IMG/VR virus record: IMGVR_UViG_3300037479_000047
Span: 1 to 55,077 of that record
DNA length: 55,077 nt
Origin: a virus
Taxonomy: Duplodnaviria > Caudoviricetes
Reading direction: 5' to 3' (one strand)
Shown here: piece by piece, positions 1-55,077 of the stretch
Position numbering within the stretch: position 1 is the stretch's first letter
Layout of the letters: each line of letters begins with the position of its first letter
Position numbers and translations under genes: made by a program
Notes under the pieces: generated by a model
What the model was told of the DNA's origin: nothing
The model's input: only the letters and a program-made list of their open reading frames with translations
Database searches by the model: none

Positions 1-190
1 CATAAATTTGGCCGAATCTGTGAGCGTCAATGAGTGCGCCGGGGACAGTGTAGTCCCCTTCGGCATTAGGTTCGTCCACAACGACTTCGGTGAGTTCAAG
101 CACCGTGCAGTCCCCGATCCCGATATACATATGGGCATCGTCAGACGGCCGTCGCCAAGTGACCCGATCACCAACCTTGATGGTGCTCAT
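1..190 (-). CDS. Small hypothetical protein (MSTIKVGDRVTW...), runs off the left edge and appears to continue at 55077-55043
   Basis: ATG at 190 preceded by GAAAGGA RBS; open to position 1; joining to the right end continues in frame to TAG at 55045-55043. Confidence 0.6.
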   Translation of the reverse strand, partial: MSTIKVGDRVTWRRPSDDAHMYIGIGDCTVLELTEVVVDEPNAEGDYTVPGALIDAHRFGQIY

Positions 191-507
191 AAGTAGTTCC
201 TTTCGATTGTCAAAGAGCCGCAGCCGGTTTACGACTGTAATGCCATCTTATCATAGATCGCCTTGTCAGTCTAACCGCTCCAGTTAAGAACAATGACTTA
301 GCCGAACCTCGGAACGGAACAATAAGGCTTTGCGGGCGGTGAAATTTATTTTTCGGGATGACTTGGTGATTTAGTTGCGAATGGTCGATTGCAAGTTCCA
401 TTCTGTTCAGGAGGAAGTCTTGATCGTTGCGTCACGCCTTGCCGCGTTTCGCTGTTGAGTCCAGTACCATGACGTGCTTCCCTAAGGAAAAGTCTGGGAG
501 GAACATA

Positions 508-690
508 ATGGGCGCTCTGCGGAAGCAGAAGGATCGGCCCGATGGCGGCAGACGGTTGCCACCTGAGGCGTTCCAATACGACGACGATGTGACCCCAGAG
601 GTCGTAAAAACCATCCAAGAAAAAGCGGACAAGATCATCCGCAAAGAAGAGGAATGGGTCGTCATCGACGGCTATGTCGGAAAAAAGTGA
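508..690 (+). CDS. Hypothetical protein (60 aa)
   Basis: ATG 508 with GGGAGG RBS inside ORF 427..690. Confidence 0.45.
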   Translation: MGALRKQKDRPDGGRRLPPEAFQYDDDVTPEVVKTIQEKADKIIRKEEEWVVIDGYVGKK

Positions 691-1105
691 GCCGGCGTGG
701 GTAACGCGCCCACCGTCAGCTTACGACATGCGTCGGCCCAATCTTTCAATTCGGCGCGGGTTTCTGGAGGGGTGGCTTTGCCACGGCCAAGCAACGCCTG
801 GAAACGGCCCGCCCATGCCCGCACGAAGTTTTCAATGATCAGCGCCTTATCCATTTCGCTGATGAAGGGTGCGAACATCGATAGCCAGGGGATTAGATCA
901 GCTTCGATACTGCCGGGACGGACTTCACGAACGTACATATCCACTTCGCCGAGTAGCGCTCGTATTCATCGCCAAGTGCGGCAAAGGCCCCGACGAAAGC
1001 ACTAAGTTCTATCGGCTCTTGCGTCGAAAGCCTGAGAACAATGAATGGCTCGCCCCTTGCCATTGCGGCAGAATAGGAACGCAGCCCTAGGTTGTCATCT
1101 GCCAT
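672..1105 (-). pseudogene. Frame-broken, truncated remnant of a hypothetical protein
   Basis: ORFs 893..1105 (EPFIVLRLSTQEPIELSAFVGAF) and 672..944 (MYVREVRPGSIEADLIPWL) read like consecutive halves of one protein in different frames. Confidence 0.45.
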
Positions 1106-1445
1106 TTTGTTTCCGCGTTATGCGTTTGCTACGCAATGCCGGGCGTTTGCGCCATAATACCGCCCGTTTGCGCGCCAACGTCCCCTGCTGTCGGCTTTGG
1201 CGGATTTCGGTCTTTAGAATCGCCTCACGCTCGGCCTCAATCCACACCCTGAGCTTGGCCTCGGCTTCCTGCGGAGTGGCACCGTAATGGAAGCCAGCCA
1301 CACCATAGGCCCAGACATAGCGCTTCTTGCCGGTGGTGGGATCTTGGCGCTTCTGCTTCTCAGGCAGCCAGCCGATGCAGAGATGCTTGCGCGCCGGCGG
1401 GCAAACCGGGTCGGTCGAGACGTATGTGTGCGTCGGGAAACGCAT
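1095..1445 (-). CDS. Basic hypothetical early protein
   Basis: 116 aa ORF tightly coupled to its neighbours. Confidence 0.55.
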   Translation of the reverse strand: MRFPTHTYVSTDPVCPPARKHLCIGWLPEKQKRQDPTTGKKRYVWAYGVAGFHYGATPQEAEAKLRVWIEAEREAILKTEIRQSRQQGTLARKRAVLWRKRPALRSKRITRKQNGR

Positions 1446-1448
1446 TCC

Positions 1449-3071
1449 TCACCCCTCTGAGCCTAGGGAGCGGATGGCGGCGGCGCAGTCACGAGCCATC
1501 GCTGCGCCCTCTTTATCGCCGTCTCGATCAAAGTGTTTGGCCCAAGCATCTACAATCTTCGCGCATCTCTCACGCTCGGCAGCGATGGCTTGGCGAATTG
1601 CATCACTGACCAGCCCGACAGAAAACAAGGCAACGGCAGTCGCATTCGGCTGTAGCGACTCCATAATCTCACAAGCTCTTTCCTCCGGCGTCATGGTCCT
1701 ACTCCTTGCCTGGGGAGAGAGCCGCTTCAAAGAGCTCTCCTTGCCTAGAGCGGCGCGGGCGATCTCTTTGAGAGTGAACCAATCCATGTGCATCGGTTCA
1801 GCGGGCTCAAACGCAATCTGACCAAGTGCCTCCCGCAACCTCCCCACCTTGCTTAGAGCGGTGCGGGCGTTCATTGCTTTCTCGACAACATTGTCGCCGG
1901 GGAAGTCCGCCAAGAAAACTTCAACGTGGCACAGCGTGCCAACAGGATCGCCTTCGAGTTCTGCTCGCAATCTCTCCACCTCCACCGTGAGGGCTCGGTT
2001 GGCGGATTGGAGGGCTTTGTATAGTTGTTTGTTTTCTAGTTCGTAGCGTTCAGCCTTAAGCCTTGCTGCATGTTCCTTTTGCCAATCGGTTTCAAGCGAA
2101 CGGAGCAGGGCGATAGTGTCTTTTGCAAGTTGCGGCTCGACCCCAACAAAGTCAGCGCCATCGGCACTCATGCGCTCGCAAAGTTCAAACTGCTCCGCCA
2201 GCTTCTCGACCTCGCTGAGTGACGCCTTGGCGTCGCTGGCGGGAGAGGGAGAGAAGGGCTGTGGCTTTGAGCCATTTTGCACGGAGTGGCTTTGAGCCAT
2301 TCTACCAAGAGGCTCTCGGCCTTCGCCGCTTGGCTCGCAATTAAGGGCTTCGCGTCGGCTCACGTCGCCCACCACATCTCCGTGAATAGGACACTCGCGC
2401 GGGTCCAGTTGCGTCTGTCCCAACCTCGCATCTTCATCCTTCCTTTCTCCCCCCTGTGGGGAGGGAGTTAGCTTAGTGCGGTAATGGCCTTCCTCGCCCC
2501 CGATAAGCTCGATCTCTTGCTTGCAGACATAGCAGATCAGCTTTTCGTCTGGCGTGCCGAAGTTTTCCATGCCGACGCTGGTGTGACGGCATTCCTCAGC
2601 CGCCGCAGGGTTGCGCTTTTGAAACTCCTGCACAGCACTATCTAGTTCGAGAACAGATGCTAGGGTATCCTTTCCGGTTTCTAGTGGGGGAGGGGGAAGC
2701 GGTTGCCAGCGTGTCGGACGATTGGCAAACGGCGATGAATACTCACCTGTGACCCACGCCTTAAAGTAGTTCGACCATTGCCCTGTCCTGACGACAAATG
2801 GATGGTCAAACCCAAGCAGAACCTCCGTCCCATCCTTCGGCGCGCTCGCAATATCCCGCCACCCTCCCGCACCTTGCATCGCCAGCGCACGGCGGGCGAG
2901 GGCGATTAAATCTTTGAGCGTTGGACGGATCACGTCATAGTCTTTGCCGTCGTTAAAATCAGCGGCTAGATAGGCGTAGCCAGCATCGCAATGCCGCTCA
3001 AGATTGTCCAACTCCTCCACGCTGATGCAAGGTAACACCCTTGCATCGCTGATCTCGGGTGTTTCAGTCAT
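1449..3071 (-). CDS. Mosaic early protein containing a DUF551-like segment
   Basis: WRDIASAPKDGTEVLL...PTRWQPLPPPP motif, plus coiled-coil Ead/Ea22-like segments. Confidence 0.6.
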   Translation of the reverse strand: MTETPEISDARVLPCISVEELDNLERHCDAGYAYLAADFNDGKDYDVIRPTLKDLIALARRALAMQGAGGWRDIASAPKDGTEVLLGFDHPFVVRTGQWSNYFKAWVTGEYSSPFANRPTRWQPLPPPPLETGKDTLASVLELDSAVQEFQKRNPAAAEECRHTSVGMENFGTPDEKLICYVCKQEIELIGGEEGHYRTKLTPSPQGGERKDEDARLGQTQLDPRECPIHGDVVGDVSRREALNCEPSGEGREPLGRMAQSHSVQNGSKPQPFSPSPASDAKASLSEVEKLAEQFELCERMSADGADFVGVEPQLAKDTIALLRSLETDWQKEHAARLKAERYELENKQLYKALQSANRALTVEVERLRAELEGDPVGTLCHVEVFLADFPGDNVVEKAMNARTALSKVGRLREALGQIAFEPAEPMHMDWFTLKEIARAALGKESSLKRLSPQARSRTMTPEERACEIMESLQPNATAVALFSVGLVSDAIRQAIAAERERCAKIVDAWAKHFDRDGDKEGAAMARDCAAAIRSLGSEG

Positions 3072-3625
3072 TGCTTGAAAGCCTCAAATTCGGCGGTCTT
3101 GGCGATGTAGAGGGGATGCCGTGGCGATCCGTCCTTAGTACGTCCTAGGCAGAACAGTCTTATTCCAGCATCTTGCAGTGCCAGCTGCGTTTCGTTGGCG
3201 TAGTGGCGAAGCCGCTTTGGCAGCGCGCCCCATGCGGCAATCACGAAATCCGAATGCTTGGCGTAACTCAGAATGAGATCAAGGTTGCCGGGGCTGCGCG
3301 GCTCTACGCTCGGAGCAAGCAATTTCTTCGGGTCGGTAGCCCGATAGTCCATGACGTTGAATTTCATGTAGCACTCACAGCCAAGTCTGCGGGTAAAGGC
3401 GATTTCGCGCCGAATGGTTGGATCGTCCACGGTATCCTCAGCCGTGCTAGGATTCATGCCGATCCAGAGTGCAACCTTTGTCGGTGGGCCGTCCTTGTCC
3501 TCTTGCCATTCCCGGCTGAGCCACAAGCGATACTTTCCACACACGCTGAAACGCGCTTCGCCATAAACTCCATCTTGCAATCGGAGCCTGGTTTTGCCGC
3601 CAGGATCGTGCGCTGCAATGCTCAT
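3068..3625 (-). CDS. DUF1643 family protein
   Basis: YRLWLSREW, IGMNPSTA, DDPTIRR, AAWG and PRHPLY motifs; ATG 3625 with GGAGGAG RBS. Confidence 0.85.
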   Translation of the reverse strand: MSIAAHDPGGKTRLRLQDGVYGEARFSVCGKYRLWLSREWQEDKDGPPTKVALWIGMNPSTAEDTVDDPTIRREIAFTRRLGCECYMKFNVMDYRATDPKKLLAPSVEPRSPGNLDLILSYAKHSDFVIAAWGALPKRLRHYANETQLALQDAGIRLFCLGRTKDGSPRHPLYIAKTAEFEAFKQ

Positions 3626-3750
3626 CTCTCCTCCCTCACATTGAAACCCTCTACTGCAAGCGCGAATTTGCACCAGGGGATTGCTAAGTAGGGGTAAGCA
3701 ATAAAAGCTCCAAAGAGCCAGGCCGCGATTACTAGAGCGAATAGCTTCAT
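3622..3750 (-). CDS. Small membrane peptide (42 aa, MKLFALVIAAWLFGAFIAY...)
   Basis: Hydrophobic ORF with GGAGG RBS; stop overlaps the next start. Confidence 0.5.
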   Translation of the reverse strand: MKLFALVIAAWLFGAFIAYPYLAIPWCKFALAVEGFNVREER

Positions 3751-3829
3751 TTCCTCCCCTTCCTCTCATCGAGAGCCGCGCGACCGGCAGGGGTAATGCG
3801 CTCTCCAATGGCTCGTGCGCTCAGCTTCG

Positions 3830-4039
3830 TCATGTCCAAAATTCCTCGTTGGTGATTTTCCCTTCAAGGCGATCCCGGTTCGCACAAAACCACTTGAAGC
3901 TCTCCGCATGTGCATATTCCCCGGCGGAGGGGAGAAGCTTCCGAATCATCCACGGCCACCAGATCGTGACTTGGTAGGCCAGCCGGCAAAGCGCCCACTG
4001 AATCCGCATCGCTATCAACTCGCTATAGGTCATGGGCAC
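3830..4039 (-). CDS. Hypothetical early protein
   Basis: 69 aa ORF in the leftward operon. Confidence 0.45.
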   Translation of the reverse strand: MPMTYSELIAMRIQWALCRLAYQVTIWWPWMIRKLLPSAGEYAHAESFKWFCANRDRLEGKITNEEFWT

Positions 4040-4256
4040 GAGTCTAAATACTCCGGTTCACAATATTGCCAGACTGGGATATTGGGGACTTGAAAGCGCG
4101 CCAAGCGCGCAAAGCCAGTTTTCCTGTCCTTGGTCAGCTTGCGCCACGCAGCTCCTAATGACCGTGCCCTGACCCGGCCACGGAAACGACCACACTCAAT
4201 TTTGTATTCGCCAAGAGTCTCACTCATCCCCCGCCTCCTCATCTTCCTCGGGTGGG

Positions 4257-5006
4257 CTACAGCGTTTTCGTATCGAGCCACCAAGCAACAAAGAAGGTGA
4301 CAGCTCGGTTGAAATCCGAGTTGCGCCAGAGCGTGCGGTTCGGAACCATGATTTGCCCCACCACGATAGGATCGGGGCTGCGGCGCCTAGGCAGCACGCC
4401 CATCGTGTCAAAAATCTTGAGCTTCATCGCCGCCTCGGTAGCTTCTCGGATTTCTGCCTTGGCGAGCTTGAAGGGAAAATCCACGTCCCGAAATTCCTCG
4501 GCGTAAACGTAACGGACCTCTTTCGTTGTGCCGTCTTTCTGACGCTCGACTTCGGTATAGGTGTCTGTGCGCGGACGCGGATCGACGTAGCGACCGACGC
4601 CCTGTGGTAGCACCTGCGGAAGCTGGTCGTGATTGTTGCGGTAGGGACTATCCATCCGCGCGGGAAATTCCTTCTTGGTGCGGATAGCGAACACATCCAC
4701 CGGGAACGGCGGGACGATGTAGTAACCAGCCTCAAGCGCCGCCTTGATCTTGCGGTAAAAGTGCTCGCGCTTCTCAGCCTTGGAGACCTCCCGCCGCCAG
4801 CCGCTTGAATCCCATTTGCGGGCGATTGCCTTTTCAAGCTCAGCCTTGTGGCCAGCGATCTCCTGCTTAAGCGCTTGGATTTTCCGCGCCGCCCACAAGA
4901 TCAGCGAGCGTTGCGCGGCTTCCATCTCTTTCGGGCTTTGCGCGATGACGGTGAAATCCATCGGCATCTCGACAACCGTTTCGACTGTTGCAACTTCGCT
5001 GGACAT
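4257..5006 (-). CDS. Hypothetical early protein (249 aa)
   Basis: Long ORF with GAGGAGAG RBS and coiled-coil N-terminus. Confidence 0.7.
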   Translation of the reverse strand: MSSEVATVETVVEMPMDFTVIAQSPKEMEAAQRSLILWAARKIQALKQEIAGHKAELEKAIARKWDSSGWRREVSKAEKREHFYRKIKAALEAGYYIVPPFPVDVFAIRTKKEFPARMDSPYRNNHDQLPQVLPQGVGRYVDPRPRTDTYTEVERQKDGTTKEVRYVYAEEFRDVDFPFKLAKAEIREATEAAMKLKIFDTMGVLPRRRSPDPIVVGQIMVPNRTLWRNSDFNRAVTFFVAWWLDTKTL

Positions 5007-5022
5007 TTTCTCTCTCCTCTAG

Positions 5023-5403
5023 TTAGCGGTGGCGGGGAACCACAGTGCCACCGACCTTGCGCTTGAACAGCCGCGTCCACGGCCAGGGTTTTTTCTCCTT
5101 GAGGCCGTAATGGGCCTTCTTGATGCGCTTGGTGAGCGCGCGCGCGGCGAAGTCCTGCTTCGTCCGCAGTGAGTGACACTCGGCGCACACGGCGAAAATC
5201 ATACTTTCGCGGTGTTCCCCGCCATTGGCGAGCGCAGGCCGGTGATCGAATTGCGGCTTGAGCTTAGCATCGAATTGGCGATGGCACGGGCCTGTGCAGC
5301 GGCCCCCGCCGCGCTCGACAATCCGCAGTTTGACGTCGGCTGGGATTTTTGCGGTCGGGGTCTTGCCGACCCACTCAGGGCGCGGGCGGGGGAGGGCGAT
5401 CAT
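5023..5403 (-). CDS. HNH endonuclease
   Basis: C-x3-C, FDHRPALANGG and CAECH motifs. Confidence 0.8.
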   Translation of the reverse strand: MIALPRPRPEWVGKTPTAKIPADVKLRIVERGGGRCTGPCHRQFDAKLKPQFDHRPALANGGEHRESMIFAVCAECHSLRTKQDFAARALTKRIKKAHYGLKEKKPWPWTRLFKRKVGGTVVPRHR

Positions 5404-5636
5404 ATCAGGCCCTTCTCGGTCGCCAGCCATTCCGGCATGGTCACGGTGAAGGTCTTGCCGTTTGGCGTAATCTCGATTTGCGAGCGCGGGATCCAGGCCC
5501 ATTTCTTCCGGGGCTTGATCTCGCCGGTTTTGCGGTCGGGCAGGCCATCCTCCATGCTCACGCCGTCCCAAATGGCAATCGCTTTCTCGCGCTCGGCCAT
5601 GATGTAGCACTCGATGTCAACCAGGTCGGATTTCAT
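5400..5636 (-). CDS. Hypothetical phage protein
   Basis: WIPRSQIE and VTMPEWLA..KGL motifs common in small phage proteins; translationally coupled. Confidence 0.65.
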   Translation of the reverse strand: MKSDLVDIECYIMAEREKAIAIWDGVSMEDGLPDRKTGEIKPRKKWAWIPRSQIEITPNGKTFTVTMPEWLATEKGLI

Positions 5637-6160
5637 GCGGCCTTCCCCGCATTGGCGTTGCCTTCTTCTGGCGAAATTCCCACCAAAGCCCAAGCCCACG
5701 CCAGAACAGCGACCTTCGATTTCTGAAACTCGCCCTTGGGCATGGCCCGATAGCTTTGAGACTTTGCCGTGCGGACCACGACCGCTTGCTTATAGGAGGA
5801 GACGATAGCAAGCGGCGCCAAGGGAGCGATAAAGGCTGCCATGCGCTTCGCCTCATGCTCGTCAGCACAAATGATCCGCTTCTCGTTGTAGAAGCCGGTG
5901 GCGATCAGCCCTGTGGCGCGGAATTTCTCGAAGGTGGGAAATTCGTGGGTGATGTCCTCGGGCAAATTCATCCAGGCTTCGGTGAGCGAAGCGAAATAAT
6001 GCTGATGTGATTGCAGCGAGCGCTCCAAGTGCTGAATGAATAGATAGCGTCCGCCGTCCTCGAAGGTCTCGTTGCAGCGTTTAAGCTGATAGCTGGTCGC
6101 CGGCGCGAACTTGCCTTCATCCTTGCGCCAGATCAGGGGGAGCGGGCTTACGGTGTCCAC
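5633..6160 (-). CDS. NinB/YbcN-like recombination accessory protein
   Basis: RSLQSHQHYFA...AW motif; lies directly after the exonuclease and SSAP genes. Confidence 0.55.
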   Translation of the reverse strand: MDTVSPLPLIWRKDEGKFAPATSYQLKRCNETFEDGGRYLFIQHLERSLQSHQHYFASLTEAWMNLPEDITHEFPTFEKFRATGLIATGFYNEKRIICADEHEAKRMAAFIAPLAPLAIVSSYKQAVVVRTAKSQSYRAMPKGEFQKSKVAVLAWAWALVGISPEEGNANAGKAA

Positions 6161-6858
6161 GGCGGCGCCTCCTGGGCTTGCGCGAGCATTGCGTCATGCG
6201 CGATCAGCGAGGCTTGCAGATCGGCCTTCAGGGTCGAAGGAGCGCCGTAGCGGCGCACGCGCTGCACAATCTCATCAAGCTCGTAATTGAACCGCTCGAT
6301 TTCCTCGGCGAGATTGAGAATGTATTGCGGGTCGGGCTCACAACGTTTGATGAACGGCGTGCAGCCCGGCCAATAGATAATGATGTCGAGCCACGCGCGG
6401 CCAGTGATCCAAAGCTCGCCCTGGGCTTGCGCCTTGTGCTCGAGCGGAAATTGGTCTTTCAGGATGTAATCAATCAGAATGTCGGGGAGCGCCGTCTTGA
6501 CGCTGAGAATACCGTCATCGGCGATCAGGCGATCAGGTGATCCGCCTTTATCGCCCAAGCGAAAGAAGCCGCACGCCTTGGGCTCGCAGTCCCTTGAGAA
6601 GGCGTAAAAGTCGCACGCCTCGCCTTCCATCGCGCGCCCGCGCTCAAGGTGCGGATTGGTATAGGGCTCAGTTCGCACGCCCCACAGACGCTCGGCGGCA
6701 AGCCGCCGCATATATTTAGCGCGTGTGACGGATGGTTCGCCTTTTTTGCGGCCCTGCGCGAGCACAGTATGAAACTCCGAGCAGGTGGGGATGCCCATGC
6801 GGGCGTTCCACCATTGCTCGGAATATTGTTCCGCCTCGATATGCAGGAGTTCAGGCAC
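6148..6858 (-). CDS. YqaJ/lambda-exonuclease family recombinase
   Basis: QYSEQWWNARMGIPTCS, GGSPDRL and QAQGELWITG motifs. Confidence 0.88.
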   Translation of the reverse strand: MPELLHIEAEQYSEQWWNARMGIPTCSEFHTVLAQGRKKGEPSVTRAKYMRRLAAERLWGVRTEPYTNPHLERGRAMEGEACDFYAFSRDCEPKACGFFRLGDKGGSPDRLIADDGILSVKTALPDILIDYILKDQFPLEHKAQAQGELWITGRAWLDIIIYWPGCTPFIKRCEPDPQYILNLAEEIERFNYELDEIVQRVRRYGAPSTLKADLQASLIAHDAMLAQAQEAPPWTP

Positions 6859-7588
6859 TAGCTTTTGCCTTTCGCTTTGATGCGAGCGCGGCTTTCGCCT
6901 TCTGCAAATCCTTTACCCTGATTTCGGTGAGCGCTTCGGCACCCATGTATTGCAGGAACTTGTTGTAGTCGGCGCCGACTGCCGTGATCTCCTTCGCCAA
7001 TTCCTCGGCTTGCTCGTCGCTGATGAGATCGCCGCCACCTGATGAGCTGTCGTCGTCCTTGCTTGCCGCTAAGCCGAGCGCGGCCTTCAACGAATAGCGC
7101 TGCAAATAGGTGACGGCAGAGCCGATAGCCTGGATGGCGTTCTTGCTGCCAGTGGTATCGGGTTGCGAGGAAAGCGAATTTTCCTCGCTGTGCCCGTCCC
7201 GGTGCGAGATAATGCATGTCACCTTGACGACGCCGTTGCTCTCCGTGCGGAAGCGGTAGCTCAACCCGTGCTTGGCAAGGATCGGATCGACCTGTTTGGC
7301 GATGGCCGCCAAATCCTCGTAGCGATAGGTGCCGCCGGCGCCGGTTTTCTCTTGCGTCTTGATGATGATGGGCAGCTCGGCCTTGGCGGCGGCGATAGCG
7401 GCGTCGAACGCCTTGCGGGCCAGGTTCGCTTCCCAACGCTCTTGCAGGCCCATGAGCTTGTCTAACGTTTCGATGTTGGCGCCCTGCGCCACGGCGCGAT
7501 CAAGCATCGCCATCGGTGTCAGCGCTGTGCTTTCCGGAATCTCTAACGGCGCTTGCGCCTGGCGGGCGAGTTCCTTAGCGTTAGTCAT
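6851..7588 (-). CDS. erf: ERF-family single-strand annealing protein
   Basis: GSAVTYLQRYSLKAALGLA...DDD ERF signature. Confidence 0.9.
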   Translation of the reverse strand: MTNAKELARQAQAPLEIPESTALTPMAMLDRAVAQGANIETLDKLMGLQERWEANLARKAFDAAIAAAKAELPIIIKTQEKTGAGGTYRYEDLAAIAKQVDPILAKHGLSYRFRTESNGVVKVTCIISHRDGHSEENSLSSQPDTTGSKNAIQAIGSAVTYLQRYSLKAALGLAASKDDDSSSGGGDLISDEQAEELAKEITAVGADYNKFLQYMGAEALTEIRVKDLQKAKAALASKRKAKASA

Positions 7589-7636
7589 GCGGGTGATCCT
7601 CCTGCTGCAATTCGGCTCGCGTTCGCATCAATAAGT

Positions 7637-7716
7637 CCTTGCCTTGCCTTGCCTTGCCATGCCGCGCCGAGCCGCGCCTTGCCTCGCCTTGCCACGCCGC
7701 GCCCCGCCCTGCCGTG
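7637..7716. repeat. 16 tandem CCNNG pentamers inside a 45-aa ORF (7585..7722, minus strand)
   Basis: ccttg x4, ccatg, ccgcg, ccgag, ccgcg, ccttg, cctcg, ccttg, ccacg, ccgcg, ccccg, ccctg, ccgtg. Confidence 0.9.
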
Positions 7717-7718
7717 CT

Positions 7719-10700
7719 TCATGCCGACGACTGCTTCTTTGCGTCCGCCTCATCCAATTTCTTGCGGGCCAAAATCAGCAACAGCTTGGCTTCTGAAAGC
7801 AGATTGAGCGCGACCACTTCCTCATCGGTGAGCGGGTCTAATCCGTCCGTCTTGTCATTGATGATGGTGTTGAGCTGGGCGATGATCGGCCAGAGATGTT
7901 GCCTCAAAGTCTTGCCTCCTGCTCGTGCTGGAGTTTTGCTGCCGCCCGCGCGCGGCGCTTGCTTATGGTGAGAGAGCGGGCGGTCATGGCTCTACTTTCC
8001 CAGCGAGGCCGCAGAAGCCGCGTTGAGCTAAGACGCCAGTCGGATAGGCACCTTCCTGCGCTGTTTCGCCCGTGCGCGTAGCTTCAAATTGGTCTACCCA
8101 CCGCCACGCCATGCACCGAGAGGCGACGCAGCGTTTGCCGTCATGCCATGCCGGCGATGCGCCAGCGGTAAGCGGGCCACAACAAATCTTCGTCTTGGCT
8201 TCTTCCTCGGTTAAGATCATGCAGCATCCTCCCGGCAAGCAGCCGCTCGTTCCGCTTTAAGCCGCCGAAGCCCTGCCTGCTCGGCCCGAAGTGCCGAGAG
8301 CAACGCGACGTGCCGATTTACGTCATACGACCAGTGACCGCGCAACGCGGCAGCGTAAGTGGCACGCAGCACTTTCTGGATGTGCGCGATAATTGTTTCA
8401 TGCCCAGGGATGGAGTAGTCTCTGAGTTCGCGCGGCCACACGGCGATATGCCGGGGCAGATCGCGCTCGCGGACGTAAAGCTCGGCATCGGCCTTCACCA
8501 TGTCAGCCCATGGTGCGTTCATTGAACGTGCTCCCCTGGGCCGTCCATGAACTCGCGGAATTTGCGAGCGGTCGTTTCCTTGTCCTTCATCGCGCAATCG
8601 AAGCAGATGCGCTCATTGTTGGGGCCGTAGGGCCTTAGTTCATCCAGCCTGCCGCATAGCTCGCAGCGACCTTCCGCTTCCTCCTGGATGTAAACGATGT
8701 CTCCGATTTTGAAGGTCATTTTCTCTCACCTTCGGCTTGGGCGCGGTGCTCGCGGATGATGCCTGCGAAATGGAGCACAAAACCCTTGGTCGCATCGTTT
8801 GATCGGCGGTGTGCGCGAACGAACAATTTGAGGGCATCGCGCACGGGCACGGCAGGATCACAGAGCGCGTCCCATGCTTGATCGTGTGTGACGTGTCCCA
8901 TCCCGGTCATTCTCCCTTGTGAGAGGCGGGGGGCTTGAAATCGTCGATTGTCATTCGCGGAAGCTTGCCGCCATCTATTGCGTCGGCTAGGGCGCGCAAG
9001 CCGTCCGGTGTAATCACGAACATGAACATGCTGTCGCCGTCTTGGTCCAATGCTTCGACAAGGCCACGCTTCAGCAGGCTGAAATGCTCTTTGCCACCGA
9101 CGATGCAGGCCATGTTGGGGCCAAGGCTTTTCAAGGCTGCGAGTTGATTTTTGCCGAGCGGCTTCATTCCCCTTCCTCCTTCTGGCGGGAGAGGGCGGCG
9201 TGGCGGTTTGTTTGGCGGATGGCGACTCGTTCCTCGTGTTGCAATAGCCCGACCGAAACGTTAAACAGTTTGGCGAGACCTCTGAGCGTGACTGTGTAAA
9301 CCTCGTCGTCATTGTCGCCCCACACGATACGCTCAATCATGCGGTCATACTCGCTCAGCTCACTCGGCATGGGGTTGGTCCTTGAGGGCGCTGGTTGCTT
9401 TCTCAAAATGTTCGATAAGCAAATCTTCCCCGTTTTTGTCGCCCCAATGGCCCATGACAGTGCCGCCGCCCGGCTCGACAATGCCTGCTGGCCAGCCGTT
9501 CCATTCAATGTAGATTTGAAAGGGGTGCAGTATGTGGCCCTTCGAGTTCTTGATCGGTTCCTTGTGGCCGTTCATCGAAATCCAACATTCGTCGCTGACT
9601 TGACGCTCCCAACAGCCGGGGAGAAGATCAATCCGAGTGGCTCCGGTTGCCACGCCATATTTCATGATCGCCACGAATAGCTCTTTGACCTGCGGCTCAC
9701 TCACCTTGTGTCTCCTCGGGGGATTGGATTTCAAACAGCGGCATTCTCACTTCCGCCGATTTTGGCGTGTAGGGAAAGGTGATGGTTGGCCGACCCGGCG
9801 TGTCGATGTCGTAGCAGCGGCCATCGGTCTTAAAGACCGTCGAGCAGCGGAGATTTTGAAAAACGCCGTCGCTAACTTCCATCCACTCGTCATCGTCTCC
9901 GGTGAGCGGTGACAGTGGTTTCCCGGCGATGCACTTGTTGAGAATGGGCTGAACCGCCGCAACCGCCGCTCCGCTATCCCACTGGCCGAAGAACGTCCGC
10001 AGAATGGACAGCATGACCGCTGTGTCATCGGCTCCGAAATTGATGCGCTCTAATTCGCTTCTTGCGTGATCGACAATACTCATTGTCACTCCTCGGGGGA
10101 TTGCGAGAGGGCTTTGGAAATGGCGAGGTCGAAGGCTTGCATGATCGCAGCGTGCCCCTTAGAGTCGTTGCAGACGATCACGCTGTGATAGCCGCAGATC
10201 GGCAGACAGGCACCGGCGAGTAAATCCCACGCCTTAAAAGAGGCCCCGACTTCATCCAAAGCGCCGCGAGCACAAAACTTATTGCCGCGCCGGGGATGCC
10301 GTTGGCACCAGTTGTCAGGGTCTTGGATCAGCTTCTTGGCGGCGATCAGCTCTTTAGCGATTGGATTAAGTTGTCTGTCGCTCATCTCTCATTCCTGTCG
10401 GTTAGGGGTGTGCTCGTCAGAAAAAGGCCACGATACTTTGCAAAAGTCCGGCTTATCCTTGGCGAGCATCATCATCGCCCACCCGGAACACAGTTGGCCT
10501 TCGCGGGCAGGCTCATGGCAGTAGAACTCGTGGCCTTCCATGCAGCACTTGAGCGCATCCATCTGAGTTTGCGGGGAGCCATTGGCGACGTGAGGGCCGG
10601 CGCGGAACGCGCATGAAGCACAGCGCGGGGGAAGTTCAGGAAATCGCAAGCGGGCTTTCGGTTCTGCCTCATCGCAAAAGCGAGCCAGATGCTTGCCAAG

Positions 10701-10997
10701 TTCCCAGCCTTCTGCTGTTGCTTTATTCCGCATCATCACACCTCTCTCCGTTCTGTGTGACCCCCCGGCCCGCTACCGTCTGAGGGCTTCGGGAATTTCC
10801 AAATCTTCGGGCGGCGCAATGCTCGATAGCGTCACGGGCGTTTTGGCCTTGGGCTTGCGCGCGTAGCTGCGCTTCGGCTTGGGCATTTCAGTTTCTGCTT
10901 GCGCGAAAATGACGGTGAGCTTGCCTTCGCCATAAGAGACGCTAACGATTTCGCCCGCCGCTGCCGCCTCGCTGATGGCGGCCCAGATTTTCTGCAT
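7719..10997 (-). other. Array of about 12 small, translationally coupled early hypothetical ORFs (e.g. 7719..7907, 8519..8719, 8907..9167, 9697..10089, 10086..10385, 10389..10739)
   Basis: Consecutive minus-strand ORFs with ATGA/GTGA overlaps and GGAG RBSs; several are Cys-rich. Confidence 0.65.
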
Positions 10998-11097
10998 GTC
11001 TCGATCTCCCTGAGGGGTGGCCGGGAGCATTCGCGCTCCCGACCGTGAGGAGAAAACAAGGACCTTCGGGTGAAAGGAGAAGTCCCGAAGGCTGGCC

Positions 11098-11152
11098 GTA
11101 AATCTAAATTACCCCTCAAGGCGTGTCAATAGGGTTCGTAAAATTATTTTAC
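11098..11152 (-). promoter_or_regulatory. Leftward early promoter (PL-like) with two operator-like palindromes
   Basis: Minus strand TTGACA (11129-11124), 17-nt spacer, TAGATT (11106-11101); GTAAA-N5-TTTAC perfect at 11138-11152 and degenerate at 11098-11112. Confidence 0.7.
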
Positions 11153-11158
11153 GGTTGT

Positions 11159-11512
11159 TTATTCGGCTGGCGTAACTGTGGCTTCCGCCGTAGGGGCAGG
11201 ATCGGCGCGGCGGCGCTTTTTGGGCGAACTGTCGATCAGCAGTTCATCGGGCGTGATCTCGAACAGCTCGCAAATGCGAAGCAGAACCTCAATATTTGGT
11301 AGTGAGGAACCGCGCTCATACGTTCTATAGGTGGGGGGCTCCAGCCCCAGAGCATGGGCAGCCTGTTCGGCTGAGTCGAACTCGGCGGCAATCCGGGCCT
11401 GTTTCAGCCGTCTGCCGAACATCTTTTTGATCTTCATATATTTGCTCGTGAGCGTGCCCATGCATGACATTTCATGCGAAATGTCGGGGCGGGTCACGCA
11501 AATCGGTTTCAC
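11159..11512 (-). CDS. XRE-family HTH repressor (CI-like, no peptidase domain; true start may be 11461 or 11437)
   Basis: FGRRLKQARI...AAHALGL...YRTYERG...PNIEVLLRICELFEITPDELL; lies between divergent promoters. Confidence 0.85.
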   Translation of the reverse strand: MKPICVTRPDISHEMSCMGTLTSKYMKIKKMFGRRLKQARIAAEFDSAEQAAHALGLEPPTYRTYERGSSLPNIEVLLRICELFEITPDELLIDSSPKKRRRADPAPTAEATVTPAE

Positions 11513-11524
11513 TGTTTTTCAATG

Positions 11525-11570
11525 TTGACAGTAAAATCATTTAACGGTAATGTCAAATTATGATTTTGAC
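11525..11570 (+). promoter_or_regulatory. Rightward promoter (PR-like) with operator in the spacer
   Basis: TTGACA 11525-11530, 17-nt spacer, TAATGT 11548-11553; GTAAAATCATTTAAC at 11531-11545; GTCAAA-N7-TTTGAC inverted repeat at 11552-11570. Confidence 0.7.
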
Positions 11571-12121
11571 GCGCGCTGCCCCGTTCGCAACTAGGGGCGC
11601 GCCGTCTAAGAAGGACCGACCCGCCAGTGCCTTTTCGGGCCGGTCCTTCGCTTTGAGTGGTTGCAAGTCGTTGAGTTCAAACCCCGCCACAACCTAAACG
11701 GCGGGAGCTGCGTTCCGGTTCCAGTTTTCCGCCTCCTGAGTTGGTGGGGGCGGGCGCCACACGGGGGATTTCGGCGCGTCCCCTAGTCAGGTAACGGCGA
11801 GCGGGAGGGGCTTTCATCCCACAAGCCGAGCGTAGCGTAACGAGTGAGTAGCGTCATGTCCTGGCATGATGAGTGCGCACCGACGGTGCTGGATAAAGCA
11901 CTTGTGGTGCAGGAGAGACGAAGGCCAAGGCTGAACTTGTCGCGCTGTATCGGCGCGTTGAGAGGCTAGAGGCGAACCGTGACGGCGTTGCTATTCAGGA
12001 TCAGAATCTGGATCGCCGATCGCTTGATCAATCTCGGGCTGATCCGCCTCGCGCTACGGGTGGCACCGCCCGTTAATTCTCTTTTCCGCGACACGCCCCG
12101 CGCCTCAACCCGGAGGCGCGC

Positions 12122-12451
12122 ATGAACTCGGAGCGCAAGCAACGGCTCAAAACGCTATGGCACGCCGGCGAGAAGGCGGAGGTCATCGCCGCCGAGCTCG
12201 GCGTCACCTATGAAACCATCAGGATCAACAGGCGCCGCCTTGGGCTTCCCGCGCGTGGCCACGGCGGTTGTGAAGGGCTGCCGGTTTCCATCCCTCTCCT
12301 CTCCACGCATAAAATCGTGCGCGCGCACATGCTATGGCGCAACGGCATGGACACGCTCTCGATCGCCAGCGCGCTGCATAGCACCGAGCCGGAGATTTAC
12401 AACTCCCTCTCCAATTATCGCGAGGCCCTGCGCAAGGGGATCACGCCATGA
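12122..12451 (+). CDS. HTH DNA-binding protein (GcrA N-terminus-like)
   Basis: LKTLWHAGEKAEVIAAELGVT...RLGLPAR. Confidence 0.6.
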   Translation: MNSERKQRLKTLWHAGEKAEVIAAELGVTYETIRINRRRLGLPARGHGGCEGLPVSIPLLSTHKIVRAHMLWRNGMDTLSIASALHSTEPEIYNSLSNYREALRKGITP

Positions 12452-12915
12452 CCGGCGCCCCGCAACAGAACAGCGCCGTGTCCCACGCGCGGCGGCTGGC
12501 AGGACCGGAGGCCGAGGTTCCCGCACTCGCCTCGCCTCCGGTCCGATCTATCACCGCCAAGAAGCAGACCTTTCATCTGCCTTTCCCGCCGACCGCCAAC
12601 CTGATGTGGCGCCGCAGTGGCAAGCGTATTCACCGTTCGAGCAAATATCAGGCATGGGCCGACGAGGCCGGCAGGGCGCTCATCCTTCAGCGCCCGAAGA
12701 AAACGCAAGGCCCGGTTCGGCTGACAATCGGGCTTAGGCGCGCAGACAGCCGCCGCTACGACATCGACAACCGAGTGAAGCCGCTTCTCGATCTGCTCGT
12801 TTCGCATCTCATCATCGAAAGCGACGACCACGCTTGCGTGCGCGAGATTACGGTTCACGTCGACCCGACAATAGACCCCGGCGCGCAAGTCACCCTCCAT
12901 GAGGTTGGCGCATGA
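12448..12915 (+). CDS. rusA: RusA-family Holliday junction resolvase
   Basis: LPFPPTAN..WR, DIDNRVKPLLD and IIESDD motifs. Confidence 0.85.
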   Translation: MTGAPQQNSAVSHARRLAGPEAEVPALASPPVRSITAKKQTFHLPFPPTANLMWRRSGKRIHRSSKYQAWADEAGRALILQRPKKTQGPVRLTIGLRRADSRRYDIDNRVKPLLDLLVSHLIIESDDHACVREITVHVDPTIDPGAQVTLHEVGA

Positions 12916-13097
12916 CGCACATCAACAAGGCTTGGTGGTTGGGCAAATTGTTCATCGTCGCCTGGAAGGACAAATTCTCCGACTGCCCGAACTGCTTGGG
13001 CTCGGGCCACGTCACCATGAGCCAGAGCGAATTGCGCACGGTGCCGCGCCGCGACGGCATGGGCCGCGAGGCGATCCGCGCGGAGATCATCTATTGA
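12912..13097 (+). CDS. Small CxxC hypothetical protein
   Basis: CPNCLGSG; coupled to rusA. Confidence 0.5.
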   Translation: MTHINKAWWLGKLFIVAWKDKFSDCPNCLGSGHVTMSQSELRTVPRRDGMGREAIRAEIIY

Positions 13098-13156
13098 GCG
13101 CCGTGCCCGTGCTGCAACCAAGCCTTTCCGCAACAAGCAACGCAAAGGGCCGCTTG

Positions 13157-14050
13157 ATGTTCCTCACCCAAGAGCGCCTGAAAGAGATTTTATCCTACGA
13201 CCCAGCTACAGGCGAGTTTTATGCCAAACTCGGCCCTCGCACCCGCACGGGTAATCCCTGTGGGCACGTCGATAAGAATGGCTATCGACGGATACGGGTC
13301 GATGGTCGACGCTATCTCGCACATCGGTTGGCTTGGTTCTACGTGCATGGAACGTGGCCCGCAGAGCATATCGACCACATCAACGGGGAAGGTGACGATA
13401 ATCGCATCGCCAATTTGCGACCAGCGTCTCGCGCTCAGAATAGGGCGAACAATAGGGGCTGGGGTAAGTCTGGTCTGAAAGGCGCGCACTACAACCGTTT
13501 CCGCAATTATTGGCAAGCTTACATCAAGATCAACGGGCGCAGTCATTGGCTCGGCAGGTTCGATAGCCGCGAGGACGCCCACGCCGCCTACGTTCGTGCA
13601 GCCTTGCTTAAAACGCTTCATGCGAAAGGGCTATCGTTCTCAAAAATAGCCTCGCGTATTGGATGCGGGTTATCGCGCAACGCCGTAATAGGTAAGGCTG
13701 CCCGACTCGGGCTCCCCCGCCGCGGCCCCGATCGCAAAGGCCGCGCGTCACAACGCAACGGCACCCCGTCCCCACTCCAACTCGTGCGCACCACAGCCCC
13801 CCGTCCGTCGCGCACGAAGGCGGCCGGCTCCAACGGGACATCCCTCCCCGTCGAGTCGGCCGCCGCCGTTCCCGAGAAGCCTGAGAACTGCGTCAGCCTT
13901 GCGGCACTGAAAGTCGGTATGTGCCGCTATCCGTATGGTGACAGCGCGCCGTTTGAGTTCTGCGGACGCCCCACTTGCGACGGCGCGAGCTATTGCGAGG
14001 GCCATCATCGTCTGTGCTTGACGCCGGTGCCGAAGGTGAGGGCAGCATGA
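13157..14050 (+). CDS. HNH-AP2 endonuclease fused in frame to a GcrA-like regulator
   Basis: N-terminal YLAHRLAW..IDHING...NRIANLR plus AP2 WLGRF; C-terminal SRNAVIGKAARLGL and CRYPYG...FCG...YCEGH GcrA motifs. Confidence 0.8.
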   Translation: MFLTQERLKEILSYDPATGEFYAKLGPRTRTGNPCGHVDKNGYRRIRVDGRRYLAHRLAWFYVHGTWPAEHIDHINGEGDDNRIANLRPASRAQNRANNRGWGKSGLKGAHYNRFRNYWQAYIKINGRSHWLGRFDSREDAHAAYVRAALLKTLHAKGLSFSKIASRIGCGLSRNAVIGKAARLGLPRRGPDRKGRASQRNGTPSPLQLVRTTAPRPSRTKAAGSNGTSLPVESAAAVPEKPENCVSLAALKVGMCRYPYGDSAPFEFCGRPTCDGASYCEGHHRLCLTPVPKVRAA

Positions 14051-14445
14051 ACAAGCGCGACGATTGGGAAAAGCCTCGCAGCCACGGCACGAAACTGACC
14101 GAGGTCGAGATCGACCGCATCAAGCTCGGCTTTGTCAGGGGTGAACGGATTGAGGACGTCGCGCGCGAACTCGCCGCCGCATCGCGCACGGTGTCCAAGT
14201 ATTACGGATTCTTTCGCGCCGAAGGGGTCCATAGTCGCGGCAGCGGGGCGCCAATCCGCTCCAACCATCGCCGGGACCGACCGCTCGGCGGGATAGTCCG
14301 CATGGAGCCGCGCCCGATGACCGAGGCTGATCTGCGCCGCTATCGTGAGAGGCAGCCGCGCGACACGCGGGACCTCACCAGCCGCATTCTCGGCGACCCA
14401 CTGCCGGGGCGCTCCGCACTTGATCAGAGGAGGGCAATGCGATGA
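14047..14445 (+). CDS. Hypothetical HTH protein
   Basis: IEDVARELAAASRTVSKY and GDPLPGRSAL motifs. Confidence 0.55.
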   Translation: MNKRDDWEKPRSHGTKLTEVEIDRIKLGFVRGERIEDVARELAAASRTVSKYYGFFRAEGVHSRGSGAPIRSNHRRDRPLGGIVRMEPRPMTEADLRRYRERQPRDTRDLTSRILGDPLPGRSALDQRRAMR

Positions 14446-14580
14446 ACGCTGAACTTATCCAATTCCCCATACATCTGACCAGCCGACGCCGCGCCCCGCT
14501 TGTGAACCACGTCATCCCGTTCCGCCGCCCGGAGCGGTACCCGCCCGCCGAAATAGCCTTGCTGCAGCACTGAGGGCCAC

Positions 14581-14850
14581 ATGAGACGCAAATTCACCCG
14601 CGAGGAAGACGACATCATCCGCGCCTACTACCCGACACTAGGCGGGAAGATCATTCGATGGTTTCCCGGAAGGACCAAGCATCACATCTCAGCCAGGGCG
14701 CAGCGACTCGGCATCAACATGAAGGGCTATCGCCCGCGTGAGGTTCGCCGCGACGAAGACCGATATGAATTTTACTGCCACTACATGCGAGCACAGGACT
14801 TAGCCTTTCAAGCAGCCATGCTGGCGCATCCTGAGGAATGGCCGGGGTGA
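14581..14850 (+). CDS. Myb/HTH-like small protein
   Basis: FTREEDDIIR...PGRT..I..RAQRLGI. Confidence 0.55.
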   Translation: MRRKFTREEDDIIRAYYPTLGGKIIRWFPGRTKHHISARAQRLGINMKGYRPREVRRDEDRYEFYCHYMRAQDLAFQAAMLAHPEEWPG

Positions 14851-15560
14851 GCGGGTTGGTTCTGTCTCTTTTCCCCGGTATCGGGCTGCTCGACATGGCC
14901 TTCGAGGAAGAAGGTTTTTGCGTCGTGCGCGGTCCTGATCTTTTGTGGGGCGGGGATATTCAGAAGTTTCACCCGCCGACCGGAAAGTTCGACGGGGTGA
15001 TCGGCGGGCCGCCGTGCCAAGCGTTCTCGCAGCTTCGGTATATTGTCGAAACAAATGGCTTTTCGACTGCACCGAACCTAATTCCTGAATTTGAGCGATG
15101 TGTGGCAGAGGCGCGTCCGTCATGGTTCTTGATGGAGAACGTGCCCGCCGCACCTGAGCCGGAAGTTACCGGCTACTGGATTTTTAGCCAGATGGTTCGC
15201 GACGTTTGGGTGGGAGGTCTAACGCAGCGCCTTCGCCGGTTCACTTGGGGCAACCTTGTTCACAAGGCACTCAACATTGAAACGCTCGCGCTGCATCCCG
15301 AAGGCGAGGGGACCGTTGTTGCCGGTCACGGACTTGCGCCAGGGCAGCGGGATAGAGTTCGCAAATTCCGCGGCGGTAACGTCATGGACTTGCGTGAGGC
15401 GTGCCGCCTCCAAGGACTGCCGGAAGATTTCTTGGCTGACGCGCCATTCACCGTTCACGGCAAACGTAAAGTCATCGGCAACGGTGTCCCTCTTCCTATG
15501 GGCAGAGCTGTAGCAAAAGCCGTGAAGGCTGCGCTCGCAAAGCAGGAGCAGGCCGCATGA
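14847..15560 (+). CDS. DNA (cytosine-5) methyltransferase
   Basis: LSLFPGIG (motif I), GGPPCQ (IV), MENV (VI), LQGLP and IGNGV (IX/X). Confidence 0.88.
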   Translation: MSGLVLSLFPGIGLLDMAFEEEGFCVVRGPDLLWGGDIQKFHPPTGKFDGVIGGPPCQAFSQLRYIVETNGFSTAPNLIPEFERCVAEARPSWFLMENVPAAPEPEVTGYWIFSQMVRDVWVGGLTQRLRRFTWGNLVHKALNIETLALHPEGEGTVVAGHGLAPGQRDRVRKFRGGNVMDLREACRLQGLPEDFLADAPFTVHGKRKVIGNGVPLPMGRAVAKAVKAALAKQEQAA

Positions 15561-15815
15561 GCGGAAAGAACGCCCCCAACCATCCGAACGAGACGAGGCC
15601 AAGCGCATGAGTGATCGGCTTTCCCCCTCCCACACCAAGCAGGGCCCGGGCCGGGAGCACGCCTATGGCAAAGGCGGAAGGGCCAAACTGCGCAAGCGAG
15701 TGACGCGCGGCACCGCAAGCCTCGCCAATCCGTTCTGCCCGACCGATCACAGTCTCGATGCGGTCTGGAAATTGTCGCCGACACAGCGGCATGAGCGGGA
15801 GAGAGCGAACGCGCG

Positions 15816-16043
15816 ATGAAGCAGAGCCGCTCTACCTCGCTGATCGAGTCGATTGCCAACGTCATCGCTGGCGTCGGCGTAGCGTGCGTGGCGCAAATCA
15901 TAATCTTCCCTTGGTTCGGCATCCATATCGCGCTGATCGCCACATTCCAGATCGCGCTGGTAATGACCGGCATTTCCATCGTCCGGCAATACATCCTGCG
16001 GCGCCTGTTTGAGCATCTGAGAGTGACGGGGGTGATGCCGTGA
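15816..16043 (+). CDS. Small two-TM membrane protein
   Basis: MKQSRSTSLIESIANV...RQYILRRLF. Confidence 0.65.
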   Translation: MKQSRSTSLIESIANVIAGVGVACVAQIIIFPWFGIHIALIATFQIALVMTGISIVRQYILRRLFEHLRVTGVMP

Positions 16044-16630
16044 CCGTGCATGTCGCTCGCAGTCTCGTTTCTGGCAACAATCGCGCACCATTAGCAGAGC
16101 GCAAGGACGACCTTTACGAGACGCCACCGGAGGCGGTGCGCGCCCTGCTCAAGTCCGAGGAAATTCCTCACAAGGTATGGGAGCCAGCTTGCGGGCCAGG
16201 CGCTATCGTCAAAGAGTTGCGGGCGTCCGGCCGCGACGTGGTTGCCACGGATCTCGTCGCCTATGGCTGCCCCGACAGTCAGTCCAGGCGCGATTTTCTC
16301 ATGGAAAGGAAGGCACCGCAGGGCGTGACCTGCATCGTCACCAATCCGCCCTTCAAATTAGCCGACGAGTTTCTTGAGCGCGCTACGGCACTTGTCCCGC
16401 TCGTCGTCATGCTTCTGCGCCTTGAGTTCATCGCTGGTGTGCGTGGAGGATTGCTTGACCGCTTACCCCCCGCTCGGATTCACGCCTTCCGTAATCGGCT
16501 GCCCCGGATGCATCGGCATGGCTACGAGGGCCCTAAGGCGACAAGTCGGCTGAATTTCGCTTGGTTTGTATGGGACCGCGCGCACCAAGGCCCGACCGAG
16601 CTGCGGCGAATTTCCTGGGAGGCGCAATGA
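16040..16630 (+). CDS. DNA amino-methyltransferase (NPPF type, probably N6-adenine)
   Basis: DLYETP, WEPACGPG and IVTNPPF motifs. Confidence 0.8.
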   Translation: MTVHVARSLVSGNNRAPLAERKDDLYETPPEAVRALLKSEEIPHKVWEPACGPGAIVKELRASGRDVVATDLVAYGCPDSQSRRDFLMERKAPQGVTCIVTNPPFKLADEFLERATALVPLVVMLLRLEFIAGVRGGLLDRLPPARIHAFRNRLPRMHRHGYEGPKATSRLNFAWFVWDRAHQGPTELRRISWEAQ

Positions 16631-17646
16631 CCGTCCGCATCATCAACGCCGATGTAATGGAGGGGCTTGCTCAGATCGAGAGCGAGAGCGTGCAGGCAAT
16701 CGTGACCTCACCACCCTACTGGCGTCAGCGAGACTACGGAATGGACAGCCAGATCGGTTTGGAGAGCACGCCCGAGGAATACACCGAAAAGCTGATTGTC
16801 GCGCTGCGCGAGGCCCGCCGCGTGCTCCGCAACGATGGAACGCTATGGCTCAATCTCGGCGATAAGTGGGCGTCGGGAGGAAATGGCGGCGGGGGCAAGT
16901 GGATGGTCGAGCGCGGCCACGCCTGGGACCACGCTAAAAACGCGAAGGGTTGGCGAAAGCCTCCCGCTGGTTACAAGGACAAAGACCTTGTTGGCGTGCC
17001 GTGGATGGTCGCCTTTGCACTGCGCGCCGATGGCTGGTTCCTGCGTCAGTGCAACATATGGGCGAAGCCGAATGGGATGCCTGAGAGCGTCGAAGATCGC
17101 TCGACCGTCAGCCACGAATACATTTTCCATCTGTCGAAGCGAAACGACTATTTTTACAACGGCGAGGATGCGCGCACTCCGGCTGCACCGTCATCGGAAA
17201 TTCGCCTCACGCAGAATGTCGAAGCACAGGCTGGCTCAGCCCGGGCTCATGCTGGCGGCAAAACCAACGGCCCGATGAAGGCTGTCTTTGGCGGTCGCAA
17301 CAAGTCAGAAGGCTACGGCACGCGCCGCGCATCTGGCCGAGAGGACGAAGGCAAATACCTAGAGCGCGGCTGCAATCTGCGTTCGGTCTGGTGGGTTGCG
17401 CCGGCCTCTTACAGTGAAGGCCACTATGCAGTCATGCCCGACTTGCTCGCTGAAATCTGCATCATCTGTGGCAGCAAGCCAGGCGACACGATCCTTGATC
17501 CTTTCGGGGGCGCGGGGACTACTGGCCTCGTTGCTGATCGTCTAGGCCGCAACGCCATCCTGATCGAACTCAATCCTGAATACGCGGCAATGGCCGAGCG
17601 TCGCATTAAAGGCGACTGCCCGATGTTCGCGGAGGTGAGCGCATGA
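16627..17646 (+). CDS. Beta-class DNA N4-C/N6-A methyltransferase
   Basis: VTSPPY followed by C-terminal LDPFGGAGTT and IELN. Confidence 0.9.
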   Translation: MTVRIINADVMEGLAQIESESVQAIVTSPPYWRQRDYGMDSQIGLESTPEEYTEKLIVALREARRVLRNDGTLWLNLGDKWASGGNGGGGKWMVERGHAWDHAKNAKGWRKPPAGYKDKDLVGVPWMVAFALRADGWFLRQCNIWAKPNGMPESVEDRSTVSHEYIFHLSKRNDYFYNGEDARTPAAPSSEIRLTQNVEAQAGSARAHAGGKTNGPMKAVFGGRNKSEGYGTRRASGREDEGKYLERGCNLRSVWWVAPASYSEGHYAVMPDLLAEICIICGSKPGDTILDPFGGAGTTGLVADRLGRNAILIELNPEYAAMAERRIKGDCPMFAEVSA

Positions 17647-17944
17647 GTCGGCTGCCAGCTTGCCACGGTGGAGGCGGTCATGCCGTCGCGCATGTCAGCC
17701 CCAGGGAGCGCAGAGAGGAGAGGGCGGCCGCCCGTCATCGGAATACCGATAACGCCGACATTCGCCCCTGGATCCAGGTGGGAGAAGCGGCCGAATTGGC
17801 GCTGTCGGCCATCGAGCAAAAGATGCGGGAGGCCGAGTGATGCCCTGCACCCATGGAGGCTCTAACGATATTTCAAACCTTCAAACCCTTTGCGAGTCAT
17901 GCAACGCCATCAAGGCGAGCCGGGAAGATTGGGGGCGCACTTAA

Positions 17945-18637
17945 ATGGCCCGCTATCGAACTATCAAGCCAGAATTTTGGACAAGCGCACAGGTCATCGA
18001 ATGTTCGACGAACGCTCGCCTTCTATTCATTGGCCTGTGGAATTTTTGCGACGACGCCGGCCGGCACCCGCTGCGGCCCAAACAGATCAAGGCGGAGGTA
18101 TTCCCGGCAGACGACTTTTCCCCTGACGATATTCAGCGAATGCTCGCCGAATTGTCGGCGAACGGCCTTATATCTCCTTACACCGTTGATGGACAAGAGT
18201 ATTTTCAGGTTACGGGATGGCACCACCAGAAAATAGACCGGCCGCAAAAACCCAAATGCCCCCCACCTCCCGAGCAGGACTCGTCGAACACTCGACGAAT
18301 GCTCGCGCCTGAAAAGAGTAGAGAAGAAGATAAGGGAAAAGAAAAGAATCAAAAGCGCGTCAGCGCGCCTGATGGTGATTATGCGTTCAAGGGCAAGGTC
18401 ATCAGGCTGACGCAGGCGGATTACGACGCGTGGGCTGAGGCTAACCCCCACATCGAGCTGCGCAGTTACCTCGTCGCGCGAGACGCCTACCTTGCGGCGC
18501 AGCCGGAATCCGAGCGCAAGCGCTGGTTCATCTCGACCCCGGCCGATCTGCGCAACAAGAACCTGGAAGCCAAGCGCAAAGCAAAACCGCCACCGCGGGT
18601 CGAGGCGATCGGCGGCTTGCGGATTCCAGACCACTAG
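17945..18637 (+). CDS. Phage replication initiator (replisome organiser-like)
   Basis: MARYRTIKPEFW...RLLFIGLWNFCDDAGR...W..HQKIDRP. Confidence 0.75.
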   Translation: MARYRTIKPEFWTSAQVIECSTNARLLFIGLWNFCDDAGRHPLRPKQIKAEVFPADDFSPDDIQRMLAELSANGLISPYTVDGQEYFQVTGWHHQKIDRPQKPKCPPPPEQDSSNTRRMLAPEKSREEDKGKEKNQKRVSAPDGDYAFKGKVIRLTQADYDAWAEANPHIELRSYLVARDAYLAAQPESERKRWFISTPADLRNKNLEAKRKAKPPPRVEAIGGLRIPDH

Positions 18638-18650
18638 GGGAGAAGTATGG

Positions 18651-19055
18651 GTGAAAACGGACAGCGAGATTTTGGCGGAAGCAGGTATCGCCAGCGTGCG
18701 CGCACATCGGGGAACGCAGCGCACGCTTTGCCCCAAGTGCTCGCACACGCGCAAGGTTCACAAGCGCGAACGGTGCCTTTCGGTGACGTTCAAGCCGGAC
18801 GGCGTGGTGTGGCATTGCTGGCATTGCGGCTGGGCGGGAGGCGCGTTCTATGACGGCGGCGCGGGAGCAGGGCGCGGCGTGGCTCGAGGCGCGCGGGCTC
18901 GACCCCGAACTCGCCGACAAGATGGGATGGGAAGCGTCTTTCCGAAAGGACGGAACGGTGTGGTTGAAGATCCCATACATCCGCGACGGCCAGCCCGTGA
19001 CGACGCAATATCGCCGGCTCGACGCCAAGGAGTTTCGCTTTGTAAGCGGTTCTGA
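18651..19055 (+). CDS. Primase zinc-binding domain encoded in a separate frame
   Basis: CPKC...CLSV...WHCWHCGW; GTG 18651 after GGGGAG RBS. Confidence 0.6.
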   Translation: MKTDSEILAEAGIASVRAHRGTQRTLCPKCSHTRKVHKRERCLSVTFKPDGVVWHCWHCGWAGGAFYDGGAGAGRGVARGARARPRTRRQDGMGSVFPKGRNGVVEDPIHPRRPARDDAISPARRQGVSLCKRF

Positions 19056-20289
19056 GGTCGAGCTGTGGAACGTCGACGCGCTGAAAGATGCTAGCCTAGC
19101 GAACCAACCGCTGATTTTGGCGGAAGGGGCCTGCGACGGGCTCGCCTTGCTGCAATGCGGCTTCGCGCGCACCGTGGCCGTGCCCGGATGGTCGGACAAG
19201 AACCTCGAGCCCGACCGCTACGAGCCGTTTAAGCGCAACGAGCAGGCGATCAGGCAGGCGCGCACAGTCATTGTGGCGCAGCACGCCGACAATGCTGGCA
19301 GCGCCATGTTGCGCGCCGTCGCCAATTTTTTCGATGAGTGCGACGTGCGCTATGTAGCCTGGCCGAAGGATTGCAACGATGCGAACGATACGCTGTTGCT
19401 GTATGGGCAAGAGGTCGTGGTGCAGGCCGTCAACGGGGCACGGCAGGTCGACCCGCCGGGTGGGATGATTACTGGCTTCACCGATTTGCCGCCGCGGCCT
19501 GAGCGCAAGATTTGGCGGCTCGATTGGCCTGAACTCGACAAGTTTATGGCGTTCCGCTCGCGGGAAATCTCGCTGCTTACGGGCACGCCTGGCGCTGGCA
19601 AGTCCACCTTCGTCACCTGGGCCGCGCACCATCTGGTGCGGGCCAACGATCTGCGCGTCGGGCTTTGCCTGTTCGAGACCGATCCGGTTGAGGTGCGCAA
19701 TCACCTACTGAGACTGCACGGCTGCTACGGCGAGTTTGGCGAGGAGGGAAAGCGCGTCGAGGTGCTGCAAGCGCTCGACCGCAATTATCGCGTAGTGCAT
19801 CGCGTCGACGAGGGTGAGGAGACTCATGGCATGGCGTGGCTCAAGCGCATGGTTCATGCGCTCGCGGCGCGCGACGGCTGCAATTTGATTGTGGTCGACC
19901 CATGGAACGAGCTTGAGCATCTGCCCGAGCCCGGCGAGAGTATGACGAATTACATCAATTTCGCCCTGATGCGGATGCGGCAATGGGCCGACAAATACGA
20001 CGTCCACATCTGCATCGTAGCGCATCCGAAGAAGATGGAGCCGGGGCGCCGGCCGATCGGCTATGACGTGGCCGACAGCGCCGCCTTCGTCAATAAGCCG
20101 GGCATGGGCTGGACCATCCATCTCGAGGATGACGAGGAGCACGGCGAGCATGTGTCCTTGACGTGCTGGAAGGTGCGCAGCCGACAGGAAACCGGGTGTC
20201 GCCCTGGCCGCGCGCTGCTGTCCTTCGACGAGCACAGCATGACCTATCGGCCGATCCGGCGCCGGGTAATGCAAGGGGAGGCCGCATAA
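18850..20289 (+). CDS. Twinkle/T7 gp4-like TOPRIM primase-SF4 helicase
   Basis: AEGACDGL and CNDAND (TOPRIM); GTPGAGKS (Walker A), VVDPWN and VAHP. Confidence 0.88.
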   Translation: MTAAREQGAAWLEARGLDPELADKMGWEASFRKDGTVWLKIPYIRDGQPVTTQYRRLDAKEFRFVSGSEVELWNVDALKDASLANQPLILAEGACDGLALLQCGFARTVAVPGWSDKNLEPDRYEPFKRNEQAIRQARTVIVAQHADNAGSAMLRAVANFFDECDVRYVAWPKDCNDANDTLLLYGQEVVVQAVNGARQVDPPGGMITGFTDLPPRPERKIWRLDWPELDKFMAFRSREISLLTGTPGAGKSTFVTWAAHHLVRANDLRVGLCLFETDPVEVRNHLLRLHGCYGEFGEEGKRVEVLQALDRNYRVVHRVDEGEETHGMAWLKRMVHALAARDGCNLIVVDPWNELEHLPEPGESMTNYINFALMRMRQWADKYDVHICIVAHPKKMEPGRRPIGYDVADSAAFVNKPGMGWTIHLEDDEEHGEHVSLTCWKVRSRQETGCRPGRALLSFDEHSMTYRPIRRRVMQGEAA

Positions 20290-20290
20290 A

Positions 20291-21235
20291 GTGGGCGAAA
20301 ATAGCCGCATAGAGTGGTGCGATTCGACGTTCAATCCATGGGTGGGTTGCACCAAGGTTTCGCGTGGCTGCGACCATTGCTACGCCGAGGCGATGATGGA
20401 TCACCGCTACGGCAAGCTGGAGTGGGGACCGCACGGCGCGCGCAAGCGCACCTCTGAGGCGAACTGGAAAAAGCCGCTGCAATGGGCGAAGCAGGCGCGG
20501 GCCTCTGGCACGCGGCCGCGCGTATTCTGTGCATCACTGGCCGACGTGTTCGACAACAAGGTGCCGGATGAGTGGCGTTTTGACCTATGGCAACTGATTT
20601 TGGCAACGCCCGAGCTCGACTGGCTGCTGCTCACCAAACGGCCCGAGAATATGACGAAGGGCATGTTGCCGGTGATCGGCTGGCCCTGGCCGAATGTGTG
20701 GCTCGGCGTCACCGCCGAGGATCAGGCGCGCGCCGATCACCGCATCCCGATCCTGCTAAACACGCCTGCGGCGGTGCGATTCGTCTCCTACGAGCCTGCG
20801 CTCGGGCCAATCGAGTTCGGCAAGTGGGCCGACGAGGGCGTTTACATCGACTGGCTACGTGGCTTCGATGGCAGCGAGCCGCCGACCCCCGGCCTGGATT
20901 GGGTCATCGCTGGCGGCGAGAGCGGACCGAACGCGCGGCCCGCGCACCCGCAATGGTTCCGCGACGTGCGCGACCAATGCAAAGCCGCTGGCGTGGCTTT
21001 CCACTACAAGCAGGCAGGGGAGTGGATGCCGGTTGCGTCCGCGCGCTCAGGCGAGGGCGGGGCGTTGCCGCCTGATCGTTTGCCGCAAGGCGTCCGCGAG
21101 GTGGTGGTTGGCGATGTGGTTATGCGCCGCGTCGGCAAGAAGGCCGCCGGACGTCTCCTCGACGGCATCGAGCACAACGGGTTCCCGGGGATGACCACCT
21201 ACCCCACCGAAATGTCGCAACTGAGGAACGAATGA
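20291..21235 (+). CDS. DUF5131 (phage Gp37/Gp68) family protein
   Basis: IEWCDSTFNPWVGCTKVSRGCDHCYA, LLTKRP and WVIAGGESG motifs. Confidence 0.9.
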   Translation: MGENSRIEWCDSTFNPWVGCTKVSRGCDHCYAEAMMDHRYGKLEWGPHGARKRTSEANWKKPLQWAKQARASGTRPRVFCASLADVFDNKVPDEWRFDLWQLILATPELDWLLLTKRPENMTKGMLPVIGWPWPNVWLGVTAEDQARADHRIPILLNTPAAVRFVSYEPALGPIEFGKWADEGVYIDWLRGFDGSEPPTPGLDWVIAGGESGPNARPAHPQWFRDVRDQCKAAGVAFHYKQAGEWMPVASARSGEGGALPPDRLPQGVREVVVGDVVMRRVGKKAAGRLLDGIEHNGFPGMTTYPTEMSQLRNE

Positions 21236-21798
21236 CGCTTGACCCGACTGGCCCCATTCTTGTTCGCAAGACCGAGAAGCGCTTGGTGCGCAAGCGCATA
21301 GATGACGCTGCTATCAGCGCAGACTATGTGCGGCGAGCGCTTGACTACGACCCGACGACTGGCGTGTTCATTTGGCGAGCGCCAAGCCGGAAGGATGTGA
21401 TCGGCAAGCAAGCGGGAAAGCGGCGCAGAGACGGCTATGTCGTCCTGTCTTTTTGGAGCCGCTATTACCTCGCACACCGGGTCGCCTGGCTATACGTCTA
21501 TGGACGCTGGCCGGAGAACTGCATCGACCACATCAACGGCGAGCCCTCTGACAACAGGATTGCCAATTTGCGGGAGGCGACTCACGCCGAGAATATCGCC
21601 AACCGCCCTAAGCAGAGCAACAATAGGTCCGGTCGCAAGGGCGTTGCGTTCCACGCGCGCTCGGGTCGGTGGGTTGCGCAGATTGCCAAGAACGGCGCTA
21701 AGCACCACCTCGGCTATTTTAAGACGCGTGACTTGGCGGCCGAGGCATACGCAAAGGCTGCACGCGATCTGCACGGCGACTTTGCACGGGTGGAATGA
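21232..21798 (+). CDS. HNH-AP2 homing endonuclease
   Basis: YLAHRVAW...IDHING..DNRIANLR; AP2 HLGYF..A..AY. Confidence 0.88.
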   Translation: MTLDPTGPILVRKTEKRLVRKRIDDAAISADYVRRALDYDPTTGVFIWRAPSRKDVIGKQAGKRRRDGYVVLSFWSRYYLAHRVAWLYVYGRWPENCIDHINGEPSDNRIANLREATHAENIANRPKQSNNRSGRKGVAFHARSGRWVAQIAKNGAKHHLGYFKTRDLAAEAYAKAARDLHGDFARVE

Positions 21799-22382
21799 TG
21801 CTGCACAAGCTGCCGAGACCCGACAACGCCCCGCTTTTTGAAGGCGAACCTAGCCCCAAGTGGTATGCGGTTATGACGCGCCCCAGAATGGAGATGGAGG
21901 CGGACGCGAATCTGCGCAGGATGCGCTATCACACCTTCACGCCGCACCTGCGCAAACGGCAGAAGGTCGGGCGCTTGGTCACGCGCGAGGTCATCGAGCC
22001 GCTATTCCCGCGCTATCTGTTCCTCGGGGTGCGCCAGGGCATGAGCCTCTACTACGCCAATGAGGCGATCGGGGTTTCGACCGTGGTGCATCTCGGTGGC
22101 GAGCCGCTCGAGATTCCGGCGCCGGTGATGACCGAGATCATGGCGCGCTGCGATGGCGATAGCGACCGGATTATCCCGCCGCTCAAAGGCAAGCCGATCT
22201 TCGGCGGCAAGCCGGGGGACATGGCGCTATTGGGCGATCGCGCCGGCGCCTTCCAGGGCTTCACCTTACAGATTTTGCGGGTCGAGGGCTCGCAGGTTAT
22301 CTTGGATTGGGTGACGGGTCCGCTCGGCGTGCCGCTCAACCATGTGGCCGAGTTGATCCCGGCAGAGAGGAAAGGCGCATGA
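21795..22382 (+). CDS. NusG/RfaH-family antiterminator (putative late-gene regulator)
   Basis: WYAVMTRPRME, PLFPRYLF and GAFQGF motifs; near the end of the middle operon. Confidence 0.85.
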   Translation: MMLHKLPRPDNAPLFEGEPSPKWYAVMTRPRMEMEADANLRRMRYHTFTPHLRKRQKVGRLVTREVIEPLFPRYLFLGVRQGMSLYYANEAIGVSTVVHLGGEPLEIPAPVMTEIMARCDGDSDRIIPPLKGKPIFGGKPGDMALLGDRAGAFQGFTLQILRVEGSQVILDWVTGPLGVPLNHVAELIPAERKGA

Positions 22383-22671
22383 GCGCAGGTCGTCCCCTTG
22401 AACCACATGAAATAGCCTCGCAGATGGTGCTCATCGGCGAAGCCTGGGCGCTCCCCCGCGGCTATACCCGTGCGGAAGGGATAGCGTCGATGACAGAGCT
22501 GCTCGCCAAAGGTGCCATTACCCTTTACCGAGACGCCGAGAGCGGAGAGATTATGATGATGCTGATGCGCGAAGATGCGCCGCAATGAGCTATTTCCTCG
22601 GACAGCGCATCATCGGCCAGATTGGCGCCGCGTTGCTCGCGCTCGCGCTGATCCTGATTCTCAGCCTAGTA

Positions 22672-22700
22672 TTGACGTAAGCCCAAAATTAGCGCATATA
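22672..22700 (+). promoter_or_regulatory. Putative late promoter
   Basis: TTGACG, 17-nt spacer, CATATA in an AT-rich gap before the structural operon. Confidence 0.45.
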
Positions 22701-23092
22701 GGGGAGTGACATAGATTTTGCGTTGGCTTGCGCGCCTACGGCCAAGAGAATCGACGCGGGCGTATCCCGTGAACCCGTTGCACAAGCCAGCGTCCTGGCA
22801 CCGAGATGGTGACAGGGAGGCTTGTCTGCAAAAACCCGCCTGCTCGTTTGCTGATCCATGGTGTCACGAGCCCTGCGGCACCTTCGCTCAAAATATTCAG
22901 ATACAGGTCTTGCAATTCGGCTTGCGTCCGATGAAATTGAGATCACTCCGGAGATGATCGAGGCGGGTCTAGCTGAATTGTGGAATCACGACATAACCGA
23001 GCCGCGTGAGGATGAGATGCGGGAGGCGGTTAGGTCTGTTTACTCCGCAATGCATAAATCTCGCGCCTCGGGCGCGGAATAGGGAGCAAGAA

Positions 23093-23377
23093 TTGGCTGA
23101 GCGTGGTCGTCCTCCCGGATTCGTGATGTCTCACGAACATAGGACTAAAATCGCAAACTCTAAAATCCTCAAGAGGTTGATAGCTTGCGGGGAGGGAGAA
23201 TTAGAACTCACCCCGACACAAGCATCTGTAGGCATGGGCCTCTTGCGCAAGGTCATGCCTGATTTGTCGGCAACAGAATTAAGCGGCCCGGACGGTGGCC
23301 CGATTGAGATGACTAACACGCGCGCCGCCGCCAGAGCTGTACTTGATGTGTTGCGGACGGCTGATATCAAGGAATGA
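23093..23377 (+). CDS. terS: Putative terminase small subunit
   Basis: LLRKVMPDLSATELSGPDGGPI C-terminal motif; TTG start after AGGGAG; early position in the late operon. Confidence 0.6.
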   Translation: MAERGRPPGFVMSHEHRTKIANSKILKRLIACGEGELELTPTQASVGMGLLRKVMPDLSATELSGPDGGPIEMTNTRAAARAVLDVLRTADIKE

Positions 23378-23404
23378 AACGGATCATTATAGAGGGCAAC
23401 TGAT

Positions 23405-23683
23405 ATGGCGATTGGTGTGCCACGCGAATCTATCGGTGCGGTAGCGCCGGCAAGCTCGCTCAGGGAGGTATCTCCGACCGACACGGGAACTTTGGTAGGG
23501 ACAGATGCGCGGGCCTGTTTGTGGCTCTATGTCAGCGACACTGGGGATGTAGCCGTTGTAGCCGAGGCGGACACTGGCGAGCAAATTCTGACCATAGCCC
23601 AACCGGGGCGTGTTGATGTTAGGGCCAAGCGCGTTCGCGCGACCGGGACTACAGTTACAAAGGTCATAGCGGCGTTTGCATAA
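23405..23683 (+). CDS. Head spike base protein (RcGTA Rcc01079-like); 3 DTG motifs
   Basis: PA...V.P.D...L....LYV...G.V...RV.ATGTT...A pattern recognised from the family. Confidence 0.7.
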   Translation: MAIGVPRESIGAVAPASSLREVSPTDTGTLVGTDARACLWLYVSDTGDVAVVAEADTGEQILTIAQPGRVDVRAKRVRATGTTVTKVIAAFA

Positions 23684-23768
23684 AGGGAGTTGATCTATGG
23701 CGACAGCATCGCGCGACCCTAGCGAAAAGCATACAGAATGCTGGACGCGGGGAATATGGGGCTAAGGC

Positions 23769-24098
23769 GTGACGATCTGGACGCCCGACACCGACGATTG
23801 CCAGATTGAGATTTCCGACGATCCGGCTACACGCGGGCAAATTGTTGGATTTATTAGGGCGAGCAAGGTTCACGCGACGCCTGCCGATGTGCTGGCCGAG
23901 AACCAACGCAAGAACCGGATTTGCGCCGATGTGGAAGCGGCCGGGGTCAAACGCGAGTCCTTTGTTTGGTCGATCTCGCCGACAGATCGGGCTGTTGTCA
24001 TTACCGTAGTGGATGGGTCGCTCACCGGCACTCAAAAGGCCAGACTAGAGGATGACCTAGAAGCGAAGTCCGGCACCGGCACGGTAAGGGTGGTCTAG
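23769..24098 (+). CDS. Hypothetical protein
   Basis: 109 aa ORF coupled to the next gene. Confidence 0.6.
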   Translation: MTIWTPDTDDCQIEISDDPATRGQIVGFIRASKVHATPADVLAENQRKNRICADVEAAGVKRESFVWSISPTDRAVVITVVDGSLTGTQKARLEDDLEAKSGTGTVRVV

Positions 24099-25351
24099 TG
24101 GGCAAGGCGCTGCTGCTGTCCGGTTCCGCTGCTGGCACGGGACAGGCCGATACAACTACTATCGCCCTTTCCGGTGGAGCCTTTGCTGTTGCGGCGACTG
24201 CCGAGGCAAATTCCCAGTGCCCGCTCAACAAGGCGGGGACGCTCTCGAATTTGGCGATCAACATTAACACCACCGGGACCACTCGCTCGATTACTATGCG
24301 TAACAATGGAGCGAACGGCAACCAGACGGTTGCCATAGCTGACGGCGCGGGCGGTATCCACGAAGATGCGGTTAACACCGATACGATAGCGGCGGCAGAT
24401 AAGCTCAACACGGTTTTGAATGAGGCTGGAACAAATCCGACTGTTTATTGGATTCGCTATTTATTCGACGCGACTTCAAATCATGTCGCCTATTACGGTA
24501 GACAGGGAGCTATCGGCTTTTCAACGGCATCGACTACGGCTTACGGGCTGCTGAGTGGCGGGACGGGCGGAAATTTCACAACGACCATAGGCAACGCCCA
24601 ACAGACTATCCGCGCTCCCGGCGTTCTGAGCCGGTTCAATGTTTTCATTTCCGCCAACAACCGCACGACCACGACCACCATTAGCACCAATATCGGCGGC
24701 AGCGCGGGCAACGGCACGGTGTCGGTTACGAGCGGTGCCACGGGCCTGTTCGAGGACGCGACCAACACCGACACGGTATCCAGCGGATCGCTAGTCTGTA
24801 TTGAAATAGTAACAGGTACGGGGACGGAGACCATTACCGTCCAGCGCGCCGGGGTCACGCTCGAAAACACTACCGACGACAAGAACGATCTGTTTGCCGG
24901 GGCTGTTGTCTCCAGGTCGGCAAGTGCGACGGTCCACTATTTGCCGCTGTGTGGCGGCAGCACGCTTGCCGTTACGACCGAATCCCAGCCTGCGGTCACG
25001 CATAGTTTCAGCGGGACCGTAAGCCGCCTGCGGATGTATCTCTCGGCCAACACGTTAAGCGGTGGCAACGGAACAGTTAGGCTGCGTAAGGGCGGCACGG
25101 ACGGCAATCAAGTCCTGACGTTGACGGCGGCGACGACGGGTTTATTCGAGGACACGACCAACACCGACACATTCGTCGGCTCAGACACGGTAAACCTATC
25201 GATTGTCGATGCTGCGTCATCTGGAAGCATAACCGCGACACATTGGGCCGTGACCGAGGAAGAGACTGCGGCTGCTGTTAGCGGCGGCGGCAAACTGATT
25301 GGCGGCATTCTCACTCGACCTAAATTGATCCACGGGAGACTGGCCGCATGA
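24098..25351 (+). CDS. Thr/Gly-rich putative virion fibre or spike with three internal ~135-aa repeats
   Basis: GIHEDAVNTDT, GLFEDATNTDT and GLFEDTTNTDT, each preceded by G.LS/G.VS and GN.TV/GN.VL. Confidence 0.65.
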   Translation: MGKALLLSGSAAGTGQADTTTIALSGGAFAVAATAEANSQCPLNKAGTLSNLAININTTGTTRSITMRNNGANGNQTVAIADGAGGIHEDAVNTDTIAAADKLNTVLNEAGTNPTVYWIRYLFDATSNHVAYYGRQGAIGFSTASTTAYGLLSGGTGGNFTTTIGNAQQTIRAPGVLSRFNVFISANNRTTTTTISTNIGGSAGNGTVSVTSGATGLFEDATNTDTVSSGSLVCIEIVTGTGTETITVQRAGVTLENTTDDKNDLFAGAVVSRSASATVHYLPLCGGSTLAVTTESQPAVTHSFSGTVSRLRMYLSANTLSGGNGTVRLRKGGTDGNQVLTLTAATTGLFEDTTNTDTFVGSDTVNLSIVDAASSGSITATHWAVTEEETAAAVSGGGKLIGGILTRPKLIHGRLAA

Positions 25352-26439
25352 CGGCACCGTATTACGGCAAGCGTGAGCCGGGAGCCTTAACGGCGGCATC
25401 ACCAGGGGATACGCTCTATTTCAATTTCGGCGGCTATAACGATTCCGGTGACAGTGAGGCCGTGTCCGGCTTCGCGGTCACGGATATTGAGGTTTTCAAG
25501 AACGGGGATGCTACCGCTCGGGCCACCGACAGCGGTTATTCGCTTATCTCCGACACGGGACAAATCGGCAACCGAGTCGGTCTCAATCGCTTTAGCGTGC
25601 AGCTCTACAATACCGCTGACGACACCGGATTTTACGATGTAGGCGGCTGGTATCAGGTGGCCGTAGATTCGGTTACGGTCGATGGCAAGACCGTAAGATT
25701 TTGGGTTGGCTCGTTTGAGATCGGTCGGCAGCGCGTTAATGTGCGGGAGATCGTCGGTGATACTGGTGCAACTAGTCGGTTGCTCAAACTGGCCGGCACC
25801 AAAGTCAATGACAGCGGCACGTTCGATACGGGAACCGGTATTCTTCGTGGCGCTGCCGCTACCGTAGACACTGGCGCGGTTAATAACGCGGTATGGAATG
25901 GCAATGTGTCGGCGCATGTCGCTGACACGGGGTCATTTGGTTACGCGCAAGGCCGTCTTATGGCGGTCAGGAATGATACCGGCGCGGCTCACCTCGACCA
26001 GGGGCGCTTCGGTGTCATTTCTGACTCGGGCCGCGCAGCGGCAGTGCTGGATACGGGTAAGGTCGCAGCGGCAGTCTGGACCTCGCACGCCACGCGCACG
26101 CTAACCGCGTTTGCTCTCGATACAGGTATAGCACAGACCGTCTGGCGCGAGCAAAATTCGGCTTATACCGACACTGGCAGTTTCGGCTATGGCGTCAACG
26201 TCCACAAGATTGACAATGATACCGGAGCGGCGGCGCATGTGCAGCAAGCCTTTAACGTGCAAAGCGCGCTTGCCGATACGGGCCTGATTACAACGCAACT
26301 GGCTGCAATCAAGACCAAGACCGACAGCTTGACCTTCACCGTGGCCAATCAAGTCGATGCCAACACCCAATACGTCAACGATGTCCAGGTCCAAGGCACG
26401 GGCGACACGGGCACGGCGAATACATGGCGACCAGTATAA
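25348..26439 (+). CDS. Putative virion surface protein with 13 DTG and 4 DSG motifs
   Basis: Manual count; also AVW...GSFG repeats. Confidence 0.7.
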   Translation: MTAPYYGKREPGALTAASPGDTLYFNFGGYNDSGDSEAVSGFAVTDIEVFKNGDATARATDSGYSLISDTGQIGNRVGLNRFSVQLYNTADDTGFYDVGGWYQVAVDSVTVDGKTVRFWVGSFEIGRQRVNVREIVGDTGATSRLLKLAGTKVNDSGTFDTGTGILRGAAATVDTGAVNNAVWNGNVSAHVADTGSFGYAQGRLMAVRNDTGAAHLDQGRFGVISDSGRAAAVLDTGKVAAAVWTSHATRTLTAFALDTGIAQTVWREQNSAYTDTGSFGYGVNVHKIDNDTGAAAHVQQAFNVQSALADTGLITTQLAAIKTKTDSLTFTVANQVDANTQYVNDVQVQGTGDTGTANTWRPV

Positions 26440-26669
26440 CCAAGCGGGTTACCGCCGCCGCCAGTGCCGACAACACCAAGCGTGTTGCCACGAGCGGGGC
26501 CACAAGTGGCGGGCTCGGTGGCGATACCTGGGGCGGCACTTGGGGCGATACGTGGGGCAATACCTGGCACAACATCACCGCCGCAGGAACGGCAGTGCCG
26601 ACGCTTGACGTGACCAAGCGGGTGCAGGCAGCGGCCTCGGGCGGGCATACCAAGAGGGTTACGCTCTAA
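26424..26669 (+). CDS. Small repeat protein (TKRV x4; G-x-TW x4)
   Basis: GGDTWGGTWGDTWGNTW core flanked by TKRV pairs. Confidence 0.65.
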   Translation: MATSITKRVTAAASADNTKRVATSGATSGGLGGDTWGGTWGDTWGNTWHNITAAGTAVPTLDVTKRVQAAASGGHTKRVTL

Positions 26670-26828
26670 ATGCCGAGCAAAACGTCCAAGCAGGCCCGTT
26701 TCATGCGCGCGGTTGCGCATGGCTGGAAGCCGGGAGGTCGCAAGCCTCCGCCGATTGCTGTGGCCAAGGAATTTGTGCGCGCCGATAAGAGGCGCAAACG
26801 AACCATCGCCTCTGGCGACAACCATTAA
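26670..26828 (+). CDS. Small basic phage protein (MPSKTSKQARFMRAVAHGW...)
   Basis: 52 aa ORF starting immediately after the TAA at 26669. Confidence 0.6.
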   Translation: MPSKTSKQARFMRAVAHGWKPGGRKPPPIAVAKEFVRADKRRKRTIASGDNH

Positions 26829-26859
26829 GCAAACAGCAACAAGCGAAAGGACTAAAACC

Positions 26860-27774
26860 ATGACTGTCACCAAACAGGTGAGCTTGCATGGCAAGCGAGC
26901 CTTCCTCTCGAAAGAGGACATTCTTGTCGGACGCGGCGGCATTGCTGCGGGCGGCGATGACAAACCGACCATTGTGCTGCCTGGGGCACCCGATACCGTG
27001 GCGGTGTTCGATGATTTCCATGCGTCGCTTGTGGGCGACACCGGGAATATCGGCGACACCGGAAATGTCAGTGCCCATCAAGGCGGGCTGTATCTTTTGG
27101 CGGTCGGCACGGATACGGGCAATGAGATCAAACTGCAAAATTCCACTAACGGTGTGATCCGGCTTGGGCCGGTCACGGACGGGACGCAGACGCCTGCGGG
27201 CACAAACACGTCGCTAGTTGGCCGCACACATGCGTGGAAAGCCAACATGGGGCCAGGCGGTCACTCTGGTCGGCTTCGCTTCGCTGCGCGCCTGAAATGC
27301 CCTGGCAACGGTACGGTATGGAACGCAGGCTCTATTTTTGCGGGCTTCGCCGATACCGGCGTTCTCGGTGCTGGCACGTTCCCGATTTACGACACGGGGG
27401 CCTCTGATACTGGCGGCATTGCCGCTGTAGCTGATGCGGTAGGCTTCCTCTACGGCGAGAACGCCGATACGGGAATCCGTGGCGTGTCTGCGCGTGGTGG
27501 AGCTACTGGTCGTCAGTCTGTGACGCTTACCACCACGGCACCGACCGTTAACAAGTATCAGGTTTGGGAATTGGAACTGCATCGCAGTTCGTCCGACACA
27601 GGCGGCACGGCGACGTTCTGGATTGATGGTGTGCCGCAGGGAACCATTACCTCGCCGATCACAACCGCCGAGCCAGTGGTTCCGTATATCGGCATCATGG
27701 CCAGCGACACAGGAGCGCCCGCTCTTGATGTTGACTGGTTTGCTGTCAGCGCCCCGCGTGATACGGGCGAATAG
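26860..27774 (+). CDS. Putative virion beta-sandwich (lectin-like) protein with 10 DTG motifs
   Basis: ATG 26860 after AAAGGA; FDDF...ATFWIDG...LDVDW pattern; DTG counted manually. Confidence 0.65.
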   Translation: MTVTKQVSLHGKRAFLSKEDILVGRGGIAAGGDDKPTIVLPGAPDTVAVFDDFHASLVGDTGNIGDTGNVSAHQGGLYLLAVGTDTGNEIKLQNSTNGVIRLGPVTDGTQTPAGTNTSLVGRTHAWKANMGPGGHSGRLRFAARLKCPGNGTVWNAGSIFAGFADTGVLGAGTFPIYDTGASDTGGIAAVADAVGFLYGENADTGIRGVSARGGATGRQSVTLTTTAPTVNKYQVWELELHRSSSDTGGTATFWIDGVPQGTITSPITTAEPVVPYIGIMASDTGAPALDVDWFAVSAPRDTGE

Positions 27775-27785
27775 GAGGTTTTTGC

Positions 27786-28403
27786 GTGAGTGCTGAAACT
27801 GAGGGGGCGGTCACAGAGGCCGCCCCTCCCTCTTATGAGGGCATTGCCATTCTCGGCTCGCACCCGGCGACCGTGGAGATGGCGCCCTTCGATGACCCAG
27901 GGTGGATCATTTACGCGTGCAGCCCGCATAATTTCGAGATGCGGCAATTGCCCCGCTTCGATGAATGGTTCGAGGTGCATCCCCAATTGTCAGATGCCAC
28001 GCGAGCCTATCCATATTTGAAATATGTCGAATCGCTGCCGCTTGTGTGGCTCAGGGACAAGGATGCTCTGCCTTATATCCCCGGCGGTAGGCTGTATCCA
28101 GACGCCGAGATGGCGGCCCGATTCGGACCGTTCAATAACACCAGCTCCATTGCTTTGATGATGATGCGAGCCATTGTCGAATGCGAGCGTTTGCACGCCG
28201 AAGGCAAAATGCCGGAGCCTAAGATTGGGCTGTTTGGCATCATGCAAGCCAGTCCGAACGAATATACCTATCAGCGTCCGACGATTCAGCAATTAGTCTG
28301 GGAGGCATCCAAGAAAGAGCGTGAATTGCTGGGCCGCCCGCGCATCCACGTGATCGCGCCGGATATCAGCAAGCTGTTTGAGCCGCCACCGGAGAACTTC
28401 TGA
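27786..28403 (+). CDS. Putative Maf/CstII-like (sialyltransferase-fold) glycosyltransferase
   Basis: IAILGSHP N-terminal strand-loop, TSSIALMM helix and IGLFGI strand resemble the GxGPS...SV...IYLxGxD layout of this fold. Confidence 0.45.
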   Translation: MSAETEGAVTEAAPPSYEGIAILGSHPATVEMAPFDDPGWIIYACSPHNFEMRQLPRFDEWFEVHPQLSDATRAYPYLKYVESLPLVWLRDKDALPYIPGGRLYPDAEMAARFGPFNNTSSIALMMMRAIVECERLHAEGKMPEPKIGLFGIMQASPNEYTYQRPTIQQLVWEASKKERELLGRPRIHVIAPDISKLFEPPPENF

Positions 28404-28994
28404 GTGATCTATGTTCGTGGGGCCGATTCCGAGATAGCCAAAGCCCTTGCGGAACTACATCCTATCGTCGGCGTGCCGCGCGGCAGCCATATGCCGCTCG
28501 ACAAGGATAAATACCTATTTTGCGTCGGCCTGATCCGGCAAGCGCCGATCACCGAGCAATACGATAACGAAATAGCCGAGACGTTCCTAGTGAACGCGGC
28601 CAATGTAATACGCGAGTGCGAGTATCTCCTGGGGAACAACCGGGAGGCGCGCATTTGTGTTGTGGGATCGGAGTCGGGCTTCAAATGGTCCTTTGACGGG
28701 GCCTATGCGGCGGCCAAGGCTGCGCTGCATCGCTACGTCGAAACCAGACGGCTTAGGCATCCACTGCAACAGCTTGTTTGTGTGGCTCCGACTTGTGTTC
28801 TGGGGACGCGCATGAACTTGCAGCGCACCCCGGATGGGGTGCGGGCCTTGGAGGCCAGGCGCGTCAGGCACCCCAAGCAGAGATGGCTTGAGCCGATCGA
28901 GGTGGCGCGGATGATTAACTTCCTGCTCAACGTCGATAATGGCTACATCACAAACACGGTTATTAGAATGAATGGCGGCGAGCATTGCGTGTAG
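28404..28994 (+). CDS. Short SDR-family oxidoreductase
   Basis: YAAAK catalytic YxxxK, VVGS and C-terminal ITNTVIRMNGG. Confidence 0.75.
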   Translation: MIYVRGADSEIAKALAELHPIVGVPRGSHMPLDKDKYLFCVGLIRQAPITEQYDNEIAETFLVNAANVIRECEYLLGNNREARICVVGSESGFKWSFDGAYAAAKAALHRYVETRRLRHPLQQLVCVAPTCVLGTRMNLQRTPDGVRALEARRVRHPKQRWLEPIEVARMINFLLNVDNGYITNTVIRMNGGEHCV

Positions 28995-30049
28995 CGGTCA
29001 TCGGCGGCGGCATCTTCGGCTGCACTGCGGCGGTATATCTCAACCGTGCCGGCCATGAAGTGCATCTATTCGAGGCCAAGGACAGCCTGCTTAGATGCGC
29101 CTCCGGCATCAATCAGTTTCGCTTGCATGCGGGCTATCACTACCCACGCAGCCCGGAAACAATCGCGGAGTGCAAGCGCTCGCTCCGCTCCTTTCGCAAG
29201 GAATATGCGCCAGCCATTAGGGGTATGGGCCGGCACTATTATGCGGTGGCCCGTCACGGCAGCAAGCTCGGCGCCAGGGAATATCTCGATGCGCTTGACG
29301 CAAGCAATTTGGAGTATTGTATAGCCTCTACAGCAGGGGTGTTGAACCAGGACGAGGTTGAACTCGCCATACTGGTGCGAGAAGCGTGGCTTGAGCCTTC
29401 CGTATTGCGCGGGCTGGTGTGGGAACGGCTTAAGAGCGTCGAGCTGCATTTCAACACGCAGCCGGACAATTCGCTGCGGGACAAGTTCGATAAGATTATA
29501 ATTGCGGCCTATGCGGCGACCAATGACGTTGCTTTGGCCTTGGGTTGCGCGGTCGAGCCGTTCCAGTTTGAGTTATGTGAAAAGCCGGTGCTGCGCTTGC
29601 CGCAGGAGTGGACCTCGGTTGGTGTGGTGGTAATGGACGGGGAGTTCTGCTCGCTCGATCCGTTTGACAACACTGGATGTCACATCATGGGGCACGTCAC
29701 CCATGCCATCCATGCCACAAGTGTAGGGCTTGAGCCGGAGCTTGGAGAATTGAAGCCCTATCTGAATGCCGGCGTTATTAGGAATCCGCCAGACACGCGG
29801 GTCAACCGCTTTCTAGAGGATGGCCGCACGTTCATTCCGGCGTTGGACAAGGCGGAGCATGTCGGCTCGATGTTCACGATGCGAGTGGTGCTGCCCGAGC
29901 GCGAGGATACCGACGAGCGTTTGACTATGGTTGACGAATTAGACGAGCAGGTCATCCGTATATTTTCCGGCAAGCTCGGCTCAGCGGTAGACGCGGCAAA
30001 CAGGGCTGTGGAATTGGTTGGAACACAGACAGCAAGGATTGCAGCATGA
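28985..30049 (+). CDS. FAD-dependent oxidoreductase (DAO-like)
   Basis: VAVIGGGIFG, ASGINQFRLHAGYHYPRS and FSGK. Confidence 0.85.
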   Translation: MRVAVIGGGIFGCTAAVYLNRAGHEVHLFEAKDSLLRCASGINQFRLHAGYHYPRSPETIAECKRSLRSFRKEYAPAIRGMGRHYYAVARHGSKLGAREYLDALDASNLEYCIASTAGVLNQDEVELAILVREAWLEPSVLRGLVWERLKSVELHFNTQPDNSLRDKFDKIIIAAYAATNDVALALGCAVEPFQFELCEKPVLRLPQEWTSVGVVVMDGEFCSLDPFDNTGCHIMGHVTHAIHATSVGLEPELGELKPYLNAGVIRNPPDTRVNRFLEDGRTFIPALDKAEHVGSMFTMRVVLPEREDTDERLTMVDELDEQVIRIFSGKLGSAVDAANRAVELVGTQTARIAA

Positions 30050-30230
30050 GCCCATTTCGTCATGAAGGTATGACGCCATCACTGTTACGCGCCGCGCGGT
30101 TTCGCGGCCTCTTTCGCGGCCCCTTTCCCCATCAGGAAGGGCGTGAACGCAAGCGTCCAAAGCCGATACAAGCTGGGGCGACGACCATTGCCGCTAGCGC
30201 CCCGCCCCCGAATATGCCGCGCAATCAGCT

Positions 30231-30932
30231 TTGATTACGGTTGTCTGCTATCTCTGGCGAGACAACACACGCGACAATCGCGGCTATACGTTTCAGCATG
30301 ACCATGTGCGCGTTTTGCAAAGCATGGTGAAGCGGAACTTAAGCGTTCCGCACCGCTTTGTTTGCGTCACGGATGATAAAGTGCAGGGCGTGCAAACCGT
30401 GCCGATGGACTGGCGCAAGCACATTCCCGGCACGGTGTTTGCTCGCTTGATGCAGCATAACCCGGACTGGTGTAGGGCCAATCTTGGCGAGCGGGTTTTG
30501 TCTCTTGATATCGACGTGGTGATAACACGGTCGATTGACCACATCGTATCGCGTTCAGAGGACTTTGTGATTTGGCGCAATCCGAATTTCGGACAGCCGC
30601 AGCGCGCGTTCTACCAGTCCAGCGTGCAGCTGTTCAGCGCCGGCGCGAGGCCGCAACTCTGGCACGACTTCGATCCGAGGGAAACGCCCAAATGGGTCAA
30701 CTGGAGATTTGGCGGCAAGGAACAAGCCTGGATTTCCGAGCGGCTGGAATGGGACGAAGCCTATTTCTCGGACAAGGACGGGATTTACGGCGCGGGGCGG
30801 CTAGGCGGGAACGGGGTTTATAGCGAGTTGCCAGAGAATGCCTGCATCGTGAGTTTCCCTGGCGCTCGCGCCCCGTGGCAGCCCGAGGTGCAGGAGAAGC
30901 ATCCGTGGGTCAAGGAACATTACCGGCTGTAA
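30231..30932 (+). CDS. GT-A fold glycosyltransferase
   Basis: ITVVCYLW, RFVCVTD, VLSLDIDVVI (DxD), EQAWIS and IVSFPG..PW. Confidence 0.8.
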   Translation: MITVVCYLWRDNTRDNRGYTFQHDHVRVLQSMVKRNLSVPHRFVCVTDDKVQGVQTVPMDWRKHIPGTVFARLMQHNPDWCRANLGERVLSLDIDVVITRSIDHIVSRSEDFVIWRNPNFGQPQRAFYQSSVQLFSAGARPQLWHDFDPRETPKWVNWRFGGKEQAWISERLEWDEAYFSDKDGIYGAGRLGGNGVYSELPENACIVSFPGARAPWQPEVQEKHPWVKEHYRL

Positions 30933-31034
30933 TTGCTCGGCTCATTGACCACACTCCGATAGCCAAAGCTGAGCCCGAGACGCTATTACGCGGACAGCGC
31001 AAAACGGAAACCTGCCCGGACGGGCAATGCCTAA

Positions 31035-31264
31035 TGAGGGCGCCCATGAGTGCAAATGCTGCCAATCGAGTAAAGGACGCGGTTGAGCGGGTTGTTACCA
31101 GCCTCGAACAGGCTGCTGATGGGACAGCCGAGCGGCTCAACCGACTTACCACAGAAGCGCTCGATAAATTCCACCGCGTAGAAAAGAGCGTGGCCGACCC
31201 TTTGGAGCAGGCGCTAAAGGGCTTGGACGAACTGCTCGGGTCGAACATTCCTCCAGAGGAATGA
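31035..31264 (+). CDS. Small helical hypothetical protein
   Basis: ATG inside ORF 30875..31264; amphipathic helix. Confidence 0.45.
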
Positions 31265-31449
31265 ACGCTGTTGCGGCTATCGCCATAGTGGCAATGTTTC
31301 TCGCGTTCCTCTGGGCAGGAATCCCGCAAGGGCCTAGTAACCAATCGTCACCGTCTGGTGACCCAGAGGTCATTCTTTACATCGACCCGCCAGCGTCTAG
31401 CGACATATTCTTTCCGTCGCTTCCCGACCGCAATCCAACGAGGGGCTGA
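31261..31449 (+). CDS. Small membrane-anchored protein
   Basis: N-terminal hydrophobic helix; coupled at both ends. Confidence 0.45.
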   Translation: MNAVAAIAIVAMFLAFLWAGIPQGPSNQSSPSGDPEVILYIDPPASSDIFFPSLPDRNPTRG

Positions 31450-32075
31450 TGAGCGATATTTTTTCGCACATGCATTATATCAAAACGTCGCAAGACGGCG
31501 GAGCTGGGAAATATCACGGCGCGGTCGCCCACGGCTATGATGCAAAGCGCGAGCAATCTCCGAAATGGCTGTCCGAGCAGCGTCTCGTTGAGGATATGCT
31601 GAGCGATATGCCGGCCGGGAATTGGGTGCTTGACGTGCCGTGCGGAACCGGACGGTTTTTCAAGTTCTATCACGATAAGGGTTTCCTCTTCCGCGCCTAT
31701 GACAAAAGCGCGGACATGCTACGGATCGCGGCTAACAAAGTAGTCGATCCAGTGCAGGTCATTTTAGGACAGTTTGACGTGCTAGCCCTTCCACTGTCGG
31801 ACAAATCTGTAGACGCATCGGTGATGGTGCGGTTGACTAGGTGGCTCTCCCCACAGGATTGCCAACGAGCCCTGAAAGAATTGCAGCGGGTGACGCGGGA
31901 TCGAATTATCTTGACGGCGCGGGTGGCCAACCATCCCCATGCGCGACCCGTGGAACTATTTACTGAGGCATTAGCAGATGACTGGCGGCTAGACAAGAAC
32001 GAGCGCGGCTATTGCGACGAATACCGGGTGTTGCGGTTTAGGAGAGATGCCGGTGCTGCTCAGCCTAATCAATAG
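31449..32075 (+). CDS. Class I SAM-dependent methyltransferase
   Basis: VLDVPCGTGRF, DKSADML, LPLSDKSVD and ALKELQRV. Confidence 0.85.
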   Translation: MSDIFSHMHYIKTSQDGGAGKYHGAVAHGYDAKREQSPKWLSEQRLVEDMLSDMPAGNWVLDVPCGTGRFFKFYHDKGFLFRAYDKSADMLRIAANKVVDPVQVILGQFDVLALPLSDKSVDASVMVRLTRWLSPQDCQRALKELQRVTRDRIILTARVANHPHARPVELFTEALADDWRLDKNERGYCDEYRVLRFRRDAGAAQPNQ

Positions 32076-32107
32076 GGCGCTCCAAGACTTCCGCCGGAGG
32101 CAAGTGG

Positions 32108-32776
32108 TTGCGCTGGGTTGACCTGTGCGGTCCTCCCGGTAGCGGTAAAAGCACATTAGCCGATCCGTTGTGGGGACCACATCAAATCCCAATCGAGAAT
32201 CGGCTGCCGCCCGCTCAGTGGCACGATTTTCTCAACGAAGTAACCCGGCTGTTTCATCTAATCCGGAAGCATCGCACATTCGGCGCGGCGGTCAGAATGA
32301 ACAATCGCTCGGTGCGCAAGGTCGCCACCGTGGCTCGGATGCAAAATGCAGACACCTATATTCAAACTGCCCTGGCGCAACGTGGCTTAGGCTTCGGCTG
32401 GCGGCTCAACGATCTCGGCATAAACCTGAACGAGCTTCGTCATTATTTCCGGCTGATGCCAGTGAGTGTTGGCGTGGCCTTTACCGCATGTCCGGAGGCC
32501 GAAGTCATCCGCCGCAACCATCTGCGCGAGACGGTCAAAGCTACCGCGCACGAAAACCGGGACTTCATGGTGATGTTGATGCGTCCAGCCATTGAAATAG
32601 CCAAGGAGGTTTTGCTTGAGCGAGGCGTTCCACTTGTCGAGATCGACACCTCCGGCCCCCCTGAGCTTGGACGCGCCCAACTTACTCGTTTTGCCGCCCA
32701 AGCGCCTTTTGACCTCTCGCAGAATGGACCTGGCATGCAAGTGGAGGTTCTTTCGCCACCCCCGTGGTGGCAATGA
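32108..32776 (+). CDS. P-loop kinase-like protein
   Basis: N-terminal VDLCGPPGSGKST; GGAGG RBS before TTG. Confidence 0.7.
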   Translation: MRWVDLCGPPGSGKSTLADPLWGPHQIPIENRLPPAQWHDFLNEVTRLFHLIRKHRTFGAAVRMNNRSVRKVATVARMQNADTYIQTALAQRGLGFGWRLNDLGINLNELRHYFRLMPVSVGVAFTACPEAEVIRRNHLRETVKATAHENRDFMVMLMRPAIEIAKEVLLERGVPLVEIDTSGPPELGRAQLTRFAAQAPFDLSQNGPGMQVEVLSPPPWWQ

Positions 32777-33152
32777 CCCGGACGCCGAGCGAGTCTATCG
32801 CTGGCATATTGAGGCTCGTATCGGCCCGAGAATGCAGCTCGGGCTTGCCACCGACAGGTGGAAGCGAACCGTTGAAGATTATCTCCGGGCCGCGCGTGAC
32901 CTTTTTGCTTCGATGCAAAGACATGGCTTCCTGCCGCAAGGGGCCATCCCGATAGACCCACAAGGGGAATTGCTCGGCGGGGCACATCGTCTCGCGTGTG
33001 CTCTAGCATTGAACATACCGCTTGTAAGCGCGGTGAAACTGCCGCACATGGTTTGGGCACCGCCATGGCATAGGGAGTGGTTTGTCGAGCACGGCATGAC
33101 GCGAGAAGATTTGCAGCGGCTTGATGCCGATTGGGACTTTATGCGCCGGTGA
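32616..33152 (+). CDS. ParB/sulfiredoxin-fold protein (start probably 32667-32724)
   Basis: SMQRHGF...IPID...LLGGAHRLACA. Confidence 0.55.
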   Translation: MSEAFHLSRSTPPAPLSLDAPNLLVLPPKRLLTSRRMDLACKWRFFRHPRGGNDPDAERVYRWHIEARIGPRMQLGLATDRWKRTVEDYLRAARDLFASMQRHGFLPQGAIPIDPQGELLGGAHRLACALALNIPLVSAVKLPHMVWAPPWHREWFVEHGMTREDLQRLDADWDFMRR

Positions 33153-34717
33153 CTGCGACCTTATCTGATCTTGCGGCGGTTGAACGGCTGGTCAGCGCGT
33201 TAAATCCAGAACAAAGGGCGCGACTTGTTAGCATACCAGCCATCAAGCATCGCCTCGGTCGATGGGTTCCCAACCCTGGCCCGCAATCCGAGGCTTTCTA
33301 TTGCGAGGCTGATGAGCTGTTTTATGGCGGGCAGGCCGGGGGCGGCAAGACTGATTTGATTGTCGGCTTATCGCTTACTGAACACCAAAAGTCTCTCGTG
33401 CTTCGCCGCACAAATAAAGAAGCCACCAAAATGGTCGATCGCTTTATTGAAGTTCTCGGCTCGCGCGATGGCTGGAACGGGCAGGACCACATCTGGCGCA
33501 TAGACGGCAGGATGATCGACATTTCCGGGTGCCAGCACGAGGATGACAAGCAGAAATTCAAGGGCACGCCCCACGACTTTATTGGTTTCGATGAGGTGAC
33601 GGATTTCACCGAAAGCCAATATCGCTTCATTATCGGCTGGAATCGCTCAACGGATAAAAGCCAGCGCTGCCGCGTTGTGGCAGCCGGCAACCCCCCGACC
33701 ACGCCAGAGGGCTTATGGGTTCTGAAATACTGGGCACCTTGGGTCGACCCGAACCATCCCAATCCGGCCAAGCCAGGGGAGTTGCGCTGGTTCACGACCA
33801 TTGACGGCGAGGATGCCGAAGTCGCTGGCCCTGGCCCGCATTTAATTAATGGGGAGATGATTATCGCGCGGTCGCGCACGTTCATCCCGGCAGAACTACA
33901 AGACAACCCCGATCTCGCCGAGACAAATTACGGTTCCGTGCTTGCGGCCCTCCCGCCTGAATTGCGCGCGGCCTACAAGGAAGGCCGTTTTGATGCGGCC
34001 CTGAGAGACGATACCTTTCAGATTATCCCCACCGCCTGGATCGTTGCGGCGCAGGAGCGTTGGAGGCCAAACGGCTTTCAGGATGTGACCATGACCGCTA
34101 TGGCCTTTGATCCAGCGGGCGGCGGCAACGATGCCGAGGAATTGATCTGGCGCCACGGCGGATGGTTCTCTGAACCGGTTACGGCGAAAGGAGTCATGAC
34201 CTCAGATGGCTCGCGGGCGGCCGGCATTATCGTGCAGCATCGCAGACATGGATGCCCGGTGATTGTGGACATTGGCGGCGGTTATGGCGGGGCCGTGGTG
34301 CAGCGGCTTAACGACAACGGCATCACGCATCATGCCTTCAATGGTGCCAACGCCTCAATGAAGCGCACCAGAGACGGAAAGTTGAGCTTCGTCAATAAGC
34401 GCGCCGAAGCGTGGTGGATGCTGCGCGAGGAGCTTAATCCCGATCAAGAGGGCGGCTCGGTGATTGCCCTGCCGCCAAGCGCGGAAATTAGGGCAGACTT
34501 AGCCGCGCCACGCTGGGAATTGACCCAACGGGGAATCAAAGTCGAGTCGAAAGACGATATCCGTCAGCGGCTCGGTCGCTCTCCAGGCAAGGGCGACGTG
34601 ATTGCGATGTGCCTGTCCGAGGGGCAGGCCGTTATCACGCGGGAATTAGCTCGGACCGGCGCACGGCAGCCGCGTGTATTGCTCGGCTATGCCAAGCAAA
34701 AAAGCAGGAGACATTGA
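33131..34717 (+). CDS. terL: Terminase large subunit
   Basis: YGGQAGGGKT (Walker A), IGFDE (Walker B), AGNP and AFDPAGGGND nuclease motif. Confidence 0.92.
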   Translation: MGLYAPVTATLSDLAAVERLVSALNPEQRARLVSIPAIKHRLGRWVPNPGPQSEAFYCEADELFYGGQAGGGKTDLIVGLSLTEHQKSLVLRRTNKEATKMVDRFIEVLGSRDGWNGQDHIWRIDGRMIDISGCQHEDDKQKFKGTPHDFIGFDEVTDFTESQYRFIIGWNRSTDKSQRCRVVAAGNPPTTPEGLWVLKYWAPWVDPNHPNPAKPGELRWFTTIDGEDAEVAGPGPHLINGEMIIARSRTFIPAELQDNPDLAETNYGSVLAALPPELRAAYKEGRFDAALRDDTFQIIPTAWIVAAQERWRPNGFQDVTMTAMAFDPAGGGNDAEELIWRHGGWFSEPVTAKGVMTSDGSRAAGIIVQHRRHGCPVIVDIGGGYGGAVVQRLNDNGITHHAFNGANASMKRTRDGKLSFVNKRAEAWWMLREELNPDQEGGSVIALPPSAEIRADLAAPRWELTQRGIKVESKDDIRQRLGRSPGKGDVIAMCLSEGQAVITRELARTGARQPRVLLGYAKQKSRRH

Positions 34718-34924
34718 ATGGCCAGTCTTTTTAAGAAACCCAAGGTGCATCAGCCCAAGATAGAGATGCCCAAATTACCCAAGCCCAAGCCCGTGCGGAT
34801 GCCGACGGAGATTGATCCTGTCATTCTGGAGGCGCAGAAGCGCACCCGGGAGGCAGCCCTAAAGCGTCGGGGACGGTTATCGACCCTGCTTACCGACCAT
34901 ATTGGCGGCGAAGTCCTAGGCTAA
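34718..34924 (+). CDS. Small basic virion protein preceding the portal
   Basis: Pro/Lys-rich, RRGRLSTLLT...LG; position typical of podoviruses. Confidence 0.6.
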   Translation: MASLFKKPKVHQPKIEMPKLPKPKPVRMPTEIDPVILEAQKRTREAALKRRGRLSTLLTDHIGGEVLG

Positions 34925-34925
34925 C

Positions 34926-36569
34926 ATGGAACAACGTGCGCGCGACGCGCTCAAAGTCGGCGACAAATTATTTTCTGACAAGCGCAACGTGGACCTGCTC
35001 TGGCAGGAAATTGCCGACAACTTTTACCCGGAACGCGCGGATTTCACCAACACGCACAATATCGGGGACGAGCATGCCGACCATTTGTTTACGTCCTACC
35101 CGATGCTGGCGAGGCGCGAGCTTGGCAACATGCTGGCAGCATCGTTGCGCCCGCGTTCGCAGAAATGGTTTTCCATTCATGTTGACGACGAAGAATTAGA
35201 CGAGCGGGATGCCGAGCGGCGTTACCTCGAATATCTGACCGACATCCAATGGCGGGCCATGTATGATTCCGCGTCCGGCTTGGTGCGTGCCACCAAGCAG
35301 GCCGACCACGATTTTGTGACGTTTGGTAATGCAGTAATAAAATTCGGTCCCAACATTGCTGGCGATGGCCTGCTGTTCCGCAATTACCATTTGCGTGATT
35401 GTGCTTGGTCAGAAAATGCAGAGGGCAAGATTGACCACTTGCACCGTGAATGGACCCCAACCGCCAGACAGCTCAAGGCGCATTTCCCCACCGCGATCAG
35501 CCAGCAGGTGGAACGGCTTTGCAGGCAGGACCCAGAGAAAGAGGTTAGATGCCGTCACATTGTTATGCCGTCCAGGCTTTATGACTACAAGAGCAAGGGG
35601 GGAAAGGCGTTTCCTTACGTCTCTCTGTTTATCGAAAAAGATACCGAGACCGTCCTAGAGGAAATTGGTCTTAACTATTTCTGCTATGTGGTGCCTCGCT
35701 GGCATACCGTCGCCGGTTCCGTTTTCGGTTTGTCAATGGCGACTTCTATCCTTCTTCCTGATGGTCGCACCATACAAGTGATAGTGCGAACCATCCGCGA
35801 GGCGGCAGAGAAACACGTCGATCCACCAATGATTGCCGTAACCGATGCGATCCGAGGAGATATTGCGCTCTATGCTGGCGGCATCACAACCGCCGACATG
35901 GAATACGACGAGAAAACTGGCGAGGTGTTGCGACCCGTCACGCAAGTCAAGGACGGCATGCCTGTCGGCATGGAATTAGCGGCGGCGTTGCGTGAGGACA
36001 TCCGTTCCGGCTTCTTTCTTGACAAGATTCAATTGCCGGAAACGGGCAAGGACATGACGGCTTTTGAGGTGAGGCGCAGGATCGAAGAACACATTCGCTC
36101 CGCTTCGCCCATTTTCGAGCCGATTGAACAAGAATATTCCGATCCGCTTTGCGAAGGCGTGTTCCAGGTCATGCGGGATCACGGCGCGTTCCCGCTGGAT
36201 GATATGCCGGAAACCCTATCTGGCACCGAGACGCATTTTTCATTCCGCTCGCCGCTGTCGGAGATGGCGGATCAGCAAGAGGCCGAGACATTTCTCGATG
36301 TGCGTGATCGCATTCTGTTGCCGACGGCTGAGATTGATCCGGCGCAATTGGAGCAAGTGAATTGGACTGCCGCCATGCGCGATGCCATGCGCGCCAGCGG
36401 ATGGAAACAGAAATGGTTTAATCCGATAGAGATGGTGGACCAGCGGCGAGAGAAAATGGCCCAACAGGCAGCCATACAACAGGGAGCGGCAGCCTTGGCA
36501 CAGGCTGGCCAAGTGGCTGAACAGGGCGGCAAGGGGCTAGAGGCGCTTGGCAAGGCCGGCATTCAGTAA
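34926..36569 (+). CDS. Portal (head-tail connector), T7 gp8/BPP-1 type
   Basis: LWQEIADNFYPER, DFVTFGN, VPRW and MTAFEVRRR. Confidence 0.9.
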   Translation: MEQRARDALKVGDKLFSDKRNVDLLWQEIADNFYPERADFTNTHNIGDEHADHLFTSYPMLARRELGNMLAASLRPRSQKWFSIHVDDEELDERDAERRYLEYLTDIQWRAMYDSASGLVRATKQADHDFVTFGNAVIKFGPNIAGDGLLFRNYHLRDCAWSENAEGKIDHLHREWTPTARQLKAHFPTAISQQVERLCRQDPEKEVRCRHIVMPSRLYDYKSKGGKAFPYVSLFIEKDTETVLEEIGLNYFCYVVPRWHTVAGSVFGLSMATSILLPDGRTIQVIVRTIREAAEKHVDPPMIAVTDAIRGDIALYAGGITTADMEYDEKTGEVLRPVTQVKDGMPVGMELAAALREDIRSGFFLDKIQLPETGKDMTAFEVRRRIEEHIRSASPIFEPIEQEYSDPLCEGVFQVMRDHGAFPLDDMPETLSGTETHFSFRSPLSEMADQQEAETFLDVRDRILLPTAEIDPAQLEQVNWTAAMRDAMRASGWKQKWFNPIEMVDQRREKMAQQAAIQQGAAALAQAGQVAEQGGKGLEALGKAGIQ

Positions 36570-36834
36570 GCCGCCGGCGACTTACGCCGCTCCCACCCTT
36601 AGAGAGGCGCGCGCCATACACGCCTTTGCCAAGGGTGAGGCATCAGCGGATCAACAGAAATTAGCTTTCAATTGGATTGTTCGGGAAGCGTGTCGGGCAG
36701 GCAAGGAAGTGCTTGCACCGGGACAGCCGGACCTAACCGCTTATTATGCGGGACGCTTATCTGTGTCCCTGCAAATTGGCTGGGTGCTTGGTCAGCCAGC
36801 CGAGGCTTTCAGAGATAGAGGAGAAACAGATTGA
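36547..36834 (+). CDS. Bbp19-like small protein
   Basis: TAYYAGRLSV...I motif; lies between portal and scaffold. Confidence 0.55.
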   Translation: MARPAFSKPPATYAAPTLREARAIHAFAKGEASADQQKLAFNWIVREACRAGKEVLAPGQPDLTAYYAGRLSVSLQIGWVLGQPAEAFRDRGETD

Positions 36835-37856
36835 CCGAAGTGGAAACAGTCAAGACTGAAACCACGGCCTCGCAAGAGGTCGTTTCTACATCCGGGACAG
36901 CTTCACAGGAAGCCAAGCCTAATGGGCAGGATCAGACAGTTGCCACCGGGGACGAGCCGAAAGGGTCGGACGAAACGGCCAAACCATATTGGCCTGAGGA
37001 TTGGCGGCAGAAGATTGCCGAACATGCTGGAGCGGGCAATGCCAAGGCGGTCGAGAAAGAGCTGCGTCGCCTCGAAGGCATGACCGATCCGGCTGCGTTA
37101 TTCTCGCGCTGGCGCGAGATGGAGAACACTTGGGCTTCCCGTAACTTTGTCAAGAAACCGGGCAAAGATGCTACGCCAGAGGATATTGCAGAATTTCACC
37201 GCGCGCTTGGCGTGCCTGAGAAGCCGGAGGACTATTTCAAAGACCTGAAATTCGATAATGGCCTAGTGCTTGGCGAAGCCGATAGACCCATAGCCGAATC
37301 CTTTGCGACCGACTTGCATAAGGCCGGCGCCACGCCGCAGCAAGTCCAGGCCGCGCTTAGCTGGTATCTCAAGCACGAGGAAGCGCAGGCGGCAGCGCTC
37401 GATGAGGCGGATGACGCCTTTCGGCGCGAGGCAGAACAGGCGCTAAAGAATGAGCTTGGAGCTGCCTTCAAACGCAAAACCAACAACATCGCTACGGTAT
37501 TCCAGACTGCCGCCGGCGGTGCCGATATCAAGAATGATAATTCCGTCTATGCCCGACTAATGGGCGGGCGCACTGCCGATGGGAAGCTGATTGGCAACGA
37601 CCCGGACATAGTGCGGTGGCTGATCGGACTTTCGCAGGAGATCAACCCGGCCGCTGCCGTGGTCGAGGATGCGGATATTTCCGGCAGGTCAATCGACAGT
37701 GAAATCTCCGCGCTTGAAAAACGCATGAAGGGCGTTGACGAGCACGGACGCCATGACCCGCAAATTCGCCGCGCTTACTTCAAGGATGAGGCGGCGCAAG
37801 CGCGTTACCGCGAATTGGTAGGCGCGCGCGACAAAATCCGGGCCAAGGCCCGGTAA
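36831..37856 (+). CDS. Capsid scaffolding protein
   Basis: Acidic low-complexity N-terminus, LGVPEKPEDY, helical; lies before the capsid gene. Confidence 0.75.
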   Translation: MTEVETVKTETTASQEVVSTSGTASQEAKPNGQDQTVATGDEPKGSDETAKPYWPEDWRQKIAEHAGAGNAKAVEKELRRLEGMTDPAALFSRWREMENTWASRNFVKKPGKDATPEDIAEFHRALGVPEKPEDYFKDLKFDNGLVLGEADRPIAESFATDLHKAGATPQQVQAALSWYLKHEEAQAAALDEADDAFRREAEQALKNELGAAFKRKTNNIATVFQTAAGGADIKNDNSVYARLMGGRTADGKLIGNDPDIVRWLIGLSQEINPAAAVVEDADISGRSIDSEISALEKRMKGVDEHGRHDPQIRRAYFKDEAAQARYRELVGARDKIRAKAR

Positions 37857-38021
37857 TTCTCGATGCACCCCGGCACCCGGTAACGGACCGGAAGGGCGTC
37901 ATTCACTCCCGTTTGTGACGAGCCTTTGGCTATCGAGCGGACCCGCAAGGGCAACCCGTAGCGTCAGCGAATAAGGACACCCTGAACGGACAGCATCTTC
38001 AACATTAGGGAGATGCCAATT

Positions 38022-38855
38022 ATGGCTGATACTGCCTTTCAGACTCAGTATCGGCAGGAGCTTGTTGCAGCCTTCGAAGAGGGCATGTCCTGGTTGCGCC
38101 AGACGACCGTTACCGAAGCGGTTATCAAAGGCAATCAGGCTGTGTTTCTTGTGGGCGGCTCTGGCAATGCTTCTGCCGTTACGCGAGGTGTTAACGGTCT
38201 GATCCCGGCGCGTGCCGACGATCTGACTCAGAACACCTGCACACTGACCGAGTGGCACGATCTTGTTCGCAAAACTCGGTTCAACATCTTTGCATCGCAG
38301 GGCGATCAGCGCCGGTTGATGCAAGACACAACCCGCAAGGTTCTCAATCGCCGCGTTGACGCTGACGTAATAGCGCAGCTTGACACGGCGACCACGAATC
38401 TTGGGGCGGCAACGACGTTCTCGCTTTCTGTGGCGGCAAAGGCATGCACCACGCTGGGCGAGAATGAGGTTCCAGTTGAGGAGATTGACAAGATGTGGGC
38501 GGTAGCCACCCCTGCAGTGCGCGGCTACATCATGCAACTCCCCGAGGCAACCAAGATCGACTATGTTGAGATGAAAATGCTAGTTGGTCCGGCGCGGCGC
38601 GTGATGCGTTGGGCTGGGTTCAACTGGATTTTCCACCCGAATCTGACCGGCGTCGGCACGTCTTCGGAGAAGTGCTACTTCTACCATCAGGACGCCATCG
38701 GCTCGGCCTTTGACCAGGGTGAAGGTCTCAATACGGCGGTAGGCTACGACGAGGAGCAGGACTATTCCTATGCTCGCGCGTCCAGCTTCACTGGTGCCAA
38801 GCTCCTCCAACAGACCGGCATCGTGCAGTTCTTGCATGACGCCTCGGCCATATAG
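38022..38855 (+). CDS. Major capsid protein
   Basis: FQTQYRQE...WLRQT, RWAGFNWI and CYFYHQDAIG; position after scaffold. Confidence 0.82.
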   Translation: MADTAFQTQYRQELVAAFEEGMSWLRQTTVTEAVIKGNQAVFLVGGSGNASAVTRGVNGLIPARADDLTQNTCTLTEWHDLVRKTRFNIFASQGDQRRLMQDTTRKVLNRRVDADVIAQLDTATTNLGAATTFSLSVAAKACTTLGENEVPVEEIDKMWAVATPAVRGYIMQLPEATKIDYVEMKMLVGPARRVMRWAGFNWIFHPNLTGVGTSSEKCYFYHQDAIGSAFDQGEGLNTAVGYDEEQDYSYARASSFTGAKLLQQTGIVQFLHDASAI

Positions 38856-38867
38856 GAGGGCTGAACA

Positions 38868-39185
38868 ATGGCAACCTTTAACAAAAACAAGTTGGGTCTA
38901 GTGTTCCAGGCGATTGCTGGGCCAAAGACCTTTTACTACACCGATACCGGTTTGCTCATCGCGGATGTCAACGAAGTCGAGGGTTTTTTCACCACCGGCT
39001 ACGACTGCGGCATGCGCCACGGCGACCGAGTGCTTATCCAGGAAGGCGACACGGGCACCTTTGATACCAGTGGGCGTCAGACGGGCGGCCGGAGGCAGTA
39101 TATCGCTACTGTGCTCAAGGCAACCGATACTGGTGCTACACAGGTGACGCTCGGAACGGCCGTTCTCGTTGGTGATACCTCTTAG
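38868..39185 (+). CDS. Putative capsid decoration protein; 3 DTG motifs
   Basis: Small beta-rich ORF directly after the capsid gene with a strong RBS, followed by a terminator. Confidence 0.6.
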   Translation: MATFNKNKLGLVFQAIAGPKTFYYTDTGLLIADVNEVEGFFTTGYDCGMRHGDRVLIQEGDTGTFDTSGRQTGGRRQYIATVLKATDTGATQVTLGTAVLVGDTS

Positions 39186-39211
39186 TGGGTGTCATCATAG
39201 ACTAACCCGAG

Positions 39212-39240
39212 GGAGCGGTCAGCGATGGCCGCTCCTTTTT
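39212..39240 (+). terminator. Rho-independent terminator after the capsid genes
   Basis: GGAGCGGTC-loop-GGCCGCTCC followed by TTTTT. Confidence 0.7.
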
Positions 39241-39266
39241 ACCCTCCCTTCAGAAAGGATTTATCA

Positions 39267-39785
39267 ATGTCTGACGTTGCTGTTGCAGCGAATGTTAAGG
39301 CTGTCAAGAAGCCCGAACCCGCCCCAGAGCAACCGCTTGTGTTAAAGCCGCAGGCGTTCAGTGGGGCCGAATTTGCTTATGCGACCTTCTCTGCCACGCT
39401 TCCGGTCGGCTGGACGGTTGAGGATGCACTTAAGCCCGAGTTCTGGGTGCATGTGGCGCACAAACTCGCCAAAAACCCCATTAGCAATGAGCCGGATCGG
39501 TCGGGTGCGATTATCGAGCTTCGCACCGTCGATCATGCCTTTTATGCACAGCTCTATGTGCGGGCAGTGCAAGAGCGGGGATTGGTTGTCGCGTTGATGG
39601 GCGAGCCGGTCTATTTCGGGCCGCGCGAGGTCAAATCGGCAGCTTACAAAGAACGCTGGAATGTTGGCGCTCGCGGTTACGACATTATCCGCGTGTCGGA
39701 TAATGAAATCGTGGCGCATGCCTCAAAGATCAAAACCAAAGAGCAGGTGCAAGCCTGGATTGATGAAGCAATGAAGGTGCGATAA
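39267..39785 (+). CDS. Hypothetical protein
   Basis: ATG after GAAAGGA inside ORF 39225..39785. Confidence 0.65.
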   Translation: MSDVAVAANVKAVKKPEPAPEQPLVLKPQAFSGAEFAYATFSATLPVGWTVEDALKPEFWVHVAHKLAKNPISNEPDRSGAIIELRTVDHAFYAQLYVRAVQERGLVVALMGEPVYFGPREVKSAAYKERWNVGARGYDIIRVSDNEIVAHASKIKTKEQVQAWIDEAMKVR

Positions 39786-40423
39786 TGGCAACCAAGCTGG
39801 CCTTGTTCAACGCTGCCTTGCTAGAGGTTGGGCATACTACACTCACCGATACGGGCGAGGCGGTTGAGGCGGGGCGCGTGCTGAACGAGGTTTATAGTCA
39901 GGTTGTTGATGAATGTCTGGCGGTCGGCTCTTGGAACTTTGCTATGGAGACCATCAAGGCCGAGGCGGATACCGGAGTGACTCCAGAGTTTGGCTTCACC
40001 GAGGTATTCGCCAAGCCGACCGATTGGGTACGCACCATTGGCATCAGCCAGGATGAGTATTTCGCCTATCCGCTGTTGCACTACTACGACGATGCAAATT
40101 TCTGGTCGGCGGATGTATCGCCAATTTATGTGCGCTATGTGTCTGACGATACCGGGCTAGGCTATGAACTCACACGCTGGCCGGCCGCGTTCGCTCGTTA
40201 TGTCGGGTTGGAATTGGCCGATCGTATCTGTTTAAGGGTAACGCAAAATTTGTCTCTCAGGGAAGAGATCGCTGCTAAACGTGACAAGGCAAGGACGCGA
40301 GCACTCAACCATGATGCGATGAATGAGCCGCAGCCCAAGTTTGCGCCGCCTGGGAGCTGGACAACCGCAAGATGGGGTCGGTCGGGCGGCGACCGTGGCA
40401 ATCGCGGCAGTTTGATCGGCTAG
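39785..40423 (+). CDS. Tail tubular protein A / adaptor (T7 gp11-like); 3 DTG motifs
   Basis: N.AL..VG, WNFA, P.D.VR and LA..IC motifs. Confidence 0.8.
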   Translation: MATKLALFNAALLEVGHTTLTDTGEAVEAGRVLNEVYSQVVDECLAVGSWNFAMETIKAEADTGVTPEFGFTEVFAKPTDWVRTIGISQDEYFAYPLLHYYDDANFWSADVSPIYVRYVSDDTGLGYELTRWPAAFARYVGLELADRICLRVTQNLSLREEIAAKRDKARTRALNHDAMNEPQPKFAPPGSWTTARWGRSGGDRGNRGSLIG

Positions 40424-40427
40424 GGCG

Positions 40428-43400
40428 ATGGCGCGCCAGAATCCAGCCCTGCTCGCCTTTAATCGCGGGATTCTCTCCACCAAGGCTCTCGCTCGGGTAG
40501 ACCTCGACCGCACGCAGCTTTCGGCCGAGGTGATGACTAATTGGCTCCCCAAAACTCAGGGAGCCATGATCATTCGCCCTGGCACCAAGCATCTCGGATC
40601 GAGCCTGAATGACAGCGGTGCCGAGTGGATTGAATTTGTCGCCTCCACGGATGACGCGGCGCTGTTGGAACTTACGCATAAGAAGCTGCGGGTGTGGATT
40701 GACGACGCGCTCTTGGCGCGTCCCGATGTCAACACTACCGTTTCGCTTTCCGACACGGGATGGTCGAACACGTCAACGGGCGGGCTGGTTGTCTCCGGCG
40801 GCACCCCCGACCTTGACAACGATGTTATTCCTAAGATGGATACCGGCCCCACCTTCGCTGGGGTGACGATTACAGCCTCAGGCGATAGCCGTGTATTATC
40901 GGGTGTTAGCAGTGGCAGACCTTGGAGGGCCGCTGACGACACGACCACTGAAGAATGGCTAGATACTGGTCAAGTAGCCTCTGGCACGTTTAAGCCGAGC
41001 TGGTGGAAAATCAATTTCGGCACAGATACCGGAAACCGTAAAGCCGTATTGGCTTATTCGATACGGGCCGGCAGTCAAAGCAACTTTCTCAATAAAGCGC
41101 CCCAACGTTGGCAGCTTATTGCCAGCAATTTCGACACCGGCACGTTTGCAATAGATACTGGCAAGTGGAGATTGGAGGATACGCAAGGCTCGGAGACGGG
41201 CTGGGCTACCAATGAGCGTCGGTTTTATACATTGCCCGGAGCCGATACGGGCACAGTGGAGCCTCGGCGTTATTGGCGTTTGAGTATCAAGGCGGTGGAT
41301 GGCGGTCCCTGTTGTATCATCTCAGAAATTGAGATGTTCGAGGGCCAGCAATCGTCGCAAGCTATCTTCAAGAGCGGTCACTGGACACTTAATCCGACCT
41401 CGATAGGGGCGCTGGCCCAGATTCGCAAGCGGGTTGTTGTCAGCGACACTGGCACCGAGCACTCGCTGGATATTCATGTTTCGCGCGGGCCTGTTACGTT
41501 GCGGGTCGGCACGGCGGATGCAGGCGACGACCTTATTAGTGAAACTGTGCTCGGTACTGGCTATCATAATCTAGCCTTTACACCACAATCAACGCATTTT
41601 CATATTCTCTTTCAATCTTCCGAACTCGCAGATCGGATAATCAATTCGCTACAAATCGGTGACAGCGGGATTGTGCAGATTGAGACCCCCTGGGAAACTG
41701 TCAATCTTGACGACGTTCGTTACGATCAATCTGCGGACGTGATTTATGTCGATTGCGATACGATTTCGCCGCGCAAGATTGAACGGCGTGGGACCGGGCG
41801 ATCTTGGTCCGTAGTCGAATACCAGCCGAATGACGGCCCGTTCCGTCCGGCGGCATCGTCAAATGCCAAGCTGTCGGTAAGCCATAAATACGGCAATACG
41901 AAGCTAAATTCGGACTTGCCATTTTTCAGAAATAGCCAAGTCGGCGCGCTCATGCGCCTGTTTACTTCCGGGCAAAGCGGTCTTTGGCCGCTAGGTGCAA
42001 AAGATGCCGCAACGGATGCGGTACAGGTTACGGGCATTAGCGACACCGGAGCGGCGACCGGCAATTCCGAGCGAGAAGTTTCTATCTCGGTCGCGGGAAC
42101 CTGGTCTGGAACGGCACAGGTCGAGCGGTCGTTTGACGGTCCCGACATCGGATTCCATCCGGCCACGCCGAACTTCATGGCCAATGCTGCGGCGACCGAT
42201 ACCGGAACCTTTACCCGCACCGTTCACGACAAGGACGATAATATCACGGCATGGTATCGGGTGCGGTTGACGGCCTACACCTCGGGTGTCGCGCTGGTGA
42301 CGATCGCCTACAAGGGCGGTGGCGTTAATGGCATAGCGAGAATTACCGGCCACAATTCCAGTACCGATGTAAACATTGAGGTGCTTAGTCGCTTTTCCGA
42401 CACGGGGCCAACCGACAGTTGGCAAGAGGGCGAGTTTTCGGGACGTCGGGGGTTCCCGACGGCGGTGTCCTTATATAGCGGCAGGCTCGGCCACGCGAAA
42501 AAGGCCACTCTATTTCTCTCCGCGTCCGATGACTATGAAAATTTCGATGATGAGCAAGTAGGCGATGCCGCTCCGATCATCCGCACGCTTGGCTCGGGCC
42601 CGGTAGATAGCATTGTCTACTTATTGGCGCTGTTGCGCCTAGTGATAGGCACGTCTGGCGCCGAAATCGAATTGCGCTCTTCGTCGCTGGACGAGCCGGT
42701 TACCCCGGACAATTCCAATGCGCGGATATTCTCGACGCAAGGCTCGGCCAACCTTCGGGCGTTAAGGCTCGATACTAAGGGCATCTTCGTGCAGAGGTCC
42801 GGTCAGCGCATGTTTATGATCGGAGCCGGCCTGCGCGATGCTTCTGCTTTTGGGGAATACAGCAATTCGGAATTGACGATGCTGGTTCCAGATTTGCTGG
42901 AAGCCGGCATTGTTTCGGTGGCCATTCAGCGCCAGCCCGACACGCGCATTCATGCGGCGTTGGCCAATGGCAAGGTGGGCATTCTCACCTATGAACCGGA
43001 TGAAGAAGTGCTGTGCTGGTCGATGTGGGAGACGGATGGCGCGGTTGAGCGGGTCATGGTGCTTCCGGGCACCAACGAGGATGCCGTTTATTATCACGTC
43101 AATCGCACCATCAACGGCGCGACCAAGCGCTTCCTCGAGCGCTGGGCATTAGAGAGCGAGACAAAAGGCGATACTGGACTCACCTTCCTAATGGATTGTG
43201 CCAAGCAGGGCACCACTAACGGCACGGCCATTGTTTCAGGGTTTGCCCATCTTGCCGGTGAGGCATTGGTCGCTGTGGCGCAAGACACCGGCCAAGTTGC
43301 TGCTATGCGCGATTTGTCGCCGGATACTGCCGGGATCCAGAAGACCTATTTAGTGGATACGGGTGCAGGAACCATTACCCTCGACACTGGCAATTTTACC

Positions 43401-43766
43401 AATGTGGTGGCTGGTCTACCCTATACTGCCACCTATAAATCTACCAAACTCGCTTATGCAGCGGAGGCCGGGACGGCTCTCGCGCAGATGAAGCGCACCG
43501 ATAAGATTGGCTTCGTGCTGCATCGCGTGCATAACAACGCGCTGTTTTTTGGCAATGACACCGGCAAGCTCGATGCGCTTCCGCGCAAGATCGACGGTGG
43601 TGCCTTAGTAAATCCCGACAAAATCTTCGACTCCCTCGATCAAGTAGCGGTCCCGTTCCCAGGTTTATGGGATGCCGATAGCCGCATTGTGTTACGCGCG
43701 AAGTCCCCCAGGCCGGTGACAGTAATGGCGGCGGTGCCAACCGTTGGCACGTCCGAACGAGTGTGA
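40428..43766 (+). CDS. Tail tubular protein B / nozzle with inserted discoidin-like domain; 16 DTG motifs
   Basis: FNRG.LS...RPGT, QSADV, GFP.AV...RL and GLPY motifs of the gp12/P22 gp10 nozzle family. Confidence 0.85.
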   Translation: MARQNPALLAFNRGILSTKALARVDLDRTQLSAEVMTNWLPKTQGAMIIRPGTKHLGSSLNDSGAEWIEFVASTDDAALLELTHKKLRVWIDDALLARPDVNTTVSLSDTGWSNTSTGGLVVSGGTPDLDNDVIPKMDTGPTFAGVTITASGDSRVLSGVSSGRPWRAADDTTTEEWLDTGQVASGTFKPSWWKINFGTDTGNRKAVLAYSIRAGSQSNFLNKAPQRWQLIASNFDTGTFAIDTGKWRLEDTQGSETGWATNERRFYTLPGADTGTVEPRRYWRLSIKAVDGGPCCIISEIEMFEGQQSSQAIFKSGHWTLNPTSIGALAQIRKRVVVSDTGTEHSLDIHVSRGPVTLRVGTADAGDDLISETVLGTGYHNLAFTPQSTHFHILFQSSELADRIINSLQIGDSGIVQIETPWETVNLDDVRYDQSADVIYVDCDTISPRKIERRGTGRSWSVVEYQPNDGPFRPAASSNAKLSVSHKYGNTKLNSDLPFFRNSQVGALMRLFTSGQSGLWPLGAKDAATDAVQVTGISDTGAATGNSEREVSISVAGTWSGTAQVERSFDGPDIGFHPATPNFMANAAATDTGTFTRTVHDKDDNITAWYRVRLTAYTSGVALVTIAYKGGGVNGIARITGHNSSTDVNIEVLSRFSDTGPTDSWQEGEFSGRRGFPTAVSLYSGRLGHAKKATLFLSASDDYENFDDEQVGDAAPIIRTLGSGPVDSIVYLLALLRLVIGTSGAEIELRSSSLDEPVTPDNSNARIFSTQGSANLRALRLDTKGIFVQRSGQRMFMIGAGLRDASAFGEYSNSELTMLVPDLLEAGIVSVAIQRQPDTRIHAALANGKVGILTYEPDEEVLCWSMWETDGAVERVMVLPGTNEDAVYYHVNRTINGATKRFLERWALESETKGDTGLTFLMDCAKQGTTNGTAIVSGFAHLAGEALVAVAQDTGQVAAMRDLSPDTAGIQKTYLVDTGAGTITLDTGNFTNVVAGLPYTATYKSTKLAYAAEAGTALAQMKRTDKIGFVLHRVHNNALFFGNDTGKLDALPRKIDGGALVNPDKIFDSLDQVAVPFPGLWDADSRIVLRAKSPRPVTVMAAVPTVGTSERV

Positions 43767-44119
43767 TTATCCGTCCAGCCACGCGCGAGGACATCGAAGC
43801 GTTTTCGCCGATGCGCGACAAGCCAAGCGTCAGGGCGTGGTGCATGGATGCGGGCGGGAAGATTATCGCTCTCGGTGGTGTGGCGTTATCTGGCGGGCGA
43901 TGGTTTGCCTTCGTTGACCTTGACGATGAGGCGCGTAGGCACAAGGTCGCCCTAGCTCGCGCGGCCATTCGCTTTTTCGCCATGCTGCGTCGCGAGGGAA
44001 TTAAATTCGTCTATGCCGAGGCCGATCCCGAGGAATCGGGCAGCATTGCCTGGATGACACGCTTGGGTTTCGTCAAGGATCTGAGAACGAACTATCTTTA
44101 TCGCTGGAGCCTACAATAA
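43763..44119 (+). CDS. GNAT-like virion assembly protein (T7 gp13-like)
   Basis: IRPATREDI...WMTRLGF; position after the nozzle. Confidence 0.65.
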   Translation: MIIRPATREDIEAFSPMRDKPSVRAWCMDAGGKIIALGGVALSGGRWFAFVDLDDEARRHKVALARAAIRFFAMLRREGIKFVYAEADPEESGSIAWMTRLGFVKDLRTNYLYRWSLQ

Positions 44120-44120
44120 C

Positions 44121-44708
44121 ATGGCTATGCTAGGCACCATTGCTGCAATTGCTTCGCTTGCCAGCGCCGGGCTGGCTGCAGCTGGCACTATTGCCGCCGG
44201 TCGCGCACAAGAGGCCGAGGCTCAAGCGCAAGCGTTGATGCTGCAACAGCGCGCCGAGGCCGAGGAAAAAATGTCCGAGTTCGAGGCTGCGCAGCTTGAG
44301 ATGCAAGGCAGGGAGGAACTTGCCGAAGCTCAGCAAGAAGCCGCGCAGCTCCGCCGGAGAAAAAACCTTGCATTGTCACAACTCACGGCGCGGGCTGCGT
44401 CCTCTGGCTTTACTGCCACCGATCCGACAGCGTTATCTCTTGCCTCGGACATTGCCAAATATGGCACCCTGCAAGAGCAGATGGCGCTTTACGGTGGCAA
44501 GTCCCGCCGTGCGGGACTTGAGGCGCAAGCGGCGGCGCGGCGCTATTCGGGAGCGACCGGCGTGCAGTCTTATTTGACTGAGGCTGAGGCAGCGAAAATG
44601 GCTGGCAAGTCGGCAAAGACGGCAAGCTATCTCAGCGCGGGCGGGACCATTGCTGGGAGCACGTCCACGATGGCAACCAAATATGCCAAGAAATACGGAT
44701 ACGGCTAG
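44121..44708 (+). CDS. Internal virion (ejection) protein, gp14-like
   Basis: Ala/Gly-rich hydrophobic ends with central AASSG motif. Confidence 0.7.
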   Translation: MAMLGTIAAIASLASAGLAAAGTIAAGRAQEAEAQAQALMLQQRAEAEEKMSEFEAAQLEMQGREELAEAQQEAAQLRRRKNLALSQLTARAASSGFTATDPTALSLASDIAKYGTLQEQMALYGGKSRRAGLEAQAAARRYSGATGVQSYLTEAEAAKMAGKSAKTASYLSAGGTIAGSTSTMATKYAKKYGYG

Positions 44709-46717
44709 TGGCGAAGCTTCCGACAAGAGAGGATTTAGGTCCGCTACCTTCGGCCTTGACTGGACGGCCCATTGCGCGGCTGGATATCAAAGTCCCGGAC
44801 ACCTCAATTGCCGCACGCGGCCGGCTTGCGGCGGCTCGTGGCCTGCAAGACCTTGGGCAGGGATTTGCTCAAGTCGCGGCGGCTTTCGAGAAACAGCAAG
44901 AGGAAGATGACGCGCTTGATGCCATCAAGGCCAAAGCCTACCGTGATACTGAATACCTAAAACTTGAGCGTTCCTTCGATAACGATCCTGAGTTCGAGAC
45001 TTACGGCGAGCGGCACACCAAACGGGCGCAAGAGATTGATTCCGAAGCGCTCAACATGATTAAGAATAAACAGCTCCGTGAGCGCTGGGGATATGAGTTT
45101 CAGGTTGGGCAGGCCATTAGTGCCAATAAGATTTTAGAAAAGGCATACCAATTGGAGCGGGATCGGCGCAGGGCCGATCTAATAAATGCATTAGATACGC
45201 ACAGGTCTATGTATATTGATCCGCAGGCGAGTTTGGAGGACAAGGCACAGGCGCGGCGCAGCATGGAACTTGCCATCGCAGCATCGGCGCGGGCTGGATT
45301 GATTACACCTGAGAATGCGCTTTCGCTCAACGAGCGATATGTCAAGGGTGTTGCGGCAGAAGATGCCAAGGTCGAGCTGCTATCAGACCCAGATGCGCTC
45401 GACAGGGAATTGAAAGGCGTCACCCCATTCCAGCGCCGGCTTGAACTGAGGGAATCGGGTGGCGATCCAACGCGGGTCAACCCGCAAGGTTATGCTGGTT
45501 CCTATCAATTCGGCGCCCCCAGACTGCTCGACCTCGGGTTTTATAGGCTTGGCGATACCGAGAGGATCGACAAGGGCAAGTGGAGCGGAGACAAGTGGTC
45601 TGGAAGCTTCGACATTCCTGGCTTCCCTGAACTAAGAACCCTAGAGGATTTCCTTGCTAATCCAGAAGCACAGAAAGCTGTCTTTGATGCTCATGTCCGG
45701 TTGATGGACAAAGAAATCGCTGCCAACCGCCTGGATGCTTATGAGGGCTTAACGGTGGGCGGGGTGAAAATCACCCGCGAGGGACTTTACGGCATGCTGC
45801 ATTTAGGCGGTATAAAGTCCACCATGCGGGCGCTTCAAAGTGGCGGCGCCGATAATCCGGCCGACGCCAACGGGACTACGGTCCTCGACTATGCGGCTAT
45901 GGGTGAGCCCTATAGCCGTTATGCCAGCCTTGATCCTTTAGAGCGGGCCCAGCTTAGGTCTGATGTTGACAGAGCGCTTAAGCAAGACCCGGACCTTGAC
46001 CTTCTACGCAAGGAGATCGCCAAGACTGGCTATGACATGCTGATGGACGATAAGATGGACGCGGGTTGGCTGGAGGCCAACCGCGACATTCTCACCGTGT
46101 CCGACTACAAGGCGTTTCTGAGGGGCCTGCAACCCGGCGGCACCAGTCGCAAGATGGAACCCAGTGAATATCTGCGATTGTTTGACCTTGCCGACAATGA
46201 CCCACAAACCGCAATGGACGAGTTGCGCGATATGTACGGAAGGGACGAAATCGCCAAGGACGATTTCAAGAGCCTGTTCAGCCGCGCAAATCAGAACATC
46301 AAATCTACACGCGGGCGACCATACTCAACTGAGATTAGGCAATATGTGCGGCAGCAGCTTGCGCCATCCGACCGCGACCCAGATTGGTGGCGTTCGCGCC
46401 AACTAGACGCTCAGTTTCAATTCGACGATTGGTTGGAAGCCAATCCCACTGCCACGCGCGAGGAAATCAGGAAGCAAGCGCAAGTGATCATTGATGACTT
46501 CCGCGCTATTCGTTACGGCCGGGGCGTGACCGAGTTGCCGCCGCCGCGCTTCGTCGCCAAGCCAAGAGAAGCAATCGAGGATGCAGACCTAGAAATCTCC
46601 AAGGCCAAGGTGGTGGAGGAATTGAAGGCGGGGAAACTCACCGCCAAAGAAGCTGCCGAGCAAGCCGCTATTCTACGTCGCTGGTTCGATCTTCTGAAAT
46701 ATCGGAAGGCAAAATAA
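44708..46717 (+). CDS. Internal virion (ejection) protein with lysozyme-like/transglycosylase domain
   Basis: RESGG....N..GYAGSYQFG and HLGG. Confidence 0.7.
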   Translation: MAKLPTREDLGPLPSALTGRPIARLDIKVPDTSIAARGRLAAARGLQDLGQGFAQVAAAFEKQQEEDDALDAIKAKAYRDTEYLKLERSFDNDPEFETYGERHTKRAQEIDSEALNMIKNKQLRERWGYEFQVGQAISANKILEKAYQLERDRRRADLINALDTHRSMYIDPQASLEDKAQARRSMELAIAASARAGLITPENALSLNERYVKGVAAEDAKVELLSDPDALDRELKGVTPFQRRLELRESGGDPTRVNPQGYAGSYQFGAPRLLDLGFYRLGDTERIDKGKWSGDKWSGSFDIPGFPELRTLEDFLANPEAQKAVFDAHVRLMDKEIAANRLDAYEGLTVGGVKITREGLYGMLHLGGIKSTMRALQSGGADNPADANGTTVLDYAAMGEPYSRYASLDPLERAQLRSDVDRALKQDPDLDLLRKEIAKTGYDMLMDDKMDAGWLEANRDILTVSDYKAFLRGLQPGGTSRKMEPSEYLRLFDLADNDPQTAMDELRDMYGRDEIAKDDFKSLFSRANQNIKSTRGRPYSTEIRQYVRQQLAPSDRDPDWWRSRQLDAQFQFDDWLEANPTATREEIRKQAQVIIDDFRAIRYGRGVTELPPPRFVAKPREAIEDADLEISKAKVVEELKAGKLTAKEAAEQAAILRRWFDLLKYRKAK

Positions 46718-49700
46718 ATGCCCGCATTGCCTCCAAAACCGCAACCGCCAGCACCATCCGAGATTTCCGTTCCACTGATTTATGGTCGGGATGCGATGGG
46801 GACTGAGGAACAACCATGGGGCAATCCTCACGCGCCGTATTCCGCCCTGCCAAGCGAGACGCCTTCATTTGTGAATGGCTTTATGAAAGAAGCGGCGGCT
46901 GGCTATGAGAAAGAGGGGGTCATTGTCGGCGACGCCCCCGATGACGACCGCACCGACAATGCGCTGAAAGCCAGAGTCGAAGCCTATGAGCAGGGCGATG
47001 CGCTGAATTGGTTGTTGGAGGGGAGCGAGACACAAGAGCAGCCGGAAGCGAAAACGACTGAAGCCAAGCCAAACGGAAAGGCCCAACTTGAAGGCTCAAT
47101 GCTTGGAACCGTTGCCGCTGGCATCTCCGAATTACCGCGACAGGCTCTTGGCGGGGTGCGGGATGCGGCGCAATCCATTCTTGAGTTCGGCGATTGGGTA
47201 GAAAGCAAGGCGGGACTAGGTGGCATTCAAATCTTCGATGAAGAAGGTAATATCGCTCCCGAACTTTTGAGCGGAACCAGCTTTGCCGCCAAGCGCAAGA
47301 AGGGCATGAAGGGGCCGACCCTCCCGGATGTTGGTGAGCCCAAGACCGTTATAGGCGGCGCTGTCAGGCCGATAGCTCGATTCCTAGGGCCGTTCGGTTT
47401 GGCGGCCAAAGCTATGGGAGGGCTCCGAGGCACGACTGCACTTGTTGGCTTTGGTCGCGCATCCGGTGCTGGCGCGGTAGCGGACTTTCTTGCCTTCGAT
47501 CCGCACGAAGAACGTCTCTCGGATTTGCTGAAACAAGTTCCGGCCCTGGCCAATCCCGTCACCGAATATCTTGCCGCCGACAAGGAAGATTCGGAACTTG
47601 AGGGGAGGCTAAAGAATGCCATCGAAGGTTTGGGCATCGGCACCTTGGCCGAAGGGTTATTCAGGGCCATCAAACTCTATCGCTCCCGCCGGATTCTAGC
47701 CAGAGAAGGCAATGCCGCCGATTTGACTGCGGCCGCTATCCGCACTGCTACCGATGAGCAAATGCTGCGCGAGGCTGGCGACCTGTCCTTGCTTGGCAGT
47801 GCCGATCAGAACGTCCCGCTGGTTATCGACAAGAAGTTGACTACGGCGGCTGCACAAACTGGTGATTTGGGCGTGCCAGATGATATTGTTGCCAGTGCGC
47901 TTACTAGGAAAGGGCTCGAACCGCTTGCCGGTGCCGATGGTGTCTATATCAACTTCGCTCGCATCAACGAGCCGGAGGATATTCAGCGTATTATCAATGA
48001 TACGGCTGGGGCGTTCAAGGACGACATCGACAAGGCGCGGCGCGGCGTTCGCACCAATGTTGAGACGGTCTTAAGTGCCGACAAGATTGACGCATGGGAT
48101 GCCTTGGTCAAACGCAGGCCAGGACAACCGCTAAATGCCGAACAGTCTGTCGCCGCAAGACAGCTTTGGGCGACCTCTGCCGATAAGTTGGGCAAGTTAG
48201 CAGAAATCGCAGCCGACAATCCTACACCCGAAAATCTATTCCAGTTCCGGCGTATGCTTGCCACGCACCATGCCATCCAGAAAGAGGTGATTGCCGCTCG
48301 GTCGGAGACTGCCCGTGCATTGCAGTCTTGGGCCATCCCTGTGGGTGGTAATTTAGAACGTATGCGCGATATGGAATCGCTGCTTGTCCGGACAGGCGGG
48401 CCAGAAGCGGCAGCGGCTTTGGCGCGGCGCGTCGCGGTGCTGGCCAAAACGCCGAATGCTGCGGCAGGTCTTTCCAAATTCGTGGAGAAGAGTGTTTCCG
48501 CGAAAACGCTCGGCTCGATCCAAGAATACTGGATCAACGCGCTTCTATCCGGTCCCAAGACGCACATGGTCAATATGATGTCGAATACTGGCGTCGTTGG
48601 ACTATCCATCCTAGAACGCTCAGTGGCGGCGCGCTATGGGCGACTGTTCTCCGAGGAAGGCGTTGAGATCGGAGAAGCCTTAGCGCAAATCCAGGGGCTT
48701 CGCGGGGGCATCTGGGATGCTTTTCGCAATGCCGGCAAGGCGATGCGCACTGGTCAGACTGGTTTCGGCGTCAACAAGATCGAACTTCCTCGTGAGCGCA
48801 TGATTTCCTCTGGCACTTGGAATATCCGCTCGGATAGCTGGGCTGGGCGTGGGGTTGATGCGTTAGGATCGGTGGTGAATGTTCCCGGCCGAATGCTGCA
48901 AGCTGAGGACGAATTTTTCAAGACCATCGGCTATCGCATGGAACTGCACGCCCAAGCGCAGCGTATGGTTTCTCGTGAGTTGAGGGAAGGCACGCTTGCG
49001 AAGGGCAACGTAAAAACGCGCTTTGCGGAAATCCTCAATGATCCGCCCGAGGCAATCCGGCTAGAGGCGGCGGCTACGGCAGCCTATCAGACCTTCACCA
49101 ATCCGCCAGGCAAGTTCACACAGTGGTTGATGCGTAGTCCGGTGATGAGTGAGTTCCCGGTTGCCAGATTCGTTTTGCCGTTTGTCAACACGCCAGGGAA
49201 CATTTTGAAATACACCTTCGAGCGCACGCCATTGGCTCCGCTCACGGCGAAATATCGGAACGCCATAGCCAAGGGCGGGGCCGAAGCTGATCTAGCTAGA
49301 ACCAGGATGGCGCTAGGCACGATGGCGCTCATGGTGAGCATGGATATGGCCATGAACGGGCACATTACGGGTTCCGGCCCGCCGCTCAAGGATACCAGCG
49401 AACGTCAGAACTGGATGCGCCAAGGTAACAAACCCTACTCCGCCAAAATCGGCGACCGATACTTTGCCTTTAATCGTCTTGATCCGATGGGTTATCATAT
49501 GGGTATTGCTGCCGACCTTTCGGAATATCTTTTGAACGCGCAGGGGGGCGATGAAACCGCTGCTGAGTTCCAAGAAATGTTTGCCGCCGCTGCATTCTCC
49601 ATCGCCGAGAACATAACGTCAAAATCTTACATGCAAGGTTTGGCCGGATTTATCGAGGCAATCGAGGATTCCGATAGATATGGTGCGGCCTGGCTTGATC

Positions 49701-50344
49701 GCTTCGCGGGCAGCTTTGTACCGACTGGCGTGAAGGAGGTTGCCACCTTTCTTGATCCGACCAAGCGGGCGGTCCATGATATGATCAGCTCGGTGAAGTC
49801 TCGCACGCCCGGACTTTCGGATGACTTGCCAGCTAAGCGCGATCTATGGGGACGTGCGATCGGCTATGAAAGCGGGCTAGGTAGCATTTATGATGCTGTG
49901 TCACCGATCTACAGCTCGAAATACAAACCAGAACCTATCGACTTAGCGATGGAAAAGGATGGCTGGTTCCTTGGTATGGGTGGGGGCGACATCACCATCA
50001 AGGGCGAGCGGGTATCCTTCAAGAACCGCCCGGACACGCGGCAGAGATATTACCAACTCAGGGGCGCAACCAAGCCATCCGAGATCGAAGCCGATTGGCT
50101 GGAAGCTCGCTATGGGGATCATACCTTGCTGGAAGTCCTCAACGGCATGGTTACGGGCCAGAACGATCTCAGCGAGGTATGGCAGGAAGCCGAGACATCA
50201 GAGGGCCGGGAAAAAATCGCTCGTGACGTGTTCAACGATTTTGGCCGTGCGGCACGGGAGCAATTGCTTATTGAGTTTCCCTGGATTGAGGAAGCTGCAC
50301 TAAAGAAAAAGGCCGCTCGGGGCAGATTGGAGCCAGTCGAGTGA
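46718..50344 (+). CDS. Large internal virion DNA-ejection protein (gp16-like)
   Basis: 1208 aa and helical; LLSGPKTH..N, DEFFK and PFVNTPGNI. Confidence 0.75.
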   Translation: MPALPPKPQPPAPSEISVPLIYGRDAMGTEEQPWGNPHAPYSALPSETPSFVNGFMKEAAAGYEKEGVIVGDAPDDDRTDNALKARVEAYEQGDALNWLLEGSETQEQPEAKTTEAKPNGKAQLEGSMLGTVAAGISELPRQALGGVRDAAQSILEFGDWVESKAGLGGIQIFDEEGNIAPELLSGTSFAAKRKKGMKGPTLPDVGEPKTVIGGAVRPIARFLGPFGLAAKAMGGLRGTTALVGFGRASGAGAVADFLAFDPHEERLSDLLKQVPALANPVTEYLAADKEDSELEGRLKNAIEGLGIGTLAEGLFRAIKLYRSRRILAREGNAADLTAAAIRTATDEQMLREAGDLSLLGSADQNVPLVIDKKLTTAAAQTGDLGVPDDIVASALTRKGLEPLAGADGVYINFARINEPEDIQRIINDTAGAFKDDIDKARRGVRTNVETVLSADKIDAWDALVKRRPGQPLNAEQSVAARQLWATSADKLGKLAEIAADNPTPENLFQFRRMLATHHAIQKEVIAARSETARALQSWAIPVGGNLERMRDMESLLVRTGGPEAAAALARRVAVLAKTPNAAAGLSKFVEKSVSAKTLGSIQEYWINALLSGPKTHMVNMMSNTGVVGLSILERSVAARYGRLFSEEGVEIGEALAQIQGLRGGIWDAFRNAGKAMRTGQTGFGVNKIELPRERMISSGTWNIRSDSWAGRGVDALGSVVNVPGRMLQAEDEFFKTIGYRMELHAQAQRMVSRELREGTLAKGNVKTRFAEILNDPPEAIRLEAAATAAYQTFTNPPGKFTQWLMRSPVMSEFPVARFVLPFVNTPGNILKYTFERTPLAPLTAKYRNAIAKGGAEADLARTRMALGTMALMVSMDMAMNGHITGSGPPLKDTSERQNWMRQGNKPYSAKIGDRYFAFNRLDPMGYHMGIAADLSEYLLNAQGGDETAAEFQEMFAAAAFSIAENITSKSYMQGLAGFIEAIEDSDRYGAAWLDRFAGSFVPTGVKEVATFLDPTKRAVHDMISSVKSRTPGLSDDLPAKRDLWGRAIGYESGLGSIYDAVSPIYSSKYKPEPIDLAMEKDGWFLGMGGGDITIKGERVSFKNRPDTRQRYYQLRGATKPSEIEADWLEARYGDHTLLEVLNGMVTGQNDLSEVWQEAETSEGREKIARDVFNDFGRAAREQLLIEFPWIEEAALKKKAARGRLEPVE

Positions 50345-50574
50345 ATGCGCTAGTATTTCTCTCTGTAGCGTTCGCCTGCGGGTATCTCGTATGGCGTGGC
50401 AGCCATAGGTTCTGGCATTCGGTATTTGCCGGGATTGCGGTTCCCTTAATTGGGTTGATTGCCTTTGGCATTGTTATAGGGCGGGAGAGTCTTGAGGGCT
50501 TGAGTCCGTTCTATGTTCTATTCGGGACGCTCCTTGCCATTGTTGTTTTGGCGTTCATCTGCCGTCGCGGTTAG
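50341..50574 (+). CDS. Small three-TM membrane protein
   Basis: Highly hydrophobic 77 aa. Confidence 0.5.
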   Translation: MNALVFLSVAFACGYLVWRGSHRFWHSVFAGIAVPLIGLIAFGIVIGRESLEGLSPFYVLFGTLLAIVVLAFICRRG

Positions 50575-50689
50575 CGCAACGTCCGCGCATTTCCTCTAAC
50601 TCAACAGGCAAACGATTTCTCGCATAGTCCCTCCTAAAGGGGGAGACTACAGCCTTTTTACATCGGAGCAAAGCAATGAGAACGCAGCC

Positions 50690-50896
50690 ATGATGCATTG
50701 GCTCGTGCAACACCATCCATCGGGGGACGCGGTGAAAGATTATTCCTTGGCCGGCGCGCTTACGTCATCCCCCATTTGGGCTCCGTATCTTGCTGACGTA
50801 AACGGTTGGCTGACAACCCTGACTTTGGTGGGCGGCCTCATTTTGTTGGGACGCAGACTCTGGCGTGACTTCCGCGATGGCGGGGAAAAGAAGTAG
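50690..50896 (+). CDS. Putative holin-like membrane protein
   Basis: TM segment with basic C-terminus directly upstream of the endolysin. Confidence 0.45.
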   Translation: MMHWLVQHHPSGDAVKDYSLAGALTSSPIWAPYLADVNGWLTTLTLVGGLILLGRRLWRDFRDGGEKK

Positions 50897-50938
50897 CTCG
50901 CCACTCCTTCTAACAGCTGGATATAGAGAGGTGTTCGC

Positions 50939-52246
50939 ATGTGGCTCGGAGGCTTTTCCGGGGCGGGGTTTGACCGTGCCGAATTTGTGAAATGGCTCTC
51001 GGCTCAGAAGAAGCCAAGCTGGTGCAAGTTCTTGGCGATCCACGCCACGGGTGCGCCCTACACCCTCGCCTCAGTCGGCGCCGCGAAGCGCATGGCGAAC
51101 CTCGCCAACTATTACAAGAATCAACAGAGGTGGAAAGGCGGGCCTCATTTCTTCGCGATGGGAACCAAGGTCTATCCGGGAACGCCCGTTGAATATCCTT
51201 CGGTCCATTCTCCCTCATGGAACAATACCGCAATCGCCATCGAATGTGAAGGCGACTACCGAAAGACCGGAAAGCACTCGCACCTTACCGGCCCCGGCGC
51301 AATCAACTGGGAGACAATGGCCTGGACCACGGCTGAGCTGCTAAAGTGGCTCGGCCTGGTTGCCTCTCCCTCGACCGTGCGATTTCACAAAGAAGATACT
51401 CGCACCTCGCACCGGGAGTGCCCAGGCAATATCGAGAAGGATTGGTTTCTCTCCAAGGTGAAAAGCTATCTTGGGGACACTTCCCCCGCAGTGGACTCGG
51501 CCAAGGGGACGCCCGAGGCCCCCGTTGCGGTTATTGACTGGAAGGCCCAGGCCCTCAAGCAGCTTTTCGACCTAAAGGAAATTCAGGAACGCTTGAAAGC
51601 CCACGGATTTGACCCGGGCCCGATTGACGGACTCATGGGGCCGAAGACCGACTCAGCTATTCGCGCTCATCAAGCGAGTCTCACAATTGGCTCTACAGAC
51701 GTGGTAGGGCCTTGGCAGATGGGGAAGCTCATGGAAGCGCCAAAGCTGTCAGTCAATTCTGGGCCTCTGGAGGGTGTTCCTGCTTTACCCCTAGCCGAGA
51801 TGCACATTTCCAAGGCGGGATTGGACCTCATCAAGCATTTCGAGGGGCTAAGGCTAATCCCCTATGACGATGTAGGTTCGCTGGCTATCGGGTATGGGCA
51901 CTCTAACCGGAGCCTGAAGCCTCCGGTCGTTACTCCCGACCTTCGGATTACCGAGCAGGAGGCGGAAGAAATTCTCGCCCGCGACCTGATTGACTATGAG
52001 AATCGAGTGAAAGCCTCAATCACCGTCCCGCTCAAGCAGCACCAATTCGATGCGCTGGTTTCTATAGCCTATAATTGGGGGCCGGGCAATCTCGACCGCT
52101 CCGAGCTGAGGAAGATGGTCAATGCCGAGAGCCATGTGCAGGCCGAAGCCGAGATCAGAACCTTGCTCCCGCCCAAGACGGTGAAACACTACAAGGGCAT
52201 CCTGCGACGGCGCAACAAGGAAGCCGATCTTTACGGGGGGAAATGA
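50939..52246 (+). CDS. Modular endolysin: Amidase_2 + PG-binding + GH24 lysozyme
   Basis: IHAT...HKE..HRECPG; IQERLKAHGFDPGPIDGLMGPKT; LIKHFEGLRL..Y...IGYGH...QFDALVS..YN...LRRR..E. Confidence 0.88.
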   Translation: MWLGGFSGAGFDRAEFVKWLSAQKKPSWCKFLAIHATGAPYTLASVGAAKRMANLANYYKNQQRWKGGPHFFAMGTKVYPGTPVEYPSVHSPSWNNTAIAIECEGDYRKTGKHSHLTGPGAINWETMAWTTAELLKWLGLVASPSTVRFHKEDTRTSHRECPGNIEKDWFLSKVKSYLGDTSPAVDSAKGTPEAPVAVIDWKAQALKQLFDLKEIQERLKAHGFDPGPIDGLMGPKTDSAIRAHQASLTIGSTDVVGPWQMGKLMEAPKLSVNSGPLEGVPALPLAEMHISKAGLDLIKHFEGLRLIPYDDVGSLAIGYGHSNRSLKPPVVTPDLRITEQEAEEILARDLIDYENRVKASITVPLKQHQFDALVSIAYNWGPGNLDRSELRKMVNAESHVQAEAEIRTLLPPKTVKHYKGILRRRNKEADLYGGK

Positions 52247-52458
52247 CCAATCTAGTCGAGACGGTCACCGTCAGGATCGCCCTACATCGGGATAAGGCAG
52301 ACTCGTTCCCGTATGACTCGCTATGGGGAACGCTCCGCAAAATCTGGCCGCATGTCTGTCCCTGGCGTCAGGCGGCGGGCTACATCAACATGCACAACAT
52401 CGAAATCGAGTGGACGAGTTCGGGGCTCACGGAAGAACACGACGCCAATGATAATTGA
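52243..52458 (+). CDS. Hypothetical protein
   Basis: ATGA overlap with the endolysin stop. Confidence 0.4.
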   Translation: MTNLVETVTVRIALHRDKADSFPYDSLWGTLRKIWPHVCPWRQAAGYINMHNIEIEWTSSGLTEEHDANDN

Positions 52459-52712
52459 TGGGGGGCTTAGATGCGGTTCGGTCGTTCTTACGGTCGGCTG
52501 TCTCGCTGGTGCTTCCGCTACAAGCGGACCTGTCTCTTCTGCCTCTATGCGCGCTGGCTGTTCCTCTACGCGCTGAGAATCAATCGCATCATCAAATGAC
52601 TTTAACTCCGAGGCGCGACCCCGGTGTGCCGAGAGATTTGCCTACTGATGGGCTCTCTTTGGCTGACCTGCCCTTAGTCGCGGAAGGGCACTCAATCATG
52701 GAGAGAAAAATT

Positions 52713-52904
52713 ATGGCTGAGATGTGGGCCGGCTTGTCCGGCTACAAAACCTACATCGTCATGTGGACGATGGTTGGTTGCATCGTTGTCGAGAAAGTTA
52801 TGGGCTTTGATGTCCCCGGTTTTGAAATGGGGGACGATTGGGTTAATTGGCTTCTCGGCGCTTTTGGCCTAGGCGCTCTGCGCTCTGGCATGAAGATGAT
52901 GTAA
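52713..52904 (+). CDS. Putative holin (GYKTY type)
   Basis: LSGYKTYIV, two hydrophobic helices, GLGALR. Confidence 0.55.
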   Translation: MAEMWAGLSGYKTYIVMWTMVGCIVVEKVMGFDVPGFEMGDDWVNWLLGAFGLGALRSGMKMM

Positions 52905-52908
52905 GCAC

Positions 52909-53130
52909 ATGACAACGCTGTGGGCGAAAATAGTTTCCACGGCGCTTTCACTGGTCAAGCCGCTCGTAGCTCTGTTCATCTATTGGGCAGGGAAACGAGC
53001 GGCCGCCACTGAGATTGCCAAGGAGCAGGCAGAGAAGGATTCGGCACTCGCCGAGGACTATCTAAAAAACCGCTCCGAGGAACGCACGCCGGACCAGACG
53101 CTAGACAAAATCCGGGATGGGAGTTTCTGA
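52909..53130 (+). CDS. Putative i-spanin
   Basis: N-terminal TM plus charged helix in the lysis cassette. Confidence 0.5.
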   Translation: MTTLWAKIVSTALSLVKPLVALFIYWAGKRAAATEIAKEQAEKDSALAEDYLKNRSEERTPDQTLDKIRDGSF

Positions 53131-53372
53131 TGCCCCGCTGGCTCTGCATCGCCCTGATTGTTGCTGCCGTTCCTTTAGCTGGCTTCAAAGGCTGCACGCC
53201 CGAGGTCAAGGCGCGGCTGTGCCCGCCGCTGCAAACTTACTCGGCCGAGTTCCGCGCCGAGCTCGCCAAGGAATATGCGGAAGTCATCAGGCTCTATCCG
53301 CACGTCGCTCAGTTGGTGCGTGACTACAACATCACCCGCGACGACATCCGCGCCTGCCTGAAACACCGATGA
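53130..53372 (+). CDS. Putative o-spanin lipoprotein
   Basis: Signal peptide with LAGFKGC, CPP motif and a further C-terminal Cys. Confidence 0.5.
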   Translation: MPRWLCIALIVAAVPLAGFKGCTPEVKARLCPPLQTYSAEFRAELAKEYAEVIRLYPHVAQLVRDYNITRDDIRACLKHR

Positions 53373-53629
53373 CCGTAGACGATTGGCTGATCCTGCTCGG
53401 CGGCGTGGCCGCTCGCGTTGTTGTCTCGCCGCTGGAATGTATGCGGGGCGGGGCGATTTTCTTCTCGCAAGCGCGCATGGCGCAACAAACGCCGGAACAA
53501 GGCGCGCCAGCGCCCGCCTACTTCGCCAAGATATACGGCAAGATGGAAGGCGACGGGTCCGACATCGTGCAGTCCTGGCTCGCCGAGCAACGCGCCCGAG
53601 CCAAGCGCCTTGAGCCGCAGATCAAGTAG
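53369..53629 (+). CDS. Hypothetical protein
   Basis: 86 aa, coupled to the previous gene. Confidence 0.45.
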   Translation: MTVDDWLILLGGVAARVVVSPLECMRGGAIFFSQARMAQQTPEQGAPAPAYFAKIYGKMEGDGSDIVQSWLAEQRARAKRLEPQIK

Positions 53630-53668
53630 CTCCGCGAGTGGGGCGGTGGAGCGCAACCAGGAGGGATC

Positions 53669-54616
53669 ATGCCGCTAGAGCCGCCGAGCAGGGAAATTAT
53701 CGAGAATGCAATAGCCGTCTGGAAGCGGGTAGGCGCCAAGAGCGCGGCGGCACGAGAGTTGAACATCCCCAAAAGCACCTTCTGCGGCTGGCTGGACATT
53801 GCCCAGCGCATCTATCATATCAAACTTCCCGACCCTCAAGCTACCCCAGCCGCCAAGGGCCGGCGCGAGATAGATTTGGACAACGGCCTTGTGCTGGTCG
53901 GTTCCGATCCCCACTACTGGCCGGGCGATGCCAGCACGGCGCACCGAGCCTTCGTCAATTTCTGCAAAAAGCTCAAGCCTGCTGTCGTGGTCATGAACGG
54001 AGACGCGCTCGATCTTCCGCGCGTGTCACGGCATCCCCCGCCTGGCTGGACGCGAATGCCGGAAACCAAGGACGAGCTTGAAGTCTGCGCCGAACGATTA
54101 GGGGAGATCGCCAAGGCGGCAGGCAAGGCCAAGAAGCTCTGGCCTTGGGGCAATCACGATCAGCGCTTCGAGGTGTATCTGGCCACGCACGCGCCGGAAG
54201 TCGCTGGCGTCAAGGGCACGCGGCTCCTGGATCATTTTCCCGACTGGGAGCCGTGCTGGTCGGTATTCGTCAATAATCGCCCGGGCGGTTTGGTCATCAA
54301 GCACCGTCATCGCGGTGGCATTCATGCGACTTGGAACAACGTCATCTATGCCGGCCGCTCCATAGCCACCGGGCATTTGCACAGCCAGCGGGTTACACCG
54401 ATCACCGACTATAACGGCACGCGCTACGGCATTGATGTTGGGACGATGGCCGACATTTACGCCCCGCAATTCCAGTATTTGGAGGACAATCCCCGCAATT
54501 GGCGCAGCGGCTTTGCGGTGTTTCGTTTCGACAGCGGCGCGCTATTGCCGCCTGAGTTGGTGACGGTGCTTGAGCCCGGGGTTGTTGCCTTCCGGGGCGA
54601 GCTGATCGAGGTATGA
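53669..54616 (+). CDS. Calcineurin-like metallophosphoesterase with N-terminal HTH
   Basis: SDPH, NGDALD, GNHD and GHLH motifs; AARELNIPKST HTH. Confidence 0.85.
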   Translation: MPLEPPSREIIENAIAVWKRVGAKSAAARELNIPKSTFCGWLDIAQRIYHIKLPDPQATPAAKGRREIDLDNGLVLVGSDPHYWPGDASTAHRAFVNFCKKLKPAVVVMNGDALDLPRVSRHPPPGWTRMPETKDELEVCAERLGEIAKAAGKAKKLWPWGNHDQRFEVYLATHAPEVAGVKGTRLLDHFPDWEPCWSVFVNNRPGGLVIKHRHRGGIHATWNNVIYAGRSIATGHLHSQRVTPITDYNGTRYGIDVGTMADIYAPQFQYLEDNPRNWRSGFAVFRFDSGALLPPELVTVLEPGVVAFRGELIEV

Positions 54617-54617
54617 G

Positions 54618-54827
54618 ATGGCCCGCTACCCGGAACTCAAGGACGGTGAATGGTATCGCCCGCCGCGCCGAGGCTTTTGCGAGCAGTGCTGTTCCTGCGG
54701 GCTCGTGCATCGCTGGGACTTCCGCATTAAAGACGGGGCTATCGAGTTCCGCGTGTTCCGCGATGAGCGCCGCACTGCTGCCGCGCGCCGCGCCCGCAAG
54801 AAAAAGGTGGTGATCGTGGATGAGTGA
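54618..54827 (+). CDS. Small Cys-containing hypothetical protein
   Basis: CCSCGLVH motif. Confidence 0.55.
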   Translation: MARYPELKDGEWYRPPRRGFCEQCCSCGLVHRWDFRIKDGAIEFRVFRDERRTAAARRARKKKVVIVDE

Positions 54828-55038
54828 GCCCCGCATCTTCGTCACCACGATCGAGGATTCCCCCGGCCGAGTGCATATCGCCATGTTCACCGGCCACGGG
54901 GAGAAGCAAAAAGTCATGCGCAAAGAACTCAGCCTGTTCGAGATGCAGGAGATGCACGAAAAGCTGACGCGGGCGCTATGGGACCGAACGAGGAAACTTA
55001 GCGGACAAGAGAAAGCCCCCGCTGTGAACGGGGGCTGA
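54820..55038 (+). CDS. Hypothetical protein
   Basis: 72 aa, last gene of the late operon. Confidence 0.5.
   Translation: MSEPRIFVTTIEDSPGRVHIAMFTGHGEKQKVMRKELSLFEMQEMHEKLTRALWDRTRKLSGQEKAPAVNGG
55011..55037. terminator. Convergent terminator hairpin
   Basis: AGCCCCCG-ctgtgaa-CGGGGGCT with a short T-run on the minus strand. Confidence 0.65.
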
Positions 55039-55077
55039 GTAGCTAGTCTTGTTTGGTTAGCCAGTCGCAGCGGGCAT

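Follow-up and report, generated by a model that had tools for sequence, protein, structure and literature searches.

The window analysed here is a 55,077-nt stretch of DNA from an uncultivated group of short-tailed phages, in which the tripeptide Asp-Thr-Gly (DTG) recurs in several virion proteins encoded around a cluster of predicted sugar-modifying enzymes. This arrangement raises the question of whether DTG is a tag read and modified by the phage itself, as an initial annotation had proposed, or whether its repetition has another origin.

DTG enrichment in six virion-protein genes

Recounting reproduced exactly the numbers of DTG and DSG that had been given for each gene (3, 13+4, 10, 3, 3 and 16+2; Table 1), with 48 DTG in the 2188 residues encoded by six plus-strand genes. 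Composition predicts 1.8 (z = 34), in agreement with the earlier estimate of about 2. The enrichment also held against shuffled sequences, as the observed counts were reached in 0, 0, 0, 9, 1 and 0 of 20,000 shuffles per protein (gene order from 23405 to 40428), including the short 23405 protein with its three sites at residues 26, 45 and 56, and of all tripeptides no other multi-copy one stood out as DTG did. Within a greedily called set of 79 ORFs, the other 73 contained no DTG, with 3.06 expected.

A repeat of this kind could in principle reflect a DNA or RNA motif, GAYACNGG, with a regulatory or Chi-like function, and its strand bias would suit such a role: 51 copies lie on the plus strand and one on the minus strand (about 9 expected per strand), and plus-strand copies outnumber minus-strand copies in all 32 loci compared. 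Nevertheless, 48 of the 51 plus-strand copies are in-frame DTG sites within the six genes, with every wobble position varying, and the motif is confined to certain proteins and persists at the peptide level among homologues that are 67-83% identical; moreover, a nucleic-acid-binding factor would have to read degenerate codon positions. We find this alternative hardly credible. The six proteins fall into six separate BLAST clusters and are thus non-homologous. With DTG in frame, strand-specific and encoded by varied codons, selection therefore acts at the peptide level, as the initial annotation had argued from the lack of homology and the varied codons.

Table 1. Features of the window considered in this work, with the evidence for each assignment.
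Coordinates	Strand	Feature	Evidence
23405..23683	+	Tail-fibre-family protein, 92 aa, 3 DTG	phrog_12296 'tail fiber protein', E 1.8e-8
25348..26439	+	Fibre-like protein, 363 aa, 13 DTG + 4 DSG	Counts, shuffles
26860..27774	+	Conserved protein, 304 aa, 10 DTG	Counts, shuffles
27786..28403	+	CstII/Maf-fold (GT42-like, PF01973-like) glycosyltransferase, 205 aa, single domain, core	Fold match
28404..28994	+	Short-chain dehydrogenase/reductase (SDR), accessory	Pfam adh_short_C2, E 1.8e-8; 3/5 relatives
28985..30049	+	FAD-dependent oxidoreductase, accessory	Pfam DAO, E 2.6e-13, NAD_binding_8; 2/5 relatives
30231..30932	+	GT-A-type glycosyltransferase with DxD, 233 aa, core	phrog_1962 'glycosyltransferase', E 1.1e-12
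31449..32075	+	SAM-dependent methyltransferase, core	Pfam Methyltransf_25, E 4.3e-13; 5/5 relatives (tblastn)
32108..32776	+	P-loop (GPPGSGKST) kinase-like protein, 222 aa, core	Weak AAA_33/AAA_18 matches
32616..33152	+	Conserved protein, ~170 aa, invariant ...GxHRxACA..., core	Alignment; overlaps end of 32108 by ~160 nt
38013..38855	+	Major capsid protein, 0 DTG, negative control	phrog_3437, E 7e-53
38868..39185	+	105-aa protein, 3 DTG	phrog_18004; gene directly after major capsid gene
39785..40423	+	Tail adaptor (tail tubular protein A family), 212 aa, 3 invariant DTG	phrog_394, E 6e-34
40428..43766	+	Tail nozzle (tail tubular protein B, T7 gp12-like), 1112 aa, 16 DTG + 2 DSG	phrog_376, E 4.6e-130

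Specificity of the motif and its avoidance elsewhere

In the DTG-rich proteins of six genomes, DTG was observed 247 times vs 10.9 expected and DSG 25 times vs 8.1, with ETG, NTG, DTA, DTS and DVG all under expectation; residues flanking DTG displayed no preference above about 3-fold. The non-rich proteins held 15 DTG vs 29.0 expected (Poisson P = 0.003), and every DTG-rich locus examined was devoid of DTG in the capsid, portal and terminase proteins, in the 36831 family (phrog_3742) and in the 43763 and 44121 families. For the capsid protein, DTG was found in none of 28 DTG-rich loci vs one copy in 23 of 47 DTG-poor (outgroup) loci, and the alignment column of the outgroup DTG is occupied in DTG-rich loci by NLG, SLG or TLG. 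Non-target proteins avoid DTG, and DSG is a minor variant.

The initial annotation had envisaged a modification across the virion surface, which is too broad because the major capsid protein lacks DTG. This protein provides the largest surface and yet carries no site, which counts against reading DTG as a sequon, as does the 417-aa fibre-like protein 24098, also with 0 DTG.

DTG-richness as a trait gained by a phage clade

The protein families rich in DTG are the same in five near-complete relatives, one of which has a 911-aa protein with 35 copies. All 120 adaptor homologues listed, at 67-83% protein identity, have DTG at the same three positions; outgroup adaptors mostly have none, and in an alignment of distant adaptor representatives 87 of 98 rows are without it. 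Similarly, nozzles carry 10-22 DTG in the clade (23/23) vs 0-3 in the outgroup (37/37), with about 10 sites strictly conserved in position. Clade sites in both proteins align in outgroups with variable polar loops or gaps, and sites come and go along with loop indels.

The remaining carriers follow the same pattern. Homologues of the 38868 protein, which may be a head decoration or connector protein, hold 2-4 DTG in 31 of 31 DTG-rich loci and none in three of four from DTG-poor loci. The 26860 homologues have 4-5 DTG in relatives and 0 in outgroups, where the gene lies directly upstream of terminase (TerL) and encodes a similar N-terminus (SLHGR...), the conservation of which agrees with the start codon called at 26860. 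The 25348 protein, with no family match in PHROG, Pfam or NCBIfam, displays a 15-19-residue spacing for many of its DTG/DSG, and its homologues in four relatives (G002-G005) hold 9, 10, 18 and 35 DTG. The phage clade has acquired its DTG-richness as a derived trait.

The AlphaFold2 model of the nozzle (pLDDT 85.5; Foldseek matches to 8ck1, E 1.2e-40, and T7 gp12) places DTG in turns between strands, with the Thr/Ser outside helix and strand at 17 of 18 sites and coil making up 49% of the model. In this confident model the sites thus lie in loops, which may be exposed. D, T and G prefer loops anyway, which counts against taking loop placement as evidence for a sequon. Of the three outcomes that the initial annotation had named as contrary to its idea, two were examined, equally DTG-rich homologues in phages lacking the cassette and mostly buried sites, and the idea withstood both, the second as judged by loop placement in the model.

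These placements would also suit an unmodified structural or binding loop motif, for example a turn with a cation, a sugar of the host surface or a further virion protein as its ligand, with the nearby enzymes serving another purpose (host envelope or DNA modification) and linked to DTG by shared ancestry alone. The location in turns, the strict positions in adaptor (3/3) and nozzle, and a co-occurrence that comes mostly from one clade are in its favour. A local structural motif, however, does not predict the depletion of near-cognates or the avoidance by non-target proteins, and six unrelated folds would have gained the same tripeptide at once where their relatives are variable or lack sequence. 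We consider this explanation rather unlikely.

The enzyme island

In DTG-rich phages an enzyme island is located in the late operon, flanked by a conserved virion gene on one side and the terminase gene on the other, with 27786, 30231, 31449, 32108 and 32616 as its core. The cassette described by the initial annotation at 27786-33152 retained its glycosyltransferase/methyltransferase core, whereas the SDR and FAD oxidoreductase proved accessory and the 'kinase' amounts to a P-loop kinase-like fold.

The 27786 protein, found in five of five relatives, has no Pfam or NCBIfam match by sequence and a weak Atlas lead to PF01973. Its AF2 model (pLDDT 93.9) has CstII as top Foldseek match (E 1.2e-3, prob 1.0) and aligns in VIA-align with Maf 5mu5 (Z 9.9, rmsd 3.2, 161 aligned), a P. 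multocida sialyltransferase (Z 9.9) and CstII (Z 9.4-9.6). D93 and D95 are invariant in the 30231 family, the profile of which matches GT8 proteins weakly (E 0.3-0.8); copies of this GT-A type number 2-3 in each of five relatives and 1-3 across islands. In relative G002, the island position of 28985 is occupied by a true UDP-galactopyranose mutase (GLF, E 4.5e-63), and relatives' islands also hold FkbM methyltransferases. For 32108, Atlas neighbours carry AAA_33, AAA_18 and SKI, and profile matches to UMP-CMP and adenylate kinases are weak (E 0.016-0.03); 32616 has no Pfam or PDB match.

Envelope-modifying systems typically comprise flippases, polymerases and GtrA-type membrane proteins. None of these, nor any polytopic membrane protein, was found in the island, and no hydroxymethylase-type enzyme was detected among 20 non-island proteins scanned, which argues against envelope and DNA modification, respectively. 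It is credible that this is a glycan island of soluble enzymes.

Co-occurrence of the island with DTG-richness

The clade-specific genes 30231, 31449, 32108 and 32616 are absent from all 23 DTG-poor (outgroup) loci. Both 32616 and 32108 are present in five of five relatives, and in 11 and 10, respectively, of the 11 DTG-rich loci whose flanks were long enough. At least three changes in the DTG-rich state are needed on the capsid tree, and both the island and a nozzle rich in DTG occur in a separate lineage (L062/L063), the sister of which, L064, has neither. The co-occurrence rests largely on one big clade plus this lineage, and phage mosaicism could have co-transferred island and tail genes for unrelated reasons. 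Homologues of 27786 (34-35% identical) in three DTG-poor phages count against the sequon reading. The genes tied closest to DTG, 32108 and 32616, are not glycosyltransferases, an observation that counts against glycosylation.

The same two observations are compatible with a sequon modified by clade-specific genes other than glycosyltransferases, through Thr phosphorylation by 32108, perhaps with 32616, or methylation by 31449; in that case the glycosyltransferases would have another target or would build on the primed residue. In its favour, no genes follow DTG-richness more strictly than 32108 and 32616, relatives of 27786 and of 30231 are also encoded by phages that show no DTG enrichment, and 32108 is assigned as P-loop kinase-like. 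Its kinase matches are weak, however (E 0.016 or worse), and lean toward small-molecule or nucleotide kinases instead of protein kinases; 32616 belongs to no recognisable family, and the island, with its variability, its many paralogues and its GLF and FkbM genes, resembles glycan synthesis. We regard a non-sugar modification as improbable.

Comparison with known glycosylation systems

Alternatively, a host enzyme might read DTG, for instance through general O-glycosylation akin to that of Bacteroidota at D-(S/T)-x, with the island supplying or editing sugars. Phage virion proteins are assembled in the cytoplasm. The sole genome match was to a Burkholderiales MAG, on a contig of 3.2 kb, and a GcrA-like gene in the window points away from Bacteroidota, given the hosts to which GcrA is linked. 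The Bacteroidota motif, (D)(S/T)(A/I/L/V/M/T, extended to S/C/G/F), likewise opens with D followed by S or T, and O-glycosylation at DT*G has been proven in Tannerella forsythia (PMC8550257), both of which favour host reading. That system is host-encoded, requires export and acts in the periplasm (PMC8550257), and its third position is broad, in contrast to the proteins here, in which G follows 48 of 58 DT dipeptides and DTA and DTS are depleted. The likeness lies in a three-residue motif with Asp first and the modified Ser/Thr second, in many unrelated surface proteins; the phage differs in its nearly obligatory G, its cytoplasmic virion substrates and its soluble, phage-encoded candidate enzymes. 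We judge host reading quite improbable.

Phage-encoded glycosylation would have a precedent in mycobacteriophages, the virions of which are reportedly glycosylated by their own glycosyltransferases, on capsid and tail-tube subunits and with no strict tripeptide sequon said to be reported. In both cases glycosyltransferase genes adjoin structural genes and virion proteins are the presumed substrates; here, in contrast, the capsid lacks DTG, and nozzle, adaptor and fibres carry a strict tripeptide. Maf, with a catalytic domain resembling Cst-II, O-glycosylates exposed Ser/Thr of flagellin, which like virion proteins later forms an extracellular assembly, and Maf has no known sequon (PMC11339370). 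The closest alignments of the 27786 model are to the central domain of Maf (5mu5) and to CstII (GT42), although 27786 is predicted as a single 205-aa domain lacking the Maf N- and C-terminal domains. Tetraselmis viridis virus S20 (NC_020840.1), a siphovirus, encodes a 36%-identical homologue of 30231 in a glycosylation-like island of its head module, adjoining annotated methyltransferase, glycosyltransferase and sialyltransferase genes between capsid and head-closure genes; this glycosyltransferase is the only gene in common with the window, and S20 has no DTG or other tripeptide enrichment, which counts against DTG glycosylation.

A proposed role for DTG

Since DTG is repeated in virion-protein loops and accompanied by an island of sugar enzymes, it is probably a tag for phage-encoded glycosylation. 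The full proposal, that DTG is a sequon in outer virion proteins read by the phage island, with Thr O-glycosylation the likeliest modification, is in our judgement evenly balanced. DTG, with DSG as minor variant, would be an acceptor motif installed by the phage clade in exposed loops of the nozzle, the adaptor, the small protein whose gene follows that of the capsid, and the fibre-like proteins. Soluble enzymes of the island inserted next to the terminase gene would read it during the late phase of infection, within the cytoplasm of the host. One glycosyltransferase, either the CstII/Maf-fold 27786 or the GT-A 30231, may initiate the glycan. Its extension or trimming may then fall to the island's variable genes, which encode the GT-A paralogues, methyltransferases, P-loop kinase-like protein, and SDR, flavoenzyme or UDP-galactopyranose mutase. 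The modification itself, its sugar nature, the reading enzyme and any effect are what we infer. The original interpretation is thus partly supported, through the counts, the clade comparison, the loops and the island co-occurrence, and is amended in its cassette list and virion-wide scope. For these phages, the putative DTG modification may contribute to shielding, adhesion or stability of the virion.

Results

Genome organization and tail type

The window is an entire IMG/VR virus record of 55,077 bases, with an estimated completeness of 94%. In its right-arm late operon on the + strand, fibre-like genes come after a NusG-like gene and are followed by an island of enzyme genes, the large terminase, portal, major capsid protein, adaptor, nozzle, internal proteins and a lysin; the left arm carries ERF and YqaJ recombination genes, two DNA methylases and a regulator in which a GcrA-like domain is fused to HNH and AP2. 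Genes are named by their start coordinates, as listed in the table. The adaptor matched phrog_394 (E 6e-34) and the nozzle phrog_376 (E 4.6e-130) among the PHROG profiles, and the nozzle model matched experimentally solved podovirus nozzles, namely 8ck1 (E 1.2e-40) and T7 gp12 entries; by both profile and fold, the tail is of the T7 podovirus type, with a gp11-like adaptor and a gp12-like nozzle. No close named phage was found: the nozzle's best match in a set of 50,697 records is 27.5% identical, and the adaptor's, in the phage collection, 29%. Hints on the host are a GC content of 55-63%, the GcrA-like gene, whose GcrA domain may point to the Alphaproteobacteria, and a single match in a search of genome contigs, to a 3.2-kb contig from a Burkholderiales MAG.

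Features of the window, with tripeptide counts and the number of shuffles per 20,000 that reached the observed DTG count
Position	Strand	Feature	DTG	DSG	Shuffles
12899-14050	+	HNH-AP2 protein fused to GcrA cell-cycle-regulator domain
21232-21798	+	HNH-AP2 protein
21795	+	NusG-like gene of right-arm late operon
22858-23082	+	74-aa ATG ORF upstream of fibre genes, overlapping other candidate ORFs	1 (in frame, YSDTGLA)
23405	+	DTG-rich protein	3		0
24098-25351	+	417-aa Thr/Gly-rich fibre-like protein	0
25348	+	DTG-rich protein	13	4	0
26424-26669	+	81-aa ORF	0
26860	+	DTG-rich protein	10		0
27786	+	Island; predicted Maf/CstII-like fold
30231	+	Island; putative GT-A glycosyltransferase
31449	+	Island; SAM methyltransferase
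32108-32776	+	Island; P-loop kinase-like protein
32616-33152	+	Island; conserved family
33131	+	Terminase
34926	+	Portal
38013	+	Major capsid protein	0
38868	+	DTG-rich protein	3		9
39785	+	Adaptor	3		1
40428	+	Nozzle	16	2	0

Enrichment of the DTG tripeptide

The initial annotation had counted an excess of the Asp-Thr-Gly tripeptide (DTG), with a few DSG, in six proteins that it considered non-homologous, and had attributed this to selection on the peptide. Its counts were exact on recount, and the excess persisted in each protein against shuffled sequences (0-9 of 20,000 reached it). Together, the six proteins contain 48 DTG in 2188 residues, where 1.8 would be expected (z = 34); none of the other tripeptides present more than once came near this enrichment, 30% of their Asp residues (48/160) belong to DTG, and G follows in 48 of the 58 DT dipeptides. 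The remaining 73 of the 79 ORFs hold none, against 3.06 expected. The six proteins fall into six separate BLAST clusters, in agreement with the proposed non-homology. A motif at the DNA level was rejected: GAYACNGG occurs in 51 copies on the + strand and 1 copy on the - strand, 48 of the 51 are in-frame DTG sites, and every wobble position varies. The DTG signal is therefore real and acts on the peptide, as had been proposed.

Two ORFs lie among the DTG-rich genes. The 81-aa ORF, located between two of them, displays a Trp-rich run, GGDTWGGTWGDTWGNTW, and repeated 'TKRV' ends, and has homologues in two near-complete relatives (G002 and G003). The 417-aa protein 24098 is built of repeated 'GLFED.TNTDT' units and has no homologue in the five relatives.

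DTG-richness as a derived trait

Five near-complete relatives (G001-G005, 68-101 kb) were compared at full length and carry DTG in the same families, with 13-17 copies in the nozzle, 3 in the adaptor, 2-3 in a small post-capsid protein and 4-35 in fibre-like proteins, 35 being the most sites in one fibre protein. Motif copies on the + strand outnumbered those on the - strand in 32/32 related IMG/VR loci. The 120 listed adaptor homologues (the best 120 of 479 matches; 67-83% identical, together with the window's own protein) all carry precisely three DTG, and these occupy identical alignment columns. A distant adaptor alignment of 98 rows was built from the window and 97 single-domain representatives of the 150 best matches in an exhaustive search; here, 87 rows hold no DTG, six hold one, four (including the window) hold three and one holds four, and the three sites read SLT, DPS, DSS and the like in the distant representatives, that is, variable polar loops. 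The library of adaptor representatives also includes long proteins (P0121-P0141 and others) of up to 2416 aa with 3-16 tandem adaptor matches, which could be real repeat proteins or read-through or assembly artefacts.

The 60 complete nozzle ORFs are divided into 23 with 10-22 DTG and 37 with 0-3. DTG is the top over-represented tripeptide in 23/23 DTG-rich nozzles (z 12-20), and the 37 DTG-poor ones share no common outlier, their top tripeptides reaching at most 3 copies each. The 18 D[ST]G sites of the window's nozzle align with variable residues or gaps in 20 nozzles of the outgroup (related phages without DTG-rich tail proteins); within the clade, about 10 sites are fixed and others vary with loop indels, DSG replacing DTG at times. 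Nozzles of the DTG clade measure 1087-1142 aa versus 880-997 aa in most of the outgroup, a difference of about 200 aa, and the extra segment (residues ~100-330) holds 7 of the 18 sites, several of them gapped in 20/20 outgroup rows. DTG-richness is thus a clade-wide, derived trait. Downstream of the tail genes, three relatives (G002-G004; loci L041, L051-L052 and L055) have genes for giant proteins (3446-4977 aa), in each of which DTG occurs just once.

The sites were mapped onto the nozzle as modelled by AlphaFold2 from a 41-row alignment (mean pLDDT 85.5), where they are predicted to occupy mostly loops: at 14 of the 18, no residue belongs to a helix or strand, and at 17 the Thr/Ser belongs to neither, in a model that is 49% coil and for residues (D, T and G) that favour loops in any case.

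Specificity and avoidance in non-target proteins

Across the window and its five relatives, the DTG-rich proteins contain 247 DTG against 10.9 expected and 25 DSG against 8.1 expected, with ETG, NTG, DVG, DTA (5 observed, 10.5 expected) and DTS (3 observed, 7.5 expected) all below expectation; flanking residues displayed no preference above ~3-fold. All other proteins of these six genomes hold 15 DTG against 29.0 expected (P = 0.003). In DTG-rich loci, the motif was found in 0/28 capsid proteins, 0/15 portals, 0/11 terminases, and 0/29, 0/21 and 0/16 members of the families of genes 36831 (phrog_3742), 43763 and 44121, respectively, the latter two encoding conserved proteins. One DTG occurs in 23/47 capsid proteins of the outgroup, 22 of these at a single column in a loop, and that column reads NLG, SLG or TLG in all 28 capsid proteins of DTG-rich loci. 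A trans-acting reader would be expected to leave this pattern, in which DTG is gained by some proteins and purged from others. The original observation is stronger than was noted: the motif extends across the clade, is derived and specific, and has its counterpart in the avoidance of DTG by non-targets.

The enzyme island

In outgroup phages, the homologue of 26860 lacks DTG and immediately precedes the terminase, with a 27786 homologue between the two in three of them; in the DTG clade, the island is inserted at this place. Its core genes (27786, 30231, 31449, 32108 and 32616) were detected by tblastn in 5/5 relatives. In the window, 27786 and 30231 are located between the fibre genes and the terminase, downstream of the NusG-like gene. 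Phage-encoded glycosyltransferase genes are thus found within or beside the structural module, as in phage virion glycosylation.

The model of 27786 (pLDDT 93.9) aligned best with the flagellin glycosyltransferase Maf (5mu5), at a VIA-align Z of 9.9 (rmsd 3.2, 161 aligned), and with sialyltransferases of the CstII type, CstII itself scoring 9.4-9.6, compared to ~4-5 for unrelated folds, and Foldseek matched it to CstII with prob 1.0 and E 1.2e-3. This protein is accordingly predicted to have the catalytic-domain fold common to Maf and CstII-like (GT42, PF01973) glycosyltransferases; its sequence matched no Pfam or NCBIfam family, and an Atlas lead (0.83) pointed to a cluster in which 16% of the members carry PF01973. 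Its predicted complex with the adaptor scored 0.00 against a mark of 0.32, which counts neither for nor against binding. For 30231, present in 2-3 copies in each relative, a match to phrog_1962 'glycosyltransferase' (E 1.1e-12) and a DxD motif (D93 and D95 invariant in 15 sequences) suggest a GT-A glycosyltransferase; Pfam gave no match, also when searched with a profile of this glycosyltransferase, and PDB profile matches to GT8 proteins were not significant (E 0.3-0.8). Searches against PDB sequences gave nothing useful for 27786, 30231 and 32108, nor did Pfam or PDB for the family of 32616, whose 'GGxHR' may be ParB/Srx-like. NCBIfam returned, for ten proteins, just generic SDR, FAD and methyltransferase matches under the family cut-offs. 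Genes 32108 and 32616 overlap by ~160 nt in different frames and both seem conserved in the relatives, which could reflect genuine overlap or programmed frameshifting.

Accessory genes vary by genome: an SDR is present in 3/5 relatives and an FAD oxidoreductase in 2/5, G002 has a true UDP-galactopyranose mutase (E 4.5e-63), and both G001 and G003 have FkbM-type methyltransferases. No polytopic membrane protein was found among the island ORFs of the six genomes, and this, with the core and accessory make-up, points to a soluble, diversifying glycan-synthesis module expressed with the virion genes. The same lack of polytopic membrane proteins led us to reject envelope modification as the role of the island. 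DNA hypermodification was likewise rejected, as no thymidylate-synthase-like or base-hydroxymethylating enzyme was detected among the 20 non-island proteins scanned.

Co-occurrence of island and motif

Co-occurrence was assessed in loci that extend 1.3 kb or more upstream of the terminase match. Gene 32616 was present in 11/11 DTG-rich loci and 32108 in 10/11, the exception having the shortest flank, and 0/23 DTG-poor loci carried 30231, 31449, 32108 or 32616 (a crude DNA-count rule had flagged two of these 23 as rich; their nozzles hold 0 and 1 DTG). This association could derive from inheritance. In a tree of capsid proteins, the DTG-rich loci group in a single clade (100/100 support), which includes two mosaics with outgroup-type tails, and the DTG-rich label requires at least 3 changes on that tree, a small number of independent events. 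In a separate lineage (L062/L063), the island occurs together with a DTG-rich nozzle (7 DTG within residues 1-528), and the sister of this lineage, L064, has neither; a host search with the P-loop protein of the separate lineage matched its own contig only.

Homologues of 30231 occur in Tetraselmis viridis virus S20 and EBPR siphovirus 3, neither with DTG excess; this glycosyltransferase alone is therefore no predictor of the motif, and 30231 was discarded as its marker. Phage S20 (L058, NC_020840.1) has, at 26950-33219, a block of ~6 kb between capsid and head-closure genes annotated with glycosyltransferases, a methyltransferase and sialyltransferases; the virion proteins of S20 show no tripeptide enrichment.

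Discussion

In the mechanism that we propose, DTG would mark the acceptor sites on outer virion proteins for a cytoplasmic modification encoded by the phage, the candidate chemistry being O-glycosylation of the DTG Thr by the island enzymes; we give this reading, with island O-glycosylation as its most likely form, an even chance of being correct. The broader proposal, in which an uncultivated podovirus clade uses a strict D-T-G code to direct its own cytoplasmic glycosylation to chosen virion loops, written into the targets and eliminated from other proteins, the capsid protein among them, we consider slightly more doubtful than even. The glycosylation interpretation of the initial annotation is partly supported, by a glycan island that travels with the motif, and modification of the Thr stays a candidate. 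This interpretation is weakened by the 30231 homologue in a phage without DTG enrichment, by 27786 homologues in DTG-poor phages, by the fact that the genes tied most strictly to DTG (32108 and 32616) are not glycosyltransferases, and by the absence of DTG from the capsid protein and the fibre-like 24098.

Freeman and colleagues reportedly described virion glycosylation in mycobacteriophages in 2023. Virion proteins of tailed phages assemble in the cytoplasm, which argues against a system of the Bacteroidota type acting on exported substrates. Bacteroidota general O-glycosylation uses D-(S/T)-x, with A/I/L/V/M/T at the third position, extended to S/C/G/F; DT*G is a proven site, and the system acts after export with a broad third position (PMC8550257). 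DTG thus lies inside the extended Bacteroidota motif, but the spectrum of the window differs, with G after 48/58 DT and depletion of DTA and DTS; the supplements of PMC8550257 may tell how common DTG is among Bacteroidota sites. The Maf catalytic domain resembles Cst-II, and Maf O-glycosylates exposed Ser/Thr of bacterial flagellin, for which no sequon is known (PMC11339370). A different case is that of a mycobacteriophage tail protein methylated, in a host-dependent manner, at an 'ELS' motif (PMC13445384). Within the literature searched, which took in few subscription papers, no study was found that describes a DTG motif or a tripeptide sequon in virion proteins of phages.

Even if the modification were not a sugar, one tripeptide gained in six unrelated proteins and lost from the capsid demands a trans-acting reader, and tripeptide excess in virion proteins with depletion elsewhere offers a signature for hidden modification systems in metagenomic viruses. 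If the proposal is true, the system would be the first in a bacterial virus to direct glycosylation by a sequon, and DTG the first strict minimal O-sequon of any virus; its tripeptide and few small soluble enzymes would constitute a compact, portable glyco-tag, and enzymes of this kind, recognising a tripeptide, would be attractive for glyco-engineering in the bacterial cytoplasm. Furthermore, the variable island would diversify the glycan between related phages, and virion glycosylation would be, beyond a mycobacteriophage curiosity, a genome-shaping trait of environmental podoviruses.
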